Assembly (NCBI GenBank): GCA_017472685.1
Contig: JAFUOO010000004.1
Location: 158,903 to 222,902 of the forward strand
Direction: 5' to 3'
Length of the DNA: 64,000 nucleotides
From: Clostridia bacterium
GTDB lineage: Bacteria; Bacillota; Clostridia; UMGS1883
Shown here: positions 1 through 64,000 of the stretch, piece after piece
How the letters are laid out: each line of letters begins with the position of its first letter
Numbering within the stretch: the stretch's first letter is position 1
Translations under genes and position numbers: made by a program
Notes under the pieces: generated by a model
What the model was told of the DNA's origin: nothing
The model's database searches: none
Seen by the model: the letters and a program-made list of their open reading frames with translations, nothing else

Positions 1-1649
1 AAAGCGGTGCCTATAACGTGTCGGCGACAGCCTTTTCAAAGGCAATGGCAAAATATGCCCGTATCGGCGTTAAGTTTGTAGGCGGCTGCTGCGGCACAAC
101 GCCTGAGTACATAAGGTGCCTTAAGGGCGAATTTGCCTCTCTTGAAAGGCACAAGGACGAGCGCAAAATTGAAAGCGTTGTGTGCTCGGCGGCAGATACA
201 GTTGTTATCGACTCTGTAAAGGTTATCGGCGAGCGCATTAACCCCACGGGTAAAAAGGTGCTTCGTGAAGCCTTGAAGAATAATGATATGGACTATATTC
301 TGGCAACTGCTGTTTCACAGACGGAGGCGGGCAGTGACATACTTGATGTGAACGTTGGTGCACCCGGCGTTGACGAGGTAGCCATGATGGCAAAGTGTGT
401 AAAGGCAATCCAGAGTGTAACAAGCCTGCCCTTGCAGATTGACTCAACTCTTCCCGAGGCTATTGAAGCAGGCCTAAGGGTGTATAACGGCAAGGCAATT
501 GTCAATTCCGTTAACGGCGAGGATAAGGTCCTTGATGCCATTTTACCCATTGTAAAAAAATACGGCGCCGCCACTGTGGCGCTTACGCTTGATGAAAACG
601 GCATACCCGCATCCTGGCAGGAGAGAGTTGCAATTGCAAAGAAAATTCTCAAAAGAGCGCAGGAGTACGGCATTCCCAAGGAAGACGTTTTTGTGGACAC
701 ACTGACACTTACAGTATCCACCGAGCAGGACGGAATGTATGAAACCTTAAAGGCGCTTAAGTACATAAAAAATGAAATGGGCTTGAAAACCGTGCTGGGC
801 GTGTCAAACATTTCCTTTGGTCTGCCACAGCGTCAGAAGGTTAACTGTGCATTTTTAACCCTTGCGTTGGAATACGGGCTTACAATGCCAATCCTTAACC
901 CCGGCGACGAGGCTATGATGGGGGCTGTGTATGCATACGGCGCACTGTCGGGTGCCGATAAGGGCTGCAGGATATATACCGAAAAAATGGCAGACGTAAA
1001 ACCCGAAGCAAAGGCAGACGAAAAAGCCGAAACCGTTGAAAGTGCCATTTTAAAAGGACTTAAGGGCGAAGCGGCAAAAAAATGCGAGGAGCTGCTCACT
1101 CTGAAGGATGAGCTAAGTGTTGTAAACGGGCATCTTATCCCGGCACTTGACATCGCAGGGGAGAAGTTCGAAAAGGGCGAGTTCTTCCTGCCTCAGCTTT
1201 TAGGCGCGGCAAATGCTGCAAAGGAAGCCTTCGATGTAATTAAAAAGTCATTGCAGTCAAAGGGCGACGGCGGCGTTAAAAAGGGCAAAATTGTTCTTGC
1301 CACCGTAAAGGGCGACATTCACGATATTGGCAAAAATATAGTAAAGGTTATACTCGAAAACTACGGCTATGAGGTTATTGACCTGGGTAAGGATGTAAAG
1401 GCTGAGGATGTTCTGGAATGTGTGAAAAGGGAAAAGGTAAAGCTTGTGGGTCTTTCGGCACTCATGACAACAACCCTTAAAAGCATGGAGGACACCGTGC
1501 ATCTTATCCGTGAAAGCGGTGTTGAAACTGCAATTATGTGTGGCGGCGCCGTGCTGACGGAGGACTACGCAAAGTCAATCGGAGCAGACTATTATGCACG
1601 CGATGCAAAACAATCTGCCGACATTGCAAAAGCAGTATTGGGTACTTGA
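1..1649 (+). CDS. metH: Cobalamin-dependent methionine synthase, 3' part (end of Hcy domain, pterin-binding and B12-binding domains). The 5' end lies outside the window and there is no AdoMet-activation domain.
   Basis: Reading frame is open from the window edge. A TIM-barrel pterin-binding region is followed by the B12-binding DxHxxG motif (GDIHDIGKNIV) and an SALMTTT-type segment. The gene ends at 1649. Confidence 0.8.
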   Translation, partial: SGAYNVSATAFSKAMAKYARIGVKFVGGCCGTTPEYIRCLKGEFASLERHKDERKIESVVCSAADTVVIDSVKVIGERINPTGKKVLREALKNNDMDYILATAVSQTEAGSDILDVNVGAPGVDEVAMMAKCVKAIQSVTSLPLQIDSTLPEAIEAGLRVYNGKAIVNSVNGEDKVLDAILPIVKKYGAATVALTLDENGIPASWQERVAIAKKILKRAQEYGIPKEDVFVDTLTLTVSTEQDGMYETLKALKYIKNEMGLKTVLGVSNISFGLPQRQKVNCAFLTLALEYGLTMPILNPGDEAMMGAVYAYGALSGADKGCRIYTEKMADVKPEAKADEKAETVESAILKGLKGEAAKKCEELLTLKDELSVVNGHLIPALDIAGEKFEKGEFFLPQLLGAANAAKEAFDVIKKSLQSKGDGGVKKGKIVLATVKGDIHDIGKNIVKVILENYGYEVIDLGKDVKAEDVLECVKREKVKLVGLSALMTTTLKSMEDTVHLIRESGVETAIMCGGAVLTEDYAKSIGADYYARDAKQSADIAKAVLGT

Positions 1650-1719
1650 CTAAAATGCAAAAAAGTATTATTATATAATTATGATGACATGAAAAAAGTT
1701 TGATTTGGAGGGATGTCTG

Positions 1720-3930
1720 ATGACAAACAGATTTAAAAAAGTTGCATCCTATTTATTGGTTGCTGTTATGATTATTGCCCTTCTTGCCGCATGCACAAAC
1801 AGTGAGGGTGAACTTGAAAATGCTGTTGACACCATTTATATCGGTCACCACTACATGCAGGAGGACGACCCCAACTGGGTAAGTGAAATCACAGGCGAAG
1901 GCGTAATGGACCCTGTTAAGCAGAGAGCAGCCCTTGCCGCACTTGCAACAGTAAAGGAAAAGCTCGGCGTTGACATCAAATGGAAGAACTGGCCCAGCAG
2001 CGTTACACAGGACTGCTTGCAGACAGTTCTTGCAGGCGACCCCTATTGCCATATTGCTGTTTTGTCCAACGGCTTCCAGGGCAGAGTAATGGTACAGAAC
2101 GTTCTTCAGCCTCTTGACGAATATATGGACATTTTCGCTCCTGAGGACTATCAGTGGCTCACAATGAGTAAAACCTTCGGTCACTACTATCTTCTCAACC
2201 GTGACCTTTTATACATAACAGACTGGCCTATTGTTTACAATGCAACAATGCTTGACGCCATTCCCGAATTCAAGGAAGCTGACGGCACAACCCTTTATCC
2301 TGCCGAAATGTATGAGCGCGGCGACTGGACATGGAGCAGGTTCCGTTGGTATCTTGAAACAATCCAGAAATACTATGCGGGTAAGAAGGCACCTTCCGGT
2401 ACAGATATAGTTCCTTTCGACGCAAGATATTACTACACAGCCATTCAGGCTGTTCACTCCAGCGGCGGTTATATATATGACGGTGAAGGCATGAACTTTA
2501 CTTCACCTGAGGCTGTTGAAGGTGCAGAATACCTTTCAGACCTTATAGAAGACAGCCTTGTAGACTGCTGTGTAGCTGAATACGGTAAGAGCAATGGCTG
2601 CGGTTACCTTCAGTCGGTAGAAGCCTTTGCGCGTGGCGAATGCGTATTCACAAACTGTGCAAGATGGAAGATGGGCTCTTCCTCCACAGCACTGGCAGAA
2701 CGTGGCGAAAGTATGGGTATCATTTTCTTCCCCCGTCCCGACAATGTGCCCTTCAAGGAATACAACAACGATGTCCACATGGACAAAGACTATAAGTACA
2801 ACATTGCAATTTCCTGTGCCGACAGCGTGGGTCTTCTCCGTGGTCACGACAAGGACGTAAGCCGTCTTGCACTTGAAGCTTATGCAATGTACAGAACAGA
2901 GTTCTACAAGAACTACGGCGGAGTTGAAACTATTGCCGAATATCGCGAAACAATGGCAGCAAATGAAGCCGTTGCATTCGGTATCGATATCTTCCACGAA
3001 GAAATCGGTGACAAGAACCTTGAAATCTTCAAGATGTTAGGCTCCTTGAAAGAAAACGAATTCTGCGAAGGTATGAACATTCACGAAAAATGGGGCGTAA
3101 ATATTTTCGGTAAGGCTGCATTTGCTGTACCCGGTGCTTCAAAGTATCCCGTATATGTAAAGGCTAATGAAAATATTGTAACAGATGCCCTTAATAATAT
3201 CCAGAACGCTCTTAAGGGCGACGGTGCTGTTGACACAACACTTCCCGGCGTTTCCCAGGCAAATAGCGGTATTATCGTTTTCAAGCAGGGAACAGACCCC
3301 CGCACTATTAACTGGGGCTCCATGTTTACAGCAAACGATAACGTTGACGGTGCATACGAAATCAAGCAGGAAGAATACGAAGGCACAGACGCTGAAGGCA
3401 AAACTGTTACAATGTACGGCGATATTTTAATTAAGCCTTCCGTTGCAATGGAAGACGAAAACGGCGAAGAAATAGAGCCCGAATTCGTTGCCGACAGAAT
3501 GTTCATTGAATACGAATACAAGGAAACAGTAAACGACGACGGCACAACAAGCTCTACAGGTATCGACTTTAATAAGGTTGGTAAGTACGACAAGGGTGTT
3601 ATCGTAAAGGTTACTGACTCTCAGGGCAATACAAGAGAGGCTACCTACACTGCATATATCTACGACCAGAACGGTACCAAGGCACCCTCCCTTAAGATTA
3701 AGGAGGAATACGGCACAGTAGCATTGAATGCCGATACATCCACAGTCAAGTGGGCAGATCTGTTCGTTGAAGAAGCCTTTGACGAAAACGGCATTGACCT
3801 TAAGACAATGGTTTCTGCAGACGTTTCCGAGCTTGATGTTACCATTGCAGGCACATACAACGTAACAATTTTCGTTGAAGACTTTGCAGGCAACACAAGC
3901 AGCCAGACAATACCCGTAGAGGTAAAATAA
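1720..3930 (+). CDS. Large secreted lipoprotein, possibly extracellular solute-binding-like, with a C-terminal beta-rich extension.
   Basis: GGAGGG RBS lies 7 nt upstream of the ATG at 1720. Signal peptide plus lipobox (LLAAC). The ORF is long and uninterrupted. Confidence 0.5.
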   Translation: MTNRFKKVASYLLVAVMIIALLAACTNSEGELENAVDTIYIGHHYMQEDDPNWVSEITGEGVMDPVKQRAALAALATVKEKLGVDIKWKNWPSSVTQDCLQTVLAGDPYCHIAVLSNGFQGRVMVQNVLQPLDEYMDIFAPEDYQWLTMSKTFGHYYLLNRDLLYITDWPIVYNATMLDAIPEFKEADGTTLYPAEMYERGDWTWSRFRWYLETIQKYYAGKKAPSGTDIVPFDARYYYTAIQAVHSSGGYIYDGEGMNFTSPEAVEGAEYLSDLIEDSLVDCCVAEYGKSNGCGYLQSVEAFARGECVFTNCARWKMGSSSTALAERGESMGIIFFPRPDNVPFKEYNNDVHMDKDYKYNIAISCADSVGLLRGHDKDVSRLALEAYAMYRTEFYKNYGGVETIAEYRETMAANEAVAFGIDIFHEEIGDKNLEIFKMLGSLKENEFCEGMNIHEKWGVNIFGKAAFAVPGASKYPVYVKANENIVTDALNNIQNALKGDGAVDTTLPGVSQANSGIIVFKQGTDPRTINWGSMFTANDNVDGAYEIKQEEYEGTDAEGKTVTMYGDILIKPSVAMEDENGEEIEPEFVADRMFIEYEYKETVNDDGTTSSTGIDFNKVGKYDKGVIVKVTDSQGNTREATYTAYIYDQNGTKAPSLKIKEEYGTVALNADTSTVKWADLFVEEAFDENGIDLKTMVSADVSELDVTIAGTYNVTIFVEDFAGNTSSQTIPVEVK

Positions 3931-3945
3931 CCATAAAAAATTTAA

Positions 3946-3973
3946 GGCATCCGCAACATTGCGGGTGCCTTTC
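3946..3973 (+). terminator. Rho-independent terminator after the lipoprotein gene.
   Basis: Hairpin ggcatccgcaa-cat-ttgcgggtgcc followed by a T-run. Confidence 0.5.
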
Positions 3974-4045
3974 TGCAGTGAAAATAGCTTAAATAAGGGA
4001 TATTTTTAACCCACTAAAAAAGTTGAAAAAAATTCAAAAAAAGTG

Positions 4046-4074
4046 TTGACAAATCCCTTTTAGGTGTGTATAAT
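4046..4074 (+). promoter_or_regulatory. Consensus sigma-A promoter for the tRNA-Thr/tRNA-Lys operon.
   Basis: TTGACA, a 17-nt spacer, then TATAAT. It sits about 30 nt upstream of tRNA-Thr. Confidence 0.6.
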
Positions 4075-4106
4075 AACTATTGTTGTGAGTGACCACTAAC
4101 AGAAAC

Positions 4107-4182
4107 GCTGCCTTAGCTCAGCAGGCAGAGCACTTCCTTGGTAAGGAAGAGGTCGGCAGTTCGAATCTGCTAGGCAGCTCCA
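4107..4182 (+). tRNA. tRNA-Thr, anticodon GGT.
   Basis: Cloverleaf with 7-bp acceptor GCTGCCT/AGGCAGC, D-arm GCTCAGCAGGCAGAGC and anticodon loop TTGGTAA. T-arm is GGTCGGCAGTTCGAATCTGC. CCA is encoded. Confidence 0.85.
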
Positions 4183-4190
4183 ATTTTATG

Positions 4191-4265
4191 GACCATTAGC
4201 TCAGTTGGTAGAGCACCTGACTCTTAATCAGGGTGTCCCGGGTTCGAGTCCCTGATGGTCCACCA
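4191..4265 (+). tRNA. tRNA-Lys, anticodon CTT.
   Basis: Acceptor GGACCAT/ATGGTCC, D-arm GCTCAGTTGGTAGAGC, anticodon stem CCTGA/TCAGG with loop CTCTTAA. T-arm is GGGTTCGAGTCCC. CCA is encoded. Confidence 0.85.
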
Positions 4266-4680
4266 AAAAAAGGACAAGTTTCGAAAGGAACTTGTTCTTT
4301 TTTACTTATTACTTATTCACTCTTCACTATTCCCAAAATGTTTTTTTGTTGTCCCTTCTGGGCTACGCTCCGACGGGCTCAGCCATCGCCTTCATAAGGC
4401 TCGGCTTCACCTCGCAGGGACTCCTCGCTAAAAACAGTCCACCGGACTGTTTTCTTAACGCTCAGACTGATGGTCCACCAAAAAAAAAGACAAGTTTCGA
4501 AAGGAACTTGTTCTTTTTTACTTATTACTTATTCACTCTTCACTATTCCCTAAATGTTTTTTTTGTCCCTCCTGCGCTACGCTCCGACGGGCTCAGCCAT
4601 CGCCTTCATAAGGCTCGGCTTCACCTCGCAGGGACTCCTCGTTAAAACGACTTACTGTAAAGTAGGTCGTTTTTCTTAAT
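4252..4680 (+). repeat. Two tandem copies of a roughly 215-bp unit (4252-4466 and 4467-4680). Each begins with the 14-nt tRNA-Lys 3' end ctgatggtccacca.
   Basis: The two units are near-identical. Each has a terminator-like hairpin (gacaagtt-tcgaaagg-aacttgtc plus a T-run), an AT-rich stretch, and a GC-rich block of about 70 nt (ggctacgctccgacgggctcagccatcgccttcataaggctcggcttcacctcgcagggactcc). The 3' ends diverge but both end in a hairpin plus T-run. Confidence 0.8.
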
Positions 4681-4895
4681 TTCTGTATTCTGCTATTTTT
4701 TTGCCTTTTGACAGCTAAATGACTTTTTTAAAAAGATTATACTCACCGACCTTTAGTGGCTCGGTGAGGATTCGTTTAGTTTATTTTTTGAAACGATAAA
4801 TGTGGGGAAATGTGTTGAAAAGCTAAGAAAAATATGATATGTTAATCAAAAGGTGACTGTTTGCTGAAATATCGATGAAGGAGGTTGAGAAAAGA

Positions 4896-5642
4896 ATGTC
4901 AAATTATCTTGGATTTGATGCAGTCGACTGTGAAAAATTTTATTTTGCAAGTTATAATACGGAAGATAAAGAGCGGGTCGCCAAATATGCTAAAGAGCTT
5001 TCAGAATATGTATCGGTTTGGTATGATTATGGAATCAAAGCGGGATGTGAGTGGGAGAAAGAAATAAATGAGCATATTAAGAGCTGTGAATCACTTATTA
5101 TATTTATAACAAATAACATTTTTTCGAAAGAAGATTCGTATGTGCGAACGGAATATGATATAGCTAAATTTTATAAAAAGCCTATTTATATTGTGTTTCT
5201 TGATGAAATAAATGAATCTTTATTTCCAACTGAATATGTTGCCTGGTGGGTAAAAATGTGTCGTTTACAGGGCGTTAAAAGATCTGACTATTTGGACTAT
5301 AAAGATTGTATTAAAGCTTTAGTAAGAGATATTGGTTGCGAAAACAATAGTAATTCAACTGAAAATGTGAGAATTATCGAATATGATGATGGTATTTTCA
5401 ATGGTGAAGTCGTAAATGAAAAGAAACATGGAAAAGGTCGTTATGAGTTTAAAAACGGAGATGTGTACGAAGGCGAATTTCAAAATGATAAAATGCATGG
5501 TTATGGAAAATATGTTTGGATGAATGGAGATGTATATGAAGGTGAATTTCAGAACGGAATGCGAGATGGAATAGGGAAAACTACATACATAAGCGGAGAT
5601 GTGTACGAGGGAAGATATCAAAACGGCAAAAAAGTGAAGTAG
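4896..5642 (+). CDS. TIR-domain protein with C-terminal MORN repeats.
   Basis: The N-terminus has a TIR-like pattern (FYFASYNTEDKE ... W.DYG ... IIFIT.N...S..V..E). The C-terminus has three or more MORN repeats (GDVYEGEFQNgxxhGxGk). RBS GAAGGAGG is upstream. An alternative start lies at 4875. Confidence 0.6.
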   Translation: MSNYLGFDAVDCEKFYFASYNTEDKERVAKYAKELSEYVSVWYDYGIKAGCEWEKEINEHIKSCESLIIFITNNIFSKEDSYVRTEYDIAKFYKKPIYIVFLDEINESLFPTEYVAWWVKMCRLQGVKRSDYLDYKDCIKALVRDIGCENNSNSTENVRIIEYDDGIFNGEVVNEKKHGKGRYEFKNGDVYEGEFQNDKMHGYGKYVWMNGDVYEGEFQNGMRDGIGKTTYISGDVYEGRYQNGKKVK

Positions 5643-5706
5643 TTATCCACCAAACATGTGTAACTGTTGAAATATTGAAAGTAATCATTTAATATAATAG
5701 GCATAA

Positions 5707-5745
5707 AAAATCTGCAGGCTAAAATTGGTCTGCAGATTTAATCTT
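5707..5745. terminator. Bidirectional rho-independent terminator between convergent genes.
   Basis: Hairpin aaatctgcag...ctgcagattt flanked by A and T runs. Confidence 0.5.
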
Positions 5746-5897
5746 TATCGGAAAGTTATACTGTTTTATCTAACAGGTTTTGATGAAGTCTGTTAGCAGC
5801 TAATTGCTTTTGTTGGCATTTTCGCTTCTACGTTTTTTCGAGTAGTAGCACGTTTCGTATTTAGTAAAAACGGTGGGTTATACTAAATCAACTAAGG

Positions 5898-6575
5898 TTA
5901 AACGTAAAACTCTTCTAACGTATTTAAACAGATGCAACCAAGTGTATAGCCATATATTGCGCCACAATCTATGGCTATATGATTGTTTTTTGAGTATATC
6001 CTGCCATGATAGTTTTTATCAATTGTGAAAGTAGGAGTATGACCTGTGACCAGTATTTTGTCATCAAAATAAGCTTTTTGATAGTTGCATCTGCCACATA
6101 TAATATCTTCAGTGCTGTAATCGCTTAATTTTTTATCCTGAGAAAAATTGGAAAGGCCGGCATGAACAAGAACAAATTCTTTTTCTTCAAGCTTTATGAT
6201 TTCATATAAAGAAAAGGTTTCTAAGTAGTCTAAAATTCGTTTTCTTTTGGAGTAGTTCTGAAGGATAAAGTCTTTTTTAGTAGCATTTCCACCGTTGACC
6301 ATCCATTCCTGCCATAGCTTCATAGTTGTATGGTCCAAATTCTCTTCAGCATTTAGCTTTGTTAAAACAGGGAGCGCCATTAGTTCATGATTTCCGCGAA
6401 GTGGAATGATGTTGGGTCGAGTCATCATATCTAATAATATTTTAATGCCCCCTTCGCCTCGATCTATTACATCACCCAAGATATACAGCTTGTCGTTACA
6501 ATTTAAGTTGATTTTTTCAAGCATTGTCCTGTATTCGTCATAACAACCATGCAAGTCGGACATCACATATATCAT
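5898..6575 (-). CDS. Calcineurin-like metallophosphatase, PPP-family Ser/Thr phosphatase or ApaH-like.
   Basis: Motifs DLHG, GDVIDRG and GNHE are present. It is the last gene of the minus-strand operon. Confidence 0.75.
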   Translation of the reverse strand: MIYVMSDLHGCYDEYRTMLEKINLNCNDKLYILGDVIDRGEGGIKILLDMMTRPNIIPLRGNHELMALPVLTKLNAEENLDHTTMKLWQEWMVNGGNATKKDFILQNYSKRKRILDYLETFSLYEIIKLEEKEFVLVHAGLSNFSQDKKLSDYSTEDIICGRCNYQKAYFDDKILVTGHTPTFTIDKNYHGRIYSKNNHIAIDCGAIYGYTLGCICLNTLEEFYV

Positions 6576-6590
6576 CTTTGTATACTACCT

Positions 6591-6911
6591 TTATAACTTC
6601 CTTCTTTTTATTTCCTTATGAGTGGCTTCATGAAGCATAACAACGTCAGAATAACTATGGCAACCATAATCAACATTTTTGCAAATGTTGGTTGCGTAAC
6701 AGGCATTGAACTTTTCTGCAGTTAAATCGCGTAAGAAAAGAGTGGTTGTCAGATCCATGAACATTTTATCTAAATCTTCGTTGCTCATATTAGGCAGACC
6801 GGATAAGAATGTGTCTACAGTGGTTTTGTTTATAGGTGTTTCAGTTTTTTTGCGCGATAAGAAAAAAACTATAGCCACTGCAATAAGAATTATAATTATA
6901 AAAGTAGTCAT
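6591..6911 (-). CDS. Small membrane protein, single N-terminal TM helix.
   Basis: ACGGAGGA RBS. The first roughly 20 residues are hydrophobic (TTFIIIILIAVAIVFFL). It is tightly packed within the operon. Confidence 0.4.
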   Translation of the reverse strand: MTTFIIIILIAVAIVFFLSRKKTETPINKTTVDTFLSGLPNMSNEDLDKMFMDLTTTLFLRDLTAEKFNACYATNICKNVDYGCHSYSDVVMLHEATHKEIKRRKL

Positions 6912-6963
6912 ATTTAATCCTCCGTTATCAAAATGCAGATTTTAAAAAATGTAAAGTCGTAAA

Positions 6964-7152
6964 TTATTCCTTTTCGTAATAAAAACAACCGTTTCTGTCA
7001 CTGGGTTTATTATAACCCCCGTAATCTCCCTCGCAACGAACTCTACCATCCTTATCTCTGTCGCGATAGTTTGCGTATATACAATCTGAACAATTGCCTT
7101 CAAAATGCCCCATAGGGAGTTCGATTCTTTCAATTTTTGTTGTGTTTGTCAT
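6964..7152 (-). CDS. Small Cys-containing protein of 62 aa, possibly a Zn-binding ribbon.
   Basis: Strong GGAGG RBS 8 nt upstream of the ATG at 7152. It contains CxxC (GNCSDC) plus two further Cys (RCEG...NGCFYY). The longer ORF in the track starts with a non-ATG codon. Confidence 0.4.
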   Translation of the reverse strand: MTNTTKIERIELPMGHFEGNCSDCIYANYRDRDKDGRVRCEGDYGGYNKPSDRNGCFYYEKE

Positions 7153-7175
7153 AATAAATACCTCCGTTTTGTTTG

Positions 7176-7604
7176 TTAAATAATTTCTAAAGCGTCTTGT
7201 GTAAGTTGGATGTCCAAATCTGCCCTGATTGCTTTGTAGCATATTAACTCTCGGTTCGGAAGAACAAATATAGGAAAATATAGTTCTGTTATACTATCGG
7301 GCATTGCATGCATAATATTGATTATGTATTCTTTATCGGCAGCAGATGGCGTTTTAATACCAAAAAAGTGTGAATGAAAAACTCCTTTAAAATGCTTCCC
7401 GTTTGATTGCCAATTTGATATACATGTGTTAAGGAATGTTACATTTGGAGAATAGGCACAAGTGTATGTCGTTTCCGATGGAATATCTAACACGATATCT
7501 GTAATGACATCTCCATCATTACTTCCTAATATGCCACCTGTTTCAGGGGGACTGGCACGAATTAAAGAGTTAAGATGATTGTACGCAACAGTTGAAATTT
7601 TCAT
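7176..7604 (-). CDS. JAB/MPN (JAMM) metalloprotease-domain protein.
   Basis: Complete JAMM motif: a Glu upstream (PPETGGILG) and H-x-H-x7-S-x2-D (HSHFFGIKTPSAAD). AAGGAGG RBS precedes the ATG at 7604. The track start at 7610 is TTG. Confidence 0.65.
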   Translation of the reverse strand: MKISTVAYNHLNSLIRASPPETGGILGSNDGDVITDIVLDIPSETTYTCAYSPNVTFLNTCISNWQSNGKHFKGVFHSHFFGIKTPSAADKEYIINIMHAMPDSITELYFPIFVLPNRELICYKAIRADLDIQLTQDALEII

Positions 7605-7777
7605 ATTCAATTATCCTCCTTGAAAAAAATGACAGCTCGTATTGAGTACATCTTTATTATACACATGATAAATATATGAGATTTTGGGGTGAAAGAAATA
7701 TGAGAGTGTTTATGAACTGCCTCTTACGATGTAACGTTGAAATTGTTTCTAAGAGGCAGTTCATTGAAACCGATCGC

Positions 7778-8746
7778 TTATCTGTTAGGGAGATAGTCGT
7801 AAGGATTTAAGGTGGGATTATTTATATTTCCATAACTCTTTTGACTATTACGAACTTCGTAATGAAGGTGAGGACCTGTACTATTGCCTGTAGACCCCAC
7901 AGTTCCTATCTGCTGACCTGCTGTTACATAATCACCTGCTTTGACACTGTAGCTATTGAGATGAGCGTAATATATATATACGGTTTTACTGTTAACGTTA
8001 CATTTAATAATGACATGTTTGCCATAGCTAGTCGTCAATGTTCTGGCAGTGTCCACAACTCCGCTGTATGTTGCGTAAACAGGAGTACCTTTAGAAGCGG
8101 AAATATCAGTGCCACTATGATACTTTCCGGAACTGTTATAACGAGGCCAATTCTTCTGATCTGTGCCACCATTGCCGCCAACAGGCCATACTTTTGTTTT
8201 GCTTGAGTTATTTGATGATGAATTGTTATTAGAGAGGTCTTCTGCAAAGGCTAATTTGTAGCCACGCTTGTTTGATTTTGCTTCATATATAGTATTGTAG
8301 TACTTACCTGACAGAACATATACTTTATCGCCGACACAATAGTATCCTGTTTTGCCGCCGCCGTTGTACTTATATGTTGTAACCTTCTTGTTTGCAGTGA
8401 AGGATGAAGAAGGAGAAATATTACCACCAAGCAAGTCGCTTGTACGAATGTAGCCTTCTCTGTGGGAGTTGCCTACGGGATAGGAAAGGTAGATGTATTT
8501 AGAAGTTATTTTATAGATGTAGCAAATATCACCTTTCTCTATATAGGCATTGTATTCTTTTGACGGACTGCTTGTACCTCTGGTATTGGTATTAGAAGAA
8601 GTATAAACGTTTAATTTTTTTACGGCAGTAAATTCGCAGTAGTTGCTTTTAGATAATGATGGGTAACTTGCGGCAGATGCACTTATACTAAGAAGAGAGA
8701 ACGCCATAATGATAGTTAATACAATTGAAATTATTCTTTTTGTCAT
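7778..8746 (-). CDS. Secreted SH3-like plus M23 (lysostaphin-like) peptidase. Paralog of 30764-31768.
   Basis: Signal peptide (MTKRIISIVLTIIMAFSLLSISASA) and two SH3-like modules. The M23 catalytic signature is HxxxD ... HLHYE. There is a low-complexity Ser/Asn linker. Confidence 0.7.
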   Translation of the reverse strand: MTKRIISIVLTIIMAFSLLSISASAASYPSLSKSNYCEFTAVKKLNVYTSSNTNTRGTSSPSKEYNAYIEKGDICYIYKITSKYIYLSYPVGNSHREGYIRTSDLLGGNISPSSSFTANKKVTTYKYNGGGKTGYYCVGDKVYVLSGKYYNTIYEAKSNKRGYKLAFAEDLSNNNSSSNNSSKTKVWPVGGNGGTDQKNWPRYNSSGKYHSGTDISASKGTPVYATYSGVVDTARTLTTSYGKHVIIKCNVNSKTVYIYYAHLNSYSVKAGDYVTAGQQIGTVGSTGNSTGPHLHYEVRNSQKSYGNINNPTLNPYDYLPNR

Positions 8747-9055
8747 AATTGTTAATCCTTTCTGTTTTAAATATTTATATTGAGACTGTAAAAGGAGTTC
8801 AGCAACACCTCCTTTAATAAAAGTTTTAAGAATTGATTCAAGAACTGTCATATTTTATACCTGACTTGAATAATAACCTTAACTTAATTAATGTTTTTGA
8901 CTGAGTAAATAAATGTGTTGGAACTTTGTTCATAATGAACCTCCTTAAGACTTAATGTTTCAATGTCAGTTGACACTTATATATATACCACGGGATGAAA
9001 AATAGAAAAAATGGGGGTGATAATTTGGTAGAGGTGTATTCAAAGAAGAACTTAA

Positions 9056-10069
9056 TTATATTCTGAAACCTATTTCGCGGTTTTCCGCAGATAGTTTGGT
9101 TGGAAGTTCTGCTTTAACAAATCCGGCATTAATCGAAATTGTTTGTGCACCTAAAGCCAACATATAAATAGCCCTGCGGAATATATTATCAGCAAGCTTT
9201 TCGACATCTCTCACTCCGGGTTCCGTACAAGCTTCACAGATTAACTTAATCGCTGATTCATAAAAAACTATTTCTGATTTCTCGACTTTATATTTCGAAT
9301 AAAGTTTTGGAATAATATAATTTTTTAAAATAAGATATTTTTCTTTTTTTGTATAGCCTTGTATATGTATTACATCTAATCGATCGCGGAGAATGGGATT
9401 TACCTCATTGATGTCGTTTGCGGTTAGGATAAATGTTATATTGGAAACGTCTAACGGGATAGCTAAAAATTGATCTATAAATGCGGTGTTTGTGCTATCA
9501 AAAAGTGAAAGGAGAGCCATTTGAGGACTTCGCTCATTCTTTTCCATTTTGTCCACTTCATCTAAACAGATTACGGCAGAAAAACTTCCGGAGCGCTGTA
9601 TAGCATCTGCTATATAACCTTGATTTGCAGCTTTCCATGTGGGATTGCTTCCCAAAAGCTCCCATTGAGCGGTGGTGCCTTGAAGTGGTACTTTATAAAA
9701 GGGTTCGTTGAGAACCTCGGCTATAATTTCGCAGATTGTGGTTTTGCCGGTGCCTGCAGGTCCTGTTAATAATATGCCTTTGCCGGACTTGCCGGTGCGT
9801 TCACGAACTGCCAACAATTGAAGAATTTTTGTTTTGGTTTCGTTCATGCCGTGATGCTGGGAGTTAAGCATTTCCTGTGCTTTTTGGTAGTCAATTTTAG
9901 TGTGTTCTTTTCCTATACTTGACCATGGAAGGCGTTTAATTGCTTCACGTTGTTCGGTGGTTAATACGTTGGATTTCCATATTTTATATGCGGCGGGCGA
10001 CATGTTTTTCTCCAATGTATCTTTCTTTTCGTCCAATGCTTCAAAAGCGCGTTCTATTTTTTCATCCAT
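9056..10069 (-). CDS. Lon-family AAA+ ATPase module without a protease domain.
   Basis: Walker A GPAGTGKT, Walker B CLDEVDK. A Lon-like sensor region (ILRDRLDVIHIQGYTKKEK) resembles the Lon PLLDRMEVI..GYTEEEK segment. The protein stops after the ATPase module. AAGGAG RBS precedes the ATG at 10069. Confidence 0.6.
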   Translation of the reverse strand: MDEKIERAFEALDEKKDTLEKNMSPAAYKIWKSNVLTTEQREAIKRLPWSSIGKEHTKIDYQKAQEMLNSQHHGMNETKTKILQLLAVRERTGKSGKGILLTGPAGTGKTTICEIIAEVLNEPFYKVPLQGTTAQWELLGSNPTWKAANQGYIADAIQRSGSFSAVICLDEVDKMEKNERSPQMALLSLFDSTNTAFIDQFLAIPLDVSNITFILTANDINEVNPILRDRLDVIHIQGYTKKEKYLILKNYIIPKLYSKYKVEKSEIVFYESAIKLICEACTEPGVRDVEKLADNIFRRAIYMLALGAQTISINAGFVKAELPTKLSAENREIGFRI

Positions 10070-10276
10070 ATTCAACACTCCTTAAAAATTAATTTGACTC
10101 TCCGCCTTACACCGATATAAATATCATACTGTAACGAGTTAAAATTTGGGGAGGGAAAGAAATGAGAGTTTATATGACAATAAGGTTAATGTAAAGGGCA
10201 AAACTTGACTTTATTTGTCATTTTTGAGATAATAGAAGCAAATGCAAAAGCTGTGTCAGAGGGGAGTGGCAAAATT

Positions 10277-12622
10277 ATGGAAATAGATGTATTTATAAGT
10301 TACAGTTCTAAAGAATTCAACAAAGCATTGTTGATAAAAGAAGCATTGTCGGAAAATGACATTTCAGTATGGATGGCTCCAGAGTCCATACCTATAGGGT
10401 CAAACTATACAAAGGAAATTCCTGTTGCAATTAAAAACTGTAAAATTTTTTTACTCATATTGTCACAAAATGCACAAAATTCTATATGGGTACCAGCAGA
10501 AGTTGAAAATGCATATAAAAATGAGAAACTTATTTTCCCATTTATAATAGAAGACTGTCCGTTAACAGAACAATTTGATTTTCTGTTGTCGATGAGTCAA
10601 AAAATAGAGGCAGCGCAGCCACCGATAGAACATAGAATAAGTGAACTCGTTGAAAAAGTTTTGTTGCATTTAGGTAGAAAACAAATAATCGATAAAACAA
10701 ATACAGGGAAAACCGAATATCAGCTGTCCACAATGAAAATTTATGCAGATAAAAACTTCAAAGGAAGAGATGCCGAGCTTGATATTATCCATAAAAATCT
10801 GATGTCAGATAAAAATAAGTTTTTTATTGTCGGAATGGGTGGATGCGGAAAGAGCGAGTTGGCAAACAGATACTGTGAGAAACATTCGAATGATTATGAA
10901 AATATCATAAAGATTACATACAGCGGTTCTTTGAAGGAATCTATTGCAAATGATAGTCCTTTGAATATTTGTGGGATTGTGCGCAATGAAAATTTGGATA
11001 AGAGCGTCGATGAATATTTTGAATACAAGCTTAATGTGTTAAAAAATATAACTGATGAAAGAACTCTGCTGGTTATCGATAATTTTGATGTATCGGAAGA
11101 TGAGAAGCTTGATGAACTGTGTAGCGGTAGATTTGCAATACTTTTCACAACTAGAAACAGGGTAATAAATAATAGATTTGAACAATTGTTATTGGATGAA
11201 GTCAAACTTGATACAAATGAACAATTTGAATTGTTTAAGGATTTTTATCAGATAGAATTAGAACAAGATGAGATTGAAATAATAATGGAAATCTTAACAT
11301 TGTTGGATGGGCACATTTTAAGTATAAGATTGGTTGCATCTACGATGAATTCTAATTGTATTGAACCTGATGAAATGCTCGATATTTTGAAAAATGTAGG
11401 CGCAAGTAAACAATCAGATGTTGTGTATTCTCGAATAAATAAATTGATGCAGTTATCGCAACTTTCAGAGGAAGAATTGTATTTGCTAAAAAATCTTTCT
11501 CTTGTTCCGCTGTCGGGAATCAAGAAAAAGACTTTTATTGAGTGGTGCGGAAAAGAAGATTTTGAAACAATAAATGGATTGATACAAAAAAGCTGGGTTA
11601 TTCGTGACAATAAGGATGTAATTCATTTGCATCCCATAATTTCCGATTTAGCATTTGAAGAATTAAGTAACAATTTTGGTCTTTGTGATAACTTCTTGCA
11701 TGCCTTGACAGAAAATTGTGAAGAAGCACATAAGTTAAACTATAAAAATAAACAGTGGTTAATTGAAACGACTAATTATTTATGTGATAAGTTTCGAAAT
11801 AATTCAGAATTGTGCCAGAAGATGCTAATGTCTAAAGCGCGTATGCTGAATCATTTGTCACGTTATGGAGAATCTATAGCTTTATATGAATCGATTCTCA
11901 GGTATAGGATTGATAGAGAAACCAAAAGATTGATTTGCGCGCGATTAGCGCACTTGTACTGTTTAAGTGGTTTCCCTGAGAAAGCATTAGAGAATGTGGA
12001 AACTTGTATTAGTGAATTTTTCTGCATAGATGTAGAAAAAATGACACCTGAAGAGCTATACATATATAAAGGAGTAATAACCCGACGTGTTGAAGCAAAT
12101 AGGCATTTGGGCAATTACGACATTGCAATATCAGATGCTCGAAAAGTTTTGGAGGTGTATTTGAAGGGCATCGATAATGAGTTGAATCGTAGTATACTAT
12201 GGGGAAAATATCATTTAGCAAGAGCACTGTATATGAGAGGATTGCCCCTGGATATAGAAGAAAGCGAAAAGCACATTTGCGAGGCAATAGAATTATGCGA
12301 GAGCGAAAAATCCTATTGGGATAAAGATTTTTGCATAGAATTACTAGCGCAGATACAGATGAAACAGGGAAAATATGAGCAAGCTATAGAAAATATGAAG
12401 CTTGCATATGAAAGTATAACAAATTTTTCCGGGAAAATTCATGTAGGTGTTGCAGTAAACCGTGTTTTCTTAGGTAATATATACCGCACCATGGGAAATG
12501 AAACCGAAGCAGTAAAATGTTACAATGAAGCAATCGAGATATTTCATAAATGCGGAACATTCAAGCTTGAAGATAATGCGAGATGCATACTTAATAGTGG
12601 AAAAATTGGATATGTAAGTTAA
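10277..12622 (+). CDS. TIR-STAND protein: N-terminal TIR, central P-loop NTPase (NB-ARC-like), C-terminal TPR-like repeats.
   Basis: TIR (DVFISYSSKE ... LLILSQN ... S.WV..E), P-loop GMGGCGKS, Walker B LLVIDNFD, and a C-terminal helical repeat region. The ATG at 10277 is preferred over the upstream in-frame start. Confidence 0.7.
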   Translation: MEIDVFISYSSKEFNKALLIKEALSENDISVWMAPESIPIGSNYTKEIPVAIKNCKIFLLILSQNAQNSIWVPAEVENAYKNEKLIFPFIIEDCPLTEQFDFLLSMSQKIEAAQPPIEHRISELVEKVLLHLGRKQIIDKTNTGKTEYQLSTMKIYADKNFKGRDAELDIIHKNLMSDKNKFFIVGMGGCGKSELANRYCEKHSNDYENIIKITYSGSLKESIANDSPLNICGIVRNENLDKSVDEYFEYKLNVLKNITDERTLLVIDNFDVSEDEKLDELCSGRFAILFTTRNRVINNRFEQLLLDEVKLDTNEQFELFKDFYQIELEQDEIEIIMEILTLLDGHILSIRLVASTMNSNCIEPDEMLDILKNVGASKQSDVVYSRINKLMQLSQLSEEELYLLKNLSLVPLSGIKKKTFIEWCGKEDFETINGLIQKSWVIRDNKDVIHLHPIISDLAFEELSNNFGLCDNFLHALTENCEEAHKLNYKNKQWLIETTNYLCDKFRNNSELCQKMLMSKARMLNHLSRYGESIALYESILRYRIDRETKRLICARLAHLYCLSGFPEKALENVETCISEFFCIDVEKMTPEELYIYKGVITRRVEANRHLGNYDIAISDARKVLEVYLKGIDNELNRSILWGKYHLARALYMRGLPLDIEESEKHICEAIELCESEKSYWDKDFCIELLAQIQMKQGKYEQAIENMKLAYESITNFSGKIHVGVAVNRVFLGNIYRTMGNETEAVKCYNEAIEIFHKCGTFKLEDNARCILNSGKIGYVS

Positions 12623-12625
12623 AAA

Positions 12626-12659
12626 ACATCACGTCTGATAAAAGACGTGATGTTTTTTT
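12626..12659 (+). terminator. Rho-independent terminator after the TIR-STAND gene.
   Basis: Perfect hairpin acatcacgtct-gataaa-agacgtgatgt followed by T7. Confidence 0.65.
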
Positions 12660-12976
12660 GTTGAAAACACTCATCCAAAAATTCAAATATTTATTATCGG
12701 TTATTATGTATATCGAAATAATTGCAAAAGTAAGGTGAAAGCCTGATTCCTCTTGGCAAATGGGTGTAATTATAGAAGTGAGCTGTGCATTTTTATTGAC
12801 CCCAAAAACAGATTAATAAAAATGATGGTAAACTAAAATCAACATGAAGCAGGGGGAATTATATGAAGAAAGTTAAAAACAGAGGCGGGTAGATCTGAGA
12901 AACATTGAGGGAAACATTATAATAAATCAGAAAAATTAAAGGGATTTCTAAAAGTTGTATATAAAAAGGAGATAAT

Positions 12977-13582
12977 ATGAGCGGAATAAGAATTAAAGAG
13001 GAAAAGTATGTATTTATAAGCTATCATTCAAAATATTACATGGAAGCTTTTGCAATAAAAGAGCTGCTACAATGTAAGCAAATTCCTTGCTGGATAGTTC
13101 CTTACGATCTTCCTGATGGGTACTTATATGAGTGGATTATCAATGAAAATGTTGATAATTGTACTTGCTTTTTATTGTTGGAGGACGATACAGAAGATGG
13201 GCTTATAAACCGAGAAAGAGAACGAGCTATCTCATGTGGTAAAAGCATACTTAATGTTAAGCTACATGATTTTGTATTTGAACCATATTTAAAGTTTAAT
13301 CTGAAGGCAAGTTATGTGGCTCCCGGAAAAAGAATAGAACAAAATTTGTCAAAAACGCAAGAATTACTGGACACATTAATGGATATTACAGGAATTGAAT
13401 ATTCAGAGCCAAAGAGTGCACAACAAATTTTAGCGGAAATCGGGGCAGAACTGGAAGAAGAATTTGCAAAGTTTATCAAGGAGGATGAAGAGAATCCACC
13501 TACAATAATTGATAAAATAAAAAATTTTTTTGCAAGTATTTTCTGTTTGTTTGAAACTTGTGAGTATGAAGAAGATAAGTAA
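12977..13582 (+). CDS. Small stand-alone TIR-like domain protein.
   Basis: AAAAAGGAGA RBS. Shows the VFISYHSK ... W..P ... FLLLEDD pattern typical of bacterial TIR folds. Confidence 0.45.
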   Translation: MSGIRIKEEKYVFISYHSKYYMEAFAIKELLQCKQIPCWIVPYDLPDGYLYEWIINENVDNCTCFLLLEDDTEDGLINRERERAISCGKSILNVKLHDFVFEPYLKFNLKASYVAPGKRIEQNLSKTQELLDTLMDITGIEYSEPKSAQQILAEIGAELEEEFAKFIKEDEENPPTIIDKIKNFFASIFCLFETCEYEEDK

Positions 13583-13827
13583 TGAATAGAAGAAGGGTTT
13601 GCTGTTCACCTTTTTCACAAAGAGTTTTGAATGAATAGCCTTACCCTCCCAAAAAAATATGTTTTTTGTTTATGTATAATATATTTATCGAAGCGCTGTT
13701 AATAATGAGTAGCGTAAATATTGATAGGAGAGGTGAGATAAAAATGATAACATGCATTTTTCGAATAAGAGCATCCCCTTTTAATAATGCCTTTACTAAT
13801 TAAAAAAATATTAATGAGGTGAAACTT

Positions 13828-16779
13828 ATGAAAAAAATATTGTCGATTTTTTTAAGTGCTGTAATTATTTTTGCGCTGATACCAATTGAAAATGCAATGG
13901 CGTATGCTACAGGAGATGATTATCCGAGCGAGTATAAAAATGTTGAAAATAATTCCATTGTTGACCGATGGAACTTTTATAACCGTCAGTGCACCTCCTT
14001 TGTGGCCTGGTGCTTAAATAGCAGAAATGGAGTTAATTTTACAAATCAATACGGCGGTATTGCTCGTTGGGGAAACGCCAAAGAGTGGTATCAGGCTGCT
14101 CAAAATTTGGGTATTGCAGTCGATAATAATCCTGCGGTGGGTTCGGTTGCAGTATGGACAAGCGGTAAATATGGTCATGTTGCATGGGTCAAAAGCGTGA
14201 CAGGAGATCTTGTAACAATTGAAGAGTATAATTGGAGCGTTAAGGGTGGATACGGACAAAGAACAATATCAAAGTCTGAGGTCAATGGGTTTATACATAT
14301 AAAGGACATAATATCAAATACAGATGTTCCTGACCCTGATCCAATTGTCCCACCGTCAGATATTGTTGTCGAGTCAAATATTGTAGGTCACCTTGATAAG
14401 ATAAGCGTGACATTTAACAAAGTTTATGTTGAAGGATGGGCGACCTGTAGAAATCATCCTTCAAGTTCAATGCCAATACATATTCATATAGACGAACATA
14501 TCGAAGGCTTTCCAACCTCGGGTCACCGTCCGGATGCCGATGCGCATGTGGAAGCTTTGTGGGGAATACCTTCAGCTGATGGACTGCATGGGTTTGCAAA
14601 TACCGTATCAACAGGTAACCAGTTTGGAAAAAATGCAACGATATCTGTTTGGGGTGTTTGCGATGGGTGCTCAAGCGCATGCCTTTGGGTTGGACAGGTA
14701 TACCTCCCGAGAGGTTATACAGTAGCATATAATGCTAATGGAGGAAGCGGCGCTCCCGCTACAGAAACAAAAACTGAAAATGTTGACCTTATATTGTCAA
14801 CAACCATCCCGAAAAGAGCAAACTATTCCTTTATTGGATGGTCAGATTCTCCCGCTAGTACTGCAGCAAAATATATGGCAGGAGAAAAATATGCATCAAA
14901 TTCTGCGATAACTCTTTATGCCGTCTGGAAGAAAAACACTTATACTGTTACATACGATGCGAATGGCGGAGAATCAGTTTCAACAGAATACATAAGTGTT
15001 AGCCATGGAAACTCAGCAAATTTGAGTCAGACCGCCTACAGGGCAGGATACCAATTCTGTGGATGGAATACCAATCCAAATGCGACAAACGCATTAAGTG
15101 AACTTACAATCTCTCAAAATACAGTTGTCTACGCAATCTGGGAGTTAATCGAAGTGAATGTTGAGAAGGTTGAACTTAACAAACCATCAATTGAATTAAA
15201 GGTTGGAATGAGTGAAGAACTGGTTGCAACAATCATTCCTTCGAATGAGACCGGTAAAACCATTATTTGGACAAGCTCAAACGAGGCCGTAGCAACCGTG
15301 GAAAACGGCATTGTCACTGCACGAAGCGCAGGAGATACGCTCATAACAGCAATGGTAGATGGAATAAGTGCAGAATGCACAGTTACCGTTACAGAGCCTG
15401 TAGCAGAGAGTGAAAAAATACAATTGAGAGTCGGCAGTGCAGCGGGTATAAAAGGACAAACTGTGACCATTCCTATTACAATCAACGAAAATTTCGGCAT
15501 AGCAGGCTTTAAGGTTAATATCCAATACGACGCTGGTGTGCTTAATCCCATTTCAATAGAAAAAGGTGAGGCTATCTCTCAACATGGCACGTTGATTACA
15601 AACATAAACCAGCCGCAAGAGAATGTGCAGACCCCTATGCATGTAACAGCATTATGGACTAATCCTTCTGATATAACAGAAAACGGCAATCTACTCCTGG
15701 TTACGTTTAAAATACTCGAAAATGCAGAAGAGGGGACATATCCTGTTTCCGTAACCTATAAACAAGGAGATGTTACAAATCAAGTTTATGAGGATGTTGA
15801 GTTTAATGTGGTTAATGGCGTAGTGTCTGTAATAAACGTGCTTAAAGGCGACGTCTATGTAGATAACCTACTGTCGACAAAGGATCTTTTAAAACTTGGA
15901 CAATACCTTGCAAATTGGCCTATTGACTTCACAGCGTATGAAAAAGACGCTGCAGACATACACGTTGATGGCCTCATTAATACTAAAGATAGCATAAAAC
16001 TTTCGCAAAGCTTGCTTGACGAAACAGAAATGATACAACTTATGGAGTCGAATGACGCAGGCAGTATTACGCTTGAAGCCGGCAATAGCGAAATTGTTAA
16101 TGATTTTGTAGACATCCCTGTCACAATGGTCGAAAATGTTGGTGTCGCAGGTATGAAAATTAAGCTCAGCTATGACAATACAATCCTGACCCCGGTGTCA
16201 ATTACAAGAGGCGAAGCTCTTATGGGCAACGGAGTAATGATATGCAATCTTGACCAGGAGTGTGATTTCTCTACACTCGAAGAGGTGACAATATTTTGGG
16301 CAAACTCGACGAACATCATGAACACTGGGGTAGCGTGTACCGTAAGATTTAAAGTAAGAGATGACATAGAAGATGATATCGTTATAAAACTCAGTTGTGA
16401 GGAAGGCGATATCTGCGATCAGTACTGTAGTGATTTGGAGGTTACACTTAGAAACGGCAAGGTGATTACACAGAATATCAAACAGGATTACACTGTAAAA
16501 TCGATTAGCGGTGAATTTGCAAATGGTAGTATTTATGTGGAAGCAGAGCTGGTTAAGAACACTGACCGAAAGAATAAAGATACGTTTATAATTGCTCTTT
16601 ACGAAGATGACGTTATGGTTGATATGGCTTATATAAAGGCCGAATTCGAAGAAGACTGTAGTTTTTCCTTCGGTGGTATTTTAAAAGGTGCAGAAAACGC
16701 AACGTTAAAAGCTTTTGTATTGGATAGTTTGTCAGGTATGCAATCACTCAGCAATGTTATTGAAAAAACAGTAAAATAG
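13828..16779 (+). CDS. Cell-surface multidomain protein: signal peptide, CHAP amidase/peptidase, Listeria-Bacteroides repeats, Big_2, cohesin, dockerin-like, cohesin.
   Basis: CHAP Cys/His (NRQCTSFVAWC ... GHVAWV). Flg_new-type repeats (YTVAYNANGG..., YTVTYDANGG...). Big_2 (IIWTSSNEAVATV). Two cohesin-like modules. A dockerin-like pair of Ca-binding segments (DVYVDNLLSTKDLLKL, DIHVDGLINTKDSIKL). GAGGTG RBS precedes the ATG at 13828. Confidence 0.65.
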   Translation: MKKILSIFLSAVIIFALIPIENAMAYATGDDYPSEYKNVENNSIVDRWNFYNRQCTSFVAWCLNSRNGVNFTNQYGGIARWGNAKEWYQAAQNLGIAVDNNPAVGSVAVWTSGKYGHVAWVKSVTGDLVTIEEYNWSVKGGYGQRTISKSEVNGFIHIKDIISNTDVPDPDPIVPPSDIVVESNIVGHLDKISVTFNKVYVEGWATCRNHPSSSMPIHIHIDEHIEGFPTSGHRPDADAHVEALWGIPSADGLHGFANTVSTGNQFGKNATISVWGVCDGCSSACLWVGQVYLPRGYTVAYNANGGSGAPATETKTENVDLILSTTIPKRANYSFIGWSDSPASTAAKYMAGEKYASNSAITLYAVWKKNTYTVTYDANGGESVSTEYISVSHGNSANLSQTAYRAGYQFCGWNTNPNATNALSELTISQNTVVYAIWELIEVNVEKVELNKPSIELKVGMSEELVATIIPSNETGKTIIWTSSNEAVATVENGIVTARSAGDTLITAMVDGISAECTVTVTEPVAESEKIQLRVGSAAGIKGQTVTIPITINENFGIAGFKVNIQYDAGVLNPISIEKGEAISQHGTLITNINQPQENVQTPMHVTALWTNPSDITENGNLLLVTFKILENAEEGTYPVSVTYKQGDVTNQVYEDVEFNVVNGVVSVINVLKGDVYVDNLLSTKDLLKLGQYLANWPIDFTAYEKDAADIHVDGLINTKDSIKLSQSLLDETEMIQLMESNDAGSITLEAGNSEIVNDFVDIPVTMVENVGVAGMKIKLSYDNTILTPVSITRGEALMGNGVMICNLDQECDFSTLEEVTIFWANSTNIMNTGVACTVRFKVRDDIEDDIVIKLSCEEGDICDQYCSDLEVTLRNGKVITQNIKQDYTVKSISGEFANGSIYVEAELVKNTDRKNKDTFIIALYEDDVMVDMAYIKAEFEEDCSFSFGGILKGAENATLKAFVLDSLSGMQSLSNVIEKTVK

Positions 16780-16969
16780 AGTTTGGCGCTGTAGATTTTT
16801 CAGGTCTGCTAAGGGTGATGGAAAGTGAGGGGGAGATTGTAGCATTCCTTTAACCGTATTCTCAAATAAGGAATTTGATTTGTATTGTTTGAGGCAGAAA
16901 GAACTTGATTCAGAAATTTATAAATTAACATCAACAGATGATGAAAATTAATTGTGGGGGATTAATACA

Positions 16970-17683
16970 ATGAAATTAAACGAGTGCGCAGAATTCATTA
17001 AAGCAGAAATTGACAAGGCGACAGCGCTATTGAAATCGGGTAAGCAATTACAGTGTAAAAAAGCATTTGGAATATTACATAATATTGCACAAATAAACAA
17101 GGAGGAGTTTTCGAAAAACACAAAAGCGGTAGTTGATTATGCAGATTGTTTTTATAACGGAAAGGGGGTAGCCCAGAACTTAGAAAAGGCATTTGAATGG
17201 TACGCTATTGCTGCAGAGAAAAATTTTGCTGTAGCCCTGAGGAAACGAGGAATCTGCTATTTTTATGGTAAAGGGTGCGAAAAGAACTACGATTTAGCAA
17301 CAGCAGATTTTACACAGGCAGTGGATGAAGGCGATATTTTAGCAAATTTGTACTTAGCAGTTTGTTTTGATTATGGCATGGGAGTAAAGCAAGACTATGA
17401 AGAAGCCTTGAAATATTATCAGGCTGCAGCGAAGAAGGGATATATAACCGCTAAAAGAAGGTTGGGTGATTATTATTTAAAAGGTATCGCATCAGAGATT
17501 AATGAAGAAAAAGCTATTGAACTGTACCATGAATGCATAGCACATGGCGATCCGGAGGCAATGCTTAGATTGGCAAATTGTTATTATGAAGGGCAAGGGG
17601 TTACTAAAAACAGCATTAAGGGCTCTTGTTATGATTTGCGAGCCTCGGGAGAAAAGAAACTGCCTATGGCTACAAAAATTTAA
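16970..17683 (+). CDS. Sel1-like (TPR-like) repeat protein.
   Basis: Repeated A.EWY..AA..G...A.......Y..G.GV modules. GGGGG RBS precedes the ATG at 16970. The track start at 16952 is TTG. Confidence 0.55.
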   Translation: MKLNECAEFIKAEIDKATALLKSGKQLQCKKAFGILHNIAQINKEEFSKNTKAVVDYADCFYNGKGVAQNLEKAFEWYAIAAEKNFAVALRKRGICYFYGKGCEKNYDLATADFTQAVDEGDILANLYLAVCFDYGMGVKQDYEEALKYYQAAAKKGYITAKRRLGDYYLKGIASEINEEKAIELYHECIAHGDPEAMLRLANCYYEGQGVTKNSIKGSCYDLRASGEKKLPMATKI

Positions 17684-17697
17684 GAATAAAATAATAA

Positions 17698-17735
17698 GAC
17701 TGAGCCTTGACTTAATGTCAAGGCTCAGTTTGTGT
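17698..17735. terminator. Bidirectional terminator between convergent genes.
   Basis: Hairpin gactgagccttgac-ttaat-gtcaaggctcagt. Confidence 0.55.
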
Positions 17736-19970
17736 GTAGATATTTGCTTTTCTTAATAATTCTTGCGGGGTGTACAAAGGAAAGATACCCGTTTCATCTT
17801 CCAAAGAGACTGCAACAATATTTTGAGCCGTGTTGGCATCAAGGTAGCCCTCGACTTTGTATTTGAGAGAAAGTGTTTCAGTGTTAATGAAATATGCAGT
17901 GCTGTCAAGCTTTAGCATTAAAAGATTTTCAGAAGGGAAATATTCATAGCTGACGGAATCGAAGGTTGTGTTTAATTCCAAACTGTCAATGATTGAATAA
18001 TCTGATAAATCTATTTTATGAAGCTTGGCATCGGATGAAAAAACAGTAAGCGTATTTTTATTGTCAACAAACAATAATTTCTGTATTGGAATACTGGAAT
18101 TAAAGTGTTTTACAGGTCTGGTTGTATAAATGTCGTAAATCATCAATTTCGGCATACGGAATGAATCGTTTTGAAGTGAGTTGTAGAAGAGTATACCTGC
18201 ATAGTTGTCTGAAATCCAAATTAAATCAGTATTTTCCTCTTTTTGTTTGGGTAGGGTTAGTGCCATTTGTGATTCATTGGGGTCATAAAACACATATGTA
18301 GTTTCATTTTCCTTGCTATGTTGCATAATTTCTGCAATGATTTTACCGGTAGAAGAAACTTTAAATTTGGTGATATAGGAATCGGGGTTATTCGTGAAAA
18401 ATTCGGGAACCCATTCAATAAATGCGTTGTTGCGGGAATAAATCAATGCGCCCGACTCGGATACGAAGTAAATGTTTTCATTGAAAACAGATGGAATAGA
18501 ATTTGCCTTGCCTTGGTATGAAAAAAGCTCCTTCTTGCCAGGCAAGTCATAGACTGACGTTGCAGTGCTTGACTGCAGGCAAATTTTATTGTCGCTGACA
18601 AAGCAAGCATGGGAAGCATTAGGCAACTCTTTAAAAAATTGGGTGTTTTCCGTAAATGTGTTGTATAGATATGCTTTATCAGAATTGGTGAAAAGAGCGT
18701 ATTCTCCCGATGGACTGAAGGTGAAGTTTGAAATAGGGGAGAATTCAAAGGATAGCGGGATAAAATCCTCGTTGGGAGAGGCGATTGTGTAGACGAAAAC
18801 ATCGACAGACGGAGGTGTTGATACAACATACGTGTTATTGTATTGAGAAGAGAGGGATGTTGTGTCTGCATAGGATGGTGCAGCAAGATAGTCATCTGTA
18901 TCTGCTGAATTGGCGATGATTTCTCCCGTGAAAGCATCTATTGTTTTAATTTCGTGATTTTCTATAAGCAAAAAAATGTGAGCATCTTCAGGGGAAGCAG
19001 CTCCAAATGAAAGTTTGGTATCTTTTGAAGCGGAGAGCTTTGCTACTAAATAACCATCTTTGCGCCAAAGATAAAACGCGTTTTCATCCCTTGTTAAAAT
19101 AGTTTGGCCCATGCAGGTGTGGGTAACGTAGGAAACCGGGTGTTCGTGAGAAAGGGTTGAAATGTGCTTTTTGAATGACGGACTGAAAGCGCCGATTTCC
19201 TCTGAAAGAAGGTGAAGAGCGTTGTCAGGAATTTTATCAGAATCCTTAATTGAGGAAATTTCATCAGTAAGCATTGTGACAGCAGATAAAATGTCGCCCG
19301 AATTATATTTTTTCAATGAGTCTTCAACAACGTTGAGAGTATTTTCTGTTTGAAGATTGTTATCCAGTGAAAAAATATTACCCAATAAACATGCTAAAAC
19401 AATGAAAAGAAACAATGCGGAGATGATTACGGAAAGTGCTCGTTGTTTTCTTCGACGCTTTACGCGGTCATTTAGTTTATTAAATTCGCAATCTAAAAGG
19501 GAAGCTGCTATTCTTAAACATTCATTCTTTATAACTCTCTTTTTTACGGGGAAGGAACACTTTGAAAAATCACAAGCTATCCAATTATTATCATACAATT
19601 CTTTAGGCAGAACTTCTTTTGCATCGCCGCTTATAATACAAGGGACTATGCCTTTGTAGCTGTTATCGAAGTTTCTTTTTTTGTAAAAGTTAATTTCATT
19701 AGAACAGAACTTGGATTTAGGGTAGTTGTCCGAATAGAGAGCAATTAAAAATTCGGATTTTAATATTTTATGATAGATTTCGGTGTTAACTGGTTTTGCT
19801 GCGTTAAAATCGGTTTTATCAAGACAAATCTTCCATTTTTTGAAGTTTTTGGGACGAAGCTTTTTGGGAGGAGTAAAGGTTTCCAAAAAACGTTGAATTT
19901 GTTGAGCTACGCCTTTGTCGTCATCGTGCTTATAGCTGATAAAAGCTTTGTATTCGTAATTTGTGTTCAT
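17718..19970 (-). CDS. TIR-domain protein with one TM helix and a large extracytoplasmic beta-rich (propeller-like) C-terminal region.
   Basis: N-terminal TIR (KAFISYKHDDD ... LIALYS.NY..S.FC..E). TM segment LSVIISALFLFIVLACLLG. About 550 aa of beta-strand-rich repeats. GAGGTG RBS. Confidence 0.6.
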   Translation of the reverse strand: MNTNYEYKAFISYKHDDDKGVAQQIQRFLETFTPPKKLRPKNFKKWKICLDKTDFNAAKPVNTEIYHKILKSEFLIALYSDNYPKSKFCSNEINFYKKRNFDNSYKGIVPCIISGDAKEVLPKELYDNNWIACDFSKCSFPVKKRVIKNECLRIAASLLDCEFNKLNDRVKRRRKQRALSVIISALFLFIVLACLLGNIFSLDNNLQTENTLNVVEDSLKKYNSGDILSAVTMLTDEISSIKDSDKIPDNALHLLSEEIGAFSPSFKKHISTLSHEHPVSYVTHTCMGQTILTRDENAFYLWRKDGYLVAKLSASKDTKLSFGAASPEDAHIFLLIENHEIKTIDAFTGEIIANSADTDDYLAAPSYADTTSLSSQYNNTYVVSTPPSVDVFVYTIASPNEDFIPLSFEFSPISNFTFSPSGEYALFTNSDKAYLYNTFTENTQFFKELPNASHACFVSDNKICLQSSTATSVYDLPGKKELFSYQGKANSIPSVFNENIYFVSESGALIYSRNNAFIEWVPEFFTNNPDSYITKFKVSSTGKIIAEIMQHSKENETTYVFYDPNESQMALTLPKQKEENTDLIWISDNYAGILFYNSLQNDSFRMPKLMIYDIYTTRPVKHFNSSIPIQKLLFVDNKNTLTVFSSDAKLHKIDLSDYSIIDSLELNTTFDSVSYEYFPSENLLMLKLDSTAYFINTETLSLKYKVEGYLDANTAQNIVAVSLEDETGIFPLYTPQELLRKANIYTQTEP

Positions 19971-20194
19971 AATATCACCTCTAAAGCTTAAAATCGTAAC
20001 TTAAGTATATCATATCATTTTGACTAGTACAAGAAAAAATCCCCCTGCACCAGCTTGCAGGGAGATAAAGAAAGGAAGATTCAATAGGATAATAACATAT
20101 AAGAGGGAATTTAAAATTGGGGGTATGATTTTTTTACACCCCCTAAAAGTATATAAGAAAAATGATATACAATTAAGGTAAGAAAAAATGAGGA

Positions 20195-20767
20195 GTGAAG
20201 ACAATGGACAAGATTTGGAGCGAAGAGAGAATCCGTAATGTTATGAAGGAATTAGACAAAAAAACCGGGCTGAAGGGCGCAATGTTGCCGATAATATTTA
20301 CAAAAAGTCGAGGAACCATAGGTTACTTTTCTGTTGTAGGAGGAAAAAGTAACCGATTTGCATTTTCAGATTACTACTATCAAGATCCCGATTGGCCCGA
20401 AGAGATGGCAATTGAAATGATTAAGCATGAATATGCGCATTACATGGACTACGAAACTTACGGAAAAGCGGGACACGGTCCTACTTGGAAGATTTGTTGC
20501 GGTAAACTTGGGATTGCTCCGCTCAGGTTGTATAGCGAAAACGGAGCAAATTACTACATAAATAAGCATAAGTTGAATGAAGCAAAGAGCGAAAAGCTCG
20601 ACCGATATGATAGCGGCGTTTGTATAGAGCATCCTAAATATGGCAAAGGGGTGATAAAAGAAATAGTTGGAGCCGGAGCGAAAAGATTGGCTAAGGTTGA
20701 ATTTGCGGAAGCGGTAGAGAAGTTATTGTCTTTGTCATGGATTGATGAAAAGTGTAAAACTTGCTGA
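20195..20767 (+). CDS. SprT-like zinc metallopeptidase-domain protein.
   Basis: HExxH (MIKHEYAHY) with a downstream G.HG..W motif. Followed by its own terminator. Confidence 0.5.
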   Translation: MKTMDKIWSEERIRNVMKELDKKTGLKGAMLPIIFTKSRGTIGYFSVVGGKSNRFAFSDYYYQDPDWPEEMAIEMIKHEYAHYMDYETYGKAGHGPTWKICCGKLGIAPLRLYSENGANYYINKHKLNEAKSEKLDRYDSGVCIEHPKYGKGVIKEIVGAGAKRLAKVEFAEAVEKLLSLSWIDEKCKTC

Positions 20768-20785
20768 ATTCAAAAGATGTACTAC

Positions 20786-20816
20786 GAAAACACGAAGCGA
20801 TGCGCTTCGTGTTTTC
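20786..20816 (+). terminator. Rho-independent terminator.
   Basis: Hairpin gaaaacacgaagcg-atg-cgcttcgtgttttc. Confidence 0.55.
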
Positions 20817-20899
20817 ATAGTATAAATTATTATTGAAATAAGTGTCGAATTGTGGCACAATATATGTATAAATATTTATAGATTGACGGAGGAATGAAA

Positions 20900-23167
20900 A
20901 TGAGTATAAGTTATACTAAGTTTACCGAAGTAGCAGAAAACAGAATGAAAAGTTTAAAAAACAAATTTAGGTTGCCTCAAGAAGTTGCAATAGAAAGGTT
21001 TAAAAATATAGCGAAAGATAAAGGGAAATCTAATTTTTATGGCGACCTTTACGAGTTAATGAAAGGGTGTGGCTACGGTGAGGTTGATTTTAGAGGGAAA
21101 ACATTTAATGAAGTTAATGAGTTGCTAAAAAAATTAAAGACAAAAGCAGAAACCATTACTATGATATTAGACGAATTATATAACATATATTCAAAACATC
21201 AAAGACAAGGAGAATATATGGAGCGAATCGTTAGAAAATTAGGAGATGAATCGTTCGAAAAAGAAAGCATTAGGGTTGCGATTTTAAAGCAATTTGTTAA
21301 ATATTTGCAGGAAGACATGAAATCCATTCACGATGGTGTATCAAGTGTAATAAGGTACATAAAGCGTGATGATAAAAAATGTAAAACCATTGAAGATGTC
21401 ATAAAGAAAATAGATGAAAGTATTTTTGACAACATAAGCAATAACCATACTGATAAATCATCGGAAGAAAAAGGTTTATCGAATGAGGGGAAAGTTTTTT
21501 TAAAAACAATTGATGATTTGTCAAAGTGTGTTTTCAGAGGTCAAGGTGCTACGCGTGAAGCTATGTATACATTTGCTTTTGCATATGGCTTAACGTATTA
21601 TGAAGATTCTCAAGAAATTGATTATAATAAGTATAGAGATATAGATAAGGTTTTCGTAGATACTTTTAATGATAATTTGTTTAGATATATTGGAGAACAT
21701 CGAAACAGAGAGAATAATGCAATACCTACAGGCGAAATGGTAAATTTTAAAAATTTTGCAGAAGTTATATGCATATACTATTTATCAAAAAAAGATGAAG
21801 AAATCAGTCGTTATCAAAGATACGTCGGAGCTATGGATTGTATTGAAAAATGCAAACAGAACTCTATCGGCATAAAAAGTGAAGGTCGTACAACGGAAAT
21901 ATTTAGACTTAATTATTTTGAAAATGTTGCAAAAATAAATAATGATGACGATCTGGTTGATTATATTATACATAACTACTATGTGCCGGAAAAAATTAAG
22001 CACAGTGGGTTTAAAACGGTAGCGATAGATACAAAATTAATAGAAACTGTAACAGGAGAAGCGGTGAATGAAACTGCGAGAGTGGCTATTGTGAACAAAT
22101 TTATTGAAAATAAATTTGTTGGAGACGGATCTGTTACCGGAGTGACAACCTTTTTGAAAAAGGCAAAGGGCTTGGGAATTAGTGATATAACTGATGAGAG
22201 CCTTAATGAATATTGGGAATCAAAAATGATTAATCCAAAAAAAGATAGAAAGCTAATTGGAATCGCAAATCACTTAATTGAAGGATTATTTGACAATGAA
22301 AGTATAGCTCGTGAAAGCTTATTCAAGTTTGCATTTGTTTTTGATATGAAGCTCTATGAAGACGAAACAGAAACAGGTTACGATAAAAATAGAGACATTG
22401 AGAAGCTGCTACTCATTCCTTTTTTAGGAGAGGGCATAAATTATGAAAAGAAATTAGATACTGTTTGTGCTTACTACCTGCGCAAAGATGGAATTGAACC
22501 CGAGGGGAAGACGAAAACTGTAATTGGGGAAAAAATGAAAAGAGTGAAAGCAGCTCTTGAAATGAAAGGAAATGGAGAAGGAAAAATTGTTAGCGGGGAC
22601 AAAAAAAACTATTTCTGGAATTGTGCTGTGAATATGGAAGAAGAAGCTTTTCAAAAATATGTTGCAGAAAATTTTGAAGATGAAAAAGAAAGTAATAACT
22701 TTAACGATTTCTACACGGAGTCCAATCAAATTACTGCATTTAACATATATAAGTCAATTGTTAGCGAAATACAAAAAATGACAAGTGAAGATGAAATGGA
22801 TATCACCTTAGAAATGCAGGACGATGTAGAAATTATCATAGATGAATTTAATAAGACAAAATATTCAAAAGATGACAATTTCATGAAACTATTGCTTGCG
22901 TTGATAAAAATGGTGACTCCTGACAAAAACGTTAATTATAAAAACATGACCAGAAGTAAACTGATTTCATTAGAGTATTATAAAATGAAACGTGATCTTG
23001 ACAATACAGCAAATTTTGAGCAAACGTATGATGAAATTTTAGATTATATCAACATGGACTTGATAGATGCGAGGTATAATCCTCTCGATACAAGAAGTAT
23101 GTATGATTTGTTCGTTGTTTTTCTTGTTTACATACAAGTTGTGTTAATGAACGCCCCCAAAAATTAA
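20900..23167 (+). CDS. Large hypothetical protein of about 755 aa, Lys/Glu-rich, no recognisable domain. First gene of the kinase cassette.
   Basis: Long uninterrupted ORF with a GGAGG RBS. Co-directional and tightly spaced with the downstream genes. Confidence 0.5.
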   Translation: MSISYTKFTEVAENRMKSLKNKFRLPQEVAIERFKNIAKDKGKSNFYGDLYELMKGCGYGEVDFRGKTFNEVNELLKKLKTKAETITMILDELYNIYSKHQRQGEYMERIVRKLGDESFEKESIRVAILKQFVKYLQEDMKSIHDGVSSVIRYIKRDDKKCKTIEDVIKKIDESIFDNISNNHTDKSSEEKGLSNEGKVFLKTIDDLSKCVFRGQGATREAMYTFAFAYGLTYYEDSQEIDYNKYRDIDKVFVDTFNDNLFRYIGEHRNRENNAIPTGEMVNFKNFAEVICIYYLSKKDEEISRYQRYVGAMDCIEKCKQNSIGIKSEGRTTEIFRLNYFENVAKINNDDDLVDYIIHNYYVPEKIKHSGFKTVAIDTKLIETVTGEAVNETARVAIVNKFIENKFVGDGSVTGVTTFLKKAKGLGISDITDESLNEYWESKMINPKKDRKLIGIANHLIEGLFDNESIARESLFKFAFVFDMKLYEDETETGYDKNRDIEKLLLIPFLGEGINYEKKLDTVCAYYLRKDGIEPEGKTKTVIGEKMKRVKAALEMKGNGEGKIVSGDKKNYFWNCAVNMEEEAFQKYVAENFEDEKESNNFNDFYTESNQITAFNIYKSIVSEIQKMTSEDEMDITLEMQDDVEIIIDEFNKTKYSKDDNFMKLLLALIKMVTPDKNVNYKNMTRSKLISLEYYKMKRDLDNTANFEQTYDEILDYINMDLIDARYNPLDTRSMYDLFVVFLVYIQVVLMNAPKN

Positions 23168-23214
23168 AAAGGTATCCTCCTGTATAATGAATATGAAAAT
23201 TATACAGGAGGCAT

Positions 23215-23868
23215 TTGATGCGAATAAAAAAATTTACTAAGGTCGGAAATTACAATAGTTTGAGAGGGGTAGAAAATCAGGATTATATTTGCGTAAAGGA
23301 AAACAAAAGATTTCTTGTCGTGGCACTGGCAGACGGTGCAACAAGCTGTGTTAAAGGTGCAGCTGGCGCAAGAATAGCATGTGAAGCAGCTTCTGGGATG
23401 TTAATAAAAAGCGATAAGTGGTTTGATTTTGAGAAGGAAAAAGTGGCATACTTAATTCTTGAAGAGGTTTTGTTTCAAACAAAAAAAGAAGCGGATAAGA
23501 ATAATGAGCCATTAGAAGCTTATGCAAGCACGCTGGTAATAACTCTTTTTGATAAAAAGAAAAACAGATTACTTGTTTTTAATTTAGGTGATGGTGCAGT
23601 ATTTCTATCATTTCAAAACGACATAAAATATAATCCGGTTGTTTCACCGAAAAGATTCGAAGGGCAACCGTCGCTGATTACTTGCCTGGATTCTTATAAA
23701 GATGCGCAAGTAGTTGTATTAAATGAATTCGACGGGAAAATATTTATGTGCAGTGATGGTGTATATGAAATTCTCTTCAAAAAAGGTATTACTATAGCTG
23801 AGTTTATAAAAGAACCTGAGAAATGGGATCTTGAAGATGACGGCAGTTTTTTATTTTACGAAACATAG
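23215..23868 (+). CDS. PP2C-like (PPM-fold) phosphatase-domain protein, degenerate.
   Basis: PPM-like motifs: ALADGATS..GAAGARIA, STLVITLFD, NLGDGAVF, CSDGVYE. Lies 18 nt upstream of the kinase gene. Confidence 0.5.
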   Translation: MMRIKKFTKVGNYNSLRGVENQDYICVKENKRFLVVALADGATSCVKGAAGARIACEAASGMLIKSDKWFDFEKEKVAYLILEEVLFQTKKEADKNNEPLEAYASTLVITLFDKKKNRLLVFNLGDGAVFLSFQNDIKYNPVVSPKRFEGQPSLITCLDSYKDAQVVVLNEFDGKIFMCSDGVYEILFKKGITIAEFIKEPEKWDLEDDGSFLFYET

Positions 23869-23885
23869 ATAATGAGGTGTTATAT

Positions 23886-26800
23886 ATGAGACAGGTTTTG
23901 TCAACCAATTGCATTATAAATTTAAGGCATGTGTTGTCCGGAGGAACGGAAAAGTTTAAAATAAAATCCGTGGTAGGAAAAGGTGGCGCCTGTATTTGCT
24001 ATAGGGTAATTCGTGGAAACAGAGAAGGATTGTTAAAAGAGTTTTACCCTGAGGATGTGGGAATAACTCAAAATTATAACATGTTGGAGAGAGACAAAAA
24101 ACACCAGTTAATAGCAGTTGAAGAAGCGTTTGCAGAACGCTTTTCGATTATGAGACAAGAATTTATTGACGGCTATAACTTGTTGGAAAAAGCAAAAAAG
24201 GGTAAGAGAGCGAAGGCTCTGGCAAATTATATTCCCAAGTATGAGATATTTGAAGGGCTGCCTGAAAATTCAACTGTGTATATATGGATGGAAGAGACCG
24301 TGGGAGTGAATTTTGAACAATACTTACAGTGGGTATGGAAAAATGCTGAGGTAAATAGCGCTCTAAAGGTTCATAATATTTTATGCACCATAAACACTAT
24401 CGCTACAGGTGTGTGCGGAATGCACATAAACGGATTGAATCATAGAGACATAAAGCCAGAAAATTTTCTGGTTGAAAAAGATGCAGTGGAAGAACTTAAT
24501 CCTTACCATGTGTGTATGTTTGATATTAACAGTTTCACTTATGGTTCATCGGCAAAATACATTGTGGGCACAAAAGGTTATATGGCACCTGAAGTTGCTT
24601 TTGGTAAGGCCCGTTACTATAGTGACATATATTCTCTAGGTGCGATGTTATTCCATGCTGTAATTGGTGAAAACGCGCTTTATAACGATGAGCAATATGA
24701 TGTAATTGAGCGTTTGGTTTCAGAATCAAAACTAATATCTAAAATTAAAGATGTATATTTAGAAACATACATCACGGAAATTTTGAAAAAGAGTTTAAAA
24801 AAAGAACACACAAAACGATACAAGCAGACAGAAGATTTTATAAGAGATATAAAAAAGGCCATTGCCCGTCTTTTGCCATACACTGAATCGGGAAAGCTTG
24901 GTCCGGGTAAGAGATTGAAAATTGTGGAACAAAACAGACCGATTGACAGTATTCCTGTGTTTCAGGATTTGCTTTATAAAAAGCCTGTATATGAGTATTA
25001 CGATAACAATAATAATGAAATTAACGTTGCTGTTGTCGGTGGCGGCGTTTATGCACAGGCTTTTATGGATGTTGTATTGCAAACTTTACAAATTAAGGGA
25101 AAAACGCTTAATGTTTATGTGTATTCAAAAGATGCCAATTTTGATAAAGGCATTTATTTGAAAGCACGACCTGATATAGGCAGATTTTTTGATATTGATG
25201 ATAAGAATGTGAGCGATGACTCGTATGGAAGAATACGCTTTATAGAAAAAACTTTTAGCGAAAAACACACTGAGTTCCCGGAAATTATTAAAGCAGAGCC
25301 GAGCTATGTTTTTGTTTCTTTGGGCGGCGACAAAGTGAATAAAGCTGTGGCGAAAGCACTTGCAAACAAATTTTCGGAAGAAAACAAAAACGCTTTAATT
25401 AATTTTGTTTGGACAGGGGAGGAAATTAGAGTAAAAAACAATAAATTAAATCCCGTTTATGTCAGTCAAAGAGTAAAATATTCTGATATAGATGCAAACC
25501 TTGCCAACATGGCATTTAATACCCATCTTGTTTGGAACGATTCTTTCTCGAAAGATTATGGTGAGTTATACAAAGAGTTCAGAGAGTCTTATAACTATAA
25601 GTCATCCATCGCATATGCATTATCAATTCCATACAAATTACACTCAATGGGTTTAACAGATGAAAAAGGAAATTATGATATTGAGTGCATTAATTCCATG
25701 TTAAGTGATGAAAAAGTATTGAGAGAACTTTCGTGCTACGAACATAGACGTTGGGTCACCGAAATGATTTGCAAAGGATGGACAGCGCCGGTTGATGCTA
25801 ATGGCAGAGTTGAAACGAAATTGTGCCTTGAATTTTTATCAAATAAAAATAAAAAAGATAAAATACATCTCTGTATTGCAAAAGGAAGTACAAGCAGTTG
25901 TCCTGACGAGAAGGAATGGGATGAATTTAAAGGTAAATTGGATGATTTGGATCGCGTGAGCATAGAGCTTTATGGACATTATAATAAAGAGGCTAAGAAG
26001 TTCAAAGCAAAATATTTAAGCGGAGAATTTACTGCGTTGAAAACATTGAAGCAGAGTTTATCAGGCGTTTCGGAATTTTCAAAATTGTTGGCAGAATATG
26101 AGTTTTCGATAGACGCCATTGTGAAAAATTGCAGTAAAATGCACGCGTTGAAATTTGAATCATTACATTCAAGAATTGTTGAAAAAATAGAAAAATCTTC
26201 GAAAATAGTAAAACCTGATGCTGTTTTAAAAGAACTTAATTCTGTATTAGAAAGCATTAACCCTTCAGTGTACAGTATAAAAAGGACTAATTATAAACGA
26301 ATTGATGATGACCTTGTGAAACGTATTCCGTTTATAATTACAAATCGCCCAAGACCGCAAATAACTATGGTATTTAATGATGGGCGATATGGAAACTATG
26401 CGAATGAAGAAGTTTTAAAAAATGTAGCATCTGCTGTTGCCATAGTGCCAAAGCACATTACGTATTTATATTATTGCAACAACTTAACAAACATTAAAAA
26501 GCTCGCTTCTGCAATTAAAGGGGTTTTGAATTTCTTTGATAAAAAAAGCATGGCAAACACAATTGATTTTGTCTTTGCATGTAATAGCAGTTTTAATGCA
26601 GAACTGAAGAGTAAAATGGAAGTTTTGAAAAAAGAGTATGCAAGAATCAAAAACATTTACTACCACGAGTACATAAGCGAAAAAGCTGCTGTTTTACTTT
26701 TTGCAAATAAGTATTGCAATGATATTATAGAGGGGACAAGTTTGCCCTTTGATACAGCGGTTAGTAACGGGTATTTCACAGAACAGATGCGCCAAAAGCA

Positions 26801-27956
26801 TTATTTTGAATTTAATTCATATAACAAGAGCTTTGGGTATATAGCAGGTTGTGAATATTTGAAGTATATAGATGTATCTAAAGTTGGCATCAATGTTGAA
26901 GATTTATTTGTTTTAAAGCAGGTTGACTATCAAGCAGCAGTTTCGGATATGTTTACATTTTACGAGCCTTTGTGGAAAACATATACAACTAACGGCGTTG
27001 GAAAAGATGATAAGCTTTGGTCATATTCTGTTAGCAACTGGAATGCATTGTCAGAAAAGCTTAAAAAGTGTGCAGAAATAAACGATGCTGTAATGACATT
27101 TGAGGCAAAAAATGAGGAGAAAACAAAAATAACTCTTACAAAAATATTGCCTATGGAATGCAGTGAAACGGTTCGCAACATTGTAAATGACATGAAAAAA
27201 CACGGATTTATACATAATGGTAAGATAATAGCGTGTAATTCCGATAGTGTTAAGCTCTCTGTTTCTTTTGACAAAGTGTATGAAGAAAAAATAAATAAGT
27301 TGTTTTCAAAATATAGCGAACTTAAAAATAAGTTGTTTGTAGAATCTTTTTATGAATATAATACAAAGAAGCTGAAAATCACTAAAAGAAATTTATTCGT
27401 CGAAAATTTGCAGTTATCAAGGTATGAATACAGGTGTCTGGAATGTTTGTCAAATGAAAAACTAATTAATGATTTAATAGTCATTAACCAAGACGAAAAA
27501 AATACGACTGTGAGTTTTGCATATCCGTCATACAGTATAAAAAACATTCTGGAAAAGGCGGGTAATATCCTTGAACTACATATATATTATCAGTTGTTGA
27601 AACATGGTGATTTTGATGATGTTGAAACAAATGTTGTGGCACAGGGAGACGGGTTCAAAAATGAATTTGATGTTATAATTACAAAAGGATTTAAAACAAT
27701 TTTGATAGAATGTAAAGCAGTAAAGTCGTTAGAGCAGGATTTCTATTTTAAATTAAGCAGCCTTGCAAAGCATTATGGGGTTAATAATATACCCGTGATT
27801 ATATCTACAGAACATGGTGAAGCAAAAGTTTTTGATGTAGTTAATCAAGAAAATGAGGCTCGAGGCGAGGTAATGGGAGTTGTTACGATTTCAACGCGCG
27901 AAGATGTGATCAATATAAATGATGCTATCGTAAAAATTTTTAAGGAAGGTGTTTAA
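23886..27956 (+). CDS. Giant multidomain protein: N-terminal Hanks-type Ser/Thr protein kinase, central Rossmann-like and RyR-like segments, C-terminal PD-(D/E)xK nuclease-like domain.
   Basis: Kinase Gly-loop VGKGGACICY, catalytic loop HRDIKPENF, activation loop GTKGYMAPE. GxGxxA motif VAVVGGGVYAQA. RyR-like segment YEHRRWVTEMICKGW. C-terminal E...FDVIIT...ECK restriction-endonuclease-like motif. GAGGTG RBS precedes the ATG at 23886. Confidence 0.7.
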   Translation: MRQVLSTNCIINLRHVLSGGTEKFKIKSVVGKGGACICYRVIRGNREGLLKEFYPEDVGITQNYNMLERDKKHQLIAVEEAFAERFSIMRQEFIDGYNLLEKAKKGKRAKALANYIPKYEIFEGLPENSTVYIWMEETVGVNFEQYLQWVWKNAEVNSALKVHNILCTINTIATGVCGMHINGLNHRDIKPENFLVEKDAVEELNPYHVCMFDINSFTYGSSAKYIVGTKGYMAPEVAFGKARYYSDIYSLGAMLFHAVIGENALYNDEQYDVIERLVSESKLISKIKDVYLETYITEILKKSLKKEHTKRYKQTEDFIRDIKKAIARLLPYTESGKLGPGKRLKIVEQNRPIDSIPVFQDLLYKKPVYEYYDNNNNEINVAVVGGGVYAQAFMDVVLQTLQIKGKTLNVYVYSKDANFDKGIYLKARPDIGRFFDIDDKNVSDDSYGRIRFIEKTFSEKHTEFPEIIKAEPSYVFVSLGGDKVNKAVAKALANKFSEENKNALINFVWTGEEIRVKNNKLNPVYVSQRVKYSDIDANLANMAFNTHLVWNDSFSKDYGELYKEFRESYNYKSSIAYALSIPYKLHSMGLTDEKGNYDIECINSMLSDEKVLRELSCYEHRRWVTEMICKGWTAPVDANGRVETKLCLEFLSNKNKKDKIHLCIAKGSTSSCPDEKEWDEFKGKLDDLDRVSIELYGHYNKEAKKFKAKYLSGEFTALKTLKQSLSGVSEFSKLLAEYEFSIDAIVKNCSKMHALKFESLHSRIVEKIEKSSKIVKPDAVLKELNSVLESINPSVYSIKRTNYKRIDDDLVKRIPFIITNRPRPQITMVFNDGRYGNYANEEVLKNVASAVAIVPKHITYLYYCNNLTNIKKLASAIKGVLNFFDKKSMANTIDFVFACNSSFNAELKSKMEVLKKEYARIKNIYYHEYISEKAAVLLFANKYCNDIIEGTSLPFDTAVSNGYFTEQMRQKHYFEFNSYNKSFGYIAGCEYLKYIDVSKVGINVEDLFVLKQVDYQAAVSDMFTFYEPLWKTYTTNGVGKDDKLWSYSVSNWNALSEKLKKCAEINDAVMTFEAKNEEKTKITLTKILPMECSETVRNIVNDMKKHGFIHNGKIIACNSDSVKLSVSFDKVYEEKINKLFSKYSELKNKLFVESFYEYNTKKLKITKRNLFVENLQLSRYEYRCLECLSNEKLINDLIVINQDEKNTTVSFAYPSYSIKNILEKAGNILELHIYYQLLKHGDFDDVETNVVAQGDGFKNEFDVIITKGFKTILIECKAVKSLEQDFYFKLSSLAKHYGVNNIPVIISTEHGEAKVFDVVNQENEARGEVMGVVTISTREDVININDAIVKIFKEGV

Positions 27957-27958
27957 AT

Positions 27959-28240
27959 ATGTACGAACCAAAACCAATTGATACAAGTGATATTATTTTA
28001 TCTGATGAATTATTGGCGTTAACTGAGAAACTTGCTGAAAACACACATGACGTGTGGGCTGTGGGCAGAATAAGCCAGGGATGGAAATATGGGGAAAAGC
28101 GTGATGATTTAAAGAAGGAAACTCCGTGTTTGGTGCCCTATGTAGAACTTCCGGAAAGTGAAAAAGAGTATGACAGAAATACAGCACTGGAGACGCTGAA
28201 GTTAATAGTTAAGTTGGGGTATAGTATAGAAAAAATATAA
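27959..28240 (+). CDS. RyR (ryanodine-receptor-type) domain protein.
   Basis: LAENTHDVWAVGRISQGWKYGEKRDD..K..PCLVPYVELPESEKEYDR matches the bacterial RyR-domain consensus. The start is 2 nt after the kinase stop. Confidence 0.6.
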   Translation: MYEPKPIDTSDIILSDELLALTEKLAENTHDVWAVGRISQGWKYGEKRDDLKKETPCLVPYVELPESEKEYDRNTALETLKLIVKLGYSIEKI

Positions 28241-28396
28241 TATATAGGTGCTATTTGAGGGGTCTTCTTGCGGCAGAAAACTGTTTGATAAGGAAACCCC
28301 TCAAATTAAAAATCATATTATTGCGAATATTGGGAGATGGCTTATTTATATGTTGAGCAACATATAAATAGCAAAGTTTAAATGTGGGGAATGTGT

Positions 28397-30079
28397 ATGG
28401 AAAGCCGTGTAAAAATAAAAACAAGGAATAATTCAGAACATAAAGATAAGAACAGGGTATATTTTGCTTGCCATCCAGATGATTTCGAAATAAGCTTTGA
28501 TAAAATTACTGATAAAATTCTTGAAAAGCAAAATTGCGCAATATACTATGGTATAACTGATAAAGCTATGAAAGAAGATGAATCTATAGCTGTTTTATTA
28601 CAGATGCAACTGATTGTTATACCGATAACTGAAAAATTTTTGCGCGAAGATAATGGTGCCTATAATATTGTGTTTAAGATAGCGATTGAAAACCATATTC
28701 CCGTTTTGCCGATTATGCAGGAAGAGGATATAGGGGACTTATTTAATGAGAAATGTGGAAAACTCCACTACCTCAAAGAAACAACCGAAACTACGGAGAT
28801 AAGTTATGATGAAAAAATAGAGAGTTTTTTGAATTCTGTATTAGTCAACGACGAGATAGTAGAAAAGATACGTGATGCATTTGCAGCATATATTTTTTTA
28901 AGCTATAGAAAAAAAGACAGAAAATATGCACAAGAATTAATGAGACTTATACATAAGAATGATTTCTGTCGTGATATTGCGATTTGGTATGATGAGTTTT
29001 TGACGCCCGGTGAGAATTTCAACGATTCTATAAAAGAAGCTATTAAAAAAAGCGGATTGTTTGTACTTGCGGTAACACCGAATTTGATAAATGAAACAAA
29101 CTATGTAATGACAACGGAATACCCTATGGCAAAGAGAGAAGGAAAGCTTATACTTCCTACAGAACTTGTTCCGACAGACAGGAAGGCACTCGCTAAAAAG
29201 TATAGTGATATTCCAACACCTATAGATATAAATAATGATATCGAATTTTCAGATGCTCTTCTTGATTCTGTTAAGAAAATAGAAATTAAGAAAAATGTTA
29301 TCACGCCGGAACACAACTTCTTCATTGGACTTGCGTACCTGGATGGAATTGATATGGAAATTGATCATGCACGTGCTCTTGCACTTATAACCAGTGCTGC
29401 AGAAGAGCAACTTGTGGAGGCAATGAAAAAATTGATATCAATGTATAAAAGAGGAAAAGGTGTTTGCGTAGATTATATCATAGCACTAAACTGGCAATAT
29501 CGTTTGGTAAATATACTGCTTCAAAAATTTAACGCTGAAAAAACGGTAGCTGCTTTTTCGGAATATTTCCATGAATTGTTTAATTATGTCGGAGATTTGT
29601 ACAACGAACGAGGAGATGGACCATATGAGTTAGGTGCATCCAAAGTGCTTGAAGATTGCATCTTATATATTGATGGGCTTCAAAGGGAGAGACATAAAGA
29701 ACTTCAAGAAAAATTCAACAAGGATGATGTATTAAGAGAATGCTTGCGTGATGATGAAATGATGAATGTGTTAATAGAAACAAGACAAAAACTGCGTTTT
29801 GTGGCAGAAAGATTCTTGCCAAAAACATGTGATCTTTACAGGGAATTGATTTATGACAAAAATCAGGACAAAACGCCTTCCCAAGCTGTTATCAGGTGTT
29901 GGCTATCATATTTTTCTGAGTACGCAGGAGATATTGAGGTTGCCATGCAATATAGAAAAGAAGCAGAAAACATTATAGGGGATTACGCATCAAAGGATAC
30001 TGGAGATGTCAATGAGCTATGTAAAAAATGTGGTATAGGTATATGTAGTATGAAAAAAATCATTGACAGCTTTCGTTAG
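28397..30079 (+). CDS. TIR-domain protein with an N-terminal domain of unknown function and a C-terminal Sel1/TPR-like helical region.
   Basis: Internal TIR (AYIFLSYRKKDRKYAQEL ... WYDE ... LFVLAVTPN...S.YV..E). N-terminal VYFACHPDD region of unknown function. Terminator follows. Confidence 0.55.
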   Translation: MESRVKIKTRNNSEHKDKNRVYFACHPDDFEISFDKITDKILEKQNCAIYYGITDKAMKEDESIAVLLQMQLIVIPITEKFLREDNGAYNIVFKIAIENHIPVLPIMQEEDIGDLFNEKCGKLHYLKETTETTEISYDEKIESFLNSVLVNDEIVEKIRDAFAAYIFLSYRKKDRKYAQELMRLIHKNDFCRDIAIWYDEFLTPGENFNDSIKEAIKKSGLFVLAVTPNLINETNYVMTTEYPMAKREGKLILPTELVPTDRKALAKKYSDIPTPIDINNDIEFSDALLDSVKKIEIKKNVITPEHNFFIGLAYLDGIDMEIDHARALALITSAAEEQLVEAMKKLISMYKRGKGVCVDYIIALNWQYRLVNILLQKFNAEKTVAAFSEYFHELFNYVGDLYNERGDGPYELGASKVLEDCILYIDGLQRERHKELQEKFNKDDVLRECLRDDEMMNVLIETRQKLRFVAERFLPKTCDLYRELIYDKNQDKTPSQAVIRCWLSYFSEYAGDIEVAMQYRKEAENIIGDYASKDTGDVNELCKKCGIGICSMKKIIDSFR

Positions 30080-30093
30080 TGTGTTTAAAGACA

Positions 30094-30128
30094 AACAGCC
30101 TTCGGTTTAACCGAAGGCTGTTTTTTTG
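30094..30128 (+). terminator. Rho-independent terminator closing the kinase-RyR-TIR cassette.
   Basis: Hairpin aacagccttcgg-tttaa-ccgaaggctgtt followed by T7. Confidence 0.65.
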
Positions 30129-30196
30129 CCCCCCAAAAAAGTCAAATTTGAAACTGTGTTAATTTATACTCAAGGAAAAGCAAAGGAGAAATCAAC

Positions 30197-30589
30197 ATGA
30201 CAAGTATTATGATTAACACAAAATGCAAGCAGTACAAGAAGGACGACAAAGCAACACGGAGATCTATTAACGAATTAGCTGAAAAATTGATTCGAAAAAT
30301 AAACTCTGAAAATTGCTCCGACATCAATGAGATATTTAATAATGATTCTATTGTTTATGATCGTTTGAATAATGAGCTTTTTATATTCAAAGGACATGGT
30401 GTAAACAATACTCAGATACGAATGGTATATGGGTACAAGTCAGAGGGGAAAGATTCCGTGTTATATCTTGTTGATTATACAAGCAAGAAATCAAATAACA
30501 AAGAATACATAAGGGATATGAATACTCGATACAAGCAAACAAAAATTGTTGATATGGTTTTTGTAGACGTAAACTGCGTAGGAATCTAA
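30197..30589 (+). CDS. Small hypothetical protein, possibly RelE/ParE-fold toxin-like.
   Basis: AAGGAGA RBS. Weak resemblance to the RelE-superfamily core (LFIFKGHGVNNTQIRMVYGY...VLYLVDY). No adjacent antitoxin is recognised. Confidence 0.3.
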   Translation: MTSIMINTKCKQYKKDDKATRRSINELAEKLIRKINSENCSDINEIFNNDSIVYDRLNNELFIFKGHGVNNTQIRMVYGYKSEGKDSVLYLVDYTSKKSNNKEYIRDMNTRYKQTKIVDMVFVDVNCVGI

Positions 30590-30763
30590 AAATATACCTC
30601 TCCAAAAACACATAAATAAAATTCGTAGTAGAATCAACATAACATAAAGAGAGGACGTGATGCTAATGAGGACGATGTTTAAAAGCAGGGGTAGTTTTAA
30701 GAGTTTAAATTCACAAAGTTGTGTGTAAGAAAAAGCATGTGTAAAACAGAAAGGAAAATAATT

Positions 30764-31768
30764 ATGAAAAAATTAGTAGCAACTATCATGACAATGGTAA
30801 TGGTGGCATCAATGATTCTTAGCGTTAATGTTTCTGCGGCAACAAGTTATCCTTCGCTGTCGAAGACTAATTATTGTGAATTTGTGGCAAATAAAGACAT
30901 AAAGGTATACAATTCCAGACTCTGTGACACAAGAGGAACGATCGTTCCTGCCAAGAATTACAATGCATTGGTGGAAAAGGGTGACATATGTTACATTCAT
31001 TCGTTCGGAAAGACCAGTATTGTATTGGAATATCCTGTAGGTAATGGGACAAGAATCGGATACATAAAGACCAGGGATCTGTTGGGCGCTAATATAACCC
31101 CTGAAAGTTCATTTAAAGCAACAAGCAAGGTAACTACTTATAAGTATAAAAATGGTTCTAAAACCGGCTACTATGAATCAGGAGACACAGTATATGTGCT
31201 TAATGGTGCTAGCTATAACATAATTTATTCAGCTCCATCCAAAAATAGAGGGTACAAATTAGCCTACGTTGATACCGCAACAAAGAAGAATTCTACCGAA
31301 GAAACATTGACAAATGCATTATATAAAATTAATATTTCTGGGTCAAAAATAACGTGCGGCTTTGATGGATATGTTAACACATCGGGGCGTCATGAGGGAA
31401 TAGATTTCGCTTATGGCATAGGCAAAAATGTATATTCTTTAACAGATGGAACTGTAACTAATGTGGTTAAGGGATATAATGGTTCCGGTGGATTGTCTAC
31501 AATCGCAATTTATGACTCTGAAAATGATAAGACTGTAATATATCTGCATGCAGCTCCGTCAAACCTTCAGATTGGTCAAAAGATTGAGCAAGGGGACAAG
31601 ATAGCAACGGAGGCATGGAGGGGATGTTCTTCCGATAAAGGTGCGCATACACATGTGGAAGTTAGAAATGGTAGAAAGACTCATGCTGCAAAGAGCGTAG
31701 GGGACTATACGCTTGATAATAAAAATCCTAAAACCTATTGGAACAGTTTAGGGTATAGCGTTAAGTAA
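30764..31768 (+). CDS. Secreted SH3-like plus M23-like peptidase. Inverted paralog of 7778-8746.
   Basis: Signal peptide. Shares long blocks with the first copy (ASYPSLSKxNYCEF, EKGDICYI, YPVGN, GYIxTxDLLGxNIxPxSSF, KVTTYKY, RGYKLA). M23-like C-terminus (HEGIDF ... HTHVEV). Confidence 0.7.
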   Translation: MKKLVATIMTMVMVASMILSVNVSAATSYPSLSKTNYCEFVANKDIKVYNSRLCDTRGTIVPAKNYNALVEKGDICYIHSFGKTSIVLEYPVGNGTRIGYIKTRDLLGANITPESSFKATSKVTTYKYKNGSKTGYYESGDTVYVLNGASYNIIYSAPSKNRGYKLAYVDTATKKNSTEETLTNALYKINISGSKITCGFDGYVNTSGRHEGIDFAYGIGKNVYSLTDGTVTNVVKGYNGSGGLSTIAIYDSENDKTVIYLHAAPSNLQIGQKIEQGDKIATEAWRGCSSDKGAHTHVEVRNGRKTHAAKSVGDYTLDNKNPKTYWNSLGYSVK

Positions 31769-31876
31769 TGTCCAAACAGAGATAGATGTCTTGAAAGATA
31801 TCATTACTGACACAGAATATTCTGTGTCAGTAATGATGCTTTAGATACACAGAACAACATGATGGGAGGTTATACA

Positions 31877-33265
31877 ATGACTAAAAAAAGTATTTATATA
31901 ACAGTTGCATCAATAGTCTTAATACTATTCGGATTCTTTTATAACATTTATTTATGTAGTGAGTTCAATATGGAAAATGCTGCAAACCATTTATTAATAA
32001 TGGTTGCATTATTGTTCGGGGGCATTGTTGCAAGTGCAATTTTAAAAGAATGCAATGTTAAACTTTCAGAAATAAAAACTACATTGCCGATATACGTAAC
32101 AATATTGATTATATCGTGTGTTATCATGTTTGTGTTAAAAGCCCATAATATTGATCAAACAATTGTTAATTCTATAATGATTGCAATATCTGCTCTGTCA
32201 GGATGTTTATGCATAGGAGAATCAGTTGATAGAGATTATGCATTGGTCAGAGCGACATTTATTATTGGTAGTACCGTAGGATTATCTTATGCATTATGTG
32301 AGATTAGTACAACTGTAGTAGCTGCAGTAATGCTTGGTGTAGCAGAGTGTTTTGTAATATTTAAGTTGGAAAAGAATAAAAAGATATGGTGGAAGCTACA
32401 TATAACACTGACGGCTGTTGTGTTAGCAATATTTATAGGAAGTAGCTTGCTTTACAATGATGTTATTTCACAGCGCTTATTGTGGTATTTTCAGCCTCAA
32501 ACCAATGCACAGTTTGAGGTTATCAAAAATTTAGAATGGGTGAAATTTACCACTCATAGCAATATCGTTGAATTCTTTAATAGTGAAGCAGGGGTAGTAC
32601 ATTTACAGATAGCAAACTCTTTAGGCATAGTTATTTCACTGTCGATAATAATTATCCAAGCGATTCTTATAGTATGCATGTGTTTTCAGATTAAAAAGTT
32701 TTTAGGTAATAAAAAGCTTTTGGCAATTTGTTTTGTAGTGCCTGTTGTTATGCAGTTTGTAGTTGGAGTATTCTCATCTTTTGGGTTAATGCCTATAGCG
32801 GAAGTAGGAGCTATGTTTATTACAACTACAGGTTTAGAATTCTGTGTGCTGCCGATTTTTTTGTTTCTGTGTCTAAGCTTTGAAGGTCATGGAGAAGAAG
32901 TAAAAACAATGCTAAAGGAATTTATCTTTCCATCACTTGATGATCTCGATGAAGAAATTAAACAAATGCGTTTGGCGGGTGATTCAATAGAGGCGATTTT
33001 AGTTAACTATGATTGTACAGAAGATGTTGAAGAAATAAAAGAGCTGAGAGAACGCGCTATAGCCTATGCTATTGAATTTGTTAAGGCTATATATGAGAAA
33101 AAAGAATTTGATGATAGTAATTACATTGAAACATTAGATAGGTTAGAGTTTTTATTAAGAAAATATAATGAAAAATATCTGTTAAAAGATTGTCGAGGGT
33201 TAATGCATACATCTCTTATTCTATTATATAGAAATTTAAGTGAGGGGAGTAAGGCGGGCAAATGA
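31877..33265 (+). CDS. Polytopic membrane protein (about 9 TM) with a cytoplasmic helical C-terminal domain. Function unknown.
   Basis: GGGAGG RBS precedes the ATG at 31877. Multiple hydrophobic helices. Overlaps the next gene by 4 nt (ATGA). Confidence 0.45.
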   Translation: MTKKSIYITVASIVLILFGFFYNIYLCSEFNMENAANHLLIMVALLFGGIVASAILKECNVKLSEIKTTLPIYVTILIISCVIMFVLKAHNIDQTIVNSIMIAISALSGCLCIGESVDRDYALVRATFIIGSTVGLSYALCEISTTVVAAVMLGVAECFVIFKLEKNKKIWWKLHITLTAVVLAIFIGSSLLYNDVISQRLLWYFQPQTNAQFEVIKNLEWVKFTTHSNIVEFFNSEAGVVHLQIANSLGIVISLSIIIIQAILIVCMCFQIKKFLGNKKLLAICFVVPVVMQFVVGVFSSFGLMPIAEVGAMFITTTGLEFCVLPIFLFLCLSFEGHGEEVKTMLKEFIFPSLDDLDEEIKQMRLAGDSIEAILVNYDCTEDVEEIKELRERAIAYAIEFVKAIYEKKEFDDSNYIETLDRLEFLLRKYNEKYLLKDCRGLMHTSLILLYRNLSEGSKAGK

Positions 33266-33849
33266 GGGTGAGTACTACTTCATGGGATGAAAAGATAATT
33301 GGAAAAGTAATCGAATATATTAATAAGGTTATGGAAAAGGAGGTGAAGTTTTCAATTATTGAAACAGAAGAGTTCAAAAAACTTATATGGGGTGACTTAG
33401 AAAAAAGAGAAATCTATTTTTGCAAACGTTTCTGTAATACCGGTGATATTTCAGATGAAGCTATAATTAACGAAATAATTTTCTTTTATTCCTGCTATCT
33501 TTGCTATTTAGAAAAAGATTTTCGAATGGAAAGAGTGAGAACCGTACATCAAGAAATTTGCAATAGGGTTAAGATTGCATACTTGACGGAGGATGAAACA
33601 GAAGAATACAAGCGACTTGTGAGAAGACGTTTATTCCCTCTTTTGGATGGCGGTTGTTACTTCCGTGTTGGCGATAAAATCCGTTATCGAACCGGAGGTG
33701 GTCCATACAGATATATAATAACCGCAATCGAAAAGATAGATGACGAGGTTTTCATTTGTTATAAATTTTTAGAGCAGGATATATCCAATAAAGAGTTTAT
33801 GGAGACAGAGAAAGTTGTGTATGAAAATTTCCATGTAGTAAGCGAATAA
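33262..33849 (+). CDS. Hypothetical soluble protein, translationally coupled to the membrane protein.
   Basis: ATGA overlap with the upstream gene. No recognisable domain. Confidence 0.4.
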   Translation: MRVSTTSWDEKIIGKVIEYINKVMEKEVKFSIIETEEFKKLIWGDLEKREIYFCKRFCNTGDISDEAIINEIIFFYSCYLCYLEKDFRMERVRTVHQEICNRVKIAYLTEDETEEYKRLVRRRLFPLLDGGCYFRVGDKIRYRTGGGPYRYIITAIEKIDDEVFICYKFLEQDISNKEFMETEKVVYENFHVVSE

Positions 33850-34068
33850 GAGGGGATACATAATGTTTAAAATAGCCTGTAGCATAACATTTAAGTCAGA
33901 AGAGACGTGAAAAATTATAAATCTGTTAAAAGAATATTACGAGTGATCAGAACGCAAATTAATAAGTCATTGAAAGACACGGGAGTGAGATGTAGTTTTT
34001 CGGGAAAGATACAAAACAAAATGCTCATATTTTCTGAGTAAGGAACTATTAAAACTTATAAAATTTAG

Positions 34069-34330
34069 CGTCAGTGCACCTCTTAATCAGGGACTTCAAT
34101 TTGTGCCTCTGTCTGGGTTAAGTGCTCTATCAACTGAGCGTAGCGAAGTTGGCGTCCTGTGGGCGATGAAGCGAGTGCGGAGAGTTGTGCCGTGGTCAAT
34201 TTTGTATGAGTTAATGCGAATGAACAAAATTGGGTACCACAAACGGGCGACAGGTGTGCGAGCGGGGCAGTGAAGCTCACGAAGGTACCGCAAAGGTCAT
34301 CCTAACATGCAAAGTAACAAAAAATATACG
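34069..34330. other. GC-rich non-coding element of about 260 bp, an unassigned candidate structured RNA.
   Basis: The GC shift relative to the AT-rich flanks is sharp. Only short antisense ORFs without RBS are present. The 5' end contains cacct-cttaatcaggg, matching the tRNA-Lys anticodon arm. Confidence 0.25.
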
Positions 34331-34438
34331 TTCTCAATTGTCCAAATGTATGTCTCCAAATAGCTCCCGATAGAGAAATTTATCAAAAATTGTTGGAATT
34401 TGGATTGAGATATGTTATAATAAATGTGGTGATGTAAA

Positions 34439-35023
34439 ATGGATAATATTTACAACATAATAGTTACATGTTTTGTTGCTCCCGCTATATATGAGCTTTT
34501 AAAACATTTATTGCTTTTAGTAAAAAATAAGTTACAAGAAAGCAATGTTGAATACACGATTTCAGGATATTGGGGAGCTATTCATTCTGTTAAAGACAAA
34601 AATGGAAAAGAGCATACAGCATATGAACTTCTTAAAATAAGCCAAGAGGGCAACAAACTTTTTTCAAAACTTTATCAGCTCACAAATGACGAAAGATTTT
34701 ATACATACAATTGTGTTGGATATATTAAGGGTCAAAAAGTTTCTTTAGCTTATAGTGAATTGAACAATCAGTTTTCAAATGATACAGGAACTATAAATTT
34801 ATTAAGATATGAAAAATTTCAGCACACTCCGAATTTCATGGGCGTATATTCTGAATTTTCTAAAAGCGATACAGTATGTACATCAAAAGAATACAACTTA
34901 ATTCCAGTAAAACTTAATTTAAAAGAACGAATTTTATTAATTCTATTAAAGTCAAGATATGCAAAAATATATTTAAAAAAGGAAAGTTTTAAAAATGCTT
35001 TATACATGCAAAAGATGTGGTAG
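34439..35023 (+). CDS. Hypothetical protein.
   Basis: ORF with an N-terminal hydrophobic segment. No recognisable domain. Confidence 0.35.
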   Translation: MDNIYNIIVTCFVAPAIYELLKHLLLLVKNKLQESNVEYTISGYWGAIHSVKDKNGKEHTAYELLKISQEGNKLFSKLYQLTNDERFYTYNCVGYIKGQKVSLAYSELNNQFSNDTGTINLLRYEKFQHTPNFMGVYSEFSKSDTVCTSKEYNLIPVKLNLKERILLILLKSRYAKIYLKKESFKNALYMQKMW

Positions 35024-35402
35024 TTGCTGTAAAGGGACAATGGGACCATTTGTTTTTCCATCAGATGCAACTAGAATAAGTGATAGTTTAAATATTTCAA
35101 AAATGGAGTTTTTAGAAAAATACTGTATAAAAAATACACTTGGTTTATCTAACTTAGTAATAGATATATATTCTTTAAAGTTATCTGATAATGGATGTGT
35201 ATTTTTGAATGAAGACAATTTATGCGATGTATATGATTTTAGGCCCTATCAATGTGTTAATGCACCGTATCATTTTCTTTCTCAATCGGGCTTCTGGCAA
35301 CATATGAAATGTCTTGATTTTAAGTTGTTAAGTGAGAGTAACTCAGAAGAAGAGGATGCCGAAATTTTGAAAGAATTAATTGATGTTGGATATTCATTTT
35401 AG
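34995..35402 (+). CDS. YkgJ-family CxxCxxCC metal-binding protein.
   Basis: N-terminal CKRCGSCC motif plus conserved downstream Cys (NGCVF..NLCDVY..YQC). AAGGAAAG RBS. Confidence 0.55.
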   Translation: MLYTCKRCGSCCKGTMGPFVFPSDATRISDSLNISKMEFLEKYCIKNTLGLSNLVIDIYSLKLSDNGCVFLNEDNLCDVYDFRPYQCVNAPYHFLSQSGFWQHMKCLDFKLLSESNSEEEDAEILKELIDVGYSF

Positions 35403-35417
35403 GAAAGGAGGATAAAC

Positions 35418-35531
35418 ATGCCTGGACCGGTACAATCACCTAAAAAGGTTTTAGAATACTTGACCAATGCTATTAATAAGTTAATTAACGGTAGTAACAA
35501 AGGCGCTATTGAGGCAAGTAAGAAGGACTGA
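35418..35531 (+). CDS. 37-aa small protein (MPGPVQSPKKVLEYLTNAINKLINGSNKGAIEASKKD).
   Basis: Very strong AGGAAAGGAGG RBS. Followed by a strong terminator. Confidence 0.3.
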   Translation: MPGPVQSPKKVLEYLTNAINKLINGSNKGAIEASKKD

Positions 35532-35554
35532 AAAAGTATAATCCAAAGTTAAAA

Positions 35555-35597
35555 ATACGTATGCAAAAGTGTTTTTTCTTTTGCATACGTATTTTTT
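35555..35597 (+). terminator. Rho-independent terminator.
   Basis: Hairpin atacgtatgcaaaag...cttttgcatacgtat followed by T6. Confidence 0.55.
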
Positions 35598-35946
35598 AGC
35601 AACAATCGAGGAAGGCATTTTTTCCTTGGTTTTGTCTTCATACTTATCACTCCTTTATCTTATTTTAACACAAAAAAAGTAGACACTTTTTTTGTCTACT
35701 TTCATTTTGCCGTTTCATTCATTGGACGCACTTTTTTATTGAAAGAAAGAGGAAAATGAGAAAAAACAAACTGGAAAAAGAATGGAAATTCAAAAAAGTA
35801 ATTGATTCGTTAGCTTTGCAGAGTGAAGAAGAGGAGAGAAAACATAAGGAAATAATTCAGAAACGTACTGAATTAGAAACACAGTATGCTGACATAATAA
35901 CGAATTGTAAACAAGCTGATAAGAATTCAGTTAAGAAAATGCCGAC

Positions 35947-36231
35947 TTGGCTGGGGGGTTAATTGTTATACCGTTGTGGTTCTTGTTAGTATGTGCAGTA
36001 ACTGCAGTGATATTCTATTTGTGTGAGCTTACGAGAATAGAGTGGATTGAAAACATATCACTTCCTATAGTATTAGTGCTGGTTTATGTTGTAAGCCCAG
36101 TATTTTTATTTAAGTTTGTCCGCCATAGGTTTGGAGATATTACGGCAGATGAAATTAAAAAAAATACCAAAAGAAGTATAATGAATACGAAGAAAAAGAT
36201 GCTCCATTACGAAGAGGATATTATGAAATAA
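35947..36231 (+). CDS. Small membrane protein (2 TM), hypothetical.
   Basis: Two hydrophobic helices. Overlaps a 68-aa upstream ORF at 35756-35962. Confidence 0.3.
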   Translation: MAGGLIVIPLWFLLVCAVTAVIFYLCELTRIEWIENISLPIVLVLVYVVSPVFLFKFVRHRFGDITADEIKKNTKRSIMNTKKKMLHYEEDIMK

Positions 36232-36281
36232 TTAAGAGAAAGGATAAAATAAAAGACAGTATAGATTACAAAAAGATAGAC

Positions 36282-36760
36282 TTGCAAAAAACAGACAAAG
36301 AGTTGAACAAATATTCGTTGATTAATATAGAGATTAACGGCGTTGAAGATTTGGTTAAGAAATACATTACTATAGTATCGATATGTAATGACTATAAGTA
36401 TGCAAAGAAAGAGGAAGAAAAAATTTGGCAAGAATTTGACAAGCTTTTGGCTGGTGATAAATATACAGCGTATGTTTTACTGTTTAGTGCGTATGATGAT
36501 GGAAGAATAAAAAATCTTGATCTTGGAGCAAAGATGCTGTATATGGCAGCTGAATAGGGAAATGAAGATGCTGTTAAAATGCCCCCCGATATATGGATAA
36601 AATTGAAGAGCAAATAAGCAATAATTATTATGAAGCTGCTTGCAGATTAGCTGACGCTTTTAAGAGAGCAGGAATGAAAAAAGCTGCTGTACTGTATGAG
36701 ATTGCGAGTGAGAAGGAAATAGAAGAAAGGCAAGAAATAATATTGTTTTCGGAAGTGACG
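36282..36760 (+). pseudogene. Possible frameshifted remnant of a Sel1/TPR-like repeat gene.
   Basis: The ORF at 36282-36557 ends in ...GAKMLYMAAE. Sel1-like sequence (GNEDAVKM..., YYEAACRLADAFKRAGMKKAAVLYEIAS) continues in other frames up to about 36760. Confidence 0.25.
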
Positions 36761-36884
36761 TAATGAGAAGAATGAAAGAAAACTCTTCATCATATACTCC
36801 TGAATACACAGTGGAGCTTGCTCCTGTTATTGATGTATCGGATATGTAATGAATTAAAGCTCACGGATTTCGTGAGCTTTTTTA

Positions 36885-37778
36885 CTACATTTTTGCCTCT
36901 AAAAGTCTTATATAGTGATTTGCTTCCCGAAGGACATGGTCTGCTAAAAGGGGAAGTATGACTGATGCTATTTTGCAGTCCTGAATTCCTATTGTGCCTG
37001 CCTGTTTAAAGTCGCGGAAGCGCAAAGTTTCATTAAGGGATGCTTGAGTAATATTTCCTTTTGCCCGCGCTTCGCCTAAGAGTGCGGCGTATTCCTTTGC
37101 AAAATTGTCTGAGGTTTCAATCAATTCCTCTTCGGAGGGGTCTAATAGCCCGCGTATAAACATTGCGTGCTCCATCATAATTCTGTTCCAGAACTGTTCG
37201 GTGTCCTTCATGAATTGGTCATTTAAAATTCCGTTTTCGATAGCTGTGATATAGGTGAGGTACAGTTTTGCTTCTCTTAAAATGTGTTCAATCAAAAGGG
37301 GATAATTCATTGTGAACATATTACAGCTTTTTACGTTATTTAAAATACGTTCTTTAAATGCAATAAGCTCTTTCACGAGCATTTTTGCTCTTTTGTTCAA
37401 GGCGGCGACACAAGAAAAACAACGGAGATCGGGCTCACTGCAGTCATCAATGCCGTTTAGCATGGATGCCATTTTAGTGATATTTGTGTTAATGCCTATG
37501 CCTGTAAAGCGGGAGGTTTGTTTTTCGGCATTAAGGGTATAGTCGGTGACAATTTCGCCTGAATCAAGAACTTTTTGGCGTACGGCGTTGTTGCTGACAT
37601 TTACTGTATCTGATAAAAGCTGTTCAAATTGCATTTTAAACCATTCTGCCTTTTTGGCAAATGAAGCATTTGCAGGGGTGAAGCCGGCTTCAAGAAAAAG
37701 CGAATGTTCTTTCATTATTCTGGCAAAAAACAGATGTAATTCGAGTGATTGCATGATATATTTTCTTTGACTTTGCAT
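36885..37778 (-). CDS. DUF2935-family protein (Clostridial helical-bundle family).
   Basis: Duplicated E..HS.F/MMEHA.F helical motifs typical of this family. Confidence 0.5.
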   Translation of the reverse strand: MQSQRKYIMQSLELHLFFARIMKEHSLFLEAGFTPANASFAKKAEWFKMQFEQLLSDTVNVSNNAVRQKVLDSGEIVTDYTLNAEKQTSRFTGIGINTNITKMASMLNGIDDCSEPDLRCFSCVAALNKRAKMLVKELIAFKERILNNVKSCNMFTMNYPLLIEHILREAKLYLTYITAIENGILNDQFMKDTEQFWNRIMMEHAMFIRGLLDPSEEELIETSDNFAKEYAALLGEARAKGNITQASLNETLRFRDFKQAGTIGIQDCKIASVILPLLADHVLREANHYIRLLEAKM

Positions 37779-37884
37779 GATACTATAGTCCTTTCAAAAG
37801 TTTTATCTTACAAATTAATATATGCTATAATCGGGAGAAGAGTTCGTAGTGTGACAGACATCTGTTGACAAAATAGTGCCAAAG

Positions 37885-37913
37885 TTGACAATAAGGTGGA
37901 GAAAGCGTATAAT
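37885..37913 (+). promoter_or_regulatory. Consensus sigma-A promoter upstream of the EamA transporter gene.
   Basis: TTGACA, a 17-nt spacer, then TATAAT, about 50 nt before the start codon. Confidence 0.55.
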
Positions 37914-37963
37914 TGCCATGAGAATAAATCTTGATTGTGTTGATTTTGCACGGAGGTAAATTT

Positions 37964-38839
37964 ATGAAGTATATTGAAAAAAATCCGATAATTATGATTA
38001 TAATCGGCGTTATAGGCATCTCCCTTTCGTCCATTTTTGTGAAATATTCCGCCGCGCCCTCGGCTGTTACGGCAGCCTACAGGCTCATATGGACGGTTTT
38101 GCTGTTATCGCCTGCCGTGTGGGGCAAGAGGGAAGTGCGCAAGGAGCTTTTGTCCGCAGGAAAGAAAACGTTTCTCCTCAGTAGTCTCAGCGGCGTATTC
38201 CTTGCGGTGCATTTTGTGCTGTGGTTTGAATCACTTTCACACACCTCGGTTGCAAGCAGCACAACAATTGTGTGCACTGAGGTTGTGTGGGTTGCGCTCG
38301 GGTTTGCAGTGTTTTTAAAGGGCAAAATATCGCGCAAGGCTATTTTAGCAATGGGCATTGCTCTTTTTGGCAGTGTGCTCATAGCCTGTGCCGATGCAGG
38401 CGGGGAAACACATCTCTACGGGGACGTGCTGGCACTTCTTGCGGCAATTGCCGTTGCTGCGTATATGCTTTTAGGCAGAATTGTCAGGAAAAACACCTCC
38501 ACCACCGTTTATACATATGTAGTGTATGTGAGCTGCGCCGTAGCCCTGGTTATTATGTGCGCTATTTCAAAGGTGAGCCTGTTTGCCTACGGCTACAGTG
38601 CACCTGTTGTGGGGCTTTTGCTCTCCGTGTTTTCAACAATACTCGGACACAGCATTTTTTCCTGGTGTCTTAAGTTTTTCACACCTTCCTTTGTATCGGC
38701 ATCAAAGCTGTGCGAGCCTGTTGTGGCGGCAGTCCTGGCAGGGGTGCTTTTTGGCGAAATACCCTCTTTGTTGCAGCTTGCAGGCGGCGTGCTTGTTCTG
38801 GGCGGGGTGTATTACTATTCAAGAATTGAAAAGGAATAA
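37964..38839 (+). CDS. EamA/DMT-family transporter.
   Basis: Ten TM helices in a duplicated EamA pattern. GGAGGT RBS. Confidence 0.75.
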   Translation: MKYIEKNPIIMIIIGVIGISLSSIFVKYSAAPSAVTAAYRLIWTVLLLSPAVWGKREVRKELLSAGKKTFLLSSLSGVFLAVHFVLWFESLSHTSVASSTTIVCTEVVWVALGFAVFLKGKISRKAILAMGIALFGSVLIACADAGGETHLYGDVLALLAAIAVAAYMLLGRIVRKNTSTTVYTYVVYVSCAVALVIMCAISKVSLFAYGYSAPVVGLLLSVFSTILGHSIFSWCLKFFTPSFVSASKLCEPVVAAVLAGVLFGEIPSLLQLAGGVLVLGGVYYYSRIEKE

Positions 38840-38996
38840 ACAATTAACAAGAGCCGTCCTTTTTAGGGCGGCTCTTTGTTCATAAGAAAATATCGGCACT
38901 CAATTTTGTTAACCAAAAAGTAACAAGTTAAATAGTGACAAATGCGGTAAAATAATATATAATTAAATAAATAAGCGCATGAGAAGGGGTTTTAGT

Positions 38997-40094
38997 ATGA
39001 ATATAACCTGGAAAAACTGTATCAGAGTATGCGTGAGCGTTTTTGTGCTGTATTTGTGCATGGAATATTTTCAGAAGCTGCTGGGTCTTATAGGCGTTGT
39101 TCTGGGTGCTGCATTGCCGCTTTTTATCGGCGGTGTGATTGCCTATGTGGTAAATATACTTATGAGCTTTTACGAAAAGCATTATTTCCCCAATAGCTCT
39201 AAGCAGGCAGCATTAAAAAGCCGAAGAGCAGTTTGCATGGTGGGTGCCTTTCTTTCTGTTATTGCCATCATCACACTTGTAATAAATCTTGTATTGCCCC
39301 AGTTCATATCCTGTATTCAGCTTTTGCTTTCAAAGCTTCCCGAGGCTGTTGACTTTATAGTCAGAGCGGCTGACAAATGGGGAATTGTGCCCGAGGATAT
39401 GATAAACTCTGTAAAAAGCATTGACTGGCAGTCAAGGTTTACCGACCTTTTTGCCATGCTTACTTCCAGCATGGGCAGTGTTGCAAAGCTTGTGGCAAAT
39501 GTGTTCTCGGGCATTGTAACGGGTCTTTTAAGCGTGATTTTTTCAATTTATCTGCTTTTGTCAAAGGATATGCTGAAAAGGCAGGCGGGAATGCTTTTTA
39601 AGGTTACGGTGTCGGAAAGCTTCAGAGGGAAGATAAAATACGTTTACGAAACCTTTGATGACAGCTTCAGAAAATATATTTCCGGTCAGTGCATAGAGGC
39701 AGTTATCCTCGGTGCGCTCTGCACCTTGGGAATGCTTATTCTCGGGCTGCCCTACGCTGCCATGATTGGTGCATTTATTGCCTTTACGGCGCTCATTCCC
39801 GTTGCAGGTGCTTATATAGGCGCGGCGGTAGGCGCATTTATGATACTGACAGTTTCGCCCGTGAAGGCTCTTGTTTTCCTTGTTTTCATCGTCATACTCC
39901 AGCAGCTTGAGGGTAACCTCATTTATCCGAGGGTGGTTGGCTCGTCAATAGGGCTTCCTGCTATATGGGTGCTTGCGGCAGTAACCGTGGGCGGAGGTAT
40001 TATGGGCGTTGTGGGCATGCTTTTAGGCGTACCTGTGGCGGCGGCACTTTATAAGCTTATAGGAAACAGTGTTAAAAAAGGAATAACTGAATAG
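38997..40094 (+). CDS. AI-2E family transporter (UPF0118, PerM-like).
   Basis: Characteristic TM arrangement with a large cytoplasmic loop and a Gly-rich C-terminal TM (GLPAIWVLAAVTVGGGIMG). Confidence 0.75.
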   Translation: MNITWKNCIRVCVSVFVLYLCMEYFQKLLGLIGVVLGAALPLFIGGVIAYVVNILMSFYEKHYFPNSSKQAALKSRRAVCMVGAFLSVIAIITLVINLVLPQFISCIQLLLSKLPEAVDFIVRAADKWGIVPEDMINSVKSIDWQSRFTDLFAMLTSSMGSVAKLVANVFSGIVTGLLSVIFSIYLLLSKDMLKRQAGMLFKVTVSESFRGKIKYVYETFDDSFRKYISGQCIEAVILGALCTLGMLILGLPYAAMIGAFIAFTALIPVAGAYIGAAVGAFMILTVSPVKALVFLVFIVILQQLEGNLIYPRVVGSSIGLPAIWVLAAVTVGGGIMGVVGMLLGVPVAAALYKLIGNSVKKGITE

Positions 40095-40119
40095 AATAAC
40101 CCAGAGAGGAGATTGAGAT

Positions 40120-40677
40120 ATGTCAAAAAGATATTTTGCATGTGTATACGGAGGCGCATCGGAAAAAATTGCCGATGAACATAAAAAGGCGGTAGAACGC
40201 CTTGGTGAAATTATTGCAGAAAGCAACCTTTCCCTTGTTTACGGCGCAGGCGCAACGGGCTGTATGGGTGCTGTTGCCCGCGGTGTTAAAAAAGCAGGCG
40301 GCTTTGTAATGGGCATAACCCCCGATTTTATCGAAAGCTTTGAAGAAATATTCGACTGCGACAACACCGTAAAGGTTGACACCATGGCAGAAAGAAAAAC
40401 CCTTATGGAAAAGCATGCCGATGTGTTCATCATTGCCCCCGGCGGCATAGGCACCATGGACGAATTTTTCCAGGTTTTGACCCTTAAGTATCTGGAAAGA
40501 ACGGATGCACCCATTGTTGTGTTGAATCTTAATGGCTTTTATGACGGACTTATGGTTTTGATGGAGTCGCTCATAAAGAACAATGCTGTGTACAGAGAGG
40601 TGCATTCGCTTTTTGAGGTGGTAGACTCTGTTGAGGACGAAAAGCTTAAAAAAATATTGAAGGATATTCAGAAATGA
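40120..40677 (+). CDS. LOG-family protein (cytokinin riboside 5'-monophosphate phosphoribohydrolase-like).
   Basis: PGGxGTxxE motif (PGGIGTMDEF) and a Rossmann-like GAGATG segment. Confidence 0.8.
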   Translation: MSKRYFACVYGGASEKIADEHKKAVERLGEIIAESNLSLVYGAGATGCMGAVARGVKKAGGFVMGITPDFIESFEEIFDCDNTVKVDTMAERKTLMEKHADVFIIAPGGIGTMDEFFQVLTLKYLERTDAPIVVLNLNGFYDGLMVLMESLIKNNAVYREVHSLFEVVDSVEDEKLKKILKDIQK

Positions 40678-40940
40678 AAAAGAGGCTTAAATGGCGGTGC
40701 TCCTTAGGTAGCACCGCCATTTAAGCCTCTTTTTGTGTAAAAACCTTATCGGGAAAGAACGGACATTATCTGCAGTAAAGAATGAATTAAGAATATGCTG
40801 AAAAGATTGTTTTCTTGTTATATTTATGTTAAAAATATAATTGTAGTCTAAAGTGTTTGAAACACGATTGCGAACATATACAAGTGTGACTGACGAATGT
40901 GAATACATTCCGATAAAAAATTAAGAAAGAAAGGTGTTTT

Positions 40941-41993
40941 ATGGAGATTTTAGAATTTTGGCAACAGATGACGGCAAATCCGTTGCTTTTCATCGCGGTA
41001 ATGCTGACACTTGGTGTTATTCTGGTAAACGGTTGGACGGATGCGCCCAATGCTATCGCAACTTGTGTTGTAACAAGGTGTATGCCTGCTAAGGCGGCAA
41101 TACTTATGGCAGCAGTGTTCAATTTCCTCGGTGTTTTTGTAATGACCAAAATCAGCAATGAAGTTGCCGTAACCATTACAAAAATGGTAAACTTCGGCGA
41201 GAACTCCAACCGCACAATCATTATCGTACTATGCGCGGCAATGCTTGCAATTGTTATCTGGGCGACACTTGCGTGGGTATTCGGTATCCCCACAAGTGAA
41301 AGTCACGCACTTATCGCAGGTCTTACAGGCGGTGCTATGGCTCTTTGCGGTTTTGATGCGATTGTATGGAGTCAGTGGCAGAAGGTTGTTTACGGTATTG
41401 TAATTTCTGTAAGCTTGGGTTTTGGTCTTGCGTGGTTGATATGCAAGATAGTAACTAAAATTTTTTATAAGGCTAATCGTCCCAAAACAGAGCCGTTTTT
41501 CCGCTTTGCACAGATAGTTGGTGCTGCAGCGATGGCATTTATGCACGGTGCACAGGACGGTCAGAAGTTCATGGGTATTATACTGCTTTGTGTATTTACA
41601 CTTCAAAGCACCGCAGCGGCAGCCACTACGTTCGAAATTCCCACATGGCTCATGGTTCTCTGCTCTGTTGTTATGGGGCTTGGTACATCAATGGGTGGCA
41701 AAAAAATTATTAAGTCTGTAGGTATGGACATGGTAAAGCTTGAAAAATATCAGGGCTTTTCAGCCGATATTGCATCGTCAATTTCGCTGGTATTCTGTTC
41801 GGTGTTCGGCCTTCCCGTATCTACAACTCATGTAAAAACTACATCTATAATGGGTGTGGGTGCTGTTAAAAGAGTATCGGCAATTAACTTTGGTGTAGTT
41901 AAAGAAATGGTTTTGACATGGATTCTTACATTCCCCGGATGCGGACTTCTCGCATTCCTGGTAACAAAACTGTTCTTGTTAATTTTTAACTGA
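40941..41993 (+). CDS. pit: Inorganic phosphate transporter, PiT family.
   Basis: NGWTDAPNAIAT signature and the C-terminal repeat. Confidence 0.8.
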   Translation: MEILEFWQQMTANPLLFIAVMLTLGVILVNGWTDAPNAIATCVVTRCMPAKAAILMAAVFNFLGVFVMTKISNEVAVTITKMVNFGENSNRTIIIVLCAAMLAIVIWATLAWVFGIPTSESHALIAGLTGGAMALCGFDAIVWSQWQKVVYGIVISVSLGFGLAWLICKIVTKIFYKANRPKTEPFFRFAQIVGAAAMAFMHGAQDGQKFMGIILLCVFTLQSTAAAATTFEIPTWLMVLCSVVMGLGTSMGGKKIIKSVGMDMVKLEKYQGFSADIASSISLVFCSVFGLPVSTTHVKTTSIMGVGAVKRVSAINFGVVKEMVLTWILTFPGCGLLAFLVTKLFLLIFN

Positions 41994-42011
41994 TAGAAAG
42001 GAATTGATAAA

Positions 42012-42632
42012 ATGGCTAAAGGTGATAAGTTTTATTTTGAAAATTTTGCAGAATGTGCTCATCTTTCTAAAAAAGCGGCAGATTATCTTGTAAAGTGCAT
42101 GGAGGATTACAAATCCGAAAACATCACAAAAATGCTTGAGGAAATGCACGAAATAGAGCACAGCGCAGACAAGAAAAAGCATGAAATGCATGAGGCACTT
42201 GCAAAGGCATTCGTAACGCCTGTTGACCGTGAAGATTTGGATATGTTGAGCCACAGATTGGACAATGTTCCCGACAAAATCGAGGAAATATTACAGAAAT
42301 TTTATATTTACAATGTTCAGTCAATTACACCCTCGGCGATTATATTTGCAAAAAATATTGTAAAAGCGTGCGAGCTTCTCAACGAAATAATGGACGAGTT
42401 TGAAAACTTTAAGAAGCCTAAAAAAATTCATGAGCTTATTATAAAGGTTAACGACATAGAAGAAGAGTGTGATAAGCTTTATCTTAAATCAATGCGTGAA
42501 AATACAAAGAACTCAGATGATGTACTTCTGACAATGTCATGGTACAAGATTTACGGCTGTTTTGAGGCATGTATTGATGCCTGTGAAAATGTGGCTGAAT
42601 GTGTTGCAACAGTTATTATGAAAAACACATGA
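42012..42632 (+). CDS. DUF47 / PhoU-like Pit-accessory protein.
   Basis: Helical PhoU-like repeats. Lies immediately downstream of pit. Confidence 0.7.
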   Translation: MAKGDKFYFENFAECAHLSKKAADYLVKCMEDYKSENITKMLEEMHEIEHSADKKKHEMHEALAKAFVTPVDREDLDMLSHRLDNVPDKIEEILQKFYIYNVQSITPSAIIFAKNIVKACELLNEIMDEFENFKKPKKIHELIIKVNDIEEECDKLYLKSMRENTKNSDDVLLTMSWYKIYGCFEACIDACENVAECVATVIMKNT

Positions 42633-42719
42633 TCAAATACAAAATCCCTGTTCTGCGATATGCAGAACAGGGATTTTTCTACAGTCTGAACGGAATGCAA
42701 CATGCAAGCCGTTTTTGTG

Positions 42720-44522
42720 TTACTTTTTAATTGTGTAAACCTTTTCGCCGACTGTTACCACAAATTCCGTTTCTGTTTCCTGAAGGGTGGGTGTGAATTC
42801 TGCTTGTTTTGTGGAGGAATAAACGCCCATGGCGATTGTGTGACAGCCTTTATCCAAAGAATACTTTACAGTGGGGATTGCCGCGCGGGAGAAGAGCAGG
42901 TTTGTGTTGGATTCTGTGCCGATAATGTCGCAGCTTCCGTCACCTGACATAAGTGCAACACCTGTTACCATACCTTCCTGAACGCCGTAGGCAAAAGCCT
43001 TCTCACGTTTCCATTCGGTGGGAAGTGAGCGGTTAAAGGCAAAGCCACCGTCAGCTGCGTCAAGGTTACGCTCTGTTGTAATGCGGTGAATTCTCACGCT
43101 CCAGGGCAGAGCGGCGATAACGTAGGTTTCAACCGTAACATCGTTCCAGGGTGCCCACTTTGTGTAAAGGTATTCGTCAAAGACTTCAAACTCCTTACAA
43201 AGGCGCTTTATGCGGTAGGAGTTGTCCTTTTCGCTTAATGCAAGTGCATTGTCAAATGCACCCTGTCCAAGGCCCCATTCAGCCTTAGGAGCAGAAAAGC
43301 CGTGAAGGTTTGAATACGCAAATTTTTCATATTTTGCACCGCAGTGGGTGTGAGTGTTTGTATAGGGATAGCCTGCGTTGAAAAGCACAGCGTGGTTGCC
43401 GTCACGTGCGGCAATAAGGTGTGCCTTGGGCATTGCGTGCACCTTATCAAGCTCGGGAAGGGGCTTTTCCTCGCTTGTCCAGAAGGGATGACTTTCGTCG
43501 AGTGCAAGCACTAAAAAGCTCTTTAATGCCCAGTAGGGTGAGCCTGGTGCGTTGTAGCCCTCGGTCATAATAAGGGAGGGGTAGCCGTAGCCGATGGTGA
43601 GTAGCCCTGCCTTGTCAAAAATGGGGCGACTAAACCAGCTTCTTAAATGACGGAGGATAATACCCTTTACCACGCCCATATCATAGCCGTCAACCTCTGC
43701 ATAAGCGTATGCCGACCAGAATGCACATTGAGCGAAGCGGTAGGTCATGCTTCTGCCATGGGGGATTGCACTGCCGTCGGGAGCAAACCAATATATAAAC
43801 TCCTTGGCATATGCTTTTGCACGGTTTTTGATTTCGTTGCAGAATTCGGTATCCTCGTTTTCCATCTGCTTTGCGTATATAAGTGAATAGAAGTAAATTG
43901 CAAAGGGGAGATAGTAATCCGTATGTGCGTTGACGCCGTCCTGATACCAGCCGTCACCAAGGTAGAAGGTTTCAATCGTATCAAAGGCTTTCTTCACAAC
44001 CTCGGCGTTGTAGGGTCTGCCAACACGCTTGAAGCCAAGGTTTACCATAACCGCAAAGAGCACCCAGTTGCACTCCCATGCCTTGCGGTAATTAACTAAA
44101 TTAAGCCAGTTGTAGAGGTTATCCTTTTCCTTGTCAGAAAGAGGGTCCCATATTTTTTCGGGAGCAGGAATGAGCGCAAGACCCATTGCAGCCATTTCAA
44201 CCAATTTTTGGTCATGATGGCCTGCCTCGCCCCAGTATTCGTCACTTTCGGGGTCTGTGCCTGCAATAAAGCCTTGACGGTAAATTTCAGCCCAATCGTC
44301 GTCACCGCCGTCTGTGAAAAGAGGAGCAAGTGCCCACAAGGGACGGGAAAAGGCTTCTATCATAGCTGTTTCGTCGCCGTATGCCGCACTTGTCGCACCA
44401 AGGTTAAGGTATGCCTTCTTGGGCGAAAAGTGTGCCTTAAGTGGCTCGCATATGTCGCGGACAGCTTTTTTCATGTCATCACGTGTTTTTAAGGGATTGT
44501 TTTTCAAAAGCTCACTTGTCAT
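42720..44522 (-). CDS. DUF2264-domain protein, putative glycoside hydrolase-like.
   Basis: Conserved DUF2264 blocks (WEC.WVLFAVM.N, GDGWYQDG). Confidence 0.5.
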   Translation of the reverse strand: MTSELLKNNPLKTRDDMKKAVRDICEPLKAHFSPKKAYLNLGATSAAYGDETAMIEAFSRPLWALAPLFTDGGDDDWAEIYRQGFIAGTDPESDEYWGEAGHHDQKLVEMAAMGLALIPAPEKIWDPLSDKEKDNLYNWLNLVNYRKAWECNWVLFAVMVNLGFKRVGRPYNAEVVKKAFDTIETFYLGDGWYQDGVNAHTDYYLPFAIYFYSLIYAKQMENEDTEFCNEIKNRAKAYAKEFIYWFAPDGSAIPHGRSMTYRFAQCAFWSAYAYAEVDGYDMGVVKGIILRHLRSWFSRPIFDKAGLLTIGYGYPSLIMTEGYNAPGSPYWALKSFLVLALDESHPFWTSEEKPLPELDKVHAMPKAHLIAARDGNHAVLFNAGYPYTNTHTHCGAKYEKFAYSNLHGFSAPKAEWGLGQGAFDNALALSEKDNSYRIKRLCKEFEVFDEYLYTKWAPWNDVTVETYVIAALPWSVRIHRITTERNLDAADGGFAFNRSLPTEWKREKAFAYGVQEGMVTGVALMSGDGSCDIIGTESNTNLLFSRAAIPTVKYSLDKGCHTIAMGVYSSTKQAEFTPTLQETETEFVVTVGEKVYTIKK

Positions 44523-45475
44523 TGTAAATCTCCTTCTTCATCTGTGGGGAATGTAATCTCGTAGCGTGTGTTAACCTCGTCCTCGGCAAATACAATGCCG
44601 TCTTCAAGCCTTATACTTCCCGACGTGCGGTACTTAAGGTCGTTAAGATTGCCGATTTTAATCTCTGTAAGTGCATCAACAGCTGCTGCGGGACCCTTTA
44701 CCCTCACTTCCTTGGGTGTGAGAGTAAATTCTGTTTTTTCTTCGCCTTCGGGAATTTCAACAGTGAGCGGAACTGTAGCCTCCTTGTAAATTTCAAAGGT
44801 TACAGACACCTTTTCCGGAGTAAGCTTCAGCCCTTCAATTTCTGCACCGCTTTCATCAACACATACAAGGGAAAGCTCGCGCGTGACAGTGTCTGTAACA
44901 TTGGAAAGGTCAACCTTTTCTGTTTTCACTCTGTAAACTGCGTTAACATCGTTTTCGCCACCCGATACCTGAACAGACTTGTCACTCTCTGTAACGGGGA
45001 TGGTGTCTTTTACGTAGTAACCGCCCGCAGGCTCTTTGGAAACATTAATCTCCACGGGAAGCTTTCTTGAAGCGTAGGGAGTTACAACGAAATCCAAAGT
45101 GGCTTTGTCTGTATTGATATCGCCTGCAGGAACAACCACCGAAACAAAGGACACCGTTGCCTTGAGGGATGCAGAGCCTTCTTCTGTAAGGCTTGACACA
45201 TCAACCGTTGCTCTGGCGTTTTTTGTGGTGATGCTTCTAAACTGTGAGCGCTTTGCCGTAACCTTAACATCCACCTTGTTGTCCGAGGTCAGCTTGGCAG
45301 ATAAGCCCTCCTTATTGAGCTTGTCTTCGCCTGCGACCGTAACGGGAATGTTTGTTATTGTTAAAGTAATTTCGGGCGAAACCACGTAGGAGACATAAAT
45401 CCAGAGGAAAAATGCACAGAAGATACAAATAACAAGGTGCACGGCCTTTGTGTTGAGTTTAGTTTCTCTTGACAT
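44519..45475 (-). CDS. cdaR: YbbR-domain protein (CdaR, regulator of the c-di-AMP synthase CdaA).
   Basis: N-terminal TM plus repeated YbbR-like beta-domains. Lies downstream of, and overlaps, cdaA. Confidence 0.65.
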   Translation of the reverse strand: MSRETKLNTKAVHLVICIFCAFFLWIYVSYVVSPEITLTITNIPVTVAGEDKLNKEGLSAKLTSDNKVDVKVTAKRSQFRSITTKNARATVDVSSLTEEGSASLKATVSFVSVVVPAGDINTDKATLDFVVTPYASRKLPVEINVSKEPAGGYYVKDTIPVTESDKSVQVSGGENDVNAVYRVKTEKVDLSNVTDTVTRELSLVCVDESGAEIEGLKLTPEKVSVTFEIYKEATVPLTVEIPEGEEKTEFTLTPKEVRVKGPAAAVDALTEIKIGNLNDLKYRTSGSIRLEDGIVFAEDEVNTRYEITFPTDEEGDLQ

Positions 45476-46316
45476 TTATAATCTCCCTCCATTTGTTATG
45501 TATTTTGGCTTTTTCGTCGGAAACATCGTCACCGCGGAAAATCTTTGTCACAGCCTCCAAAAGAGCAGGCTCAGAGAAATTACGTGTCAGTTTTCCGTTC
45601 TGCGCAATGCTGATTATGCCTGTTTCCTCAGAAACCACAATTACGGAAGCATCGCAGTTTTCGGTGAGACCTATTGCCGCGCGGTGGCGTGTGCCCAACT
45701 CACGGCTGAGCGACTCGTCACGTGTTAAGGGCAATACACATGCGGCGTAGCGGACAGTATCGTTGGTGATAACAACGGCGCCGTCATGGAGGGGAGTTTT
45801 ATCAAAGAAAATTGTAATGAGCAAATCTGATGTAACCTTGGCGTTGAGCTCTGTACCCGTACCGAAAATGTCGCCAAGCCCCGAAGTGCCCTCGATAACA
45901 ATAAGTGCACCTAACCTTGCACGGGAAAGGGCGCAGGCAGCCTTTGTAATTTCGGAGGCTGTTTTTACACTGTCAACCTTTTCGCCCTTGAAGAAGGACT
46001 CGAAATTTGTTCTGCCTATCTGCTGGAGAATACGCCTCAGCTCGGGCTGGAAAAGGATAACCAGCGCTAAAATACCAACCTGCATGGTGTTAATCAGAAT
46101 AAAGTTAACCGTATTAAGTCGCAGAATGCCGCTTATCCATGTGGCAAGCAGGAAGAATATAACACCCTTTAAAATCTGCCACACCCTTGCCTCGCGGATA
46201 AGATTTGAAAGATAGTAAAAAACGAAGGCAACGATAGCCACGTCAATAATATCCGTAATTCTCAGCACCTTGAAAAACGTTAAAACTGAAGAAATGATTG
46301 TATCCATGCGCAACAC
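45459..46316 (-). CDS. cdaA: Diadenylate cyclase CdaA.
   Basis: Three N-terminal TM helices. DAC-domain motifs DGAVVI and GTRHRAA. Confidence 0.8.
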   Translation of the reverse strand: MLRMDTIISSVLTFFKVLRITDIIDVAIVAFVFYYLSNLIREARVWQILKGVIFFLLATWISGILRLNTVNFILINTMQVGILALVILFQPELRRILQQIGRTNFESFFKGEKVDSVKTASEITKAACALSRARLGALIVIEGTSGLGDIFGTGTELNAKVTSDLLITIFFDKTPLHDGAVVITNDTVRYAACVLPLTRDESLSRELGTRHRAAIGLTENCDASVIVVSEETGIISIAQNGKLTRNFSEPALLEAVTKIFRGDDVSDEKAKIHNKWREIINVKRN

Positions 46317-46387
46317 ACCTCGATTTCATTACAATTATAGTTAATACCATTATACAATGAAACCGAGGTAAAATAAAGAGTTTTTAT

Positions 46388-47500
46388 TCATTTTTCTATT
46401 ATTTTTTTGAAGGCTGAAACAGCCGACTCAATGTGAGCCTTTTCGGTAAAATAGCCGGGCGAGAAGCGCAATGTTCCGCTGTGGATTGTTCCTAAGGTGC
46501 GGTGAGCGAGGGGTGCACAGTGAAGCCCTGCACGCACACAGATGCCTTCGCGGTTTAATTCTTCTGCAAGCTCTACCACATCTTTATTTTTCACCGTTAC
46601 GCTGACGGCACTTGTTCTTTCTCTTTCGCCGGGAATTGTAACAGCAGGGATTTCACTGAGCAGGTCATAAAGATAGCGCGTTATTTCTTTTTCCTTCTCG
46701 TAAACGCCCTCTCTTAAAATAAACCTGACCCCTTCGTTAAGAGCGGCTATACCCGGGGCATTTACCGTGCCTGCATGGAAAAGGTCGGGATACTCCTGAG
46801 GCATGCGCGCACTTTCGGAATAGCTTCCCGTGCCGCCGTAAAGAAGCGGTTTTACATCAATGCCCTTACGGATGTAAAGTGCACCTGTGCCCATTGTACC
46901 GAAAAGCCCCTTGTGCCCCGAAAATGCAGCCAGGTCAAAGGCGGATGCATCTATGGGGATAATTCCTGCACTCTGAGAAAGGTCAAAGAGGGTATAAACC
47001 TTGTGGCGCTTTGCAATGCGCGAAACGGTGTATATATCGTTTATAGTGCCCGACACGTTGGAGGAATGAATAAGGCATATGAGCTTTGTTTTGCTTGAAA
47101 TGAGCCTTTCTATGCTCTCGGGCAGAATTTTTCCCTCGGGGGTGCCGTGGGCTATTTTAAGCGACGCGCCCCGCTTTGTTGCCTCGTGGGAGGCGCGCAT
47201 CACACTGTTGTGCTCCATTGATGAAATGATAATCTCGTCACCGGGGTTTATTAAACCGAAAATGGCTGCGTTTATTGCCTCGGTGGCATTTTTGGTGAAT
47301 ACTATTCTCTCGGGTGTGGGAATGGAAAAGAGCTTTGCAATGCTTTCCTGACATTCGTACAGAATTTCGGATGCGCGTATGGCACTGTCGTAGCCGCCTC
47401 TGCCGGGACTTGCCCCGCAATTTAGCATAAAGTCTGTCACTGTATTTATAACTGTATCGGGTTTGGGAAAGGTGGTGGCAGCGTTGTCGAGATAAATCAA
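46388..47500 (-). CDS. Class-V aminotransferase / cysteine desulfurase family protein.
   Basis: IYLDNAATT N-terminus and the SGHK PLP-lysine motif. Confidence 0.75.
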   Translation of the reverse strand: MIYLDNAATTFPKPDTVINTVTDFMLNCGASPGRGGYDSAIRASEILYECQESIAKLFSIPTPERIVFTKNATEAINAAIFGLINPGDEIIISSMEHNSVMRASHEATKRGASLKIAHGTPEGKILPESIERLISSKTKLICLIHSSNVSGTINDIYTVSRIAKRHKVYTLFDLSQSAGIIPIDASAFDLAAFSGHKGLFGTMGTGALYIRKGIDVKPLLYGGTGSYSESARMPQEYPDLFHAGTVNAPGIAALNEGVRFILREGVYEKEKEITRYLYDLLSEIPAVTIPGERERTSAVSVTVKNKDVVELAEELNREGICVRAGLHCAPLAHRTLGTIHSGTLRFSPGYFTEKAHIESAVSAFKKIIEK

Positions 47501-47504
47501 GGTA

Positions 47505-47756
47505 TCACTCCTTTATATAAACTGTGTCCGTATTATTTGTTTCTTCGCGGAAAAAAGCACGTATATTAATGTGCAGCTCGGCGGCACATTTTTCCACAGT
47601 GCTTTTCTGACTGTTATCAAACCTTATACTGTAGCCGCAACCCTCTTTTGTGAGGGAGGAAGGTGTCTGGATGACTCGGGAAGGGACAGAGTATTTTTCC
47701 GTAAGCCGTGCTTTGAGACGGTTGGCGCTGTTGATTGATGCTACTGTTGCAAGCAT
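47505..47756 (-). CDS. DUF3343-like small protein, commonly adjacent to cysteine desulfurases.
   Basis: About 80 aa with a GCGYS motif. Tightly coupled to the downstream desulfurase gene. Confidence 0.4.
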   Translation of the reverse strand: MLATVASINSANRLKARLTEKYSVPSRVIQTPSSLTKEGCGYSIRFDNSQKSTVEKCAAELHINIRAFFREETNNTDTVYIKE

Positions 47757-47942
47757 TTGTTTTCTCCCTTCGGAAGTAGTGGAGATGAAATCTCAATACA
47801 ATTTATGTAATGTGTCAAAAAATTGTCAACACTGCCAATAAAAATAATGAAAAATTTATGAATTGTGTTGAAAAATTAAAAAGAAAATGGTATTATAGAG
47901 TAAGGTATGTATGTTGAAACTAAAAGGACGGAGTGAAAGAAT

Positions 47943-49031
47943 ATGCCAAATAATTACATCAGGACACTTGTTTACCAATTCAGAGATGTTTTCGAAAGAA
48001 AAATCGGCGTTATTGACGAAAACGGTTTCATAATTTCTCCCAGCAATCCCAAGGAGATTGATGCTTCCGTGGAAAGTATTCTGGAAAAGTGCGCAGAGGC
48101 GAATACAATATACCATTTTGCCGGATGCACATTTCTTTCCTTCGGCAATCAGAAGACAGAGTACATAACCTTTGCTTCCGGCGATGACGACGAGGCTCTC
48201 AGATGCTGCAGAGCTTTAGGCGTTTCCGTTGGCGGGGTCAAGGCTCTTTATGACGAAAAATACGACAGAGGCAATTTTGTAAAGAACATTATTCTCGACA
48301 ACATTCTTCCCGGGGACATCTATGCAAAGGCGCGCGAATTAAATATTGCACAGGATGCAGCAAGGGTTATTTTCAATGTTTCAAAGGAAAACCTTTCAGC
48401 TGATGAAATGAGCGTCAGAGGTATTATTGAAGGGCTTTATCCCGATAGTGAAAAGGACTTTGTTATCACAATTGACAGCGAAAACATTGTTCTTGTAAAA
48501 GAGGTTGAGGAAAATATTTCTCACGAAAAGCTCGAAAATATTGCAAAAACTATTTTCGACAACCTTCAGAGCGAAGCTCTTATAACAGTTACAGTTGGTA
48601 TAGGCACTGTTGTAAAGGGCGTGCCCGAGCTTGCAAAAAGCTACAAGGAAGCACAGATTGCAATCGAAGTAGGCAGAGCCTTTGACGAGGAAAAGAACGT
48701 TATCAACTACGAAAACCTCGGCATAGGAAGACTTATTTATCAGATGCCCACAACACTTTGCGAGCTGTTCCTTTCTGAAGTTTTCAAGACAGGCTCCATT
48801 GACTCGTTGGACCGTGAAACTCTTCTCACCATCCAGAAGTTCTTCGAAAACAACCTCAACGTTTCTGAAACCTCGCGTCAGCTTTATGTTCACAGAAACA
48901 CTCTTGTTTACCGTCTTGACAAGGTACAGAAGATAACAGGCTTGGATCTGCGTATTTTAGACCATGCAATTGTGTTCAAGGTTGCCATGATGGTTAAAAA
49001 GTATCTTAACAATTCACAGAGCCGCTATTGA
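47943..49031 (+). CDS. PucR/CdaR-family transcriptional regulator (C-terminal HTH).
   Basis: C-terminal HTH (ETSRQLYVHRNTLVYRLDKVQKITGLDLR) typical of PucR-type regulators. Confidence 0.55.
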   Translation: MPNNYIRTLVYQFRDVFERKIGVIDENGFIISPSNPKEIDASVESILEKCAEANTIYHFAGCTFLSFGNQKTEYITFASGDDDEALRCCRALGVSVGGVKALYDEKYDRGNFVKNIILDNILPGDIYAKARELNIAQDAARVIFNVSKENLSADEMSVRGIIEGLYPDSEKDFVITIDSENIVLVKEVEENISHEKLENIAKTIFDNLQSEALITVTVGIGTVVKGVPELAKSYKEAQIAIEVGRAFDEEKNVINYENLGIGRLIYQMPTTLCELFLSEVFKTGSIDSLDRETLLTIQKFFENNLNVSETSRQLYVHRNTLVYRLDKVQKITGLDLRILDHAIVFKVAMMVKKYLNNSQSRY

Positions 49032-49056
49032 TGGCTTTGTGCAGGAAAGGACAGTT

Positions 49057-49743
49057 ATGATTCAGTTTGATAACGTTACCGTTGTGTACAAAAACAACGT
49101 AACCGGACTTGATAAGGTCTCGTTCCACATCAATAAGGGCGAATTTGTGTTCCTTGTGGGTAAGACCGGTGCAGGCAAGAGCTCGGCAATCAAGCTTCTC
49201 ACTGCAGAAATTAAGCCGCTTTCAGGCGATGTATGGCTTGACGGCGTGAAGGTAAACGGCTTGAAAAACCGTAAAATCCCCTTCCACAGAAGAAAAATAG
49301 GCGTTGTATTCCAGGATTTCCGCCTTTTAAGAGATAAGACTGTTTATGAGAACGTTGCTCTTGCAATGGAAATTGTAGGCGCTTCAAAGAAGCAGATAAG
49401 AACAGAGGTGCCCAACATTCTCCGTCTTGTAGGGCTCAGCCAGAAAACAAGGGAATATCCTTCCTCGCTTTCAGGCGGCGAGCAGCAGAGAGTGGGCATT
49501 GCACGTGCGCTTGTTAACCGCCCCTCACTCATTATTGCGGACGAGCCCACAGGTAACCTCGACAGCGTTACAGCGTCATCCATTATGGAGCTTTTTGAAG
49601 AAATCAACCGCCAGGGCACAACAGTGCTCATGGTTACCCATTCTGAGAAAATTGTTAACGACATGAACAAGCGCGTTATTGAGCTTGACCACGGCATGCT
49701 TGTGCGTGACGACAAGAAGGGAGTGTATAACCTTGAAAATTAG
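49057..49743 (+). CDS. ftsE: Cell-division ABC ATPase FtsE.
   Basis: Walker A GKTGAGKSS, ABC signature LSGGEQQR, Walker B IIADEPT. Confidence 0.85.
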   Translation: MIQFDNVTVVYKNNVTGLDKVSFHINKGEFVFLVGKTGAGKSSAIKLLTAEIKPLSGDVWLDGVKVNGLKNRKIPFHRRKIGVVFQDFRLLRDKTVYENVALAMEIVGASKKQIRTEVPNILRLVGLSQKTREYPSSLSGGEQQRVGIARALVNRPSLIIADEPTGNLDSVTASSIMELFEEINRQGTTVLMVTHSEKIVNDMNKRVIELDHGMLVRDDKKGVYNLEN

Positions 49744-50620
49744 ACGCCCCTTCTACTTTCTCAAAAATGCGCTCATAGGCATGAAGCGAAACGGTGAAAT
49801 GACCATAACCGCAATTGTTACCGTTACAAGCTGCCTTTTGCTTTTTGGCGTGTTTATGCTTTTGTCGGCAAACGTTAACTTCATCGGCGAGCAGATAAGA
49901 AACCAGTGCCAGATTCAGGCATATATTGACTTTGATGCAACTGTGGACGAGGAAATGCTTGTGTACAGCCAGGTAAGGAATTTGCCCAACGTTGCGGAAT
50001 GTGTGTTCGTTTCCAAGGCAGACGCCATGGAAGAATACCGTGAATACCTCGGTGCAGACGCATCAGCATTTGACGGTCTTGAGGGCGAGGAATTCCTTCG
50101 TTCAAGCGTCAAAATCAACATGACCGACATCGAACAGGCAGAGGCTCTTGTTTCTACACTGGAAACCATACCCAACATCAAGAAGGTTTCCAACCGTCAG
50201 GATGTTGTGCAGAGGGTTATTGATGTAACCGACGTTATAAAGAATGCAAGCTTAGGTGCAATGATTATTTTGCTTCTGGTGGCAATTTTTATTATTTCAA
50301 ACACCATAAAGCTCAGTGTTTTTGCACGTAAGGACGAAATACACATCATGAAGTACGTGGGCGCAACCGCAAGCTTTGTAAGACAGCCCTTCCTGCTTGA
50401 AGGCATTCTTACAGGCATTATAGGCGGTGCCATAAGCCTGGTTTTAATAGGCTTCGGATATACCTACATAATTAAGTTTATGAAGGACTTTTTGGATATT
50501 TTCCAGCTTATTCCCTTTGCGGAAATTTTGCCGTTTATGGTTTCAACCACATTGATTTTCGGCGTTCTTATGGGTGCTGTGGGAAGTGCCATTGCACTTG
50601 CAAAGCATCTTAAGGTTTAA
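49733..50620 (+). CDS. ftsX: Cell-division permease FtsX.
   Basis: FtsX topology: TM, extracellular domain, then three TM. The probable TTG start overlaps the ftsE stop. An alternative ATG lies at 49781. Confidence 0.7.
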   Translation: MKIRRPFYFLKNALIGMKRNGEMTITAIVTVTSCLLLFGVFMLLSANVNFIGEQIRNQCQIQAYIDFDATVDEEMLVYSQVRNLPNVAECVFVSKADAMEEYREYLGADASAFDGLEGEEFLRSSVKINMTDIEQAEALVSTLETIPNIKKVSNRQDVVQRVIDVTDVIKNASLGAMIILLLVAIFIISNTIKLSVFARKDEIHIMKYVGATASFVRQPFLLEGILTGIIGGAISLVLIGFGYTYIIKFMKDFLDIFQLIPFAEILPFMVSTTLIFGVLMGAVGSAIALAKHLKV

Positions 50621-50640
50621 GAAAAGGTGATCAGTTTTTT

Positions 50641-51834
50641 ATGAAAAGGAACAGAAAAGAAAAGCAGAAGAGATTTGTTGCAGCATGCGCAATAATTGTG
50701 GTGCTGGCTCTTCTGGCAGGCATTTTTCTGCCGACCTTTGTTCAGGTGGCATCGGCTAAAACAACAGCCGAGCTGAAAAAAGAGGTTGAGCAGGCAAAGC
50801 AGAATAAAAACAACGCAAAGTCTCAGCTTAACAATGTCAAGGCAAAGAAGGCAAGTGTTGCCGACGAGGTTTTGTCAATCGACAGCGAGATTAACCGCGT
50901 TGAAAACGAAATAGAAGCTACTGCAAGAGCAATCGAGAAATCAAAGGCAGACCTTCTCATACGGGAAGAGGAGCTTAAGATTGCAGAAGAGAACTGTATG
51001 GAATACGATGAGGATTTCAAAACACGTGCCCGCATCATGTACGAAAACGGCACCTCCTCTTATCTTGAAGTGCTTTTAGGCGCATCCAGCTTCGGCGACT
51101 TTCTCTCAAGAATTGAAATGGTCAGGGAAATTGTTGAATACGACAGAAAAATCCTTGGCGAAATGAAAGCGACAAGAGACGCTCTTGCCCAGGCAAAGGC
51201 TGCTTTGGAGCTTGAGAAGGCAAACCTTGAAGCAAAGGAGGTTGAGCTTGCAAACATGAAAATTGAGCTCGGCTACCGTCTTGAGGCAAAGCAGGCTCTT
51301 TTAGACCAGCTCTATGCCGACGAAGCGGAGTATGCAAAGGCATACGAAAAGGCAGAGGCAGACGAGCAGAAAATCCAGAAGGAGCTTCAGGCTCAGGCAG
51401 CGAGGGAAGCGCAGAATGGAACGCAGACAAAATACACAGGCACAGGTAAGTTTTTGTGGCCCGTTCCCGCAAGCCAGAGGGTTACTTCCAAATACGGATA
51501 CAGAATTCACCCCGTGTATAAAACAAGGAAGTTCCACGCAGGCATTGACATTGGTGCAGGCTACGGCAGTGCCATTGTTGCGGCTGAGTCGGGTACAGTT
51601 ACCACTGCTACATACGGCTCAGGCTACGGCAAGTACGTTGTTGTAAGCCACGGCAGCGGTCTTACAACACTTTATGCTCACTGCAGCTCGCTTCTGGTTA
51701 AGGTGGGTGACAAGGTAACGCGCGGACAGACCATCGCAAAGGTTGGCTCCACGGGCGTTTCCACAGGTAACCACCTGCATTTTGAGGTGCGCATTAACGG
51801 CTCTACAACAGACCCGTTGGCATATGTAAATTAA
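50641..51834 (+). CDS. Coiled-coil M23 peptidase (EnvC/PcsB-like FtsEX partner).
   Basis: Signal/TM, a long coiled coil, and a C-terminal M23 domain (HAGIDI ... HLHFEV). Confidence 0.75.
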   Translation: MKRNRKEKQKRFVAACAIIVVLALLAGIFLPTFVQVASAKTTAELKKEVEQAKQNKNNAKSQLNNVKAKKASVADEVLSIDSEINRVENEIEATARAIEKSKADLLIREEELKIAEENCMEYDEDFKTRARIMYENGTSSYLEVLLGASSFGDFLSRIEMVREIVEYDRKILGEMKATRDALAQAKAALELEKANLEAKEVELANMKIELGYRLEAKQALLDQLYADEAEYAKAYEKAEADEQKIQKELQAQAAREAQNGTQTKYTGTGKFLWPVPASQRVTSKYGYRIHPVYKTRKFHAGIDIGAGYGSAIVAAESGTVTTATYGSGYGKYVVVSHGSGLTTLYAHCSSLLVKVGDKVTRGQTIAKVGSTGVSTGNHLHFEVRINGSTTDPLAYVN

Positions 51835-51853
51835 AATTGAGAGGAAAAAACTG

Positions 51854-53221
51854 ATGAGTCGTAATTTGGTGAGAATAGCAGCGATTGTTGTTATTGCTTC
51901 AATGCTTTTGTCTTTAGGCATAAGTGCAAATGCTGAGCCTCCTGCAACGGCGGCGGGAGCGGTTTTGCTCATAAATGCCGACAACGGAGATATATTATAC
52001 GGAAAAAATGAAAATCAGAGGATGTTTCCGGCGAGTACAACCAAAATAATGGTTGCACTTCTGGCATTGGAAAAGCTTGAGCTTGATGAAGAAGTTACTG
52101 CAACAAGCTCCGCTGTCAGCCTTTTGCCTCCGGGACATACAAACATAGGAATATTAAGTGACGAAACACTTACAGTGCGTCAGCTTCTGTACGGCTTGCT
52201 TCTTGCTTCGGCAGGCGATGCGGCAAACGTGCTTGGTGAGCGCATTTCGGGCAGTGTGGATGAGTTTATAAAGCTTATGAACACCCGTGCGTTGGAGCTT
52301 GGCATGAAAAACACCAACTACATGAACGCCAGCGGTGCCCATGACCCGCTGCACTATACAACAGCAGCTGACCTTGCAACTCTGGCACTTGCCGTTATGG
52401 AAAACGAGGTTTTCCGTGAAATGGTCAAAACAGATGTGTACATAATTCCTCCTACGGAAAAATATGATAAAGAGAGACGGCTTATCAATACCAACCATCT
52501 TATATCCAAGAAAAAAACAGCAAAGTATTACTATAAATACGCCACAGGCATCAAAACAGGCTTTACGAACGATGCAAAGCGTTGCCTGGTGGCAAGCGCA
52601 GAAAAGAACGGTATCAGTCTTATCAGCGTAGTTCTCGGCGCAGATGTTGTGGAATTGGACATGATGGACTATGTTGACACAAAAAATCTTTTTGAATACG
52701 GCTTCACAAATTACAAGAGCGAAAGCCTTGTAAGTGAAGGCAGTATTGTTGCCCAGGCTCCAATAAAGAGCGCTAAGGGCGAAAACAGAGTGCTTCTGGA
52801 AGCAGGCGGAAGCCTGTCAAAGCTTATCGGTGTCAACGAGGTAATGGGTGAGGTTACCCACAAGGAAACTGTTCACAAAAACATAAAGGCGCCCATTTCC
52901 CGCGGCGAAGTGCTGGGCGAGGCTGAATATTTTGTGGACAACGTTTCTATCGGTACCATCCCGCTTATAGCCACAAAGGATTATGCCTTTGATCCCATCA
53001 AGAATGTTCTTGGGGTGGTTGCATCTATCTTCACTTCTCCGTGGCTGTATCTTCCCTTTGTTCTGTTTTTCATTGCTCTGGTTATAATAAGACAGTACAA
53101 CTATAACAAACGCAGAAAGCAACGGGCAGAGGCAAGAAGGCTCGAAAAGGAAAAGGAAGCAGAAAAGCGTCGTGCAGAAATGAAAAAAGACATTTATGTG
53201 CAGGACTTTTTGAATAAATAA
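51854..53221 (+). CDS. D-alanyl-D-alanine carboxypeptidase (PBP5-type serine peptidase) with a C-terminal membrane anchor.
   Basis: SxxK (ASTTKIM), SGN-like and KTG (IKTGFT) motifs. C-terminal TM. Confidence 0.8.
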   Translation: MSRNLVRIAAIVVIASMLLSLGISANAEPPATAAGAVLLINADNGDILYGKNENQRMFPASTTKIMVALLALEKLELDEEVTATSSAVSLLPPGHTNIGILSDETLTVRQLLYGLLLASAGDAANVLGERISGSVDEFIKLMNTRALELGMKNTNYMNASGAHDPLHYTTAADLATLALAVMENEVFREMVKTDVYIIPPTEKYDKERRLINTNHLISKKKTAKYYYKYATGIKTGFTNDAKRCLVASAEKNGISLISVVLGADVVELDMMDYVDTKNLFEYGFTNYKSESLVSEGSIVAQAPIKSAKGENRVLLEAGGSLSKLIGVNEVMGEVTHKETVHKNIKAPISRGEVLGEAEYFVDNVSIGTIPLIATKDYAFDPIKNVLGVVASIFTSPWLYLPFVLFFIALVIIRQYNYNKRRKQRAEARRLEKEKEAEKRRAEMKKDIYVQDFLNK

Positions 53222-53228
53222 GAAAGGG

Positions 53229-53483
53229 TTGATTACGTTGACAAATTTTACAACAAAAATTGAACTCGGCAATAACCGTGACGATGAAATTAAGGCAATT
53301 CTTGCTCACGTACATGCAGCATTGGTGGAAAAGGGCTATAACCCCATAAGCCAGATGGTTGGGTATATTATGTCAGGCGACCCGACTTATATTACAAGCC
53401 ATAAGGGCGCACGAGGCATGATTACACGCTTCGAGCGCGATGAGCTGTTAGAAGTGGTGTTCAAGGAATATCTTAATAAGTAA
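53229..53483 (+). CDS. ireB: IreB-family (UPF0297) protein.
   Basis: About 84 aa with the characteristic conserved core (ISQMVGYIMSGDPTYITSH). Confidence 0.6.
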   Translation: MITLTNFTTKIELGNNRDDEIKAILAHVHAALVEKGYNPISQMVGYIMSGDPTYITSHKGARGMITRFERDELLEVVFKEYLNK

Positions 53484-53549
53484 AATGCAAAATACTTAAT
53501 TAAATGAACAAATTTTCCGGAAGGGGAATTTGTTCATTTAAATTAAAAT

Positions 53550-53633
53550 GCGGATGTGGCGGAATTGGCAGACGTGCCAGATTTAGGTTCTGGTGCCTTT
53601 GGCGTGCAGGTTCAACCCCTGTCATCCGCACCA
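53550..53633 (+). tRNA. tRNA-Leu, anticodon TAG (long variable arm).
   Basis: Acceptor GCGGATG/CATCCGC, anticodon stem CCAGA/TCTGG with loop TTTAGGT, long extra arm. T-arm is AGGTTCAACCCCT. CCA is encoded. Confidence 0.85.
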
Positions 53634-53637
53634 AAAA

Positions 53638-53670
53638 GAAAACTGTCCTTTGGGGCAGTTTTTTCTTTTT
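53638..53670 (+). terminator. Rho-independent terminator after tRNA-Leu.
   Basis: Hairpin aaaactgtcc-tttg-gggcagtttt plus a T-run. Confidence 0.5.
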
Positions 53671-53790
53671 GAACCAGACAGAGTTGACCCTTACGCTGCT
53701 GCTTGTTTTAAAACAGGCATTTTTTCAACATTTTTATATGTACAATAGCCTGTAAAAATGATAAACTAAAACTATATGGAGGGGATAATA

Positions 53791-56640
53791 ATGAAAAAAA
53801 GACTTGTTTCGTTAATATTGATGCTTGCAATTATAGGTGCAACATTTTCACATTACATAACCGTAGGTGCGGCAACGCCCATAGTTGCGTTCCCGGGCGC
53901 AGAGGGCGCAGGGCGCTACGCTACAGGCGGCAGAGGCGGCACGGTTTACCATGTAACAAACCTTAACGACAGCGGAGCAGGCTCCTTCCGTGACGCGGTG
54001 TCTGCATCAAACAGAATTATTGTGTTCGACGTTGGCGGCACTATTGAACTTAGTGGCGACGTTGTTGTAAAGGGCAACAACACCATCGCAGGGCAGACGG
54101 CGCCCGGTGGCGGCGGCATTACCCTCCGCGGCGGTAAAATAGGCATGGGCGGCGATAATATTATTATCCGCTTTGTGTCCTCCCGTCCTGGCGAAAACGG
54201 CTCAAGCGAGTGCGACGCCTGGGGTGGCGACAAGGGCTCAAACTCCATCATTGACCATTGCTCCATAGGCTGGGCTAACGACGAGCAGTTCGGCTTGTAT
54301 TCAAATAACCAGAACCAGACCGTGCAGTATTCCATCATTGGTCCCTCCAACTGTATTTCCTACCACTCAAAGGGCGCTCACGGCTTTGGCATAATGCTGG
54401 GCAAGGCAAACAACACCTGGCACCACAACATGATTGCTCACAACATTTCCCGTAATTACCGCGGCAAGTCAACAGGCGCAATCGACTATGTAAACAACGT
54501 TATATATAACTGGGGCTACCAGACAGCCTACGGCACCTTCGGACAGGTTAACTATGTGGGCAACTACTTCAAGGCAGGGCTTTCCACAACAGGCGGCTAC
54601 CGCTATGTGGACCTTTCCAGCGGTACCGATTACCACAAATTCCGTTTTTACCTCACAGGCAACAAAATGGTAACAAGCACAGGTGCAGATTATAATACTG
54701 TTATGAACACCGATAACTGGAACGGCTTTGATTTCGGTTCTTCAGGTCTTTCAAGGTCAGATATTGAAATTACAACACCTGTAGCAGTGTACGACAGTCA
54801 GGGGCAGAACGCATCCGTGGCATACAATGCACAAACTGCTGACAAGGCATTTGAAACCGTACTCCAGCACGCAGGTGCAGGCATAAGTGCAAATTTAAGA
54901 CCCAAAATCGACCAACAGGTTATGTACGAAGCAAAAACAGGCACAGGCTACTTAACAGGCGGCCGTGACTTTTCTACGCTTACCTCCAGCGATACAGCCT
55001 TGAACGAGGCTATTGAAAAGTACAGCATCAAGGAAATGAACTATGACGAGTATTATCCCACACCAATTACACAAAAGGAAATAACAGATGCCGACAACGA
55101 CGGCATGAGCGACGAGTGGGAAATGGCACGTGGTCTTGACACATCAAAAAACGATGCCATGGGCGACTACTTGGGTCAGGGCTACAACAATATTGAATAC
55201 TACATAAACGACCTTACGGTGGATGCATTCCCCGAGGGTGTTGTAACACCTTCCCCCGAAACAGTTGAGCTTGGCGAAAACTATGAAAAAGCCAAGGCGG
55301 ACGCAGAAAAGATTACGCTTTCAACTGCAACAGTAAAGTCAAAGGGTGACTTAACCCTTCCCACAAAGGGCACAAACGGCTCAAGTATTTCCTGGACAAG
55401 CTCTTCTGCAGCTATTACAGTAACAAACAATAAAATAACAGCTGTTAACCGTCCCTCGGCAGGGGATGCCACGGTAGTGCTTATGGCAAGCGTTACCTAC
55501 GGCGATTTTACCATTAACCGCTCCTTTAGTGTGACAGTGCCCGGACAGCCCATGAAGTTTGACTTTGGCTCGGGCGATGTGCAATCGGGCTTTGTAAAGG
55601 TGGATGCATCAAAGCTGTATTCAACCTCTTCGCCTTACGGCTTTGTAAGTGCTTTGGGGAACATGGCACGCGCACCCTATAACATTCCCTCGGGCTATGA
55701 AGCCGTGCATAACGACCAGGTAACAGGCGAGGGCACCTTCAAAGCAGAGGTGCCCAACGGAAAATACACGGTTGTTGTTCATTACGGAAGCTGGAACACA
55801 AGCTTTGGCACGAGCTTTACAATCGAAGGCGTGAATACAGGCAACCTTTATTCAACTGATGCAACTGAGTATGTTACAGAGGTTGAAATAACCGACGGAA
55901 TGTTTGAAATGGAAATTAAAAAGGGCGACAAAGCTTATGGTGGCTACATAAACGGCTTGGAAATTTTAACGCCCGAATATCATTTTGACTTCGGCGACGG
56001 AAGCGTTCAGGAGGGCTATACAAAGGTCAACGCGGCAACCGTATATTCGGGAACTGCACGCTATGGCTTTGCCGAAGGCTCCTCGCAGTACGACATGACA
56101 CGTGCTCCCGGAGGCATACCCTCGGGCTATGACAACCTGCATTTTGACCAGGTGCAGGGCACAACCAATTTCAAGGCAAAGCTTCCCAACGGAGACTACA
56201 TTGTGACAATACATTACGGCTGCTGGAACTCAGGCTACGGTACAAGCTACGTTGTGGAGGGTGTGGCATCGGGCAATCTTCACTCCACAAGCGCTGCCAC
56301 ATACACTTTTGAGGTAAAGGTAACAGACGGTGTGCTGGATGTGGCAATCAATAGAGGTGCACAGTCCTACGGCGGCTACATAAACGGACTTGATGTTGTA
56401 CCCGTTGTAATTGAGCCCGAGGCAGTGATGACCTACTCGGAAGGCTCCGTTACCGTAACATCGGAAAGCGTTACCAAGGCAATACTGATACACGTTTCAG
56501 ATCAGGGAATAGTAACAATAAAGCCCCTCTCATTTGCTGACGGCGAGGCAACTGCAGACATTACTGTTAAAAGCGGCGACAAGCTCATGGTGTGGAACAG
56601 CATAACAGGCATGGTGCCTTTAAGCGAAGTGTATGAATAA
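53791..56640 (+). CDS. Secreted pectate-lyase-like beta-helix polysaccharide lyase with tandem C-terminal beta-sandwich (CBM-like) modules.
   Basis: Signal peptide. N-terminal AFPGAEGAGRYATGGRGGTVYHVTNLNDSGAGSFRDAV and IIDHCS blocks typical of pectate lyases. Two roughly 130-aa internal repeats (FDFG.G.VQ.G..KV.A...YS....YGF...). Confidence 0.6.
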   Translation: MKKRLVSLILMLAIIGATFSHYITVGAATPIVAFPGAEGAGRYATGGRGGTVYHVTNLNDSGAGSFRDAVSASNRIIVFDVGGTIELSGDVVVKGNNTIAGQTAPGGGGITLRGGKIGMGGDNIIIRFVSSRPGENGSSECDAWGGDKGSNSIIDHCSIGWANDEQFGLYSNNQNQTVQYSIIGPSNCISYHSKGAHGFGIMLGKANNTWHHNMIAHNISRNYRGKSTGAIDYVNNVIYNWGYQTAYGTFGQVNYVGNYFKAGLSTTGGYRYVDLSSGTDYHKFRFYLTGNKMVTSTGADYNTVMNTDNWNGFDFGSSGLSRSDIEITTPVAVYDSQGQNASVAYNAQTADKAFETVLQHAGAGISANLRPKIDQQVMYEAKTGTGYLTGGRDFSTLTSSDTALNEAIEKYSIKEMNYDEYYPTPITQKEITDADNDGMSDEWEMARGLDTSKNDAMGDYLGQGYNNIEYYINDLTVDAFPEGVVTPSPETVELGENYEKAKADAEKITLSTATVKSKGDLTLPTKGTNGSSISWTSSSAAITVTNNKITAVNRPSAGDATVVLMASVTYGDFTINRSFSVTVPGQPMKFDFGSGDVQSGFVKVDASKLYSTSSPYGFVSALGNMARAPYNIPSGYEAVHNDQVTGEGTFKAEVPNGKYTVVVHYGSWNTSFGTSFTIEGVNTGNLYSTDATEYVTEVEITDGMFEMEIKKGDKAYGGYINGLEILTPEYHFDFGDGSVQEGYTKVNAATVYSGTARYGFAEGSSQYDMTRAPGGIPSGYDNLHFDQVQGTTNFKAKLPNGDYIVTIHYGCWNSGYGTSYVVEGVASGNLHSTSAATYTFEVKVTDGVLDVAINRGAQSYGGYINGLDVVPVVIEPEAVMTYSEGSVTVTSESVTKAILIHVSDQGIVTIKPLSFADGEATADITVKSGDKLMVWNSITGMVPLSEVYE

Positions 56641-56708
56641 AAAACATTGAAATATCTTGTTCCGCATAAATAAATATGGTATAATAAGCAGGAAAGAGGG
56701 TATTTTTT

Positions 56709-57551
56709 ATGAACTTTATAGAATGGTTAAAGGTTATTCTTCTGGGCGTTATTGAAGGTATCACCGAATGGCTTCCCATAAGCAGTACAGGGCATCTTAT
56801 TTTAGTGGATGAATTTGTAAAGCTTAAGCAAAGCGCTGAGTTTATGGAAATGTTCAATGTTGTAATTCAGCTTGGTGCAATACTGGCAGTGGTTGTTCTT
56901 TATTGGAGCAAGCTGTGGCCCTTCCGCATGCCCAAGGGAAGAGAAGGAAGCCTTGTTTCGAAATGGTGCGATATTGACAAAATTGTTCTCTGGCTCAAGA
57001 TTGTTGTTGCCTGCTTGCCTGCAATGGTTATAGGGCTTCCCCTTGATGACTGGATGGATGAGCATTTACATAACGGCATTGTGGTTGCTGTTGCACTTAT
57101 TTTCTACGGCGTTGTATTCATATTTATTGAAAACTACAACAAAAAGCGGACAGCACGCATTACAAGCCTTAACGAGCTTACCTTCAAGGATGCTCTTCTC
57201 ATAGGTGCATTTCAGACCCTTAGCTTAATCCCCGGAACAAGCCGCTCAGGCTCAACAATCATCGGCGGTATTTTAATCGGCACATCGAGAGAATTGGCAG
57301 CTGAGTTTACATTCTTCTTGGCAATTCCCGTAATGTTTGGTGCAAGTGCGCTGAAGCTTTTGAAATTTGGGCTTGGCTTTGAAAAGATAGAGCTTGCAGT
57401 TTTGGTTGTGGGCATGCTTGTAGCATTTGTTGTTTCAATTCTGGCAATCAAATTCCTTATGGGCTACATTAAAAAGCACGATTTCAAGGCATTCGGCTGG
57501 TACAGAATTGTGCTTGGCATTATCGTTTTAGCGTATTTTATATTTAACTGA
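56709..57551 (+). CDS. uppP: Undecaprenyl-diphosphate phosphatase.
   Basis: Classic BacA/UppP N-terminus ([17 protein letters not shown]) and a C-terminal PGxSRSG motif. Confidence 0.85.
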
Positions 57552-57557
57552 TAACAA

Positions 57558-57592
57558 AAGAGAGCTTTGGTTTTAGCACCAAAGCTCTTTTT
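57558..57592. terminator. Bidirectional terminator.
   Basis: Hairpin aaagagctttggt...accaaagctcttt. Confidence 0.5.
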
Positions 57593-57598
57593 AATCCT

Positions 57599-58777
57599 TT
57601 AAAAATGTACAAATAATGATGAAATTTTGCGCGCAATTCTATAAAGCGGTCCTTCCAGCTCCTTCTGAGCATCCTTTAGCTTATTGCGGATGTCAATTCC
57701 CTGGGGGCAGTGAGCTTCACACTTTCCGCATTGTATGCAGTTGGAGGCTGCTGTGGAGTTTTTTCTTAAGGCTGTGCACATAACATATTCTTTCAAGGCT
57801 GTGTATTTTCCGTCGGTGTAAAGGCGGTTGTATGCGGCAAAGGTGCCGGGAATATCCACCATTTTCGGGCAGGGTGTGCAATAACCACAGCCGGTGCAGC
57901 CAACCTTGATTTTTGAATTGATTGCATCAACAACACTGTTAAGCATTGCCTGGTCGTCGGAGGATAAATCGCCCACGTTGGCATCTGATGCTGTCTTGAT
58001 GTTTTCCATAACCATGTCAGTTGAGTTCATGCCCGAAAGAACAAGGGTAACCTCTTTTTGATTCCAGAGCCATCTGAATGCCCATGCAGCAGGTGAATAC
58101 TGCTTCTTGTAGTCAGCAAAAATCTTCCTGGCAGCTGTGGGCAGATTGTTAACCAACCTTCCGCCACGAAGAGGCTCCATAATAAATACGGGCAAGCCTT
58201 TTTTATTGGCATACAAAAGTCCGCGTTTGCCTGCCTGCGTGTGTTCATCCATATAGTTATACTGAATCATGCAAAAATCCCAGTCGTACGCATCCACAAG
58301 CTGACAGAAAACCTCAGAGTTTCCGTGGTAGGAAAACCCCACCTGGCGTATCTGACCGCTTTTTTTCTTTTCGGCAATCCATTCCTTAATACCCATGTCG
58401 CAAAGGCGGTTCCATGCGGAAATGTCGGTAAGCATATGCATAAGATAATAATCCACATAGTCAGAGCGGAGACGCTTTAATTCCTCATCAAACAGCCTGT
58501 CAAGTCCTTCGCGGGTTTTGATTAAGTAGTGGGGAAGCTTGGTTGCTATGTTTACCTTGTCCCTTATGTTGTTTTTTTCAAAAACCTTTCCAAGAAGTAC
58601 TTCGCTACCGGGGTATATATAGGCAGTGTCAAAATAGTTCACACCATTATGGTAGGCGGTCATTATTTCTTTTTCAGCTTTTTCAAAATCAATTTTACCC
58701 ATGCTTGAGGAAAAACGCATACAGCCAAAACCGAGCTGTGATAATTGATTTCCGTATTTATCCGTGCGGTAATTCAT
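57599..58777 (-). CDS. Aldo/keto reductase with a C-terminal 4Fe-4S ferredoxin-like domain.
   Basis: AKR N-terminus (GFGCMRF). Two CxxCxxCxxxCP clusters at the C-terminus. Confidence 0.75.
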   Translation of the reverse strand: MNYRTDKYGNQLSQLGFGCMRFSSSMGKIDFEKAEKEIMTAYHNGVNYFDTAYIYPGSEVLLGKVFEKNNIRDKVNIATKLPHYLIKTREGLDRLFDEELKRLRSDYVDYYLMHMLTDISAWNRLCDMGIKEWIAEKKKSGQIRQVGFSYHGNSEVFCQLVDAYDWDFCMIQYNYMDEHTQAGKRGLLYANKKGLPVFIMEPLRGGRLVNNLPTAARKIFADYKKQYSPAAWAFRWLWNQKEVTLVLSGMNSTDMVMENIKTASDANVGDLSSDDQAMLNSVVDAINSKIKVGCTGCGYCTPCPKMVDIPGTFAAYNRLYTDGKYTALKEYVMCTALRKNSTAASNCIQCGKCEAHCPQGIDIRNKLKDAQKELEGPLYRIARKISSLFVHF

Positions 58778-58896
58778 AAAAAACCTCCTTTATTGTATAC
58801 TATAATAACATAAATAAGGGGAAAACTCAAGAATTTTGATAATGTGCATTATCTGCAACAAAAAACCGCCCCTGAGGGCGGTTTTTAATTTACTTG

Positions 58897-60672
58897 TCAG
58901 CTTCTCTGCATTTCGGGCAGAGTGTACTTTGCAAGATATGCCTTGTATTTTTCCTTGAATGTGGGGTCTTCGCTCTTAAGAGCCTTCATACCTTCATGAA
59001 GATTCATTGTGTTGTGGCTTGTTTCAATAATGCAGCCTGCAATATTTGAACAGTGGTCCGAAACTCTCTCAAGGTTTGTGAGAAGGTCAGAGAGCACAAA
59101 GCCTGTTTCAATGCTGCATCTGCCGTTCTGCAAGCGGTAGATGTGACGAAGGTGCATTTCGCTCTTGAGCTTGTCAATTGCCTGCTCCAAGGGCTCAACC
59201 AACGCTGCAGCTTCAAGGTTGTCTTCGGTAAATGCTTTAAGCGTAAGGTCAAGAATTTCGTTTACTGCATCGCCGAGCACCTTGATTTCGCCCTGTGCGG
59301 ATACGGAGAACTTAATGTCCTTATCTCGGATTTCTTCAGCAGACTTAAGAATGTTGATGCTGTGGTCAGAAATACGTTCCAAGTCACCGATAACCTTTAA
59401 AAGGCGTGCAACACGTGTGCTGTCAGAATCGTCGAGGTTGTGGCTTGAAAGCTTAACCAGGTAGTTGCCGATAACGTCTTCAAAGTGGTCAACCTTGCCT
59501 TCGGCTTCCATAAGCTCTTCTGCCTTTGTGTCGGAATAGTTGCCGATTGTATCAATACTTGCTTTTAAAGAGTCAACAGCGCACTGTGCCATCTTTTCTG
59601 TGTAGTTGTAGCAGTTTTCAAGAGCAATGGAGGGTGTGCCGAGAAGTCTTTCGTCGAGCTCTGTTTCAACCTCCTGAATCTTTGCATCGGGAACAACCTT
59701 GCGGGCAATCTTTTCAAGAAGACCTGCGCAGGGGAAGAGGATAGCTGTAACGATTACGTTGAAGAGTGTATGAGAAACTGAAATGCTTACATAGTCTGCG
59801 GATACATTAAGAATCGGAGGAGCAAGTGTAGCTCTTACAATATAAAGCACCGTAAGAAGAATTGTTGTACCGATAACGTTGAAGGAAAGGTGAACAACTG
59901 CAACTCTCTTTGCGTTACGGTTTGCACCGAAGGAGGAAAGCACAGCTGTAATACATGTACCGATGTTCTGACCCATGATAATGGGAAGAGCCGCACCGAT
60001 TGTAACTGCACCGGTTGAGCTTGCAAGCGCCTGAAGAATACCTACAGATGCGGAAGAAGACTGGATGATTGCTGTTAAAATTGCACCTGCAAGAACACCT
60101 AAGATAGGCTCGGAGAACATTGTGAGAATGCTGCAGAAGGCTTCGTTGTCACGAAGAGCTTCAACAGATGCACTCATTGCATCCATACCGAACATAAGTG
60201 TTGCAAAGCCGAGGAAAATCATACCTGTAGCCTGCTTCTTGCTTGACTTTGTGAACATGTAGAGGATAATACCTACAAGAGCCAGGATTGGTGTGAAGGT
60301 GGAAGGCTTAAAAAGCTGAAGGATAACACCTGCGCCTTCGCCGATGCCGCCTAAGCTCAATATCCAGGCTGTAACTGTTGTACCGATGTTGGCACCCATG
60401 ATAACGCCGATGGACTGCTTAAGAGTCATAACACCGGAGTTAACAAAGCCTACAACCATAACTGTTGTTGCGGAAGAGGACTGGATAATGGCTGTTACAC
60501 CAAGACCTGTCAGAAAGCCCATGAATCTGTTGTCTGTAAGACGGCCGATAAGAGCTGTTAACTGGTCGCCTGCGCGTTTTTCAAGTGCTTCACCCATAAG
60601 ATTCATACCAAACAGGAACAAGCACAGACCACCGATAAGACCAAGTAAATCAAATCCTAATACGTCTGCCAT
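58897..60672 (-). CDS. Na/Pi-cotransporter family protein with C-terminal PhoU-like domains.
   Basis: Duplicated Na/Pi cotransporter TM repeats plus two PhoU-like helical domains. The ATG at 60672 has an AAGGAA RBS. An upstream in-frame start lies at 60726. Confidence 0.7.
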   Translation of the reverse strand: MADVLGFDLLGLIGGLCLFLFGMNLMGEALEKRAGDQLTALIGRLTDNRFMGFLTGLGVTAIIQSSSATTVMVVGFVNSGVMTLKQSIGVIMGANIGTTVTAWILSLGGIGEGAGVILQLFKPSTFTPILALVGIILYMFTKSSKKQATGMIFLGFATLMFGMDAMSASVEALRDNEAFCSILTMFSEPILGVLAGAILTAIIQSSSASVGILQALASSTGAVTIGAALPIIMGQNIGTCITAVLSSFGANRNAKRVAVVHLSFNVIGTTILLTVLYIVRATLAPPILNVSADYVSISVSHTLFNVIVTAILFPCAGLLEKIARKVVPDAKIQEVETELDERLLGTPSIALENCYNYTEKMAQCAVDSLKASIDTIGNYSDTKAEELMEAEGKVDHFEDVIGNYLVKLSSHNLDDSDSTRVARLLKVIGDLERISDHSINILKSAEEIRDKDIKFSVSAQGEIKVLGDAVNEILDLTLKAFTEDNLEAAALVEPLEQAIDKLKSEMHLRHIYRLQNGRCSIETGFVLSDLLTNLERVSDHCSNIAGCIIETSHNTMNLHEGMKALKSEDPTFKEKYKAYLAKYTLPEMQRS

Positions 60673-60865
60673 AGAAATTAATTCCTTTCTTATTTTCATT
60701 TTTAATTTTGCCTGTTTATGAAACAATAAAACTAAAGTTTATGTAAAATAAACCGACTTACAGAGTTATCTTATCATAAAAAAGGTAAAGATGCGGTAAA
60801 GAGTGAGTAAAGATTGTTAATTGTATGTAAAAAAAAGACGAGATAACAACCTCGTCTTTTAAAAA

Positions 60866-61561
60866 TTAATGCATTCTGTAGCCTACCCCAAGCTCGTTTG
60901 AAATAAATTTATTCTCGCCCGGCTTTAATGAGAGCTTTTTGCGTATATTTGCCATATTAACCTGCAGCTTTTTTGTGCTGCCCGAGTCAAAATAGCCCCA
61001 TATTTCCTTTGATATGGCAGAATAGGTCATAACCTTGCCGAAATGCTCGCTAAGGAGGGCTATAATGTTGAACTCCGTCTGTGTAAGCTTAATTTCCGTA
61101 TCATATATATAGAACTTGCGGGCGTCGTAATCAATGGTCATTTCACCCGAGGTAAACTTACCTCCGGGGAGCTTGCCCTCCTCGGCACTGTGACGGTTTG
61201 AGCGGAGTATGCTTCTGACACGTGCGGCAAATTCCTGTGAGCCGAAGGGCTTTGTAACATAGTCGTTAGCGCCCATGTCCAAAGCTTCCACCTTGTCGCT
61301 TTCCTCACTGCGTGCAGAAAGCACCATAACGGGAACAGGGGATGTTTTTCTTATATCCTGAAGAAGCAGTGTGCCGTCACGGTCGGGAAGCCCCAGGTCG
61401 AGCACCACTAAATCCGGGTGGTGGGATGTGAACATGAGAAGCCCTTTTTCAGCAGTTTCGGCAGCTATTACAAAATAATTGTTTGCCTGTAAAAGTGCAG
61501 TTACAAATCTCAATATGTTGGCTTCGTCTTCAATTACAAGTATTTTATATTTGTTGTTCAT
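60866..61561 (-). CDS. OmpR-family response regulator.
   Basis: Receiver domain (ILVIEDE ... D ... K) plus a winged-helix C-terminus. Overlaps the kinase gene by 4 nt. Confidence 0.8.
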   Translation of the reverse strand: MNNKYKILVIEDEANILRFVTALLQANNYFVIAAETAEKGLLMFTSHHPDLVVLDLGLPDRDGTLLLQDIRKTSPVPVMVLSARSEESDKVEALDMGANDYVTKPFGSQEFAARVRSILRSNRHSAEEGKLPGGKFTSGEMTIDYDARKFYIYDTEIKLTQTEFNIIALLSEHFGKVMTYSAISKEIWGYFDSGSTKKLQVNMANIRKKLSLKPGENKFISNELGVGYRMH

Positions 61562-62649
61562 ATGCTTTCCTCCAAGTCAAGTGTAAACCTGAATACGGCA
61601 CCGCCGTCCTTGTCATTTTCGGCACTTATACACCCACCGTGAGCCTTTATTATTGTTGCGCAGACCGAAAGCCCTATACCCATTGAATGGGTTTTTCCGT
61701 CGGAAGTATTGCTGTGTGAAAAGGATGTGAAAATAGTTTTTAAAACATCGGGGTCAATGCCGCTGCCATCGTCCTTTACCTCGAAAATGGCTTGCTTGCC
61801 CAAGGTAAACACCTTGAGCGAAAGACGTGTAAAGCCCTTTGCGTGCTGAACAGTATTCTCAAGCAGGTTTATGAGCACCTGCTCAATAAGGAGCGGGTCT
61901 GCCATAACAGTTACAAAATCCTCGGGAATATCAATTTCAACTGCAATGTCGGGATAACGCTTATGAAATTTTGACAACGAAGAATCGATAAGCTCCTCCA
62001 GAACAGTGGAGGACTTTATCAGCTTTACGTTGTCTGTGTCAAACTTAGTTATGGATAAAAGGTTTTCCACCATGCGGATAAGCCACTGAGAGTCGTCCTT
62101 GATGCCTGTGAGCATTGTGAGCTTATCCTCATCGGAACGCGTTGTGTAGTTGTCAGCCATTGTTGATGCTGAGCCATATATCGCCGTAAGGGGAGTTCTG
62201 AGGTCATGAGAAATGGCACGCAACAGATTGGCGCGCATCTTTTCCTTTTCGGTTTCTGTCTGCAGTGCTTCGTGATGCCTTATTTTTGCAGTGAGTGCAC
62301 AGGAAAGGGAGGTTACCGCAATGAGAATTACTGCCGATATGGCATTTTCCTGAATTGTGAAATTGAACTCAAAATAAGGGAAGGTGAAGGCAAAATTTAC
62401 AGCAAGCATACTGATAAAAGCCGATATAAGCCCGTAAACATAGCCTTGTGTCAAAAGGGACACAAGAAACACCGCAAGCACAAAAATTGCACTCACAAGC
62501 CCCGATGCACTGAAAAACTTGTCTATCAACAGCGAAAGAAAAAATGCACAGGTCAGTATAACGATTGTATGTACCGTATTTTTTAAAATGCTGTTATTTT
62601 TCATATATATCACCAAGATAATTGTAATTGAAAAACAAGGGAAAGTCAA
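61558..62649 (-). CDS. Sensor histidine kinase.
   Basis: Four N-terminal TM helices. HisKA H-box (ISHDLRTPL). HATPase N/G boxes. Confidence 0.75.
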   Translation of the reverse strand: MTFPCFSITIILVIYMKNNSILKNTVHTIVILTCAFFLSLLIDKFFSASGLVSAIFVLAVFLVSLLTQGYVYGLISAFISMLAVNFAFTFPYFEFNFTIQENAISAVILIAVTSLSCALTAKIRHHEALQTETEKEKMRANLLRAISHDLRTPLTAIYGSASTMADNYTTRSDEDKLTMLTGIKDDSQWLIRMVENLLSITKFDTDNVKLIKSSTVLEELIDSSLSKFHKRYPDIAVEIDIPEDFVTVMADPLLIEQVLINLLENTVQHAKGFTRLSLKVFTLGKQAIFEVKDDGSGIDPDVLKTIFTSFSHSNTSDGKTHSMGIGLSVCATIIKAHGGCISAENDKDGGAVFRFTLDLEESI

Positions 62650-62784
62650 ATAGTGAAATGATTTTTTACTGTATCTTAACTAAAAAGAAAAAGTGTGATA
62701 AAATAAAAAAAGCTCAAACTATTTTGCCGGATAAATAGTCTAATGGGTGAACGGACCGTTAGAAAACACAAAGGAGTGAGATAA

Positions 62785-63252
62785 ATGCGGAAGAGAAAAC
62801 AGCTGGAGCGGTTTTTAGAGGAAAATCTGGATAGTGTATACAGATTTGCATATACATACCTGAGAAACAAAGCCGATGCTGAGGACGTTGTCAATGACAG
62901 TGTGGTAAAGGCGCTGAAGGCGGTCGGCAGAATAAAAAATGAGGACAGTATCAAATGCTGGTTTTATTCGATTGTGGCAAACACTGCACTCACAACGTTG
63001 AAGAAAAACGGACGGTGCATAGCGCTTGAACCGGAAAAGATTGAGCGAGGCTTCACTGAGGATGATTATTCACGCCTCAACTTTGAAAGCATGATTAACT
63101 GTCTGGAGGAAAATTTAAAAGCTGTGATTGTTTTAAAATGCTGTGATGATTTAACCTTTGCAGAAATCGGCAGGGTGCTTGACATAAGCGAAAATACGGC
63201 AAAAACACGATTTTATACGGGGATAAAAAAGCTCAGAAGGGAGATAGAGTAA
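62785..63252 (+). CDS. Sigma-70 family (ECF-like) RNA polymerase sigma factor.
   Basis: Region 2 (YRFAYTYLRNKADAEDVVNDS) and a region-4 HTH (LTFAEIGRVLDISENTAKTRFYTGIKKL). Confidence 0.7.
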   Translation: MRKRKQLERFLEENLDSVYRFAYTYLRNKADAEDVVNDSVVKALKAVGRIKNEDSIKCWFYSIVANTALTTLKKNGRCIALEPEKIERGFTEDDYSRLNFESMINCLEENLKAVIVLKCCDDLTFAEIGRVLDISENTAKTRFYTGIKKLRREIE

Positions 63253-64000
63253 TGTACGATTTTTTAAACGGAAATGAAAACATAGTAGCAGGCGAGGGTT
63301 TAAAGAAAAGCGTTAAGAGGAAAATTGTCAGAAATAAAATAGGCAATATAACAAAGATTGCAGGCGGTACTGTAGCAGTGCTTTTGATTGCGGTAACGGT
63401 AAGCACAAATGTTTCGCCCTCGTTAGCATATGCAATGAGCGATGTGCCTGTTTTAGGTGATATTGTGAGAGTTGTTACTTTAAACAGATATGAAAACAAA
63501 ATAGGTGGAAGCGAAGCAGAAATTGTTACACCTAAAATTGAAGGGCTTCGCGATGAAGAACTCATGAATCAAATAAATGAAGAGCTTGGAGACAATGCTG
63601 ACAGGCTCATTGCAGCGTTTGAAAAAGAGGCACTTATGCTTCAGGCGGCATACGGTGACGATGTACACATGGGTGTGGGGAGTGATTATACCATCCGCAC
63701 GGATAATGATGATTATTACGCAATAGATATTTACTTTTACAATCTTGTCGGTTCGTCGTCTACAACTCATAAGTTCTATACTGTTGACAAGCATACAGGC
63801 GAGATCATGACACTTAAGGGGCTTTTTAAGGAAAATGTTGACTATGCTGAGCCTATAAGCGAGATTATAAAAAATGAAATGATAAGGAGAAACGAAAACG
63901 GCGGAGCATATTGGGTAGAAGATGATGAATTCACCGAAGGATTCAAAGGCATAGAAGAAAATCAAAGCTTCTTTATAAATGAAGAGGATAATATAGTGGT
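63252..64000 (+). CDS. Putative anti-sigma factor, 5' part. Continues beyond the window.
   Basis: The ATG overlaps the sigma stop codon (TAATG). One TM (IAGGTVAVLLIAVTV). Open to the window end. The antisense ORFs at 63233-63965 are rejected. Confidence 0.45.
   Translation, partial: MYDFLNGNENIVAGEGLKKSVKRKIVRNKIGNITKIAGGTVAVLLIAVTVSTNVSPSLAYAMSDVPVLGDIVRVVTLNRYENKIGGSEAEIVTPKIEGLRDEELMNQINEELGDNADRLIAAFEKEALMLQAAYGDDVHMGVGSDYTIRTDNDDYYAIDIYFYNLVGSSSTTHKFYTVDKHTGEIMTLKGLFKENVDYAEPISEIIKNEMIRRNENGGAYWVEDDEFTEGFKGIEENQSFFINEEDNIV

Follow-up and report, generated by a model that had tools for sequence, protein, structure and literature searches.

We observed that the 3' end of an intact tRNA-Lys(CTT) gene is repeated downstream of this gene, together with most of a small non-coding unit. 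With moderate confidence, we explain the two units as decayed, non-coding remains of small integrative elements that recombined site-specifically at the tRNA-Lys(CTT) 3' end, in a CIME-like manner with tandem accretion. A scar of this type is ordinary and known. Two aspects are less ordinary, namely how small the units are and the fact that conserved folded blocks, here named G and X, always accompany the tRNA end fragments. The analysis was performed on the whole presented stretch of 64,000 nucleotides, referred to as the window, and all positions refer to it. The features of the locus are as follows.

4046-4074, plus strand: sigma-70-type promoter of the tRNA-Thr/tRNA-Lys operon, TTGACA-17-TATAAT (12/12 hexamer matches; same site in the related locus L023).
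4107-4182, plus strand: tRNA-Thr(GGT) (ARAGORN; Rfam tRNA, 67.1 bits).
4190-4265, plus strand: tRNA-Lys(CTT), intact (ARAGORN; Rfam, 66.8 bits).
4252-4265, plus strand: core copy 1, named c, the terminal 14 nt of tRNA-Lys, CTGATGGTCCACCA (exact 14-mer match).
4266-4303, plus strand: T1 of unit 1, terminator-like hairpin of 17 pairs followed by a T run (terminator scan; minimum-free-energy fold).
4304-4350, plus strand: S of unit 1, AT-rich spacer (sequence reading; homologous spacers in L011, L020 and L023).
4351-4429, plus strand: G of unit 1, GC-rich structured block (fold; pairing kept across five lineages).
4431-4453, plus strand: H2a, hairpin present in unit 1 only, AAAACAGTCC-ACC-GGACTGTTTT (repeat alignment; fold).
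4454-4466, plus strand: J, non-tRNA arm abutting core copy 2, CTTAACGCTCAGA (conserved as CTTAACGCTCRGA in relatives).
4467-4480, plus strand: core copy 2, displaced 14-nt tRNA-Lys 3' fragment, att-core-like (exact match).
4481-4519, plus strand: T1 of unit 2 (repeat alignment; terminator scan).
4520-4564, plus strand: S of unit 2 (repeat alignment).
4565-4643, plus strand: G of unit 2, fused straight to H2b, without H2a-J-c (repeat alignment; covariance model R1).
4644-4674, plus strand: H2b, terminator hairpin unrelated to H2a, AAAACGACTTACTGTAAAGTAGGTCGTTTTT (terminator scan).
4675-4789, plus strand: conserved leader, CTTAATTTC...TTGACAGCTAAAT...hairpin (blastn to L022 and L023).

The initial annotation had stated that the 14-nt tRNA-Lys 3' end recurs exactly 215 nt downstream, and this was confirmed. 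There are exactly two matches to CTGATGGTCCACCA in 64 kb (4252 and 4467, on the same strand), while shuffles yielded 0.15 matches to the 14-mer at two or fewer mismatches. It had also stated that the entire 215-bp unit is duplicated in tandem, which has to be corrected. The c-T1-S-G repeat (4252-4433 vs 4467-4647) covers approximately 182 nt with approximately 96-97% identity (95.6% including two small indels), and its alignment consists of three gap-free segments, each 96-100% identical. The 33-37 nt tail of unit 1 (H2a and J) is without counterpart in unit 2, which ends in H2b. The total is approximately 1.85 units, not two complete ones. The structure does not correspond to a simple tandem duplication, as H2a-J (approximately 37 nt) is missing both from unit 2 and from the one-unit alleles L003 and L004. 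The 215-nt pair was not among the repeats listed by Tandem Repeats Finder, and we did not find further copies of any part of the repeat in the 64-kb window beyond the two units.

Unit 1 (4266-4466) is non-coding and is bounded by two identical cores, i.e. by repeats of the attL/attR type without integration genes. The interval from tRNA-Lys to core copy 2 measures 201 nt and contains no real ORF. In unit 1, S opens with four tandem heptamers (ACTTATT ACTTATT CACTCTT CACTATT, by sequence reading), G folds into an outer stem, GTCCCT/AGGGAC, around a long interrupted hairpin, and H2a is terminator-like on both strands. The terminator hairpin and the GC-rich block that had been described in each unit were both recovered (4266-4303 and 4481-4519 for terminator-like hairpins; 4351-4429 and 4565-4643 for the GC-rich blocks). 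The start of the 14-nt fragment, CTG|ATGGTCC, lies 3 nt ahead of the T-stem/acceptor junction. J and c together can form a GGACU/GGUCC minihelix followed by ACCA; the first pair of this helix is broken in the window. Of the at least three att copies by which CIMEs and accretion are recognised, the window holds just two cores, and a third would have been lost by deletion.

We looked at this structure in other assemblies of the same species. The exact protein encoded at 1720-3930, just upstream of the repeat, was found on nine metagenome contigs. The two-unit structure was also present in L001 and L002, which are two independent metagenome assemblies, while L003 and L004 carry one unit, c-T1-S-G-H2b, without H2a-J. 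The contigs of L003 and L004 are k=141 short-read assemblies, and the 182-nt repeat is collapsible at that k. Judging from these contigs, copy-number polymorphism between the assemblies is plausible, and the real number of units in the source genome could be higher than two. In L003 the SNPs switch from unit-1 type to unit-2 type within G, in L004 the switch is within T1-S, and unit 2 of L001 bears unit-1 SNPs. Because of these mosaics, we place homologous exchange or gene conversion between the 182-nt repeats and not at the core. The one-unit alleles lack H2a-J, and therefore the two-unit allele is not derivable from them by simple duplication. Contigs of this species and of its relatives very often end at the tRNA-Lys locus.

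Relatives were represented by uncultured Clostridia/Oscillospiraceae MAG lineages from ruminant guts, in which the flanking gene is 76-88% identical in protein. The junction of G, hairpin, CTTAACGCTCRGA and tRNA end is kept in four related Oscillospiraceae-like lineages, and its CTTAACGCTCRGA/tRNA-end portion in a fifth. In all five (L011, L014, L016, L020 and L023) CTTAACGCTCRGA stands directly before the 14-nt tRNA end, and the break is at the identical nucleotide. Local contexts around this J|c junction vary among the five lineages, and one of them is inverted. The arrangements at the related loci are given below, where TA is a terminator and X is the second GC-rich structured module.

L023, downstream of tRNA-Lys: tRNA(c)-H2b-S-G-H2a-J-c-TA-X-anticodon-arm fragment-G fragment-terminator-leader.
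L011, downstream of tRNA-Lys: tRNA(c)-TA-X-(50-nt tRNA-Lys 3' half)-H2b-S-G-H2a-J-c-terminator-Gut-1 RNA...H2b.
L020, downstream of tRNA-Lys: tRNA(c)-other terminator-AT-rich DNA-H2b-S-G-H2a-J-c (c with one mismatch).
L014, downstream of tRNA-Lys: tRNA(c)-TA-X; a partial G-H2a-J-c is inserted between 21-nt direct repeats.
L016: inverted orientation, hairpin-J-c-T1-S-G fragment.
L028: inverted orientation, 47-nt tRNA-Lys 3' half.
L022: tRNA(c)-terminator-leader, without the G/H2a/J module, then AAA_13 ATPase, a 563-aa ORF, tyrosine integrase and excisionase.

In L022 tRNA-Lys is thus followed by terminator and leader without the module, but this locus holds another element. Most of the added orthologous loci (L024-L029) stop at or before the tRNAs. 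The tRNA-Lys 3' halves of L011 (50 nt) and L028 (47 nt) both start at the anticodon stem-loop. All tRNA-Lys pieces extending to the 3' end of the gene (14, 47 or 50 nt) are in direct orientation and start at or near a crossover subsite. There are three copies of the tRNA end within 560 nt in L011. This locus corresponds approximately to L023 with an insert of approximately 270 nt (tRNA 3' half, TA and X) flanked by 50-nt tRNA repeats, and the insert looks like textbook integration geometry at the anticodon loop. H2b lies directly 3' of the intact tRNA-Lys in L023 and 3' of the displaced 50-nt half in L011. Because of these two positions it behaves as the native terminator of tRNA-Lys, which it probably is. 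In L023 the G fragment is joined to the terminator via a microhomology junction, ACGGCTT. Based on these comparisons of sequences, we regard the J|c junction as old, and its creation by an integrase as inferred.

The repeat had been read as an att-like scar, which is broadly apt, on circumstantial evidence. This reading gained the conserved J|c junction, the canonical subsite at which the fragment starts, and the tRNA 3' halves and integrase-bearing element of relatives; it did not gain an integrase in the window, nor a parent element or attP in our searches. PF00589 had no match among 30 island or island-flanking ORFs of the window, and tblastn of the window with two integrases gave nothing below E = 0.03. 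Neither the 215-bp interval nor the rest of the 64-kb window yielded an integrase, an excisionase or a recognisable pseudogene. Both L022 and L099 carry xis, int and cargo at this tRNA-Lys, and a 69%-identical integrase with xis and primase adjoins tRNA-Lys(CTT) in another organism. An intact parent element or attP with G or J-c was found neither in viral contigs, nor in 69 viral loci with related integrases, nor in the elements of L022, L099 and L102. The L022 integrase could not be tied to the 14-nt core: no tRNA fragment was found at the distal junction of the L022 element, which has no repeat apart from a weak 25-nt, 84% AT-rich one of a quality expected by chance, and the module does not occur in the 69 loci.

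The proposal that the GC-rich block is a structured RNA gained support from compensatory changes, which we regard as suggestive. The 201-nt unit bearing this block folds better than shuffles (z = -5.7 for the plus strand, z = -3.7 for the minus strand), and in a five-helix model 97% of cells are paired across five lineages. Double-sided changes were observed in five pairs among the five lineages, four of them in the inner hairpin of G and one in H2a, while slid controls did not show any double-changed pair (0/6). H2a is 100% paired in the five lineages, with one G-C to A-U compensatory change in L011. With only five sequences, all of them related, the conserved fold of G is suggestive and falls short of proof. 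G-H2a-J is 86-92% identical between lineages, whereas the neighbouring gene reaches 71-83% and the promoter region 72-79%. Covariance model R1 scored 165 bits for unit 1 and 95 bits for unit 2, and in 345 kb of related loci it found copies at the tRNA-Lys locus only.

A search of Rfam 15, suggested earlier as a way to identify the GC-rich block, did not provide an identity: only tRNAs passed, and the best other matches in 4266-4700 scored 16.6-24.6 bits vs gathering scores of 67-137. A coding function of G was ruled out, as no reading frame survives the 1-nt and 4-nt indels that separate the lineages. A group I intron, a retroelement primer-binding site and an IscB/TnpB guide RNA were rejected for both G and X, as there were no such proteins or Rfam matches. 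We did not find a promoter-like site before G, spacer S included, and therefore a plus-strand transcript needs either read-through from the tRNA promoter or an unusual promoter. Strand cues for G conflict: judged by its G·U pairs it would slightly more likely be read from the minus strand, and judged by where the terminator lies, from the plus strand. Exact-word scans with 22-26-mers gave 0 matches for CCATCGCCTTCATAAGGCTCGG in the genome, viral and metagenome collections, for CTCGCAGGGACTCCTCGCTAAAAAC in the viral and metagenome collections, and for CTTAACGCTCRGACTGATGGTCCACC in the viral collection. There was no match in blastn of the unit against plasmid and phage collections. A protein-database search with the spurious ORF spanning the units gave just one weak match, with the AT spacer as the common part.

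Islands and prophages in tRNA genes were reportedly attributed to tyrosine integrases by Reiter in 1989 and Williams in 2002, and CIMEs and tandem accretion are said to have been treated by Pavlovic in 2004 and Bellanger in 2011. When an element integrates into a tRNA gene, the gene is restored and a piece of it is displaced, in 3760/3919 catalogued islands a 3' piece; the crossover subsites are the anticodon loop, the T loop and the T/acceptor junction (PMC4383910). A CIME is a decayed element which is without integration genes and has kept both att sites, and its tandem accretion is documented, with one precedent in Streptococcus agalactiae, where an accretion tandem occupies a tRNA-Lys 3' end (PMC5704250). 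Fragments of tRNA left behind by mobile elements are pervasive (PMC9897764).

The order of events that we propose for the locus is as follows. A tyrosine integrase, now gone from the locus, would have recombined the tRNA gene with an attP arranged as ...S-G-H2a-J-[c]-T1-S..., with the crossover where the T and acceptor stems meet. The element would have supplied a new tRNA 3' end and its own terminator (c-T1), so that c-T1-S would represent its left end, and the old 14-nt end would have been displaced downstream, behind the right arm G-H2a-J. The interior of the element may have been lost afterwards. The second unit may have arisen via further integration or via unequal exchange between units. 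A short-homology deletion (AAAAC), with endpoints at ...CTAAAAAC and ...CCAAAAAAC, would then have removed H2a-J-c from the distal unit and joined G to H2b. The observed G/H2b joint, CTCGTTAAAACGACTT, equals the joint predicted by this deletion except for one substitution and one A. Today the 182-nt repeats would recombine homologously, with shuffling of SNPs and a possible change in copy number. Transcription from the strong tRNA promoter is probably stopped by T1, H2a and H2b as intrinsic terminators, and G may be a conserved folded part of the element arm, such as a small RNA, a 3'-UTR structure or a recombination-arm structure.

We favour an att-type origin because the repeat begins exactly at the 14-nt tRNA end, in direct orientation and downstream of an intact gene, and because the break lies 3 nt from the T-stem/acceptor junction, a listed crossover subsite (PMC4383910). 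Further reasons are the J|c junction with identical CTTAACGCTCRGA in five other lineages of differing contexts, the independent 47- and 50-nt tRNA-Lys 3' halves that start at the anticodon stem-loop, and the int/xis elements that adjoin this tRNA in L022 and L099 and tRNA-Lys(CTT) elsewhere. The interval from tRNA-Lys to the conserved EamA gene is hypervariable, G-H2a-J is more conserved between lineages than the neighbouring gene and the promoter region, and one-unit alleles without H2a-J cannot yield the two-unit allele by simple duplication; these observations also speak for this origin, as does the fact that accretion tandems of decayed elements are documented (PMC5704250). There are also counterpoints. 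All lineages with J|c are related, and one ancient event by any mechanism, followed by vertical inheritance, would give the same break point. The same T1-S-G follows both cores, which would not be expected if an element had simply integrated into a naive site. In L003 and L004, the SNP mosaics suggest that homologous exchange took place inside the units, not at the core. An integrase is absent from the window, the searches did not find an intact element or attP with G or J-c, and the L022 integrase could not be linked to the core. The 33-kb island downstream is not bounded by c either; its cargo begins behind the leader at 4675-4789, which L022 and L023 share, and the only tRNA-derived pieces at its far end are short.

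Several of these observations can be explained in a different way. S-G-H2a could have been native to the region 3' of tRNA-Lys from the start, either as a gene for a small RNA or as the structured trailer of the tRNA operon; tRNA-Lys and its trailer would have been duplicated in tandem, and the second tRNA would then have suffered a 62-nt 5' deletion, with no integrase involved. In such a case the shared break point is explicable by vertical inheritance, and microhomology deletions clearly happen at this locus, but the end of the deletion must coincide with a canonical integrase subsite, and the clade has two more independent tRNA-Lys fragments, both of which include the 3' terminus and begin at another canonical subsite, the anticodon stem-loop. 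Several features would suit a small RNA: five compensatory changes leave the fold of G and H2a intact, both segments are better conserved than the gene alongside, and a terminator-like hairpin follows G on the tRNA strand. The lack of a promoter-like site before G would not suit it. Every known copy is at this single locus, and no integrase was found in the window. However, the module occurs in rearranged or inverted contexts (L014, L016, L020) and is wholly absent from L022. On balance we consider a native small RNA unlikely.

A miniature non-autonomous element is a doubtful explanation. According to it, the gene-less unit of approximately 200 nt (terminator, heptamer spacer, G, H2a and J) is still moved in trans by a tRNA-Lys-specific integrase, and its copy number changes via recombination at the core. 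Identical cores bound the unit, and full units with two flanking cores are present in L023 and L011, but the SNP mosaics of one-unit contigs put the exchange in T1-S or G. The number of units does differ between assemblies; however, the one-unit contigs come from k=141 short-read assemblies able to collapse the 182-nt repeat. L011 contains a second mini-module (terminator TA and X, approximately 220 nt) flanked by 50-nt tRNA repeats. Lambda-type attP carries arm-type sites, and the spacer heptamers sit at a position that may be comparable to theirs. Against such mobility, no copy of the unit was found at other sites or on mobile elements (viral scans, 69 integrase loci, model R1). It is very improbable, and largely refuted, that the structure is an assembly artefact or a dispersed intergenic repeat unrelated to tRNA loci, both of which had been named as possible refutations of an att-like scar. 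The frequent breaks of contigs at the tRNA-Lys locus and the two contigs with a single unit would agree with an artefact. Against an artefact, the two-unit structure and the H2a-J junction unique to it recur between the window and the two independent assemblies L001 and L002, and the junction is kept in other species. A dispersed repeat of the REP/MITE type is rejected, as neither the 64-kb window nor the 345 kb of related loci contained copies outside the tRNA-Lys locus, and exact-word scans of three large collections gave 0 matches.

We compared the favoured att-type scar with known systems. As in tRNA islands (Islander, PMC4383910), an intact tRNA gene has behind it a displaced 3' fragment in direct orientation, which starts at the T/acceptor junction (14 nt) or, in relatives, at the anticodon loop (47-50 nt). 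Variable low-GC cargo adjoins the tRNA, and a relative has int and xis at the same tRNA. Unlike in these islands, the interval here is gene-free and measures 201 nt, much less than any island. No integrase lies between tRNA and fragment or elsewhere in the window, the 33-kb island described below is not bounded by the 14-nt repeat, and no attP or excised form is known. The units resemble CIMEs in the loss of integration genes, the kept flanking att repeats, the tandem at one att site and the mixture of site-specific and homologous rearrangements. They differ from them in size, as known CIMEs are kilobases long and our units approximately 200 nt. Known CIMEs also have an autonomous relative that shares integrase and att, whereas none was found here in our searches, and the distal att copy of the second unit is missing, presumably by deletion.

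The 3' external transcribed spacers of tRNA operons give rise to small RNAs, e.g. 3'ETS-leuZ of E. coli. By analogy, G is a structured segment downstream of a tRNA on the same strand, behind a leaky-looking terminator, and could be released from the tRNA precursor. In contrast to 3'ETS RNAs, G is separated from the tRNA by a 17-pair terminator hairpin and is linked to a repeated tRNA end.

Downstream of the leader there is a variable island, and X lies near its far end.

4790-37900, strand not assigned: low-GC variable defence-like island (GC profile, domains, synteny).
34080-34092, plus strand: decayed sense fragment of the tRNA-Lys anticodon arm, CTCTTAATCAGGG (13/13 match to tRNA-Lys positions 32-44).
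34113-34294, plus strand: X block, second GC-rich structured module (blastn to the X blocks of L011 and L014; alignment; consensus fold).

The GC content of the island is 0.32-0.37 vs 0.44-0.48 outside, and its domains include TIR, NB-ARC, JAB, kinase and nuclease. It lies between the tRNA-Lys locus and the EamA gene (37931-38839), and synteny with L011 resumes at 37962. The length of the tRNA-Lys to EamA interval is 33.6 kb in the window and 4.7 kb in L011, and other cargo is present in L020 and L022. By blastn, the leader region is shared with L022 (4667-4723, 91%) and L023 (4667-4789, 78%), and lineage-specific cargo begins after the leader (4675-4789). The earlier expectation that a distant copy of the core would delimit the island was not borne out: no third core copy was found in the 64-kb window. 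Circumstantial evidence from these sequences suggests that the tRNA-Lys locus may be an integration hotspot which also holds the 33-kb defence-like island. The scar marks tRNA-Lys(CTT) as such a hotspot in an uncultured Oscillospiraceae-like lineage of the ruminant gut, sets the left limit of the defence-type island and explains why assemblies of these genomes break at the tRNA-Lys locus.

G and X are two candidate structured elements with early covariation support, always linked to tRNA-Lys end fragments. If they are transcribed or mobile, they show how very small gene-less units persist at att sites; if they are neither, the locus is a routine att scar. It is a speculative and rather improbable idea that G and X are new structured non-coding RNAs and the sole cargo of gene-less mini-elements of approximately 200 nt, which would use an integrase in trans and bring their own tRNA 3' end and terminator, X with an 18-20-nt antisense match to the D-arm. 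If true, such mini-elements would correspond to MITEs but depend on an integrase, and the RNA they carry would be linked to the target tRNA. In the window, the 5' end of the X block (34122-34139) is an 18-nt antisense match to the tRNA-Lys D-arm, and in relatives X adjoins the tRNA-Lys 3' half. The only tRNA-derived pieces at the far end of the island are short, namely the 13-nt fragment at 34080-34092 and the X block.

The conserved EamA gene (37931-38839) and the tRNA-Lys(CTT) gene border a low-GC variable island in the window (4790-37900, GC 0.32-0.37). We detected four ORFs with TIR domains in this island:

4875-5642, TIR ORF with MORN repeats
10205-12622, TIR-NB-ARC-TPR ORF
17718-19970, TIR-domain ORF
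28382-30079, TIR-domain ORF

The island also encodes a JAB-like ORF, an AAA ATPase, a CHAP/cohesin protein, two M23 peptidases and a PP2C phosphatase. The phosphatase adjoins a Ser/Thr kinase of 1359 aa that carries a Card1/CARF-PDDEXK-like (PD-T4-6-like) nuclease at its C terminus. No integrase was found within 4790-37900. At the left edge there is a conserved leader (4675-4789), common to the window and the related loci L022 and L023, which includes TTGACAGCTAAAT and a hairpin at approximately 4744-4770. Lineage-specific cargo begins directly behind this leader. Therefore the leader may be the true left boundary of the variable region, or a promoter for it.

Breaks at this locus were noted at the contig ends of L005, L008 and L010, and also in L006, L007 and L009. 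These independent assemblies break either within tRNA-Thr or within tRNA-Lys, in the latter case at approximately position 57-58, just ahead of the 14-nt core formed by the tRNA 3' end. The breaks thus suggest strain-level alternatives starting at the 3' part of the tRNA. In the T-stem of tRNA-Lys(CTT) (window 4235-4256), C is mismatched with U, a pairing that the Rfam alignment marks as non-canonical. The mismatch was kept in all lineages examined.

Small integrase elements adjoin tRNA-Lys(CTT) in three of the compared loci:

L022, 8761-13829, and L099, 700-6025: AAA_13 ATPase, 563-571-aa ORF, integrase, excisionase
L102 (another organism), 6067-11143: 635-aa ORF, D5_N primase, HTH_17 excisionase, 69%-identical integrase

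A clear distal tRNA fragment was not found for either the L022/L099-type element or the L102 element.

A second GC-rich structured module, the X block, is approximately 160 nt long, has a closing stem GGUGCU/GGCACC and gave no match in Rfam. Its copies were located as follows:

Window, 34113-34294
L011, 12618-12770
L023, 8942-9096
L014, 12627-12790

The first 18-20 nt of the block (window 34122-34139) are antisense to the tRNA-Lys D-arm. In L011 and L023 a sense fragment of tRNA-Lys, anticodon arm or 3' half, starts directly after the block end, whereas the anticodon-arm fragment of the window (34080-34092) precedes the block by about 20 nt. The window copy carries a 54-nt internal insertion. 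Covariation was weak (2 pairs among 4 sequences). In L014, the 21-nt direct repeat CAAACGGAAGAGCACCATTTG (12767-12787 and 12888-12908) brackets an insert of approximately 100 nt inside the block end, consisting of partial G-H2a-J-c (GC-rich block, hairpin, non-tRNA arm and 14-nt core).

Gut-1 RNA (RF01706) had no match within the window. It was identified in L011 at 13057-13133 (56.7 bits, Rfam gathering score 50), right behind a terminator and the tRNA-Lys end in its third copy there.

The AT-rich spacer is made up of degenerate tandem heptamers in every lineage. The spacer motif ACTTATTACTTATTCACTCTTCACTATTC is present at window 4304-4340 and at 529-568 of L019, an unrelated 917-nt metagenome contig, where it also follows a terminator hairpin.

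What the first reader, a model, noticed from the sequence alone, without database searches (positions are those of the whole stretch)
4680..37930. About 33-kb AT-rich accessory island next to tRNA-Lys with five TIR-domain proteins and no mobility genes.
Base composition drops sharply after the tRNA-Lys-associated repeats and recovers at the consensus promoter of the EamA transporter gene. The island encodes TIR-MORN, TIR-STAND-TPR, a small TIR, TIR-TM-propeller and TIR-Sel1 proteins, plus JAB, Lon-like, kinase, SprT-like and RelE-like genes. This is a striking concentration of NAD-ase-type immune domains. No integrase, transposase or conjugation gene is visible, which suggests an old, decayed integration or island formation by recombination.
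Basis: partly seen in the sequence, partly recalled or inferred. Interest (0 to 1): 0.6.

Follow-up and report, generated by a model that had tools for sequence, protein, structure and literature searches.

The report
TIR-rich defence island at tRNA-Lys
A 33.7-kb block of foreign, AT-rich DNA lodged next to a tRNA-Lys gene of an uncultured gut Clostridia bacterium carries five TIR immune-type proteins around a conserved, undescribed kinase–nuclease–RyR gene cassette that also sits beside TIR genes in distant genomes, so it may be a new kind of TIR-signalling phage defence.

Summary
GC is 34.8% inside the interval and 46.0%/44.5% in the flanks (GC3 0.315 vs 0.481, p=2e-9). Four TIR domains pass Pfam's cut-off and the fifth is confirmed by homology. 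All five keep the catalytic Glu. No integrase, transposase or relaxase is present.

The closest sister species has the same flanks but only 4.7 kb between tRNA-Lys and EamA, holding one normal-GC gene. Homology stops at 4287 and resumes at 37961. All same-species metagenome contigs carry the island. Copies of the tRNA-Lys 3' end (14 nt here, 50 nt in the sister) mark past site-specific integration.

The new point is that the TIR cluster is not a random pile. Genes 20894-28240 form a cassette: a 757-aa unknown protein, PP2C, a 1359-aa kinase fused to a Can2/Card1-like CARF–PD-(D/E)xK nuclease, and a 93-aa RyR protein. The first and third genes are paired in 10/10 contexts examined. A TIR gene lies within 10 kb in 8/10. 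The family has ≥818 clusters, no name and no PADLOC or NCBIfam model.

RyR domains were recently shown to bind TIR-made cADPR signals. I therefore propose a Thoeris-like system with many TIR sensors feeding one kinase–nuclease effector. This coupling is inferred, not shown.

The parts
4107..4265 (+). tRNA-Thr(GGT) 4107-4182 and tRNA-Lys(CTT) 4190-4265; the tRNA-Lys 3' end is the left anchor (attachment site) of the island
   Evidence: ARAGORN and Rfam. Homology to sister species L002 ends at 4287.
4265..4647 (+). Two tandem ~216-bp units (terminator hairpin, AT-rich stretch, GC-rich stretch). The second unit is preceded by an exact 14-nt copy of the tRNA-Lys 3' end (4467-4480). This looks like an att scar, and the copy number varies between strains.
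   Evidence: Repeat families D1/D2 are 96-98% identical. The 14-mer occurs twice against 0.15 expected. Strain contig L092 has one unit only. The same unit type, ending in the tRNA 3' end, is present in L002.
4875..5642 (+). TIR-MORN protein (255 aa)
   Evidence: Pfam TIR_2 42.7 bits and MORN 3e-19. Catalytic Glu kept. The TIR is related to a TIR-FHA protein next to the cassette in L111.
5898..10078 (-). Minus-strand gene group: metallophosphatase (5898-6575), two small proteins (6591-6911, 6964-7152), weak JAB-like (7176-7610), secreted SH3-like/M23 peptidase (7778-8851), Lon-type AAA+ ATPase without protease domain (9056-10078)
   Evidence: Pfam and PADLOC. NCBIfam lon model positions 300-567 only. 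The AAA+ gene is 94% identical in L099 and likewise divergent from a TIR-NB-ARC-TPR gene there. Metallophosphatase and M23 homologues lie near the cassette in L114.
10205..12622 (+). TIR-NB-ARC(STAND)-TPR protein, about 780-805 aa (NLR-like)
   Evidence: Pfam TIR_2 1e-17, NB-ARC 2e-13, TPR_12 6e-18. Glu aligned with the AbTIR/Cat1 catalytic Glu. 72% identical homologue in L099.
12977..13582 (+). Small TIR protein (201 aa)
   Evidence: Pfam TIR_2 19.5 bits, below cut-off. Homologous to the TIR of the L108 TIR-FtsK protein, E 2e-15. Glu column kept.
13819..17683 (+). Secreted CHAP-Flg_new-Big_2-cohesin protein (13819-16779; GC 0.405, the least AT-rich large gene) and a Sel1-repeat protein (16952-17683)
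   Evidence: Pfam. The Sel1 protein is 69% identical in L099, where it lies directly upstream of the g14 homologue. A Flg_new-NlpC/P60 analogue lies near the cassette in L114.
17718..19970 (-). TIR - transmembrane helix - large C-terminal repeat domain (750 aa)
   Evidence: Pfam TIR_2 6e-10. Hydrophobic helix ALSVIISALFLFIVLACLLGNIF is visible in the sequence. Weak PQQ-repeat hit, E 0.002. The N-terminal 305 aa are related to a TIR-beta-propeller protein next to the cassette in L110.
20195..20767 (+). SprT-like zinc metallopeptidase-type protein (190 aa)
   Evidence: Pfam SprT-like 9e-7. Absent from L099.
20894..23167 (+). g14: 757-aa all-helical protein of unknown function with an internal duplication. 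It is the invariable upstream partner of the kinase-nuclease.
   Evidence: No Pfam, PADLOC, NCBIfam, PHROG or PDB hit. Only 4-8 clusters found in 5.8e9 proteins by the word-indexed search. The ORFs upstream of the kinase in all 9 other contexts are homologues (hmmsearch 1e-23 to 1e-58). The AF2 model is poor (pLDDT 66) and has no fold match.
23215..23868 (+). PP2C-type protein phosphatase (217 aa)
   Evidence: Pfam PP2C_2 8e-23. Present beside the kinase in 7 of 10 contexts.
23877..27956 (+). g16: 1359-aa Ser/Thr kinase - Rossmann-like domain - helical region with RyR-like motif - Can2/Card1-like CARF + PD-(D/E)xK nuclease. Proposed effector.
   Evidence: Pkinase 1e-19 and Card1_endonuc 5e-4. 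PADLOC CARF4-PDDEXK 2e-12. D...ECK motif. AF2 pLDDT 88.4. The Foldseek top 16 hits are all Can2/Card1/Cdn1/VC1899, E 3e-11 to 7e-7. RyR-like stretch: hhalign probability 90.5%, E 1.3e-6. Family size: 818 cluster representatives.
27959..28240 (+). g17: stand-alone 93-aa RyR-domain protein, starting 3 nt after the kinase-nuclease stop codon
   Evidence: Pfam RyR 2e-37. Aligns end to end with RyR R12 repeats and the B. thetaiotaomicron RyR-like protein. 55-90% identical homologues beside the kinase in 5 other contexts. Canonical RyR is fused to truncated family members P0047 and P0050.
28382..30079 (+). 565-aa protein: N-terminal TIR-like domain without the catalytic Glu, then a TIR domain with Glu, then a helical (Sel1-like?) C-terminus
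   Evidence: Pfam TIR_2 1e-9 at residues 171-263. Alignment A2. Replaced by a 712-aa TPR protein in L099. Split in strain contig L087.
30197..33849 (+). 130-aa unknown protein (89% identical in L099), second SH3-like/M23 peptidase (44% identical to 7778-8851), 468-aa multi-pass membrane protein, 195-aa unknown protein
34060..34310 (+). GC-rich conserved non-coding element. In the sister genome, the homologous element lies inside the 50-nt tRNA-Lys att duplication. Probable relic of the end of an older integrated element.
   Evidence: Alignment with L002 5370-5515 contains exact blocks of 22-25 nt. The best local match of tRNA-Lys anywhere in the island lies here (score 31 against a null maximum of 28 in 60 shuffles). 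No Rfam family. No tRNA or tmRNA at default thresholds.
34439..37778 (.). Distal AT-rich segment: 194-aa unknown protein, CxxCxxCC protein, four small ORFs (35756-36763), DUF2935 protein (36885-37778, minus strand, GC 0.398)
   Evidence: Pfam. Absent from L002/L001.
37885..37913 (+). Perfect sigma-70 consensus promoter (TTGACA-17-TATAAT) in front of EamA. It lies in island-side DNA that has no counterpart in the sister species.

Best explanation
The interval 4288-37960 is a horizontally acquired, now immobile genomic island at the 3' end of tRNA-Lys(CTT). It was built by site-specific integration(s) whose recombinase has since been lost, and then remodelled by cassette exchange.

Its core is a multi-gene TIR-centred conflict (most likely anti-phage) module. 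Five TIR proteins each carry a different sensor region (MORN, STAND-TPR, none, TM plus extracytoplasmic repeats, TIR-like plus helical repeats). They surround a conserved cassette of g14 (unknown, 757 aa), PP2C, g16 (kinase - Rossmann - RyR-like - CARF - PD-(D/E)xK nuclease) and g17 (RyR).

Proposed mechanism, by analogy with Thoeris systems that pair several ThsB TIR sensors with one effector:
1. Infection activates one or more TIR sensors.
2. The TIRs convert NAD+ into an ADP-ribose-derived signal.
3. The signal is read by the CARF-like and/or RyR-like pockets of g16 and switches on its nuclease (abortive infection).
4. The kinase/PP2C pair gates or resets the switch.
5. The stand-alone RyR protein buffers or degrades stray signal.

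What is shown: the island's accessory status; the att relics; the domain content; the Can2/Card1-like fold (predicted); and the recurrent g14+g16 (+PP2C, +RyR, +TIR) neighbourhood.

What is inferred: the defence function (about 0.7); TIR-to-g16 signalling (about 0.35-0.4); and the roles of kinase, PP2C, RyR and g14.
For: Island status:
- GC and GC3 shift.
- The sister species has 4.7 kb with one normal-GC gene between the same flanks.
- Copies of the tRNA-Lys 3' end: 14 nt here and 50 nt in L002.
- The element that lies inside L002's att duplication is found at 34.1 kb in the window.
- No recombinase gene.
- Mosaic relative L099: shared genes are 61-94% identical, with different cassettes at three positions.

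Organised module:
- g14-like plus g16-like are adjacent in 10/10 contexts, even where the kinases are only 25-42% identical.
- PP2C is present in 7/10 and a stand-alone RyR in 6/10.
- A TIR gene lies within 9-10 kb in 8/10. L108 has four TIR genes in a row (TIR-FtsK, TIR, TIR-Sel1, TIR-WD40). L110 has two TIR-propeller genes plus NADAR. L109 has an ADP-ribosylglycohydrolase/NADAR gene.
- Canonical RyR is fused to truncated family members.

Effector:
- g16 model pLDDT 88.4. All significant PDB fold matches are the ligand-activated CARF-nucleases Can2, Card1 and Cdn1.
- Intact D..ECK motif.
- No cyclase or Cas10 in the island that could make cyclic oligoadenylate. The TIRs are therefore the only signal-generating enzymes encoded nearby.

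Ligand logic:
- RyR (PF02026) proteins bind or cleave 2'cADPR and 3'cADPR made by Thoeris TIRs (PMC13232231).
- g17 keeps the H..W and D positions.
- The g16 family has a RyR-like stretch.
- All five TIRs keep the catalytic Glu.
Against: - No experiment supports any step of the mechanism.
- PADLOC HMMs find no complete known system, and no known Thoeris effector is present.
- Two of ten contexts have no TIR within reach, and the RyR gene is missing in four. The cassette can evidently exist without an adjacent TIR and may be a self-contained kinase-triggered nuclease.
- TIR-STAND-TPR proteins are by precedent self-contained sensor-effectors that deplete NAD+ rather than signal.
- The ten contexts were chosen for long contigs. 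They are not a random sample, and some may share ancestry.
- The CARF assignment rests on a predicted structure and whole-chain Foldseek alignments with high rmsd (9-15 A; TM 0.53-0.72 on the target).
- The RyR-like stretch in g16 covers only 47 columns, and the window's own copy reads HLCIA where the family consensus has HPCIV.
- The His of the RyR 'HPCLVPY' motif is Thr or Asn in all system-linked RyR proteins. Its consequence for ligand binding is unknown.
- The secreted cell-wall hydrolases (CHAP, 2x M23) in the island do not fit an intracellular defence role.
Confidence: 0.6

Rival explanations
1. This is an ordinary defence island: a hotspot where independent, self-contained systems have piled up. 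Each TIR protein would be its own sensor plus NAD+-depleting effector (Avs/NLR-like or stand-alone). The g14-PP2C-kinase/nuclease-RyR cassette would be a separate kinase-triggered abortive-infection system. Proximity to TIRs would reflect only the general clustering of defence genes.
For: - The TIR-NB-ARC-TPR architecture is typical of single-protein NLR-like defence.
- TIRs in Avs-type and stand-alone proteins are treated as NAD+-depleting effectors, not signal producers, in the systematic Thoeris survey.
- 2/10 cassette contexts lack a nearby TIR, and 4/10 lack RyR.
- The kinase domain resembles the single-gene defence kinase PD-T4-6 (1e-24).
- The window's TIR genes are interspersed with unrelated genes and lie on both strands.
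- The L099 comparison shows cassette-wise turnover.
Against: - TIR genes lie within 10 kb in 8/10 deeply diverged contexts, often as arrays directly downstream of the cassette (L108, L110, L114).
- The TIR proteins of different loci are related to one another.
- RyR, a domain now known to bind TIR products, is fused or adjacent to the cassette (PMC13232231).
- g16 has a ligand-sensor fold (CARF-like) but no partner cyclase.
Confidence: 0.33
2. The region is ancestral, not acquired. The common ancestor carried it, and the L001/L002 lineage deleted it and gained the 1244-aa gene. The low GC would reflect relaxed or different selection on fast-evolving conflict genes rather than foreign origin.
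For: Only one sister species with conserved synteny was available. All same-species contigs carry the island. Conflict genes are often AT-rich.
Against: - GC3 differs by 17 points across 29 genes of unrelated function.
- Both genomes carry tRNA-Lys 3'-end duplications at this junction, the hallmark of integrase-mediated insertion.
- A mosaic relative of the island (L099, also GC 0.34) shows 61-94% protein identity, uneven along the island. That pattern fits transfer and recombination, not vertical descent.
- Homology breaks exactly at the tRNA end and at the EamA start codon.
Confidence: 0.05
3. The module is not an immune module. The TIR, kinase/PP2C, Sel1/TPR/MORN and secreted cell-wall hydrolase genes would serve cell-envelope signalling, inter-bacterial antagonism or host interaction in the gut.
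For: - Three secreted peptidoglycan hydrolases (CHAP-cohesin, 2x M23) and a TIR protein with an extracytoplasmic domain are present.
- M23 and Flg_new hydrolases recur near the cassette in L113 and L114.
- No experimentally validated defence system is detected.
Against: - The PD-(D/E)xK nuclease of Can2/Card1 type, STAND NTPase, TIRs with catalytic Glu, NADAR/ADP-ribosylglycohydrolase neighbours and HEPN/MNT neighbours are all signatures of intracellular conflict systems.
- g14 and g16 evolve fast while RyR is conserved, which fits an arms-race pattern.
Confidence: 0.05

Closest known systems
Thoeris anti-phage systems (types I-XI; ThsB TIR sensors plus a signal-activated effector)
   Same: One or several TIR proteins with catalytic Glu lie next to a candidate effector that has a small-molecule sensor fold. 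Several different TIR genes per effector is a known Thoeris layout (own knowledge: Doron 2018, Ofir 2021). The signals are cADPR isomers, and RyR domains bind these (PMC13232231).
   Different: No known Thoeris effector domain is found (SIR2-SLOG, Macro-TM, caspase-like, DUF2270, etc.). The candidate effector is a 1359-aa kinase-RyR-like-CARF-nuclease that always has a 600-1100-aa partner, and usually PP2C and a RyR protein. The TIRs here carry large sensor domains (STAND-TPR, TM-repeat, MORN), a class that the 2025 survey deliberately excluded. That survey's text and supplements contain no kinase, CARF, PP2C, RyR or Card1 terms.
Can2 / Card1 / Cdn1 CRISPR ancillary nucleases (CARF + PD-(D/E)xK)
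   Same: The predicted fold of the C-terminal ~500 aa of g16 matches these proteins and nothing else at significant level (E 3e-11 to 7e-7, TM 0.53-0.72 on the target). Weak Pfam Card1_endonuc hit, PADLOC CARF4-PDDEXK hit, and an intact nuclease motif.
   Different: There is no type III CRISPR, Cas10 or other cyclic-oligoadenylate synthase nearby. The domain is fused behind a kinase, a Rossmann-like domain and a RyR-like helical region. Sequence identity to the PDB proteins is 9-12%. The ligand is unknown.
RyDEP / phage RyR-domain (PF02026) proteins
   Same: g17 is a canonical single RyR repeat (2e-37). It keeps the H-x-x-W and the acidic residue in 'EYDR', which correspond to the conserved ligand-contacting positions described for the family (PMC13232231).
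   Different: It is host-encoded, inside a TIR-rich island, and translationally coupled to a kinase-nuclease gene. The described proteins are phage counter-defence factors. The His of 'HPCLVPY' is Thr or Asn in all six system-linked copies. I could not align g17 to RyDEP itself because no RyDEP sequence was available.
TIR-STAND (Avs / bacterial NLR-like) single-protein defences
   Same: 10205-12622 has TIR + NB-ARC with a Walker A motif (GMGGCGKS) + TPR sensor repeats.
   Different: It matches no PADLOC Avs or NLR model above noise. In both the window and L099 it sits in a conserved divergent pair with a Lon-type AAA+ ATPase.
tRNA-linked genomic islands / defence islands
   Same: Inserted at a tRNA 3' end, deviant GC, direct repeats of the tRNA end, absent from a sister species, cargo of conflict genes.
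   Different: No integrase, excisionase or transfer genes remain. The distal att repeat is reduced to relics. The island is fixed in all sampled strains of the species.
Defence kinases (PD-T4-6, Stk2-type, MADS MAD6, BREX PglW)
   Same: The kinase domain of g16 scores 1e-24 against PD-T4-6 and 4e-18 against mad6.
   Different: These are domain-level matches only, and all NCBIfam scores are far below the cut-offs. None of those systems has the RyR-like/CARF/nuclease extension or the g14 partner.

Membership tests
tRNA-associated genomic island | Inserted immediately 3' of a tRNA gene | tested here: met
   tRNA-Lys(CTT) is at 4190-4265. Homology with the sister species ends at 4287.
tRNA-associated genomic island | Base composition and codon usage deviate from the host core | tested here: met
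   GC 0.348 vs 0.445-0.460; GC3 0.315 vs 0.481; p=2e-9.
tRNA-associated genomic island | Absent from, or different in, closely related genomes with conserved flanks | tested here: met
   L002 and L001 have 4.7 kb with one unrelated normal-GC gene. Only one sister species was available. All same-species contigs carry the island.
tRNA-associated genomic island | Flanking direct repeats derived from the tRNA 3' end (attL/attR) | tested here: inconclusive
   An exact 14-nt copy lies at 4467-4480, proximal only. There is no copy at the distal border. Relic evidence exists at 34.06-34.31 kb through homology to the element inside L002's 50-nt att duplication.
tRNA-associated genomic island | Integrase or other mobility genes | tested here: not met
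   No recombinase, transposase or relaxase hit in 30 ORFs. Non-coding gaps are at most 590 bp.
Thoeris (any described type) | TIR-domain protein(s) with the catalytic glutamate | tested here: met
   Five TIR domains have Glu in the AbTIR/Cat1 catalytic column.
Thoeris (any described type) | Adjacent effector of a described class (SIR2-SLOG, Macro-TM, caspase-like, DUF2270, ...) | tested here: not met
   No such domain found by Pfam, PADLOC or NCBIfam.
Thoeris (any described type) | The TIR produces a cADPR-type signal that activates the effector | not testable with these tools
   This needs biochemistry. It is only inferred from the RyR and CARF-like sensor folds.
Can2/Card1-type CARF nucleases | CARF domain followed by a PD-(D/E)xK nuclease domain | tested here: met
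   Met at the level of predicted structure. All 16 significant PDB fold matches are of this type. D..ECK motif present. Pfam PF09002 scores 20 bits, below the cut-off of 26.4, in the window copy, but is listed for many family members.
Can2/Card1-type CARF nucleases | Association with type III CRISPR-Cas / cyclic oligoadenylate synthase | tested here: not met
   No Cas10, CD-NTase or CRISPR array in the island or in the nine other contexts.
RyR-domain (PF02026) nucleotide-signal binding proteins | Full-length match to PF02026 above the gathering score | tested here: met
   g17 scores 127.6 bits against a cut-off of 27.4, over model positions 1-91 of 91.
RyR-domain (PF02026) nucleotide-signal binding proteins | Conserved ligand residues (His-x-x-Trp, phosphate-binding His, Asp) | tested here: inconclusive
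   H-x-x-W and the D of EYDR are present. The His of 'HPCLVPY' is Thr. The mapping to RyDEP numbering was not possible without its sequence.
Avs / NLR-like STAND defence | STAND NTPase with N-terminal effector and C-terminal repeat sensor | tested here: met
   TIR + NB-ARC + TPR in 10205-12622.
Avs / NLR-like STAND defence | Match to a curated Avs or NLR defence model | tested here: not met
   The 10205-12622 protein gets only weak TIR-level hits (PDC-S66, ThsB). The one Avs2 hit in PADLOC (E 1e-3) belongs to a different protein, the AAA+ at 9056-10078.

The most novel reading that the evidence does not exclude
The g14-PP2C-g16-RyR cassette, together with its surrounding TIR array, is a previously undescribed class of TIR-signalling immunity. 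Many structurally different TIR sensors, including NLR-like and membrane-spanning ones, would converge on one giant effector. That effector would read the NAD-derived signal through RyR-like and/or CARF-like pockets and respond with a PD-(D/E)xK nuclease under kinase/phosphatase control. A host-encoded RyR protein would act as built-in signal buffer or off-switch. This would make the RyR domain a native component of bacterial TIR signalling, which phages later borrowed for counter-defence and animals for RyR channels. It would also link CARF-type effectors to TIR rather than to CRISPR signals.
Probability: 0.3. Interest if true: 0.8.

Novelty: new variant of a known kind. Interest (0 to 1): 0.62.

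Why it matters
As a tRNA-linked defence island, the region is a textbook kind of object. What it contains is less ordinary. It holds a large (≥818 clusters at 50% identity), unnamed protein family that fuses a kinase to a Can2/Card1-like sensor-nuclease. That gene is always paired with a fast-evolving 600-1100-aa partner, usually accompanied by PP2C and a highly conserved RyR protein, and it lies repeatedly next to arrays of TIR proteins.

The RyR domain was shown only in 2026 to bind and cleave TIR-made cADPR signals, and only for phage proteins. A host-side RyR protein wired into a TIR-rich locus gives a directly testable hypothesis for what bacterial RyR domains do. It would also explain how sensor-rich TIR proteins, which current Thoeris surveys exclude, might signal.

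If the coupling is real, it adds a new effector class, and a regulatory layer of phosphorylation plus signal buffering, to TIR immunity. If it is not real, the cassette is still a candidate new kinase-nuclease defence system that is widespread in gut Clostridia.

Tried and rejected
- Rfam, at gathering and at E≤1 thresholds, found nothing but the tRNAs. It found nothing for the GC-rich element at 34.1 kb.
- ARAGORN at default thresholds found no tRNA or tmRNA in that element. Its relaxed-threshold calls are artefacts of the tRNA-Lys duplication.
- An exact-pattern scan of IMG/VR for the element found nothing.
- The apparent 'decayed anticodon arm' at 34074-34096 scores within the shuffle range (26 against a null maximum of 28). 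I do not rely on it. Only the reverse-strand D-arm-like match (31) exceeds all shuffles.
- A metagenome scan with the flanking lipoprotein, meant to find more sister genomes, returned only 31-34% relatives. The comparison therefore rests on one sister species.
- The other 78 EamA loci do not conserve the tRNA-EamA synteny.
- PADLOC HMMs gave no complete known system.
- PHROGs gave only weak SprT-like hits, so there is no evidence of a prophage.
- g14 has no family, PDB-sequence or fold match. The AF2 model (pLDDT 66) is too weak to interpret.
- BLASTP of g17 against g16 was only suggestive (E 0.06). The single-sequence hhalign was weak (probability 40.7%). The profile-profile version is the one I use.
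- tblastn of g16 against plasmid and phage collections found no match.
- Literature searches with CARF/Card1/kinase/RyR terms returned only unrelated biomedical papers.

Full report
**1. The observation.** A 2-kb sliding window shows GC of 0.42-0.48 on both sides. GC is 0.31-0.38 from about 4.7 to 37.9 kb, with one bump of 0.416 at 14-16 kb.

Exact figures are 0.460 (1-4680), 0.348 (4681-37930) and 0.445 (37931-64000). The 29 island genes have mean GC3 of 0.315 and the 22 flank genes 0.481 (Mann-Whitney p=2e-9). tRNA-Thr(GGT) at 4107-4182 and tRNA-Lys(CTT) at 4190-4265 precede the drop. A 12/12 consensus promoter lies at 37885-37913 in front of the EamA gene.

The domain calls:
- Pfam places TIR_2 above its gathering score in four proteins: 4875-5642 with MORN; 10205-12622 with NB-ARC and TPR; 17718-19970 on the minus strand; and 28382-30079.
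- The 201-aa protein at 12977-13582 scores below the cut-off, at 19.5 bits against 28.
- That fifth protein is nevertheless a real TIR. It matches the Pfam-positive TIR of a TIR-FtsK protein in locus L108 at E 2e-15 and aligns with the others.
- In an alignment with AbTIR and Cat1 taken from PDB matches, all five domains have Glu in the catalytic column. An extra N-terminal TIR-like domain of the 565-aa protein does not.
- The TIR domains are only about 20-25% identical to each other, so they are not recent duplicates.
- Metallophosphatase, M23 (two paralogues, 44% identical), CHAP-Flg_new-Big_2-cohesin, Sel1, SprT-like, PP2C, kinase, RyR, CxxCxxCC and DUF2935 are confirmed.
- The 'Lon-like' gene is the ATPase plus lid of Lon without a protease domain.
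- JAB is weak.
- 'RelE-like', 'Sel1' in the 565-aa protein and 'propeller' have no or only marginal library support.
- None of the 30 ORFs scanned is an integrase, transposase or relaxase. The longest non-coding gap is 590 bp.

**2. Is it an accessory island?** A scan of one genome per species (185,579 species) with the EamA protein found two goat-gut Clostridia MAGs as closest relatives, at 86% amino-acid identity.

L002 has the same frame: MetH, the 736-aa lipoprotein, tRNA-Thr, tRNA-Lys, then EamA and the AI-2E transporter. Only 4.7 kb separates tRNA-Lys from EamA there. That stretch holds one 1244-aa secreted protein at GC 0.44-0.49. L001 has the same gene.

By blastn the flanks are 79-85% identical. 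Homology stops at window position 4287 and resumes at 37961, a few bases before the EamA start codon.

Metagenome contigs that encode identical flank or island proteins are 99.96-99.995% identical to the window. They come from at least eight samples. Every contig that reaches past the tRNAs carries the same island in the same order. The island is thus fixed in the sampled population but absent from the sister species. Several assemblies break right after the tRNAs, as expected at a repeat.

**3. How it got there.** The 14 nt at the 3' end of tRNA-Lys (CTGATGGTCCACCA) recur exactly at 4467-4480, against 0.15 matches expected by chance. This copy sits at the junction of two tandem 216-bp units. 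One strain contig (L092) has a single unit.

The sister genome has an exact 50-nt duplicate of the tRNA-Lys 3' part, running from the anticodon stem to CCA. Together with the gene, this duplicate brackets a 219-bp insert, and a further 14-nt copy lies downstream. These are classical footprints of integrase-mediated insertion into a tRNA gene.

The GC-rich element inside that 219-bp insert has a clear homologue in the window at about 34110-34300, sharing exact blocks of 22-25 nt. The best local match of tRNA-Lys anywhere in the island also lies there, scoring 31 against a maximum of 28 in 60 shuffles.

My reading is tandem accretion. Newer DNA entered at the intact tRNA end and pushed older att relics distally, and the recombinase genes were later lost. 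This part is inference from sequence relics. The distal att copy is not preserved. The element has no Rfam family and no viral match.

**4. The island has relatives and is mosaic.** The 757-aa protein g14 (20894-23167) has almost no relatives: 4 clusters in 5.8e9 proteins.

One relative lies on a 26-kb contig (L099, GC 0.32-0.37). That contig shares the following with the window:
- the Lon-type AAA+ (94%), divergently paired with a TIR-NB-ARC-TPR gene (72%);
- the Sel1 protein (69%);
- g14 (61%);
- PP2C (66%);
- the kinase (79%);
- RyR (90%);
- the 130-aa protein (89%).

It has other genes where the window has the small TIR plus CHAP-cohesin, the TIR-TM protein plus SprT, and the 565-aa TIR protein. 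Uneven identity and cassette replacement are what one expects of a recombining conflict locus.

**5. The conserved cassette.** The non-kinase part of the 1359-aa protein g16 has 818 cluster representatives at E≤1e-3, and 360 at ≤1e-30, among 1.84e9 representatives. Most are 1300-1550 aa with an N-terminal kinase. None has a name.

I examined nine further contexts, chosen for long contigs, in which the kinase is 25-42% identical to the window's copy. Counting the window, the results over ten contexts are:
- The gene immediately upstream is a g14 homologue in 10/10 (hmmsearch 1e-23 to 1e-58).
- PP2C is present in 7/10.
- A stand-alone 92-108-aa RyR protein is present in 6/10.
- At least one TIR gene lies within 9-10 kb in 8/10.

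Individual loci show the pattern clearly:
- L108 has four TIR genes in a row just downstream (TIR-FtsK, TIR, TIR-Sel1, TIR-WD40).
- L110 has two TIR-propeller genes and a NADAR gene.
- L114 has a TIR-Sel1 gene.
- L111 has a TIR-FHA gene.
- L112 has a TIR-nSTAND-TPR gene and a TIR-WD40 gene.
- L109 has no TIR but has an ADP-ribosylglycohydrolase/NADAR protein.

Two truncated family members carry a canonical RyR domain fused at their C-terminus. RyR proteins are 55-90% identical across these loci. The kinases are 25-42% identical and g14 23-37%, so there is a conserved ligand-type module next to fast-evolving partners. M23, metallophosphatase and Flg_new-type cell-wall hydrolase genes also recur (L113, L114). 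No homologue of g16 was found in the plasmid or phage collections.

**6. What g16 is.** Pfam finds a kinase at residues 125-316 and a weak Card1-like nuclease at the C-terminus. PADLOC's CARF4-PDDEXK model matches residues 1229-1355. The motif EFDV...IECKA is a PD-(D/E)xK signature.

An AlphaFold2 model of residues 341-1359, built with a 40-sequence alignment, is confident (pLDDT 88.4, pTM 0.82). All 16 significant Foldseek matches in the PDB are Can2, Card1, Cdn1 or VC1899, with E from 3e-11 to 7e-7 and TM 0.53-0.72 on the target. These are CARF sensor domains joined to PD-(D/E)xK nucleases, and they are switched on by cyclic oligoadenylates.

The first part of the segment is Rossmann-like, with only weak dehydrogenase matches. 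Between the two lies a helical region whose family-conserved motif (EHRRWV..GW...K.HPCIV) aligns with the RyR profile at probability 90.5% and E 1.3e-6.

g14 remains opaque. It is all-helical, its model has pLDDT 66, and it has no fold match.

**7. [quoted passage not shown] Binding uses a His-x-x-Trp, a second His and an Asp (PMC13232231).

g17 is a canonical RyR repeat (2e-37). It has the H-x-x-W and the Asp of EYDR. Like all six system-linked copies, it has Thr or Asn in place of the His of 'HPCLVPY'.

The island and its relatives encode no cyclase that could feed a CARF domain. The only signal-making enzymes nearby are the TIRs.

I therefore propose a Thoeris-like logic, in which several TIR sensors converge on one effector. 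TIR activation would yield an ADPR-derived signal. g16 would read that signal and cut nucleic acid. The kinase/PP2C pair would gate or reset the switch. The free RyR protein would buffer the signal.

What is shown: the domain content, the predicted fold, the gene linkage and the conservation pattern. What is inferred: every biochemical step. I put the defence function at about 0.7 and the TIR-to-g16 coupling at about 0.35-0.4.

The main rival is that the TIR proteins are self-contained NAD+-depleting sensor-effectors, with the STAND-TPR one the clearest case, and that the cassette is an independent kinase-triggered nuclease. The two TIR-less contexts and the four RyR-less contexts support this rival.

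**8. Comparison with what is known.** The region is a tRNA-linked island in every respect except for mobility genes and a preserved distal repeat.

It is not a member of any described Thoeris type, because no described effector domain is present. The 2025 systematic survey of TIR signalling systems lists 29 effector configurations. It contains no kinase, CARF, PP2C, RyR or Card1 term in its text or in its four held supplements, and it deliberately excluded Avs-type and stand-alone TIRs.

g16 is fold-related to Can2/Card1 but lacks the CRISPR context. NCBIfam (June 2026) and PADLOC-DB 2.0 have no model for g14, g16 or the cassette. Within the libraries I could search, I found no description of this neighbourhood. 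The Aravind-group conflict-system paper (PMC7159879) mentions TIR and PP2C but not RyR. I cannot exclude a description in papers outside the held library.

**9. Verdict.** The finding is real, and its interpretation is largely right. As an island it is a new member of a known kind. Its content points to a new variant of TIR-centred immunity that can be tested directly. Interest 0.62.

Noticed in passing
window 34060-34310; L002 5340-5520: A conserved GC-rich non-coding element of about 170-230 nt has length-variable inserts and a conserved hairpin (CAACT-GAGCGTRGCGA-AGTTG). In the sister genome it is the sole cargo of a 219-bp insert bracketed by a 50-nt tRNA-Lys duplication. It contains a reverse-strand D-arm-like 18-mer (17/18 to tRNA-Lys). 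It has no Rfam family and no viral match. It could be an RNA gene or the arm of an integrative element.
   Followed up: partly
window 4265-4647; L092 12530-12720: The 216-bp unit after tRNA-Lys is present twice in the window and once in another strain (L092). Many assemblies of the species break here. Modules of the same unit and its hairpin (AAAACGACTTACTG.AAAGTAGGTCGTTTTT) are shuffled in the sister genome.
   Followed up: partly
window 40681-42720: The PHO4-family phosphate transporter plus PhoU-like pair is absent from the sister genome L001. There, homology jumps from window 40681 to 42720. The PhoU-like gene has low GC (0.357). This is a second, small variable segment 3 kb from the island.
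   Followed up: no
L087 (strain contig) 430-2112 and 8936-9815, equivalent to window 28382-30079 and 36885-37778: In one metagenome assembly, the 565-aa TIR gene is called as two ORFs (388 + 167 aa) and the DUF2935 gene also as two (92 + 181 aa). One small ORF is missing. This could be pseudogenisation in that strain or assembly error.
   Followed up: no
window 27959-28240; L099, L109-L111, L113 RyR genes: All six cassette-linked RyR proteins have Thr or Asn where animal RyR repeats and the B. thetaiotaomicron protein have the His of 'HPCLVPY'. They remain 55-90% identical to each other across loci whose kinases are only 25-42% identical.
   Followed up: partly
L108 1-848, L109 14844-16106, L110 3165-4445, L113 18651-19916: A ~420-aa TrwB/VirD4-like (T4SS-DNA_transf) ATPase, sometimes next to a ClpP-like protease, recurs near the kinase cassette in distant loci but not in the window. 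It looks like a further optional component rather than a conjugation gene.
   Followed up: no
window 7778-8851 and 30719-31768: Two secreted SH3-like/M23 peptidase paralogues (44% identical over 314 aa, including the non-catalytic N-terminal half) lie 22 kb apart on opposite strands inside the island. Homologues lie near the cassette in L113 and L114.
   Followed up: partly
window 37885-37960: The perfect consensus promoter and the whole 5' untranslated region of the core EamA gene lie in DNA that has no counterpart in the sister species. EamA expression in this species is therefore driven from island-side sequence.
   Followed up: partly

Follow-up and report, generated by a model that had tools for sequence, protein, structure and literature searches.

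The locus analysed here lies in a stretch of 64,000 nucleotides (the window) and comprises four genes on the minus strand. They encode a JAB/JAMM (MPN+) metallopeptidase of 142 aa (JAB, 7176-7604), a four-cysteine mini-protein of 62 aa (CYS, 6964-7152), an N-terminally anchored membrane protein of 106 aa (6591-6911) and a PPP-family metallophosphatase of 225 aa (5898-6575). The ORF listing and direct reading of the sequence bear out both the four genes and the tight packing described in the initial annotation (gaps of 15-52 nt), the intergenic distances being 23, 52 and 15 nt. A Shine-Dalgarno sequence had been assigned to every gene; this is clear for JAB (AGGAGG) and for CYS and the membrane protein (GGAGG), whereas the site preceding the phosphatase gene is weaker and of the AAGG type. 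Translation of JAB starts at the ATG at 7604 with AGGAGG ahead of it, while the mechanically called ORF extends to a TTG at 7610. The operon had been drawn up to position 7717, but coding sequence reaches only to 7604, and 7605-7717 is noncoding upstream leader and promoter. A promoter-like sequence, found by a scan and by direct reading and identified by its consensus match only, is located 5' of JAB at 7656-7693 on the minus strand (TTCACC-17-TATCAT, overlapping the extended -10 element TGTGTATAAT). Between it and the stop codon of the adjacent M23 peptidase gene lies a perfect 15-nt inverted repeat, ATGAACTGCCTCTTA / TAAGAGGCAGTTCAT, with 23 nt between its arms (7712-7764), a possible terminator or operator. 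At the other end, a hairpin with a 14-bp stem (5708-5739) separates the convergent phosphatase and TIR-MORN genes, in agreement with the bidirectional hairpin proposed earlier, and is terminator-like for both directions by its sequence. The four genes are real and probably transcribed as one unit. Further upstream, the same strand encodes an M23 peptidase (7778-8851) and, at 9056-10078, a Lon-type AAA+ ATPase module that lacks a protease domain; both were recognized with Pfam and NCBIfam, provide context only and are syntenic solely in locus L022.

JAB retains an intact JAMM site, as had been noted: E21 in the sequence PPETGG is followed by H77-S-H79-x7-S87-A-A-D90, and E21, H77, H79, S87 and D90 are invariant across 35 family members. 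The protein was assigned to the MPN fold and is closest in fold to JAMM enzymes that cleave ubiquitin-like proteins (Ubl) or C-terminal tails. It is predicted to be an active JAMM-type zinc (iso)peptidase. A conserved cysteine, C49, lies in the Ins-1 region of JAB (residues 41-55). The match of the window protein to the Pfam family Prok-JAB (PF14464) has an E-value of 3.6e-4 and, at 20.8 bits, stays under the gathering threshold of 25 bits. Weak matches to the same model were obtained for 25 of the 35 members, the best at E 1.9e-4, and no E-value among those obtained points to a score beyond the threshold. Judged by these profile scores, the proteins form a divergent subfamily that the curated model does not cover. 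Several established types of JAB protein were considered and rejected. JAB does not qualify as a RadC/DUF2466 protein, in which the JAB domain usually follows an HhH N-terminus, nor as a phage tail-tip MPN protein of the lambda gpK type, since it carries no NlpC/P60 fusion and lies outside tail modules; in phage contigs, the genes adjoining JAB and CYS encode terminase, portal and MuF proteins rather than tail proteins. The possibility raised at the outset that JAB is a phage-tail or RadC-type remnant devoid of conserved partners is contradicted by these results and by CYS, which is such a partner. Toxin-type JAB domains are C-terminal toxin domains on RHS or other secreted carriers and are accompanied by an Imm65 or Imm-NTF2 immunity gene (PMC3482391). 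JAB is a stand-alone protein of 142 aa in which the carrier region is absent, and it yields no DUF4329 match.

CYS is rare, with only 80 representatives in 1.84 billion proteins, nearly all of them stand-alone proteins of 55-90 aa. C21, C40 and C56 are invariant, and conservation of C24, P13, G15, F17 and P50 reaches 90% or more. The initial annotation had called the protein Zn-ribbon-like. To judge by the conservation of its four cysteines, CYS presumably binds metal; no significant match to a curated Zn-binding model or structure was found. CYS has no sequence match in Pfam or the PDB, none of 44 members has a match to any Pfam family better than E 0.014, and the best match among PDB profiles has an E-value of 0.26. 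An AF2 model based on a 9-sequence alignment reached a pLDDT of 50.7, too low for use, and a beta-grasp fold is not predicted in this low-confidence model. Some family members carry C-terminal transmembrane (TM) anchors (P0058, P0077, P0066 and P0071). A possible cleavable C-terminal tail of the small protein had been put forward as a point to check; the C-terminus is unconserved and has no Gly-Gly end. The motif YGGYN is invariant among close relatives only, and the family at large has G-Y/W-x-x-P instead. That JAB cleaves CYS at a Gly-Gly was rejected as a general feature.

In 100 of 109 sequences, the window included, the two genes adjoin each other in the same orientation, and the linkage was seen whichever of them served as query. 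CYS is present at all 22 loci found with JAB, and both genes occur at 72 of the 80 metagenome loci found with CYS alone. Six of the remaining eight are truncated by the end of the contig, L062 keeps JAB, and only L033 lacks it in spite of sufficient room. Altogether, CYS stands without a detectable JAB at two loci where a neighbour would have fitted (L027 and L033), and even divergent CYS proteins of 35-39% identity adjoin JAB (L023 and L025). Note that the collected loci, which represent 41 JAB clusters at 90% identity, include many redundant human-gut copies, 54 loci falling in three clusters, and that they lean towards relatives of the window pair, as the genome and metagenome pattern scans used the narrower alignments A2 and A3. 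The distance between the two genes is often just a few nucleotides. Their order varies, with CYS ahead of JAB in L008 and L025 and CYS genes on either side of JAB in L023. Two metagenomic proteins, P0067 and P0091, read as in-frame JAB-CYS fusions, for which a frameshift or an assembly artefact is possible; in L028, their nearest relative, the stop codon of JAB and the start codon of CYS are 1 nt apart. The divergences of the two proteins correlate (Spearman 0.57), and CYS is the more conserved of the two in 95% of 528 pairs (mean pairwise identity 60.3%, compared with 40.9% for JAB). No description of a JAB gene paired with a cysteine-rich mini-protein was found in the literature searched, including PMC7159879, PMC3482391 and PMC5512222. 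JAB and CYS are, as far as this literature shows, an undescribed gene pair of prophages, conjugative elements and genomic islands in gut Clostridia.

The two remaining genes behave differently. As described previously, the membrane protein is a single-pass protein. Its one hydrophobic helix is N-terminal (residues 1-19) and followed by SRKK, such that the C-terminal part is predicted to be cytoplasmic. Profile searches gave no family match, and the only homologue among the collected loci is encoded in L022 (72% identity). The gene occupies the place where other loci have N-terminally anchored Sel1 proteins; that it is a degenerate Sel1 protein gains no support from Pfam, which gave no Sel1 match, or from BLAST, which gave no link to Sel1 family F2. 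The assignment of the fourth protein to the PPP phosphatases is upheld by Pfam Metallophos (2e-16), by the motifs DLHG, GDVIDRG and GNHE, corresponding to DxHG, GDxxDRG and GNHE, and by a full-length match (residues 2-224, 4.7e-43) to the NinI-like Ser/Thr phosphatase profile phrog_246 of PHROGs. Its activity is predicted. It shares the signature motifs with lambda phosphatase/NinI and PrpA/PrpB/ApaH, but scores far under the cut-offs of the NCBIfam equivalog models for ApaH, PrpA/B and PrpE, for which reason it is classified from sequence as a generic member of the PPP family. Homologues near JAB were detected only in L022, where the gene carries an in-frame stop, and in L005 (40% identity), where it is located 4 kb from the pair across an IS110.

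These data bear directly on the original proposal that JAB, the Zn-ribbon-like protein, the membrane protein and the phosphatase form one new four-component system. The short gaps with no internal terminator found, the single promoter-like site and terminal hairpin that frame the four genes, the identical gene order in L022 and the related phosphatase in the L005 island are all in line with it. L022, however, does not provide independent evidence because it represents a closely related version of this island (85% identity between the JAB proteins), and its phosphatase gene is interrupted. In none of the other approximately 29 dereplicated loci is the membrane protein encoded, and the phosphatase recurs only at its distance in L005. 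The missing co-occurrence largely refutes the four-component reading, which we regard as extremely unlikely: only JAB and CYS travel together. The earlier interpretation is supported in part: JAB and the cysteine-rich gene are linked, but the four-gene operon is not a conserved unit. For annotation, the unit of study is JAB plus CYS, the conserved core genes, with CYS as the obligate genomic partner; the membrane protein is a lineage-specific add-on and the phosphatase variable cargo.

The window cassette resides beside tRNA-Lys in an island of low GC content with many TIR, STAND and kinase genes. The island encodes at least four TIR proteins, which confirms the TIR-rich surroundings reported before, and a PD-T4-6-like kinase; in the TIR-MORN neighbour (4875-5642), Pfam identified TIR_2 and MORN. 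Both the window pair and the L022 pair lie beside a TIR-NB-ARC-TPR gene. The tRNA-Lys 3' end recurs as an att-like repeat only at the left edge of the island, an integrase was not found in it, and the search for conjugative machinery turned up only cell-wall hydrolases (CHAP, M23) and a SprT-like protein. In other loci, integrases lie near the pair (L001, L009 and L013), a VirD4/TraG coupling protein is encoded in L023 and PcfJ in L025, L008 is a Mu-like phage contig, and in the L102-type locus, which is 98-99% identical to six IMG/VR contigs, MuF and PBECR5 adjoin the pair. A tblastn search of PLSDB plasmids with JAB gave no match, and the single match among INPHARED phages is an unverified, unannotated and chromosomal-looking 4-kb scaffold. 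Proteins with Sel1 repeats, small membrane proteins and Xre regulators are repeatedly encoded close to the pair. Sel1 proteins were encountered in 17 of the 31 dereplicated loci, and many of them have a TM helix at the N- or C-terminus; since Sel1 or membrane partners accompany the pair at roughly half of the loci only, they are not obligatory. In the three loci L049, L055 and L084, transglutaminase-like proteins are encoded beside the pair. In full agreement with the initial annotation, genes for Ubl, E1, E2 or CD-NTase proteins are absent from the flanking genes scanned across 4.9-33.8 kb of the window. The combination of CD-NTase and Cap2 typical of type II CBASS was found neither there nor in 27 related loci, for which 144 neighbour proteins were scanned over flanks of 7-8 kb. 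Likewise, no ThiF, UBC or Ubl families indicative of Bil or other Ubl-conjugation operons (BilABCD, Bub, PRTRC and 6A-E types), and no BilA, BilB or BilD, were encountered among the neighbours scanned in the window and these loci.

The explanation we prefer, and hold with medium confidence, is that JAB and CYS constitute a two-gene cassette, a JAMM peptidase module of two subunits carried as cargo by mobile elements and acting in genetic conflict. The two genes would be inherited together on prophages, conjugative elements and integrase-flanked islets of gut and rumen Clostridia, and their products may form a complex. By analogy with the partners of Rpn11, CSN5 and BRCC36, CYS could be a specificity or gating subunit of JAB; alternatively, it could be a dedicated substrate. 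The complex might work at the cytoplasmic face of the membrane together with Sel1-repeat and tail- or N-anchored proteins, its commonest companions, and cleave a peptide or isopeptide bond in a protein of the host or of a rival element during inter-genomic conflict, a role suggested by genomic context. The window cassette would then have acquired two extra co-transcribed genes, for the small membrane-anchored protein and the lambda-type PPP phosphatase.

Other explanations place the pair more specifically. It may be part of a defence or abortive infection system, as sensor, regulator or effector pair, at times wired to STAND NTPases and TIR proteins, with the Sel1 and membrane proteins as effectors or adaptors. 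Besides the TIR-NB-ARC-TPR gene, the TIR proteins and the kinase mentioned above, the co-directional gene strings of L005 and L023, in which the pair follows a kinase-NB-ARC-TPR STAND protein, the divergent Xre regulators common upstream of the pair and its presence as a low-GC moron within a high-GC Mu-like phage speak in favour of this. STAND neighbours, however, occur in only four of 31 dereplicated loci, equivalent to two or three independent contexts, housekeeping rather than defence genes flank many loci, a conserved effector is not apparent and PADLOC returned no matches save generic JAB models; we consider this reading unlikely. To a similarly low degree we credit an anti-defence function, by which a stand-alone Cap3/BilC-like isopeptidase with CYS as cofactor would strip Ubl or CD-NTase conjugates and thereby, on entering a new host, disable immunity that depends on conjugation (type II CBASS, Bil-type or related systems). 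This would leave unexplained why the obligate partner is the more conserved protein and why Sel1 and membrane proteins are neighbours. Moreover, JAB resembles Cap3 no more than it resembles archaeal JAMM1 or Rpn11, evidence of Ubl-conjugating defences in the Clostridia hosts was not obtained, and at many loci the pair occupies a small chromosomal islet together with a divergent Xre regulator, as is typical also of defence and toxin-antitoxin modules.

Two small, tightly linked and sometimes overlapping genes of variable order on mobile elements, often with an Xre regulator upstream, could also be a toxin-antitoxin or addiction pair that stabilizes the element, one protein neutralizing the other, for example JAB degrading CYS or being inhibited by it. 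Antitoxins are usually less conserved than their partner toxins, while here the smaller of the two proteins shows the higher conservation. The occurrence of CYS in duplicate and of TM-anchored variants fits poorly as well, similarity to known toxin or antitoxin families is lacking, and we assign this reading a decidedly small chance. Slimmer still is the chance that CYS is a new, small, metal-stabilized tag or pro-protein unrelated to beta-grasp Ubls, with JAB as its dedicated processing or removal enzyme and variable neighbours, such as the transglutaminase-like proteins, perhaps as ligating enzymes. If this were true, a JAMM system for modification or processing that does without Ubl proteins would be present on mobile elements of gut Clostridia.

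To our knowledge, every well-understood JAMM peptidase acts on a ubiquitin-like or CD-NTase tail and is encoded beside the machinery that makes the conjugate. JAB has an intact active site and a fold like that of Ubl proteases, but no such machinery nearby, and is instead coupled strictly to a slower-evolving orphan. If a JAB-CYS complex exists, a bacterial MPN+ enzyme would be partnered or targeted in a new manner, and this would suggest a JAMM substrate that does not belong to the Ubl world. Its presence on prophages, conjugative elements and islands of Clostridia that are abundant in the human gut and the rumen also makes the pair a candidate for a defence or anti-defence role in a group that has received little study.

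Among known systems, RadC/DUF2466 JAB proteins and lambda gpK-type tail MPN proteins share the JAB fold and are likewise commonly carried by phages and conjugative elements. JAB is near the stand-alone prokaryotic JAMM/MPN+ peptidases that cleave Ubl proteins at their C-terminal tail (JAMM1 of P. furiosus, PDB 5ld9/5lda, and of Haloferax, and the Mec+/QbsD type), with a sequence identity of only 13%. These enzymes partner a beta-grasp Ubl (SAMP, CysO or QbsE), usually with an E1-like gene, neither of which was found among the JAB neighbours scanned, whereas the conserved partner of JAB is a four-cysteine mini-protein without a Gly-Gly C-terminus. Cap3 of type II CBASS and BilC of Bil are anti-phage JAB isopeptidases; compared with these, JAB scores below orthologue level and its obligate partner is a different one. 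The eukaryotic MPN+ enzymes Rpn11, CSN5 and BRCC36 rely on a partner, as JAB may rely on CYS. In Rpn11-Rpn8, CSN5-CSN6 and BRCC36-Abraxas, this partner is itself an MPN- protein, whereas CYS is a 60-residue cysteine-rich domain unrelated to MPN.

Reading of the sequence together with the ORF listing resolves positions 5898-7604 on the minus strand of the window into four genes. They encode the JAB/JAMM metallopeptidase (JAB; 7176-7604, 142 aa, with AGGAGG ahead of the ATG at 7604), the 62-aa Cys-rich mini-protein CYS (6964-7152), a 106-aa membrane protein (6591-6911) with a single N-terminal hydrophobic helix followed by SRKK, to which no family could be assigned, and a 225-aa phosphatase (5898-6575), which is a lambda/NinI-type PPP enzyme (phrog_246, 4.7e-43; Metallophos, 2e-16). 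Intergenic gaps of 23, 52 and 15 nt bear out the arrangement described in the initial annotation, although the span of 5898-7717 given there takes in non-coding leader beyond the coding end at 7604. A Shine-Dalgarno sequence, attributed there to every gene, is clear and of the GGAGG type at three of the four starts but weaker for the phosphatase. Between JAB and the upstream M23 peptidase gene lie a sequence resembling a promoter (7656-7693) and an inverted repeat with perfect 15-nt arms (7712-7726/7750-7764), and the terminal hairpin was recovered as a 14-bp structure (5708-5739) between the unit and the convergent TIR-MORN gene.

The proposal that the four genes co-occur as one system did not survive comparison with related loci. 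When the four proteins were compared by BLAST with the first 22 of these and neighbour families were clustered across 31 dereplicated loci, the membrane protein recurred only in L022. This locus represents the same island in a close relative, with a JAB of 85% identity and syntenic genes for TIR-NB-ARC-TPR, AAA and M23 proteins. Its phosphatase gene (9044-9742) contains one in-frame TGA, at a codon that is TGT (Cys, within EDIICGRC) in the window. The gene is known from one Logan contig and is either a pseudogene or misassembled. The only other phosphatase relative (40% identity) resides in L005, 4 kb downstream of JAB past an IS110 transposase gene and surrounded by RNase_T and Macro genes. 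The membrane protein and the phosphatase are not conserved partners of JAB and CYS; in the window they are probably co-transcribed passengers from a variable pool of island cargo.

What does recur is the pair of JAB and CYS. All 22 loci retrieved by JAB-seeded searches contain CYS (22/22), and a metagenome scan with CYS only yielded 80 loci, 72 of which carry both genes. Six of the remaining eight end at a contig edge, L062 keeps JAB on a 1-kb contig, and L033 alone lacks JAB despite sufficient room. Both genes are on the same strand in 100 of the 109 sequences collected, window counted, usually in the order JAB then CYS with gaps of 2-113 nt; a gene intervenes in two exceptions (DUF6273 in L001, HD_4 in L005). 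Even divergent CYS proteins (35-39% identity) are still encoded beside JAB, as CYS-JAB-CYS in L023 and CYS-JAB in L025, with L027 as a CYS-only exception. Since the loci reduce to 41 JAB clusters at 90% identity, three of which hold 54 loci, the linkage does not stem from a single clone. Divergences of the two proteins correlate (Spearman 0.57), and mean pairwise identity is 60.3% for CYS versus 40.9% for JAB, with CYS more conserved in 95% of 528 pairs. JAB and CYS are a strictly linked, co-inherited two-gene cassette in which the small protein is the more constrained partner. The family comprises 35 JAB clusters in 5.8 billion proteins and 80 CYS representatives in 1.84 billion proteins. All named hosts are Clostridia metagenome-assembled genomes from gut and rumen (Oscillospiraceae, Acutalibacteraceae, Ruminococcus, Lachnospiraceae).

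CYS matched nothing in Pfam, PADLOC, NCBIfam, PHROGs or PDB sequences, and its structural model is unusable (pLDDT 50.7). Among 44 diverse members the pattern (I/L)P-x-G-x-F-x-G-N-C-x-x-C is followed by about 15 residues, a cysteine, some 10-15 residues including P-x-x-R-x-G, and a last cysteine. Of the four cysteines, three never vary and the other is kept in at least 90% of members, which suggests that they form a single metal site. A Gly-Gly cleavage site as in ubiquitin-like (Ubl) proteins was considered and is unsupported, because the YGGYN motif is kept in close relatives and not in the wider family, and because the C-terminus is variable. With few exceptions, members stand alone and measure 55-90 aa; some have a transmembrane anchor at the C-terminus (P0058, P0077) or an extension with several TM segments (P0066, P0071). 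P0067 and P0091 read as in-frame JAB-CYS fusions, which may be real or frameshift artefacts; L028, a relative of these two, has 1 nt between the genes. Small proteins composed of short repeats (e.g. FYDSRGNL, GFIDASGMWR) adjoin the pair in L001 (5758-5982) and L016 (8787-9029). In P0059 repeats of this kind follow a CYS domain in the same protein, fused at its C-terminal end, and the CYS motif F-Y-D-R-D-x-Y-G-R-V resembles one of them. An unassigned C-terminal module, 'EGCYIATAVYGSYDAPEV..LRKFRDNVLKK', is conserved on neighbours of the pair, fused to a CYS-like Cys-rich N-terminus in L081 (7278-7862) and L029 (1330-1827) and to Sel1 repeats in L002 (6781-7602).

In the window, the pair resides on a conflict island. 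GC content falls from about 45% to about 33% across roughly 4.8-37.5 kb, beginning just past tRNA-Thr and tRNA-Lys. The last 14 nt of tRNA-Lys (CTGATGGTCCACCA, including CCA) repeat 215 nt downstream within a tandem duplication of about 215 bp (4252-4680, copies 96-100% identical) at the left island edge. No third copy occurs in the window, and the repeat resembles a scar of att-type integration. Neither integrase nor conjugation genes could be recognised in the island (about 4800-37500). The TIR-rich surroundings noted initially are evident from four Pfam-supported proteins, namely TIR-MORN (4875-5642), TIR-NB-ARC-TPR (10205-12622) and two further TIR proteins (17718-19970, minus strand; 28382-30079), plus a TIR-like 201-aa protein supported by BLAST only (12977-13582). 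CHAP-cohesin-Big_2 (13819-16779), Sel1 (16952-17683) and SprT-like (20195-20767) proteins are also encoded. A PP2C phosphatase gene lies directly upstream of that for a 1359-aa Ser/Thr kinase (together 23215-27956), whose kinase domain matches PD-T4-6 defence kinases and whose C-terminus matches Card1-like/CARF-associated PD-(D/E)xK nuclease models; the two look like a kinase-phosphatase-nuclease conflict module. Two secreted, paralogous M23 peptidases of the island (7778-8851 and 30719-31768) are 42% identical, and a third, more distant one is encoded at 50641-51834. A 340-aa protein (9056-10078, minus strand) consists of a Lon AAA+ ATPase module with lid (TIGR00763 region 300-567, 7e-63), has no protease domain, matches PADLOC DolB weakly (9.6e-10) and is conserved with the adjacent M23 peptidase in L022 only.

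Elsewhere, Sel1 repeats lead the Pfam census of neighbours by far (15 of 144 proteins, 27 dereplicated loci), and BLAST families place Sel1 proteins in 17 of 31 loci. Many have a transmembrane helix at the N- or C-terminus that is flanked by basic residues towards the repeats, suggesting that the Sel1 part faces the cytoplasm. Divergent Xre-type HTH regulators and tyrosine recombinases also recur, as do a two-TM coiled-coil family of about 310-350 aa (five loci), TM2-domain proteins and small lipoproteins (three loci each), and MBL-fold hydrolases, transglutaminase-like proteins and TerY-C zinc domains (two to three loci each). STAND NTPases adjoin the pair as TIR-NB-ARC-TPR in the window and L022 and as kinase-NB-ARC-TPR in L005 and L023. 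The latter two share an upstream string of this STAND protein (~1470 aa) and ~480-aa and ~159-aa proteins without family, then JAB/CYS, which in L023 runs on into a VirD4/TraG coupling-protein gene. The variant represented most often in the collection (31 loci; L049, 5127-10913, and L055) has TerY-C zinc-domain and transglutaminase-like proteins upstream of JAB, and an MBL-fold hydrolase, two vWA proteins and a PARG/DUF2263-like protein downstream. Sel1 and membrane proteins are frequent, non-obligatory company.

Several loci show the pair residing on mobile elements. Integrases are encoded beside the pair in L001, L009 and L013, the coupling protein in L023, and PcfJ with a SprT-like protein in L025. 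The L102 type (6555-9475) ranks among the three most prevalent variants collected from human gut (10 metagenome loci), and there the pair adjoins genes for a PBECR5 nuclease and a MuF-like protein; this type is 98-99% identical to six IMG/VR predicted viral contigs (L109-L114), so the variant is prophage-borne. In the Mu-like, high-GC IMG/VR contig L008 a low-GC CYS-JAB moron (7704-8375), its gene order reversed relative to most loci, sits between terminase and portal/MuF genes.

We propose that the two proteins assemble into a complex, with CYS as a targeting or gating subunit or else as a dedicated substrate of the peptidase. The target of such a complex would be a protein of the host or of a rival element, attacked at the inner membrane face, and the outcome may be defence, anti-defence or maintenance of the element. 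The two genes are linked with unusual consistency, and CYS, an orphan domain, is more strongly constrained than JAB; the family has few members and a narrow taxonomic range, and the observations so far point to no specific mechanism.

The active site of JAB, E21 and H77-x-H79-x7-S87-x-x-D90, is intact as initially claimed and invariant in 35 homologues, and both motif and fold place the protein in the JAMM/MPN+ superfamily. Its confident AlphaFold model (pLDDT 91.8) scored 16.3 against Pyrococcus furiosus JAMM1, 14.3 against Rpn11, 14.2 against Cap3, 12.0 against BilC and 9.1 against RadC, and Foldseek ranked these relatives in the same order; the modelled fold is of the class that cleaves Ubl tails. 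By sequence JAB is an outlier, with 20.8 bits for Pfam Prok-JAB versus a threshold of 25 bits, weak Prok-JAB matches in 25 of the 35 family members, E 2.4e-6 for the best PADLOC CBASS JAB model, and no match in NCBIfam or PHROG. JAB does not belong to CBASS Cap3, to Bil-type or other Ubl operons, to polymorphic-toxin JAB proteins, to RadC or to the tail-tip MPN families; a defining feature of each was checked and is lacking. The lack of Ubl, E1, E2 and CD-NTase partners noted initially extends to the neighbours scanned (144 proteins, 27 loci), and the literature searched yielded no description of a JAB gene paired with one for a Cys-rich protein. JAB is a JAMM peptidase with CYS as a new obligate genomic partner and with no Ubl machinery among the neighbours scanned.
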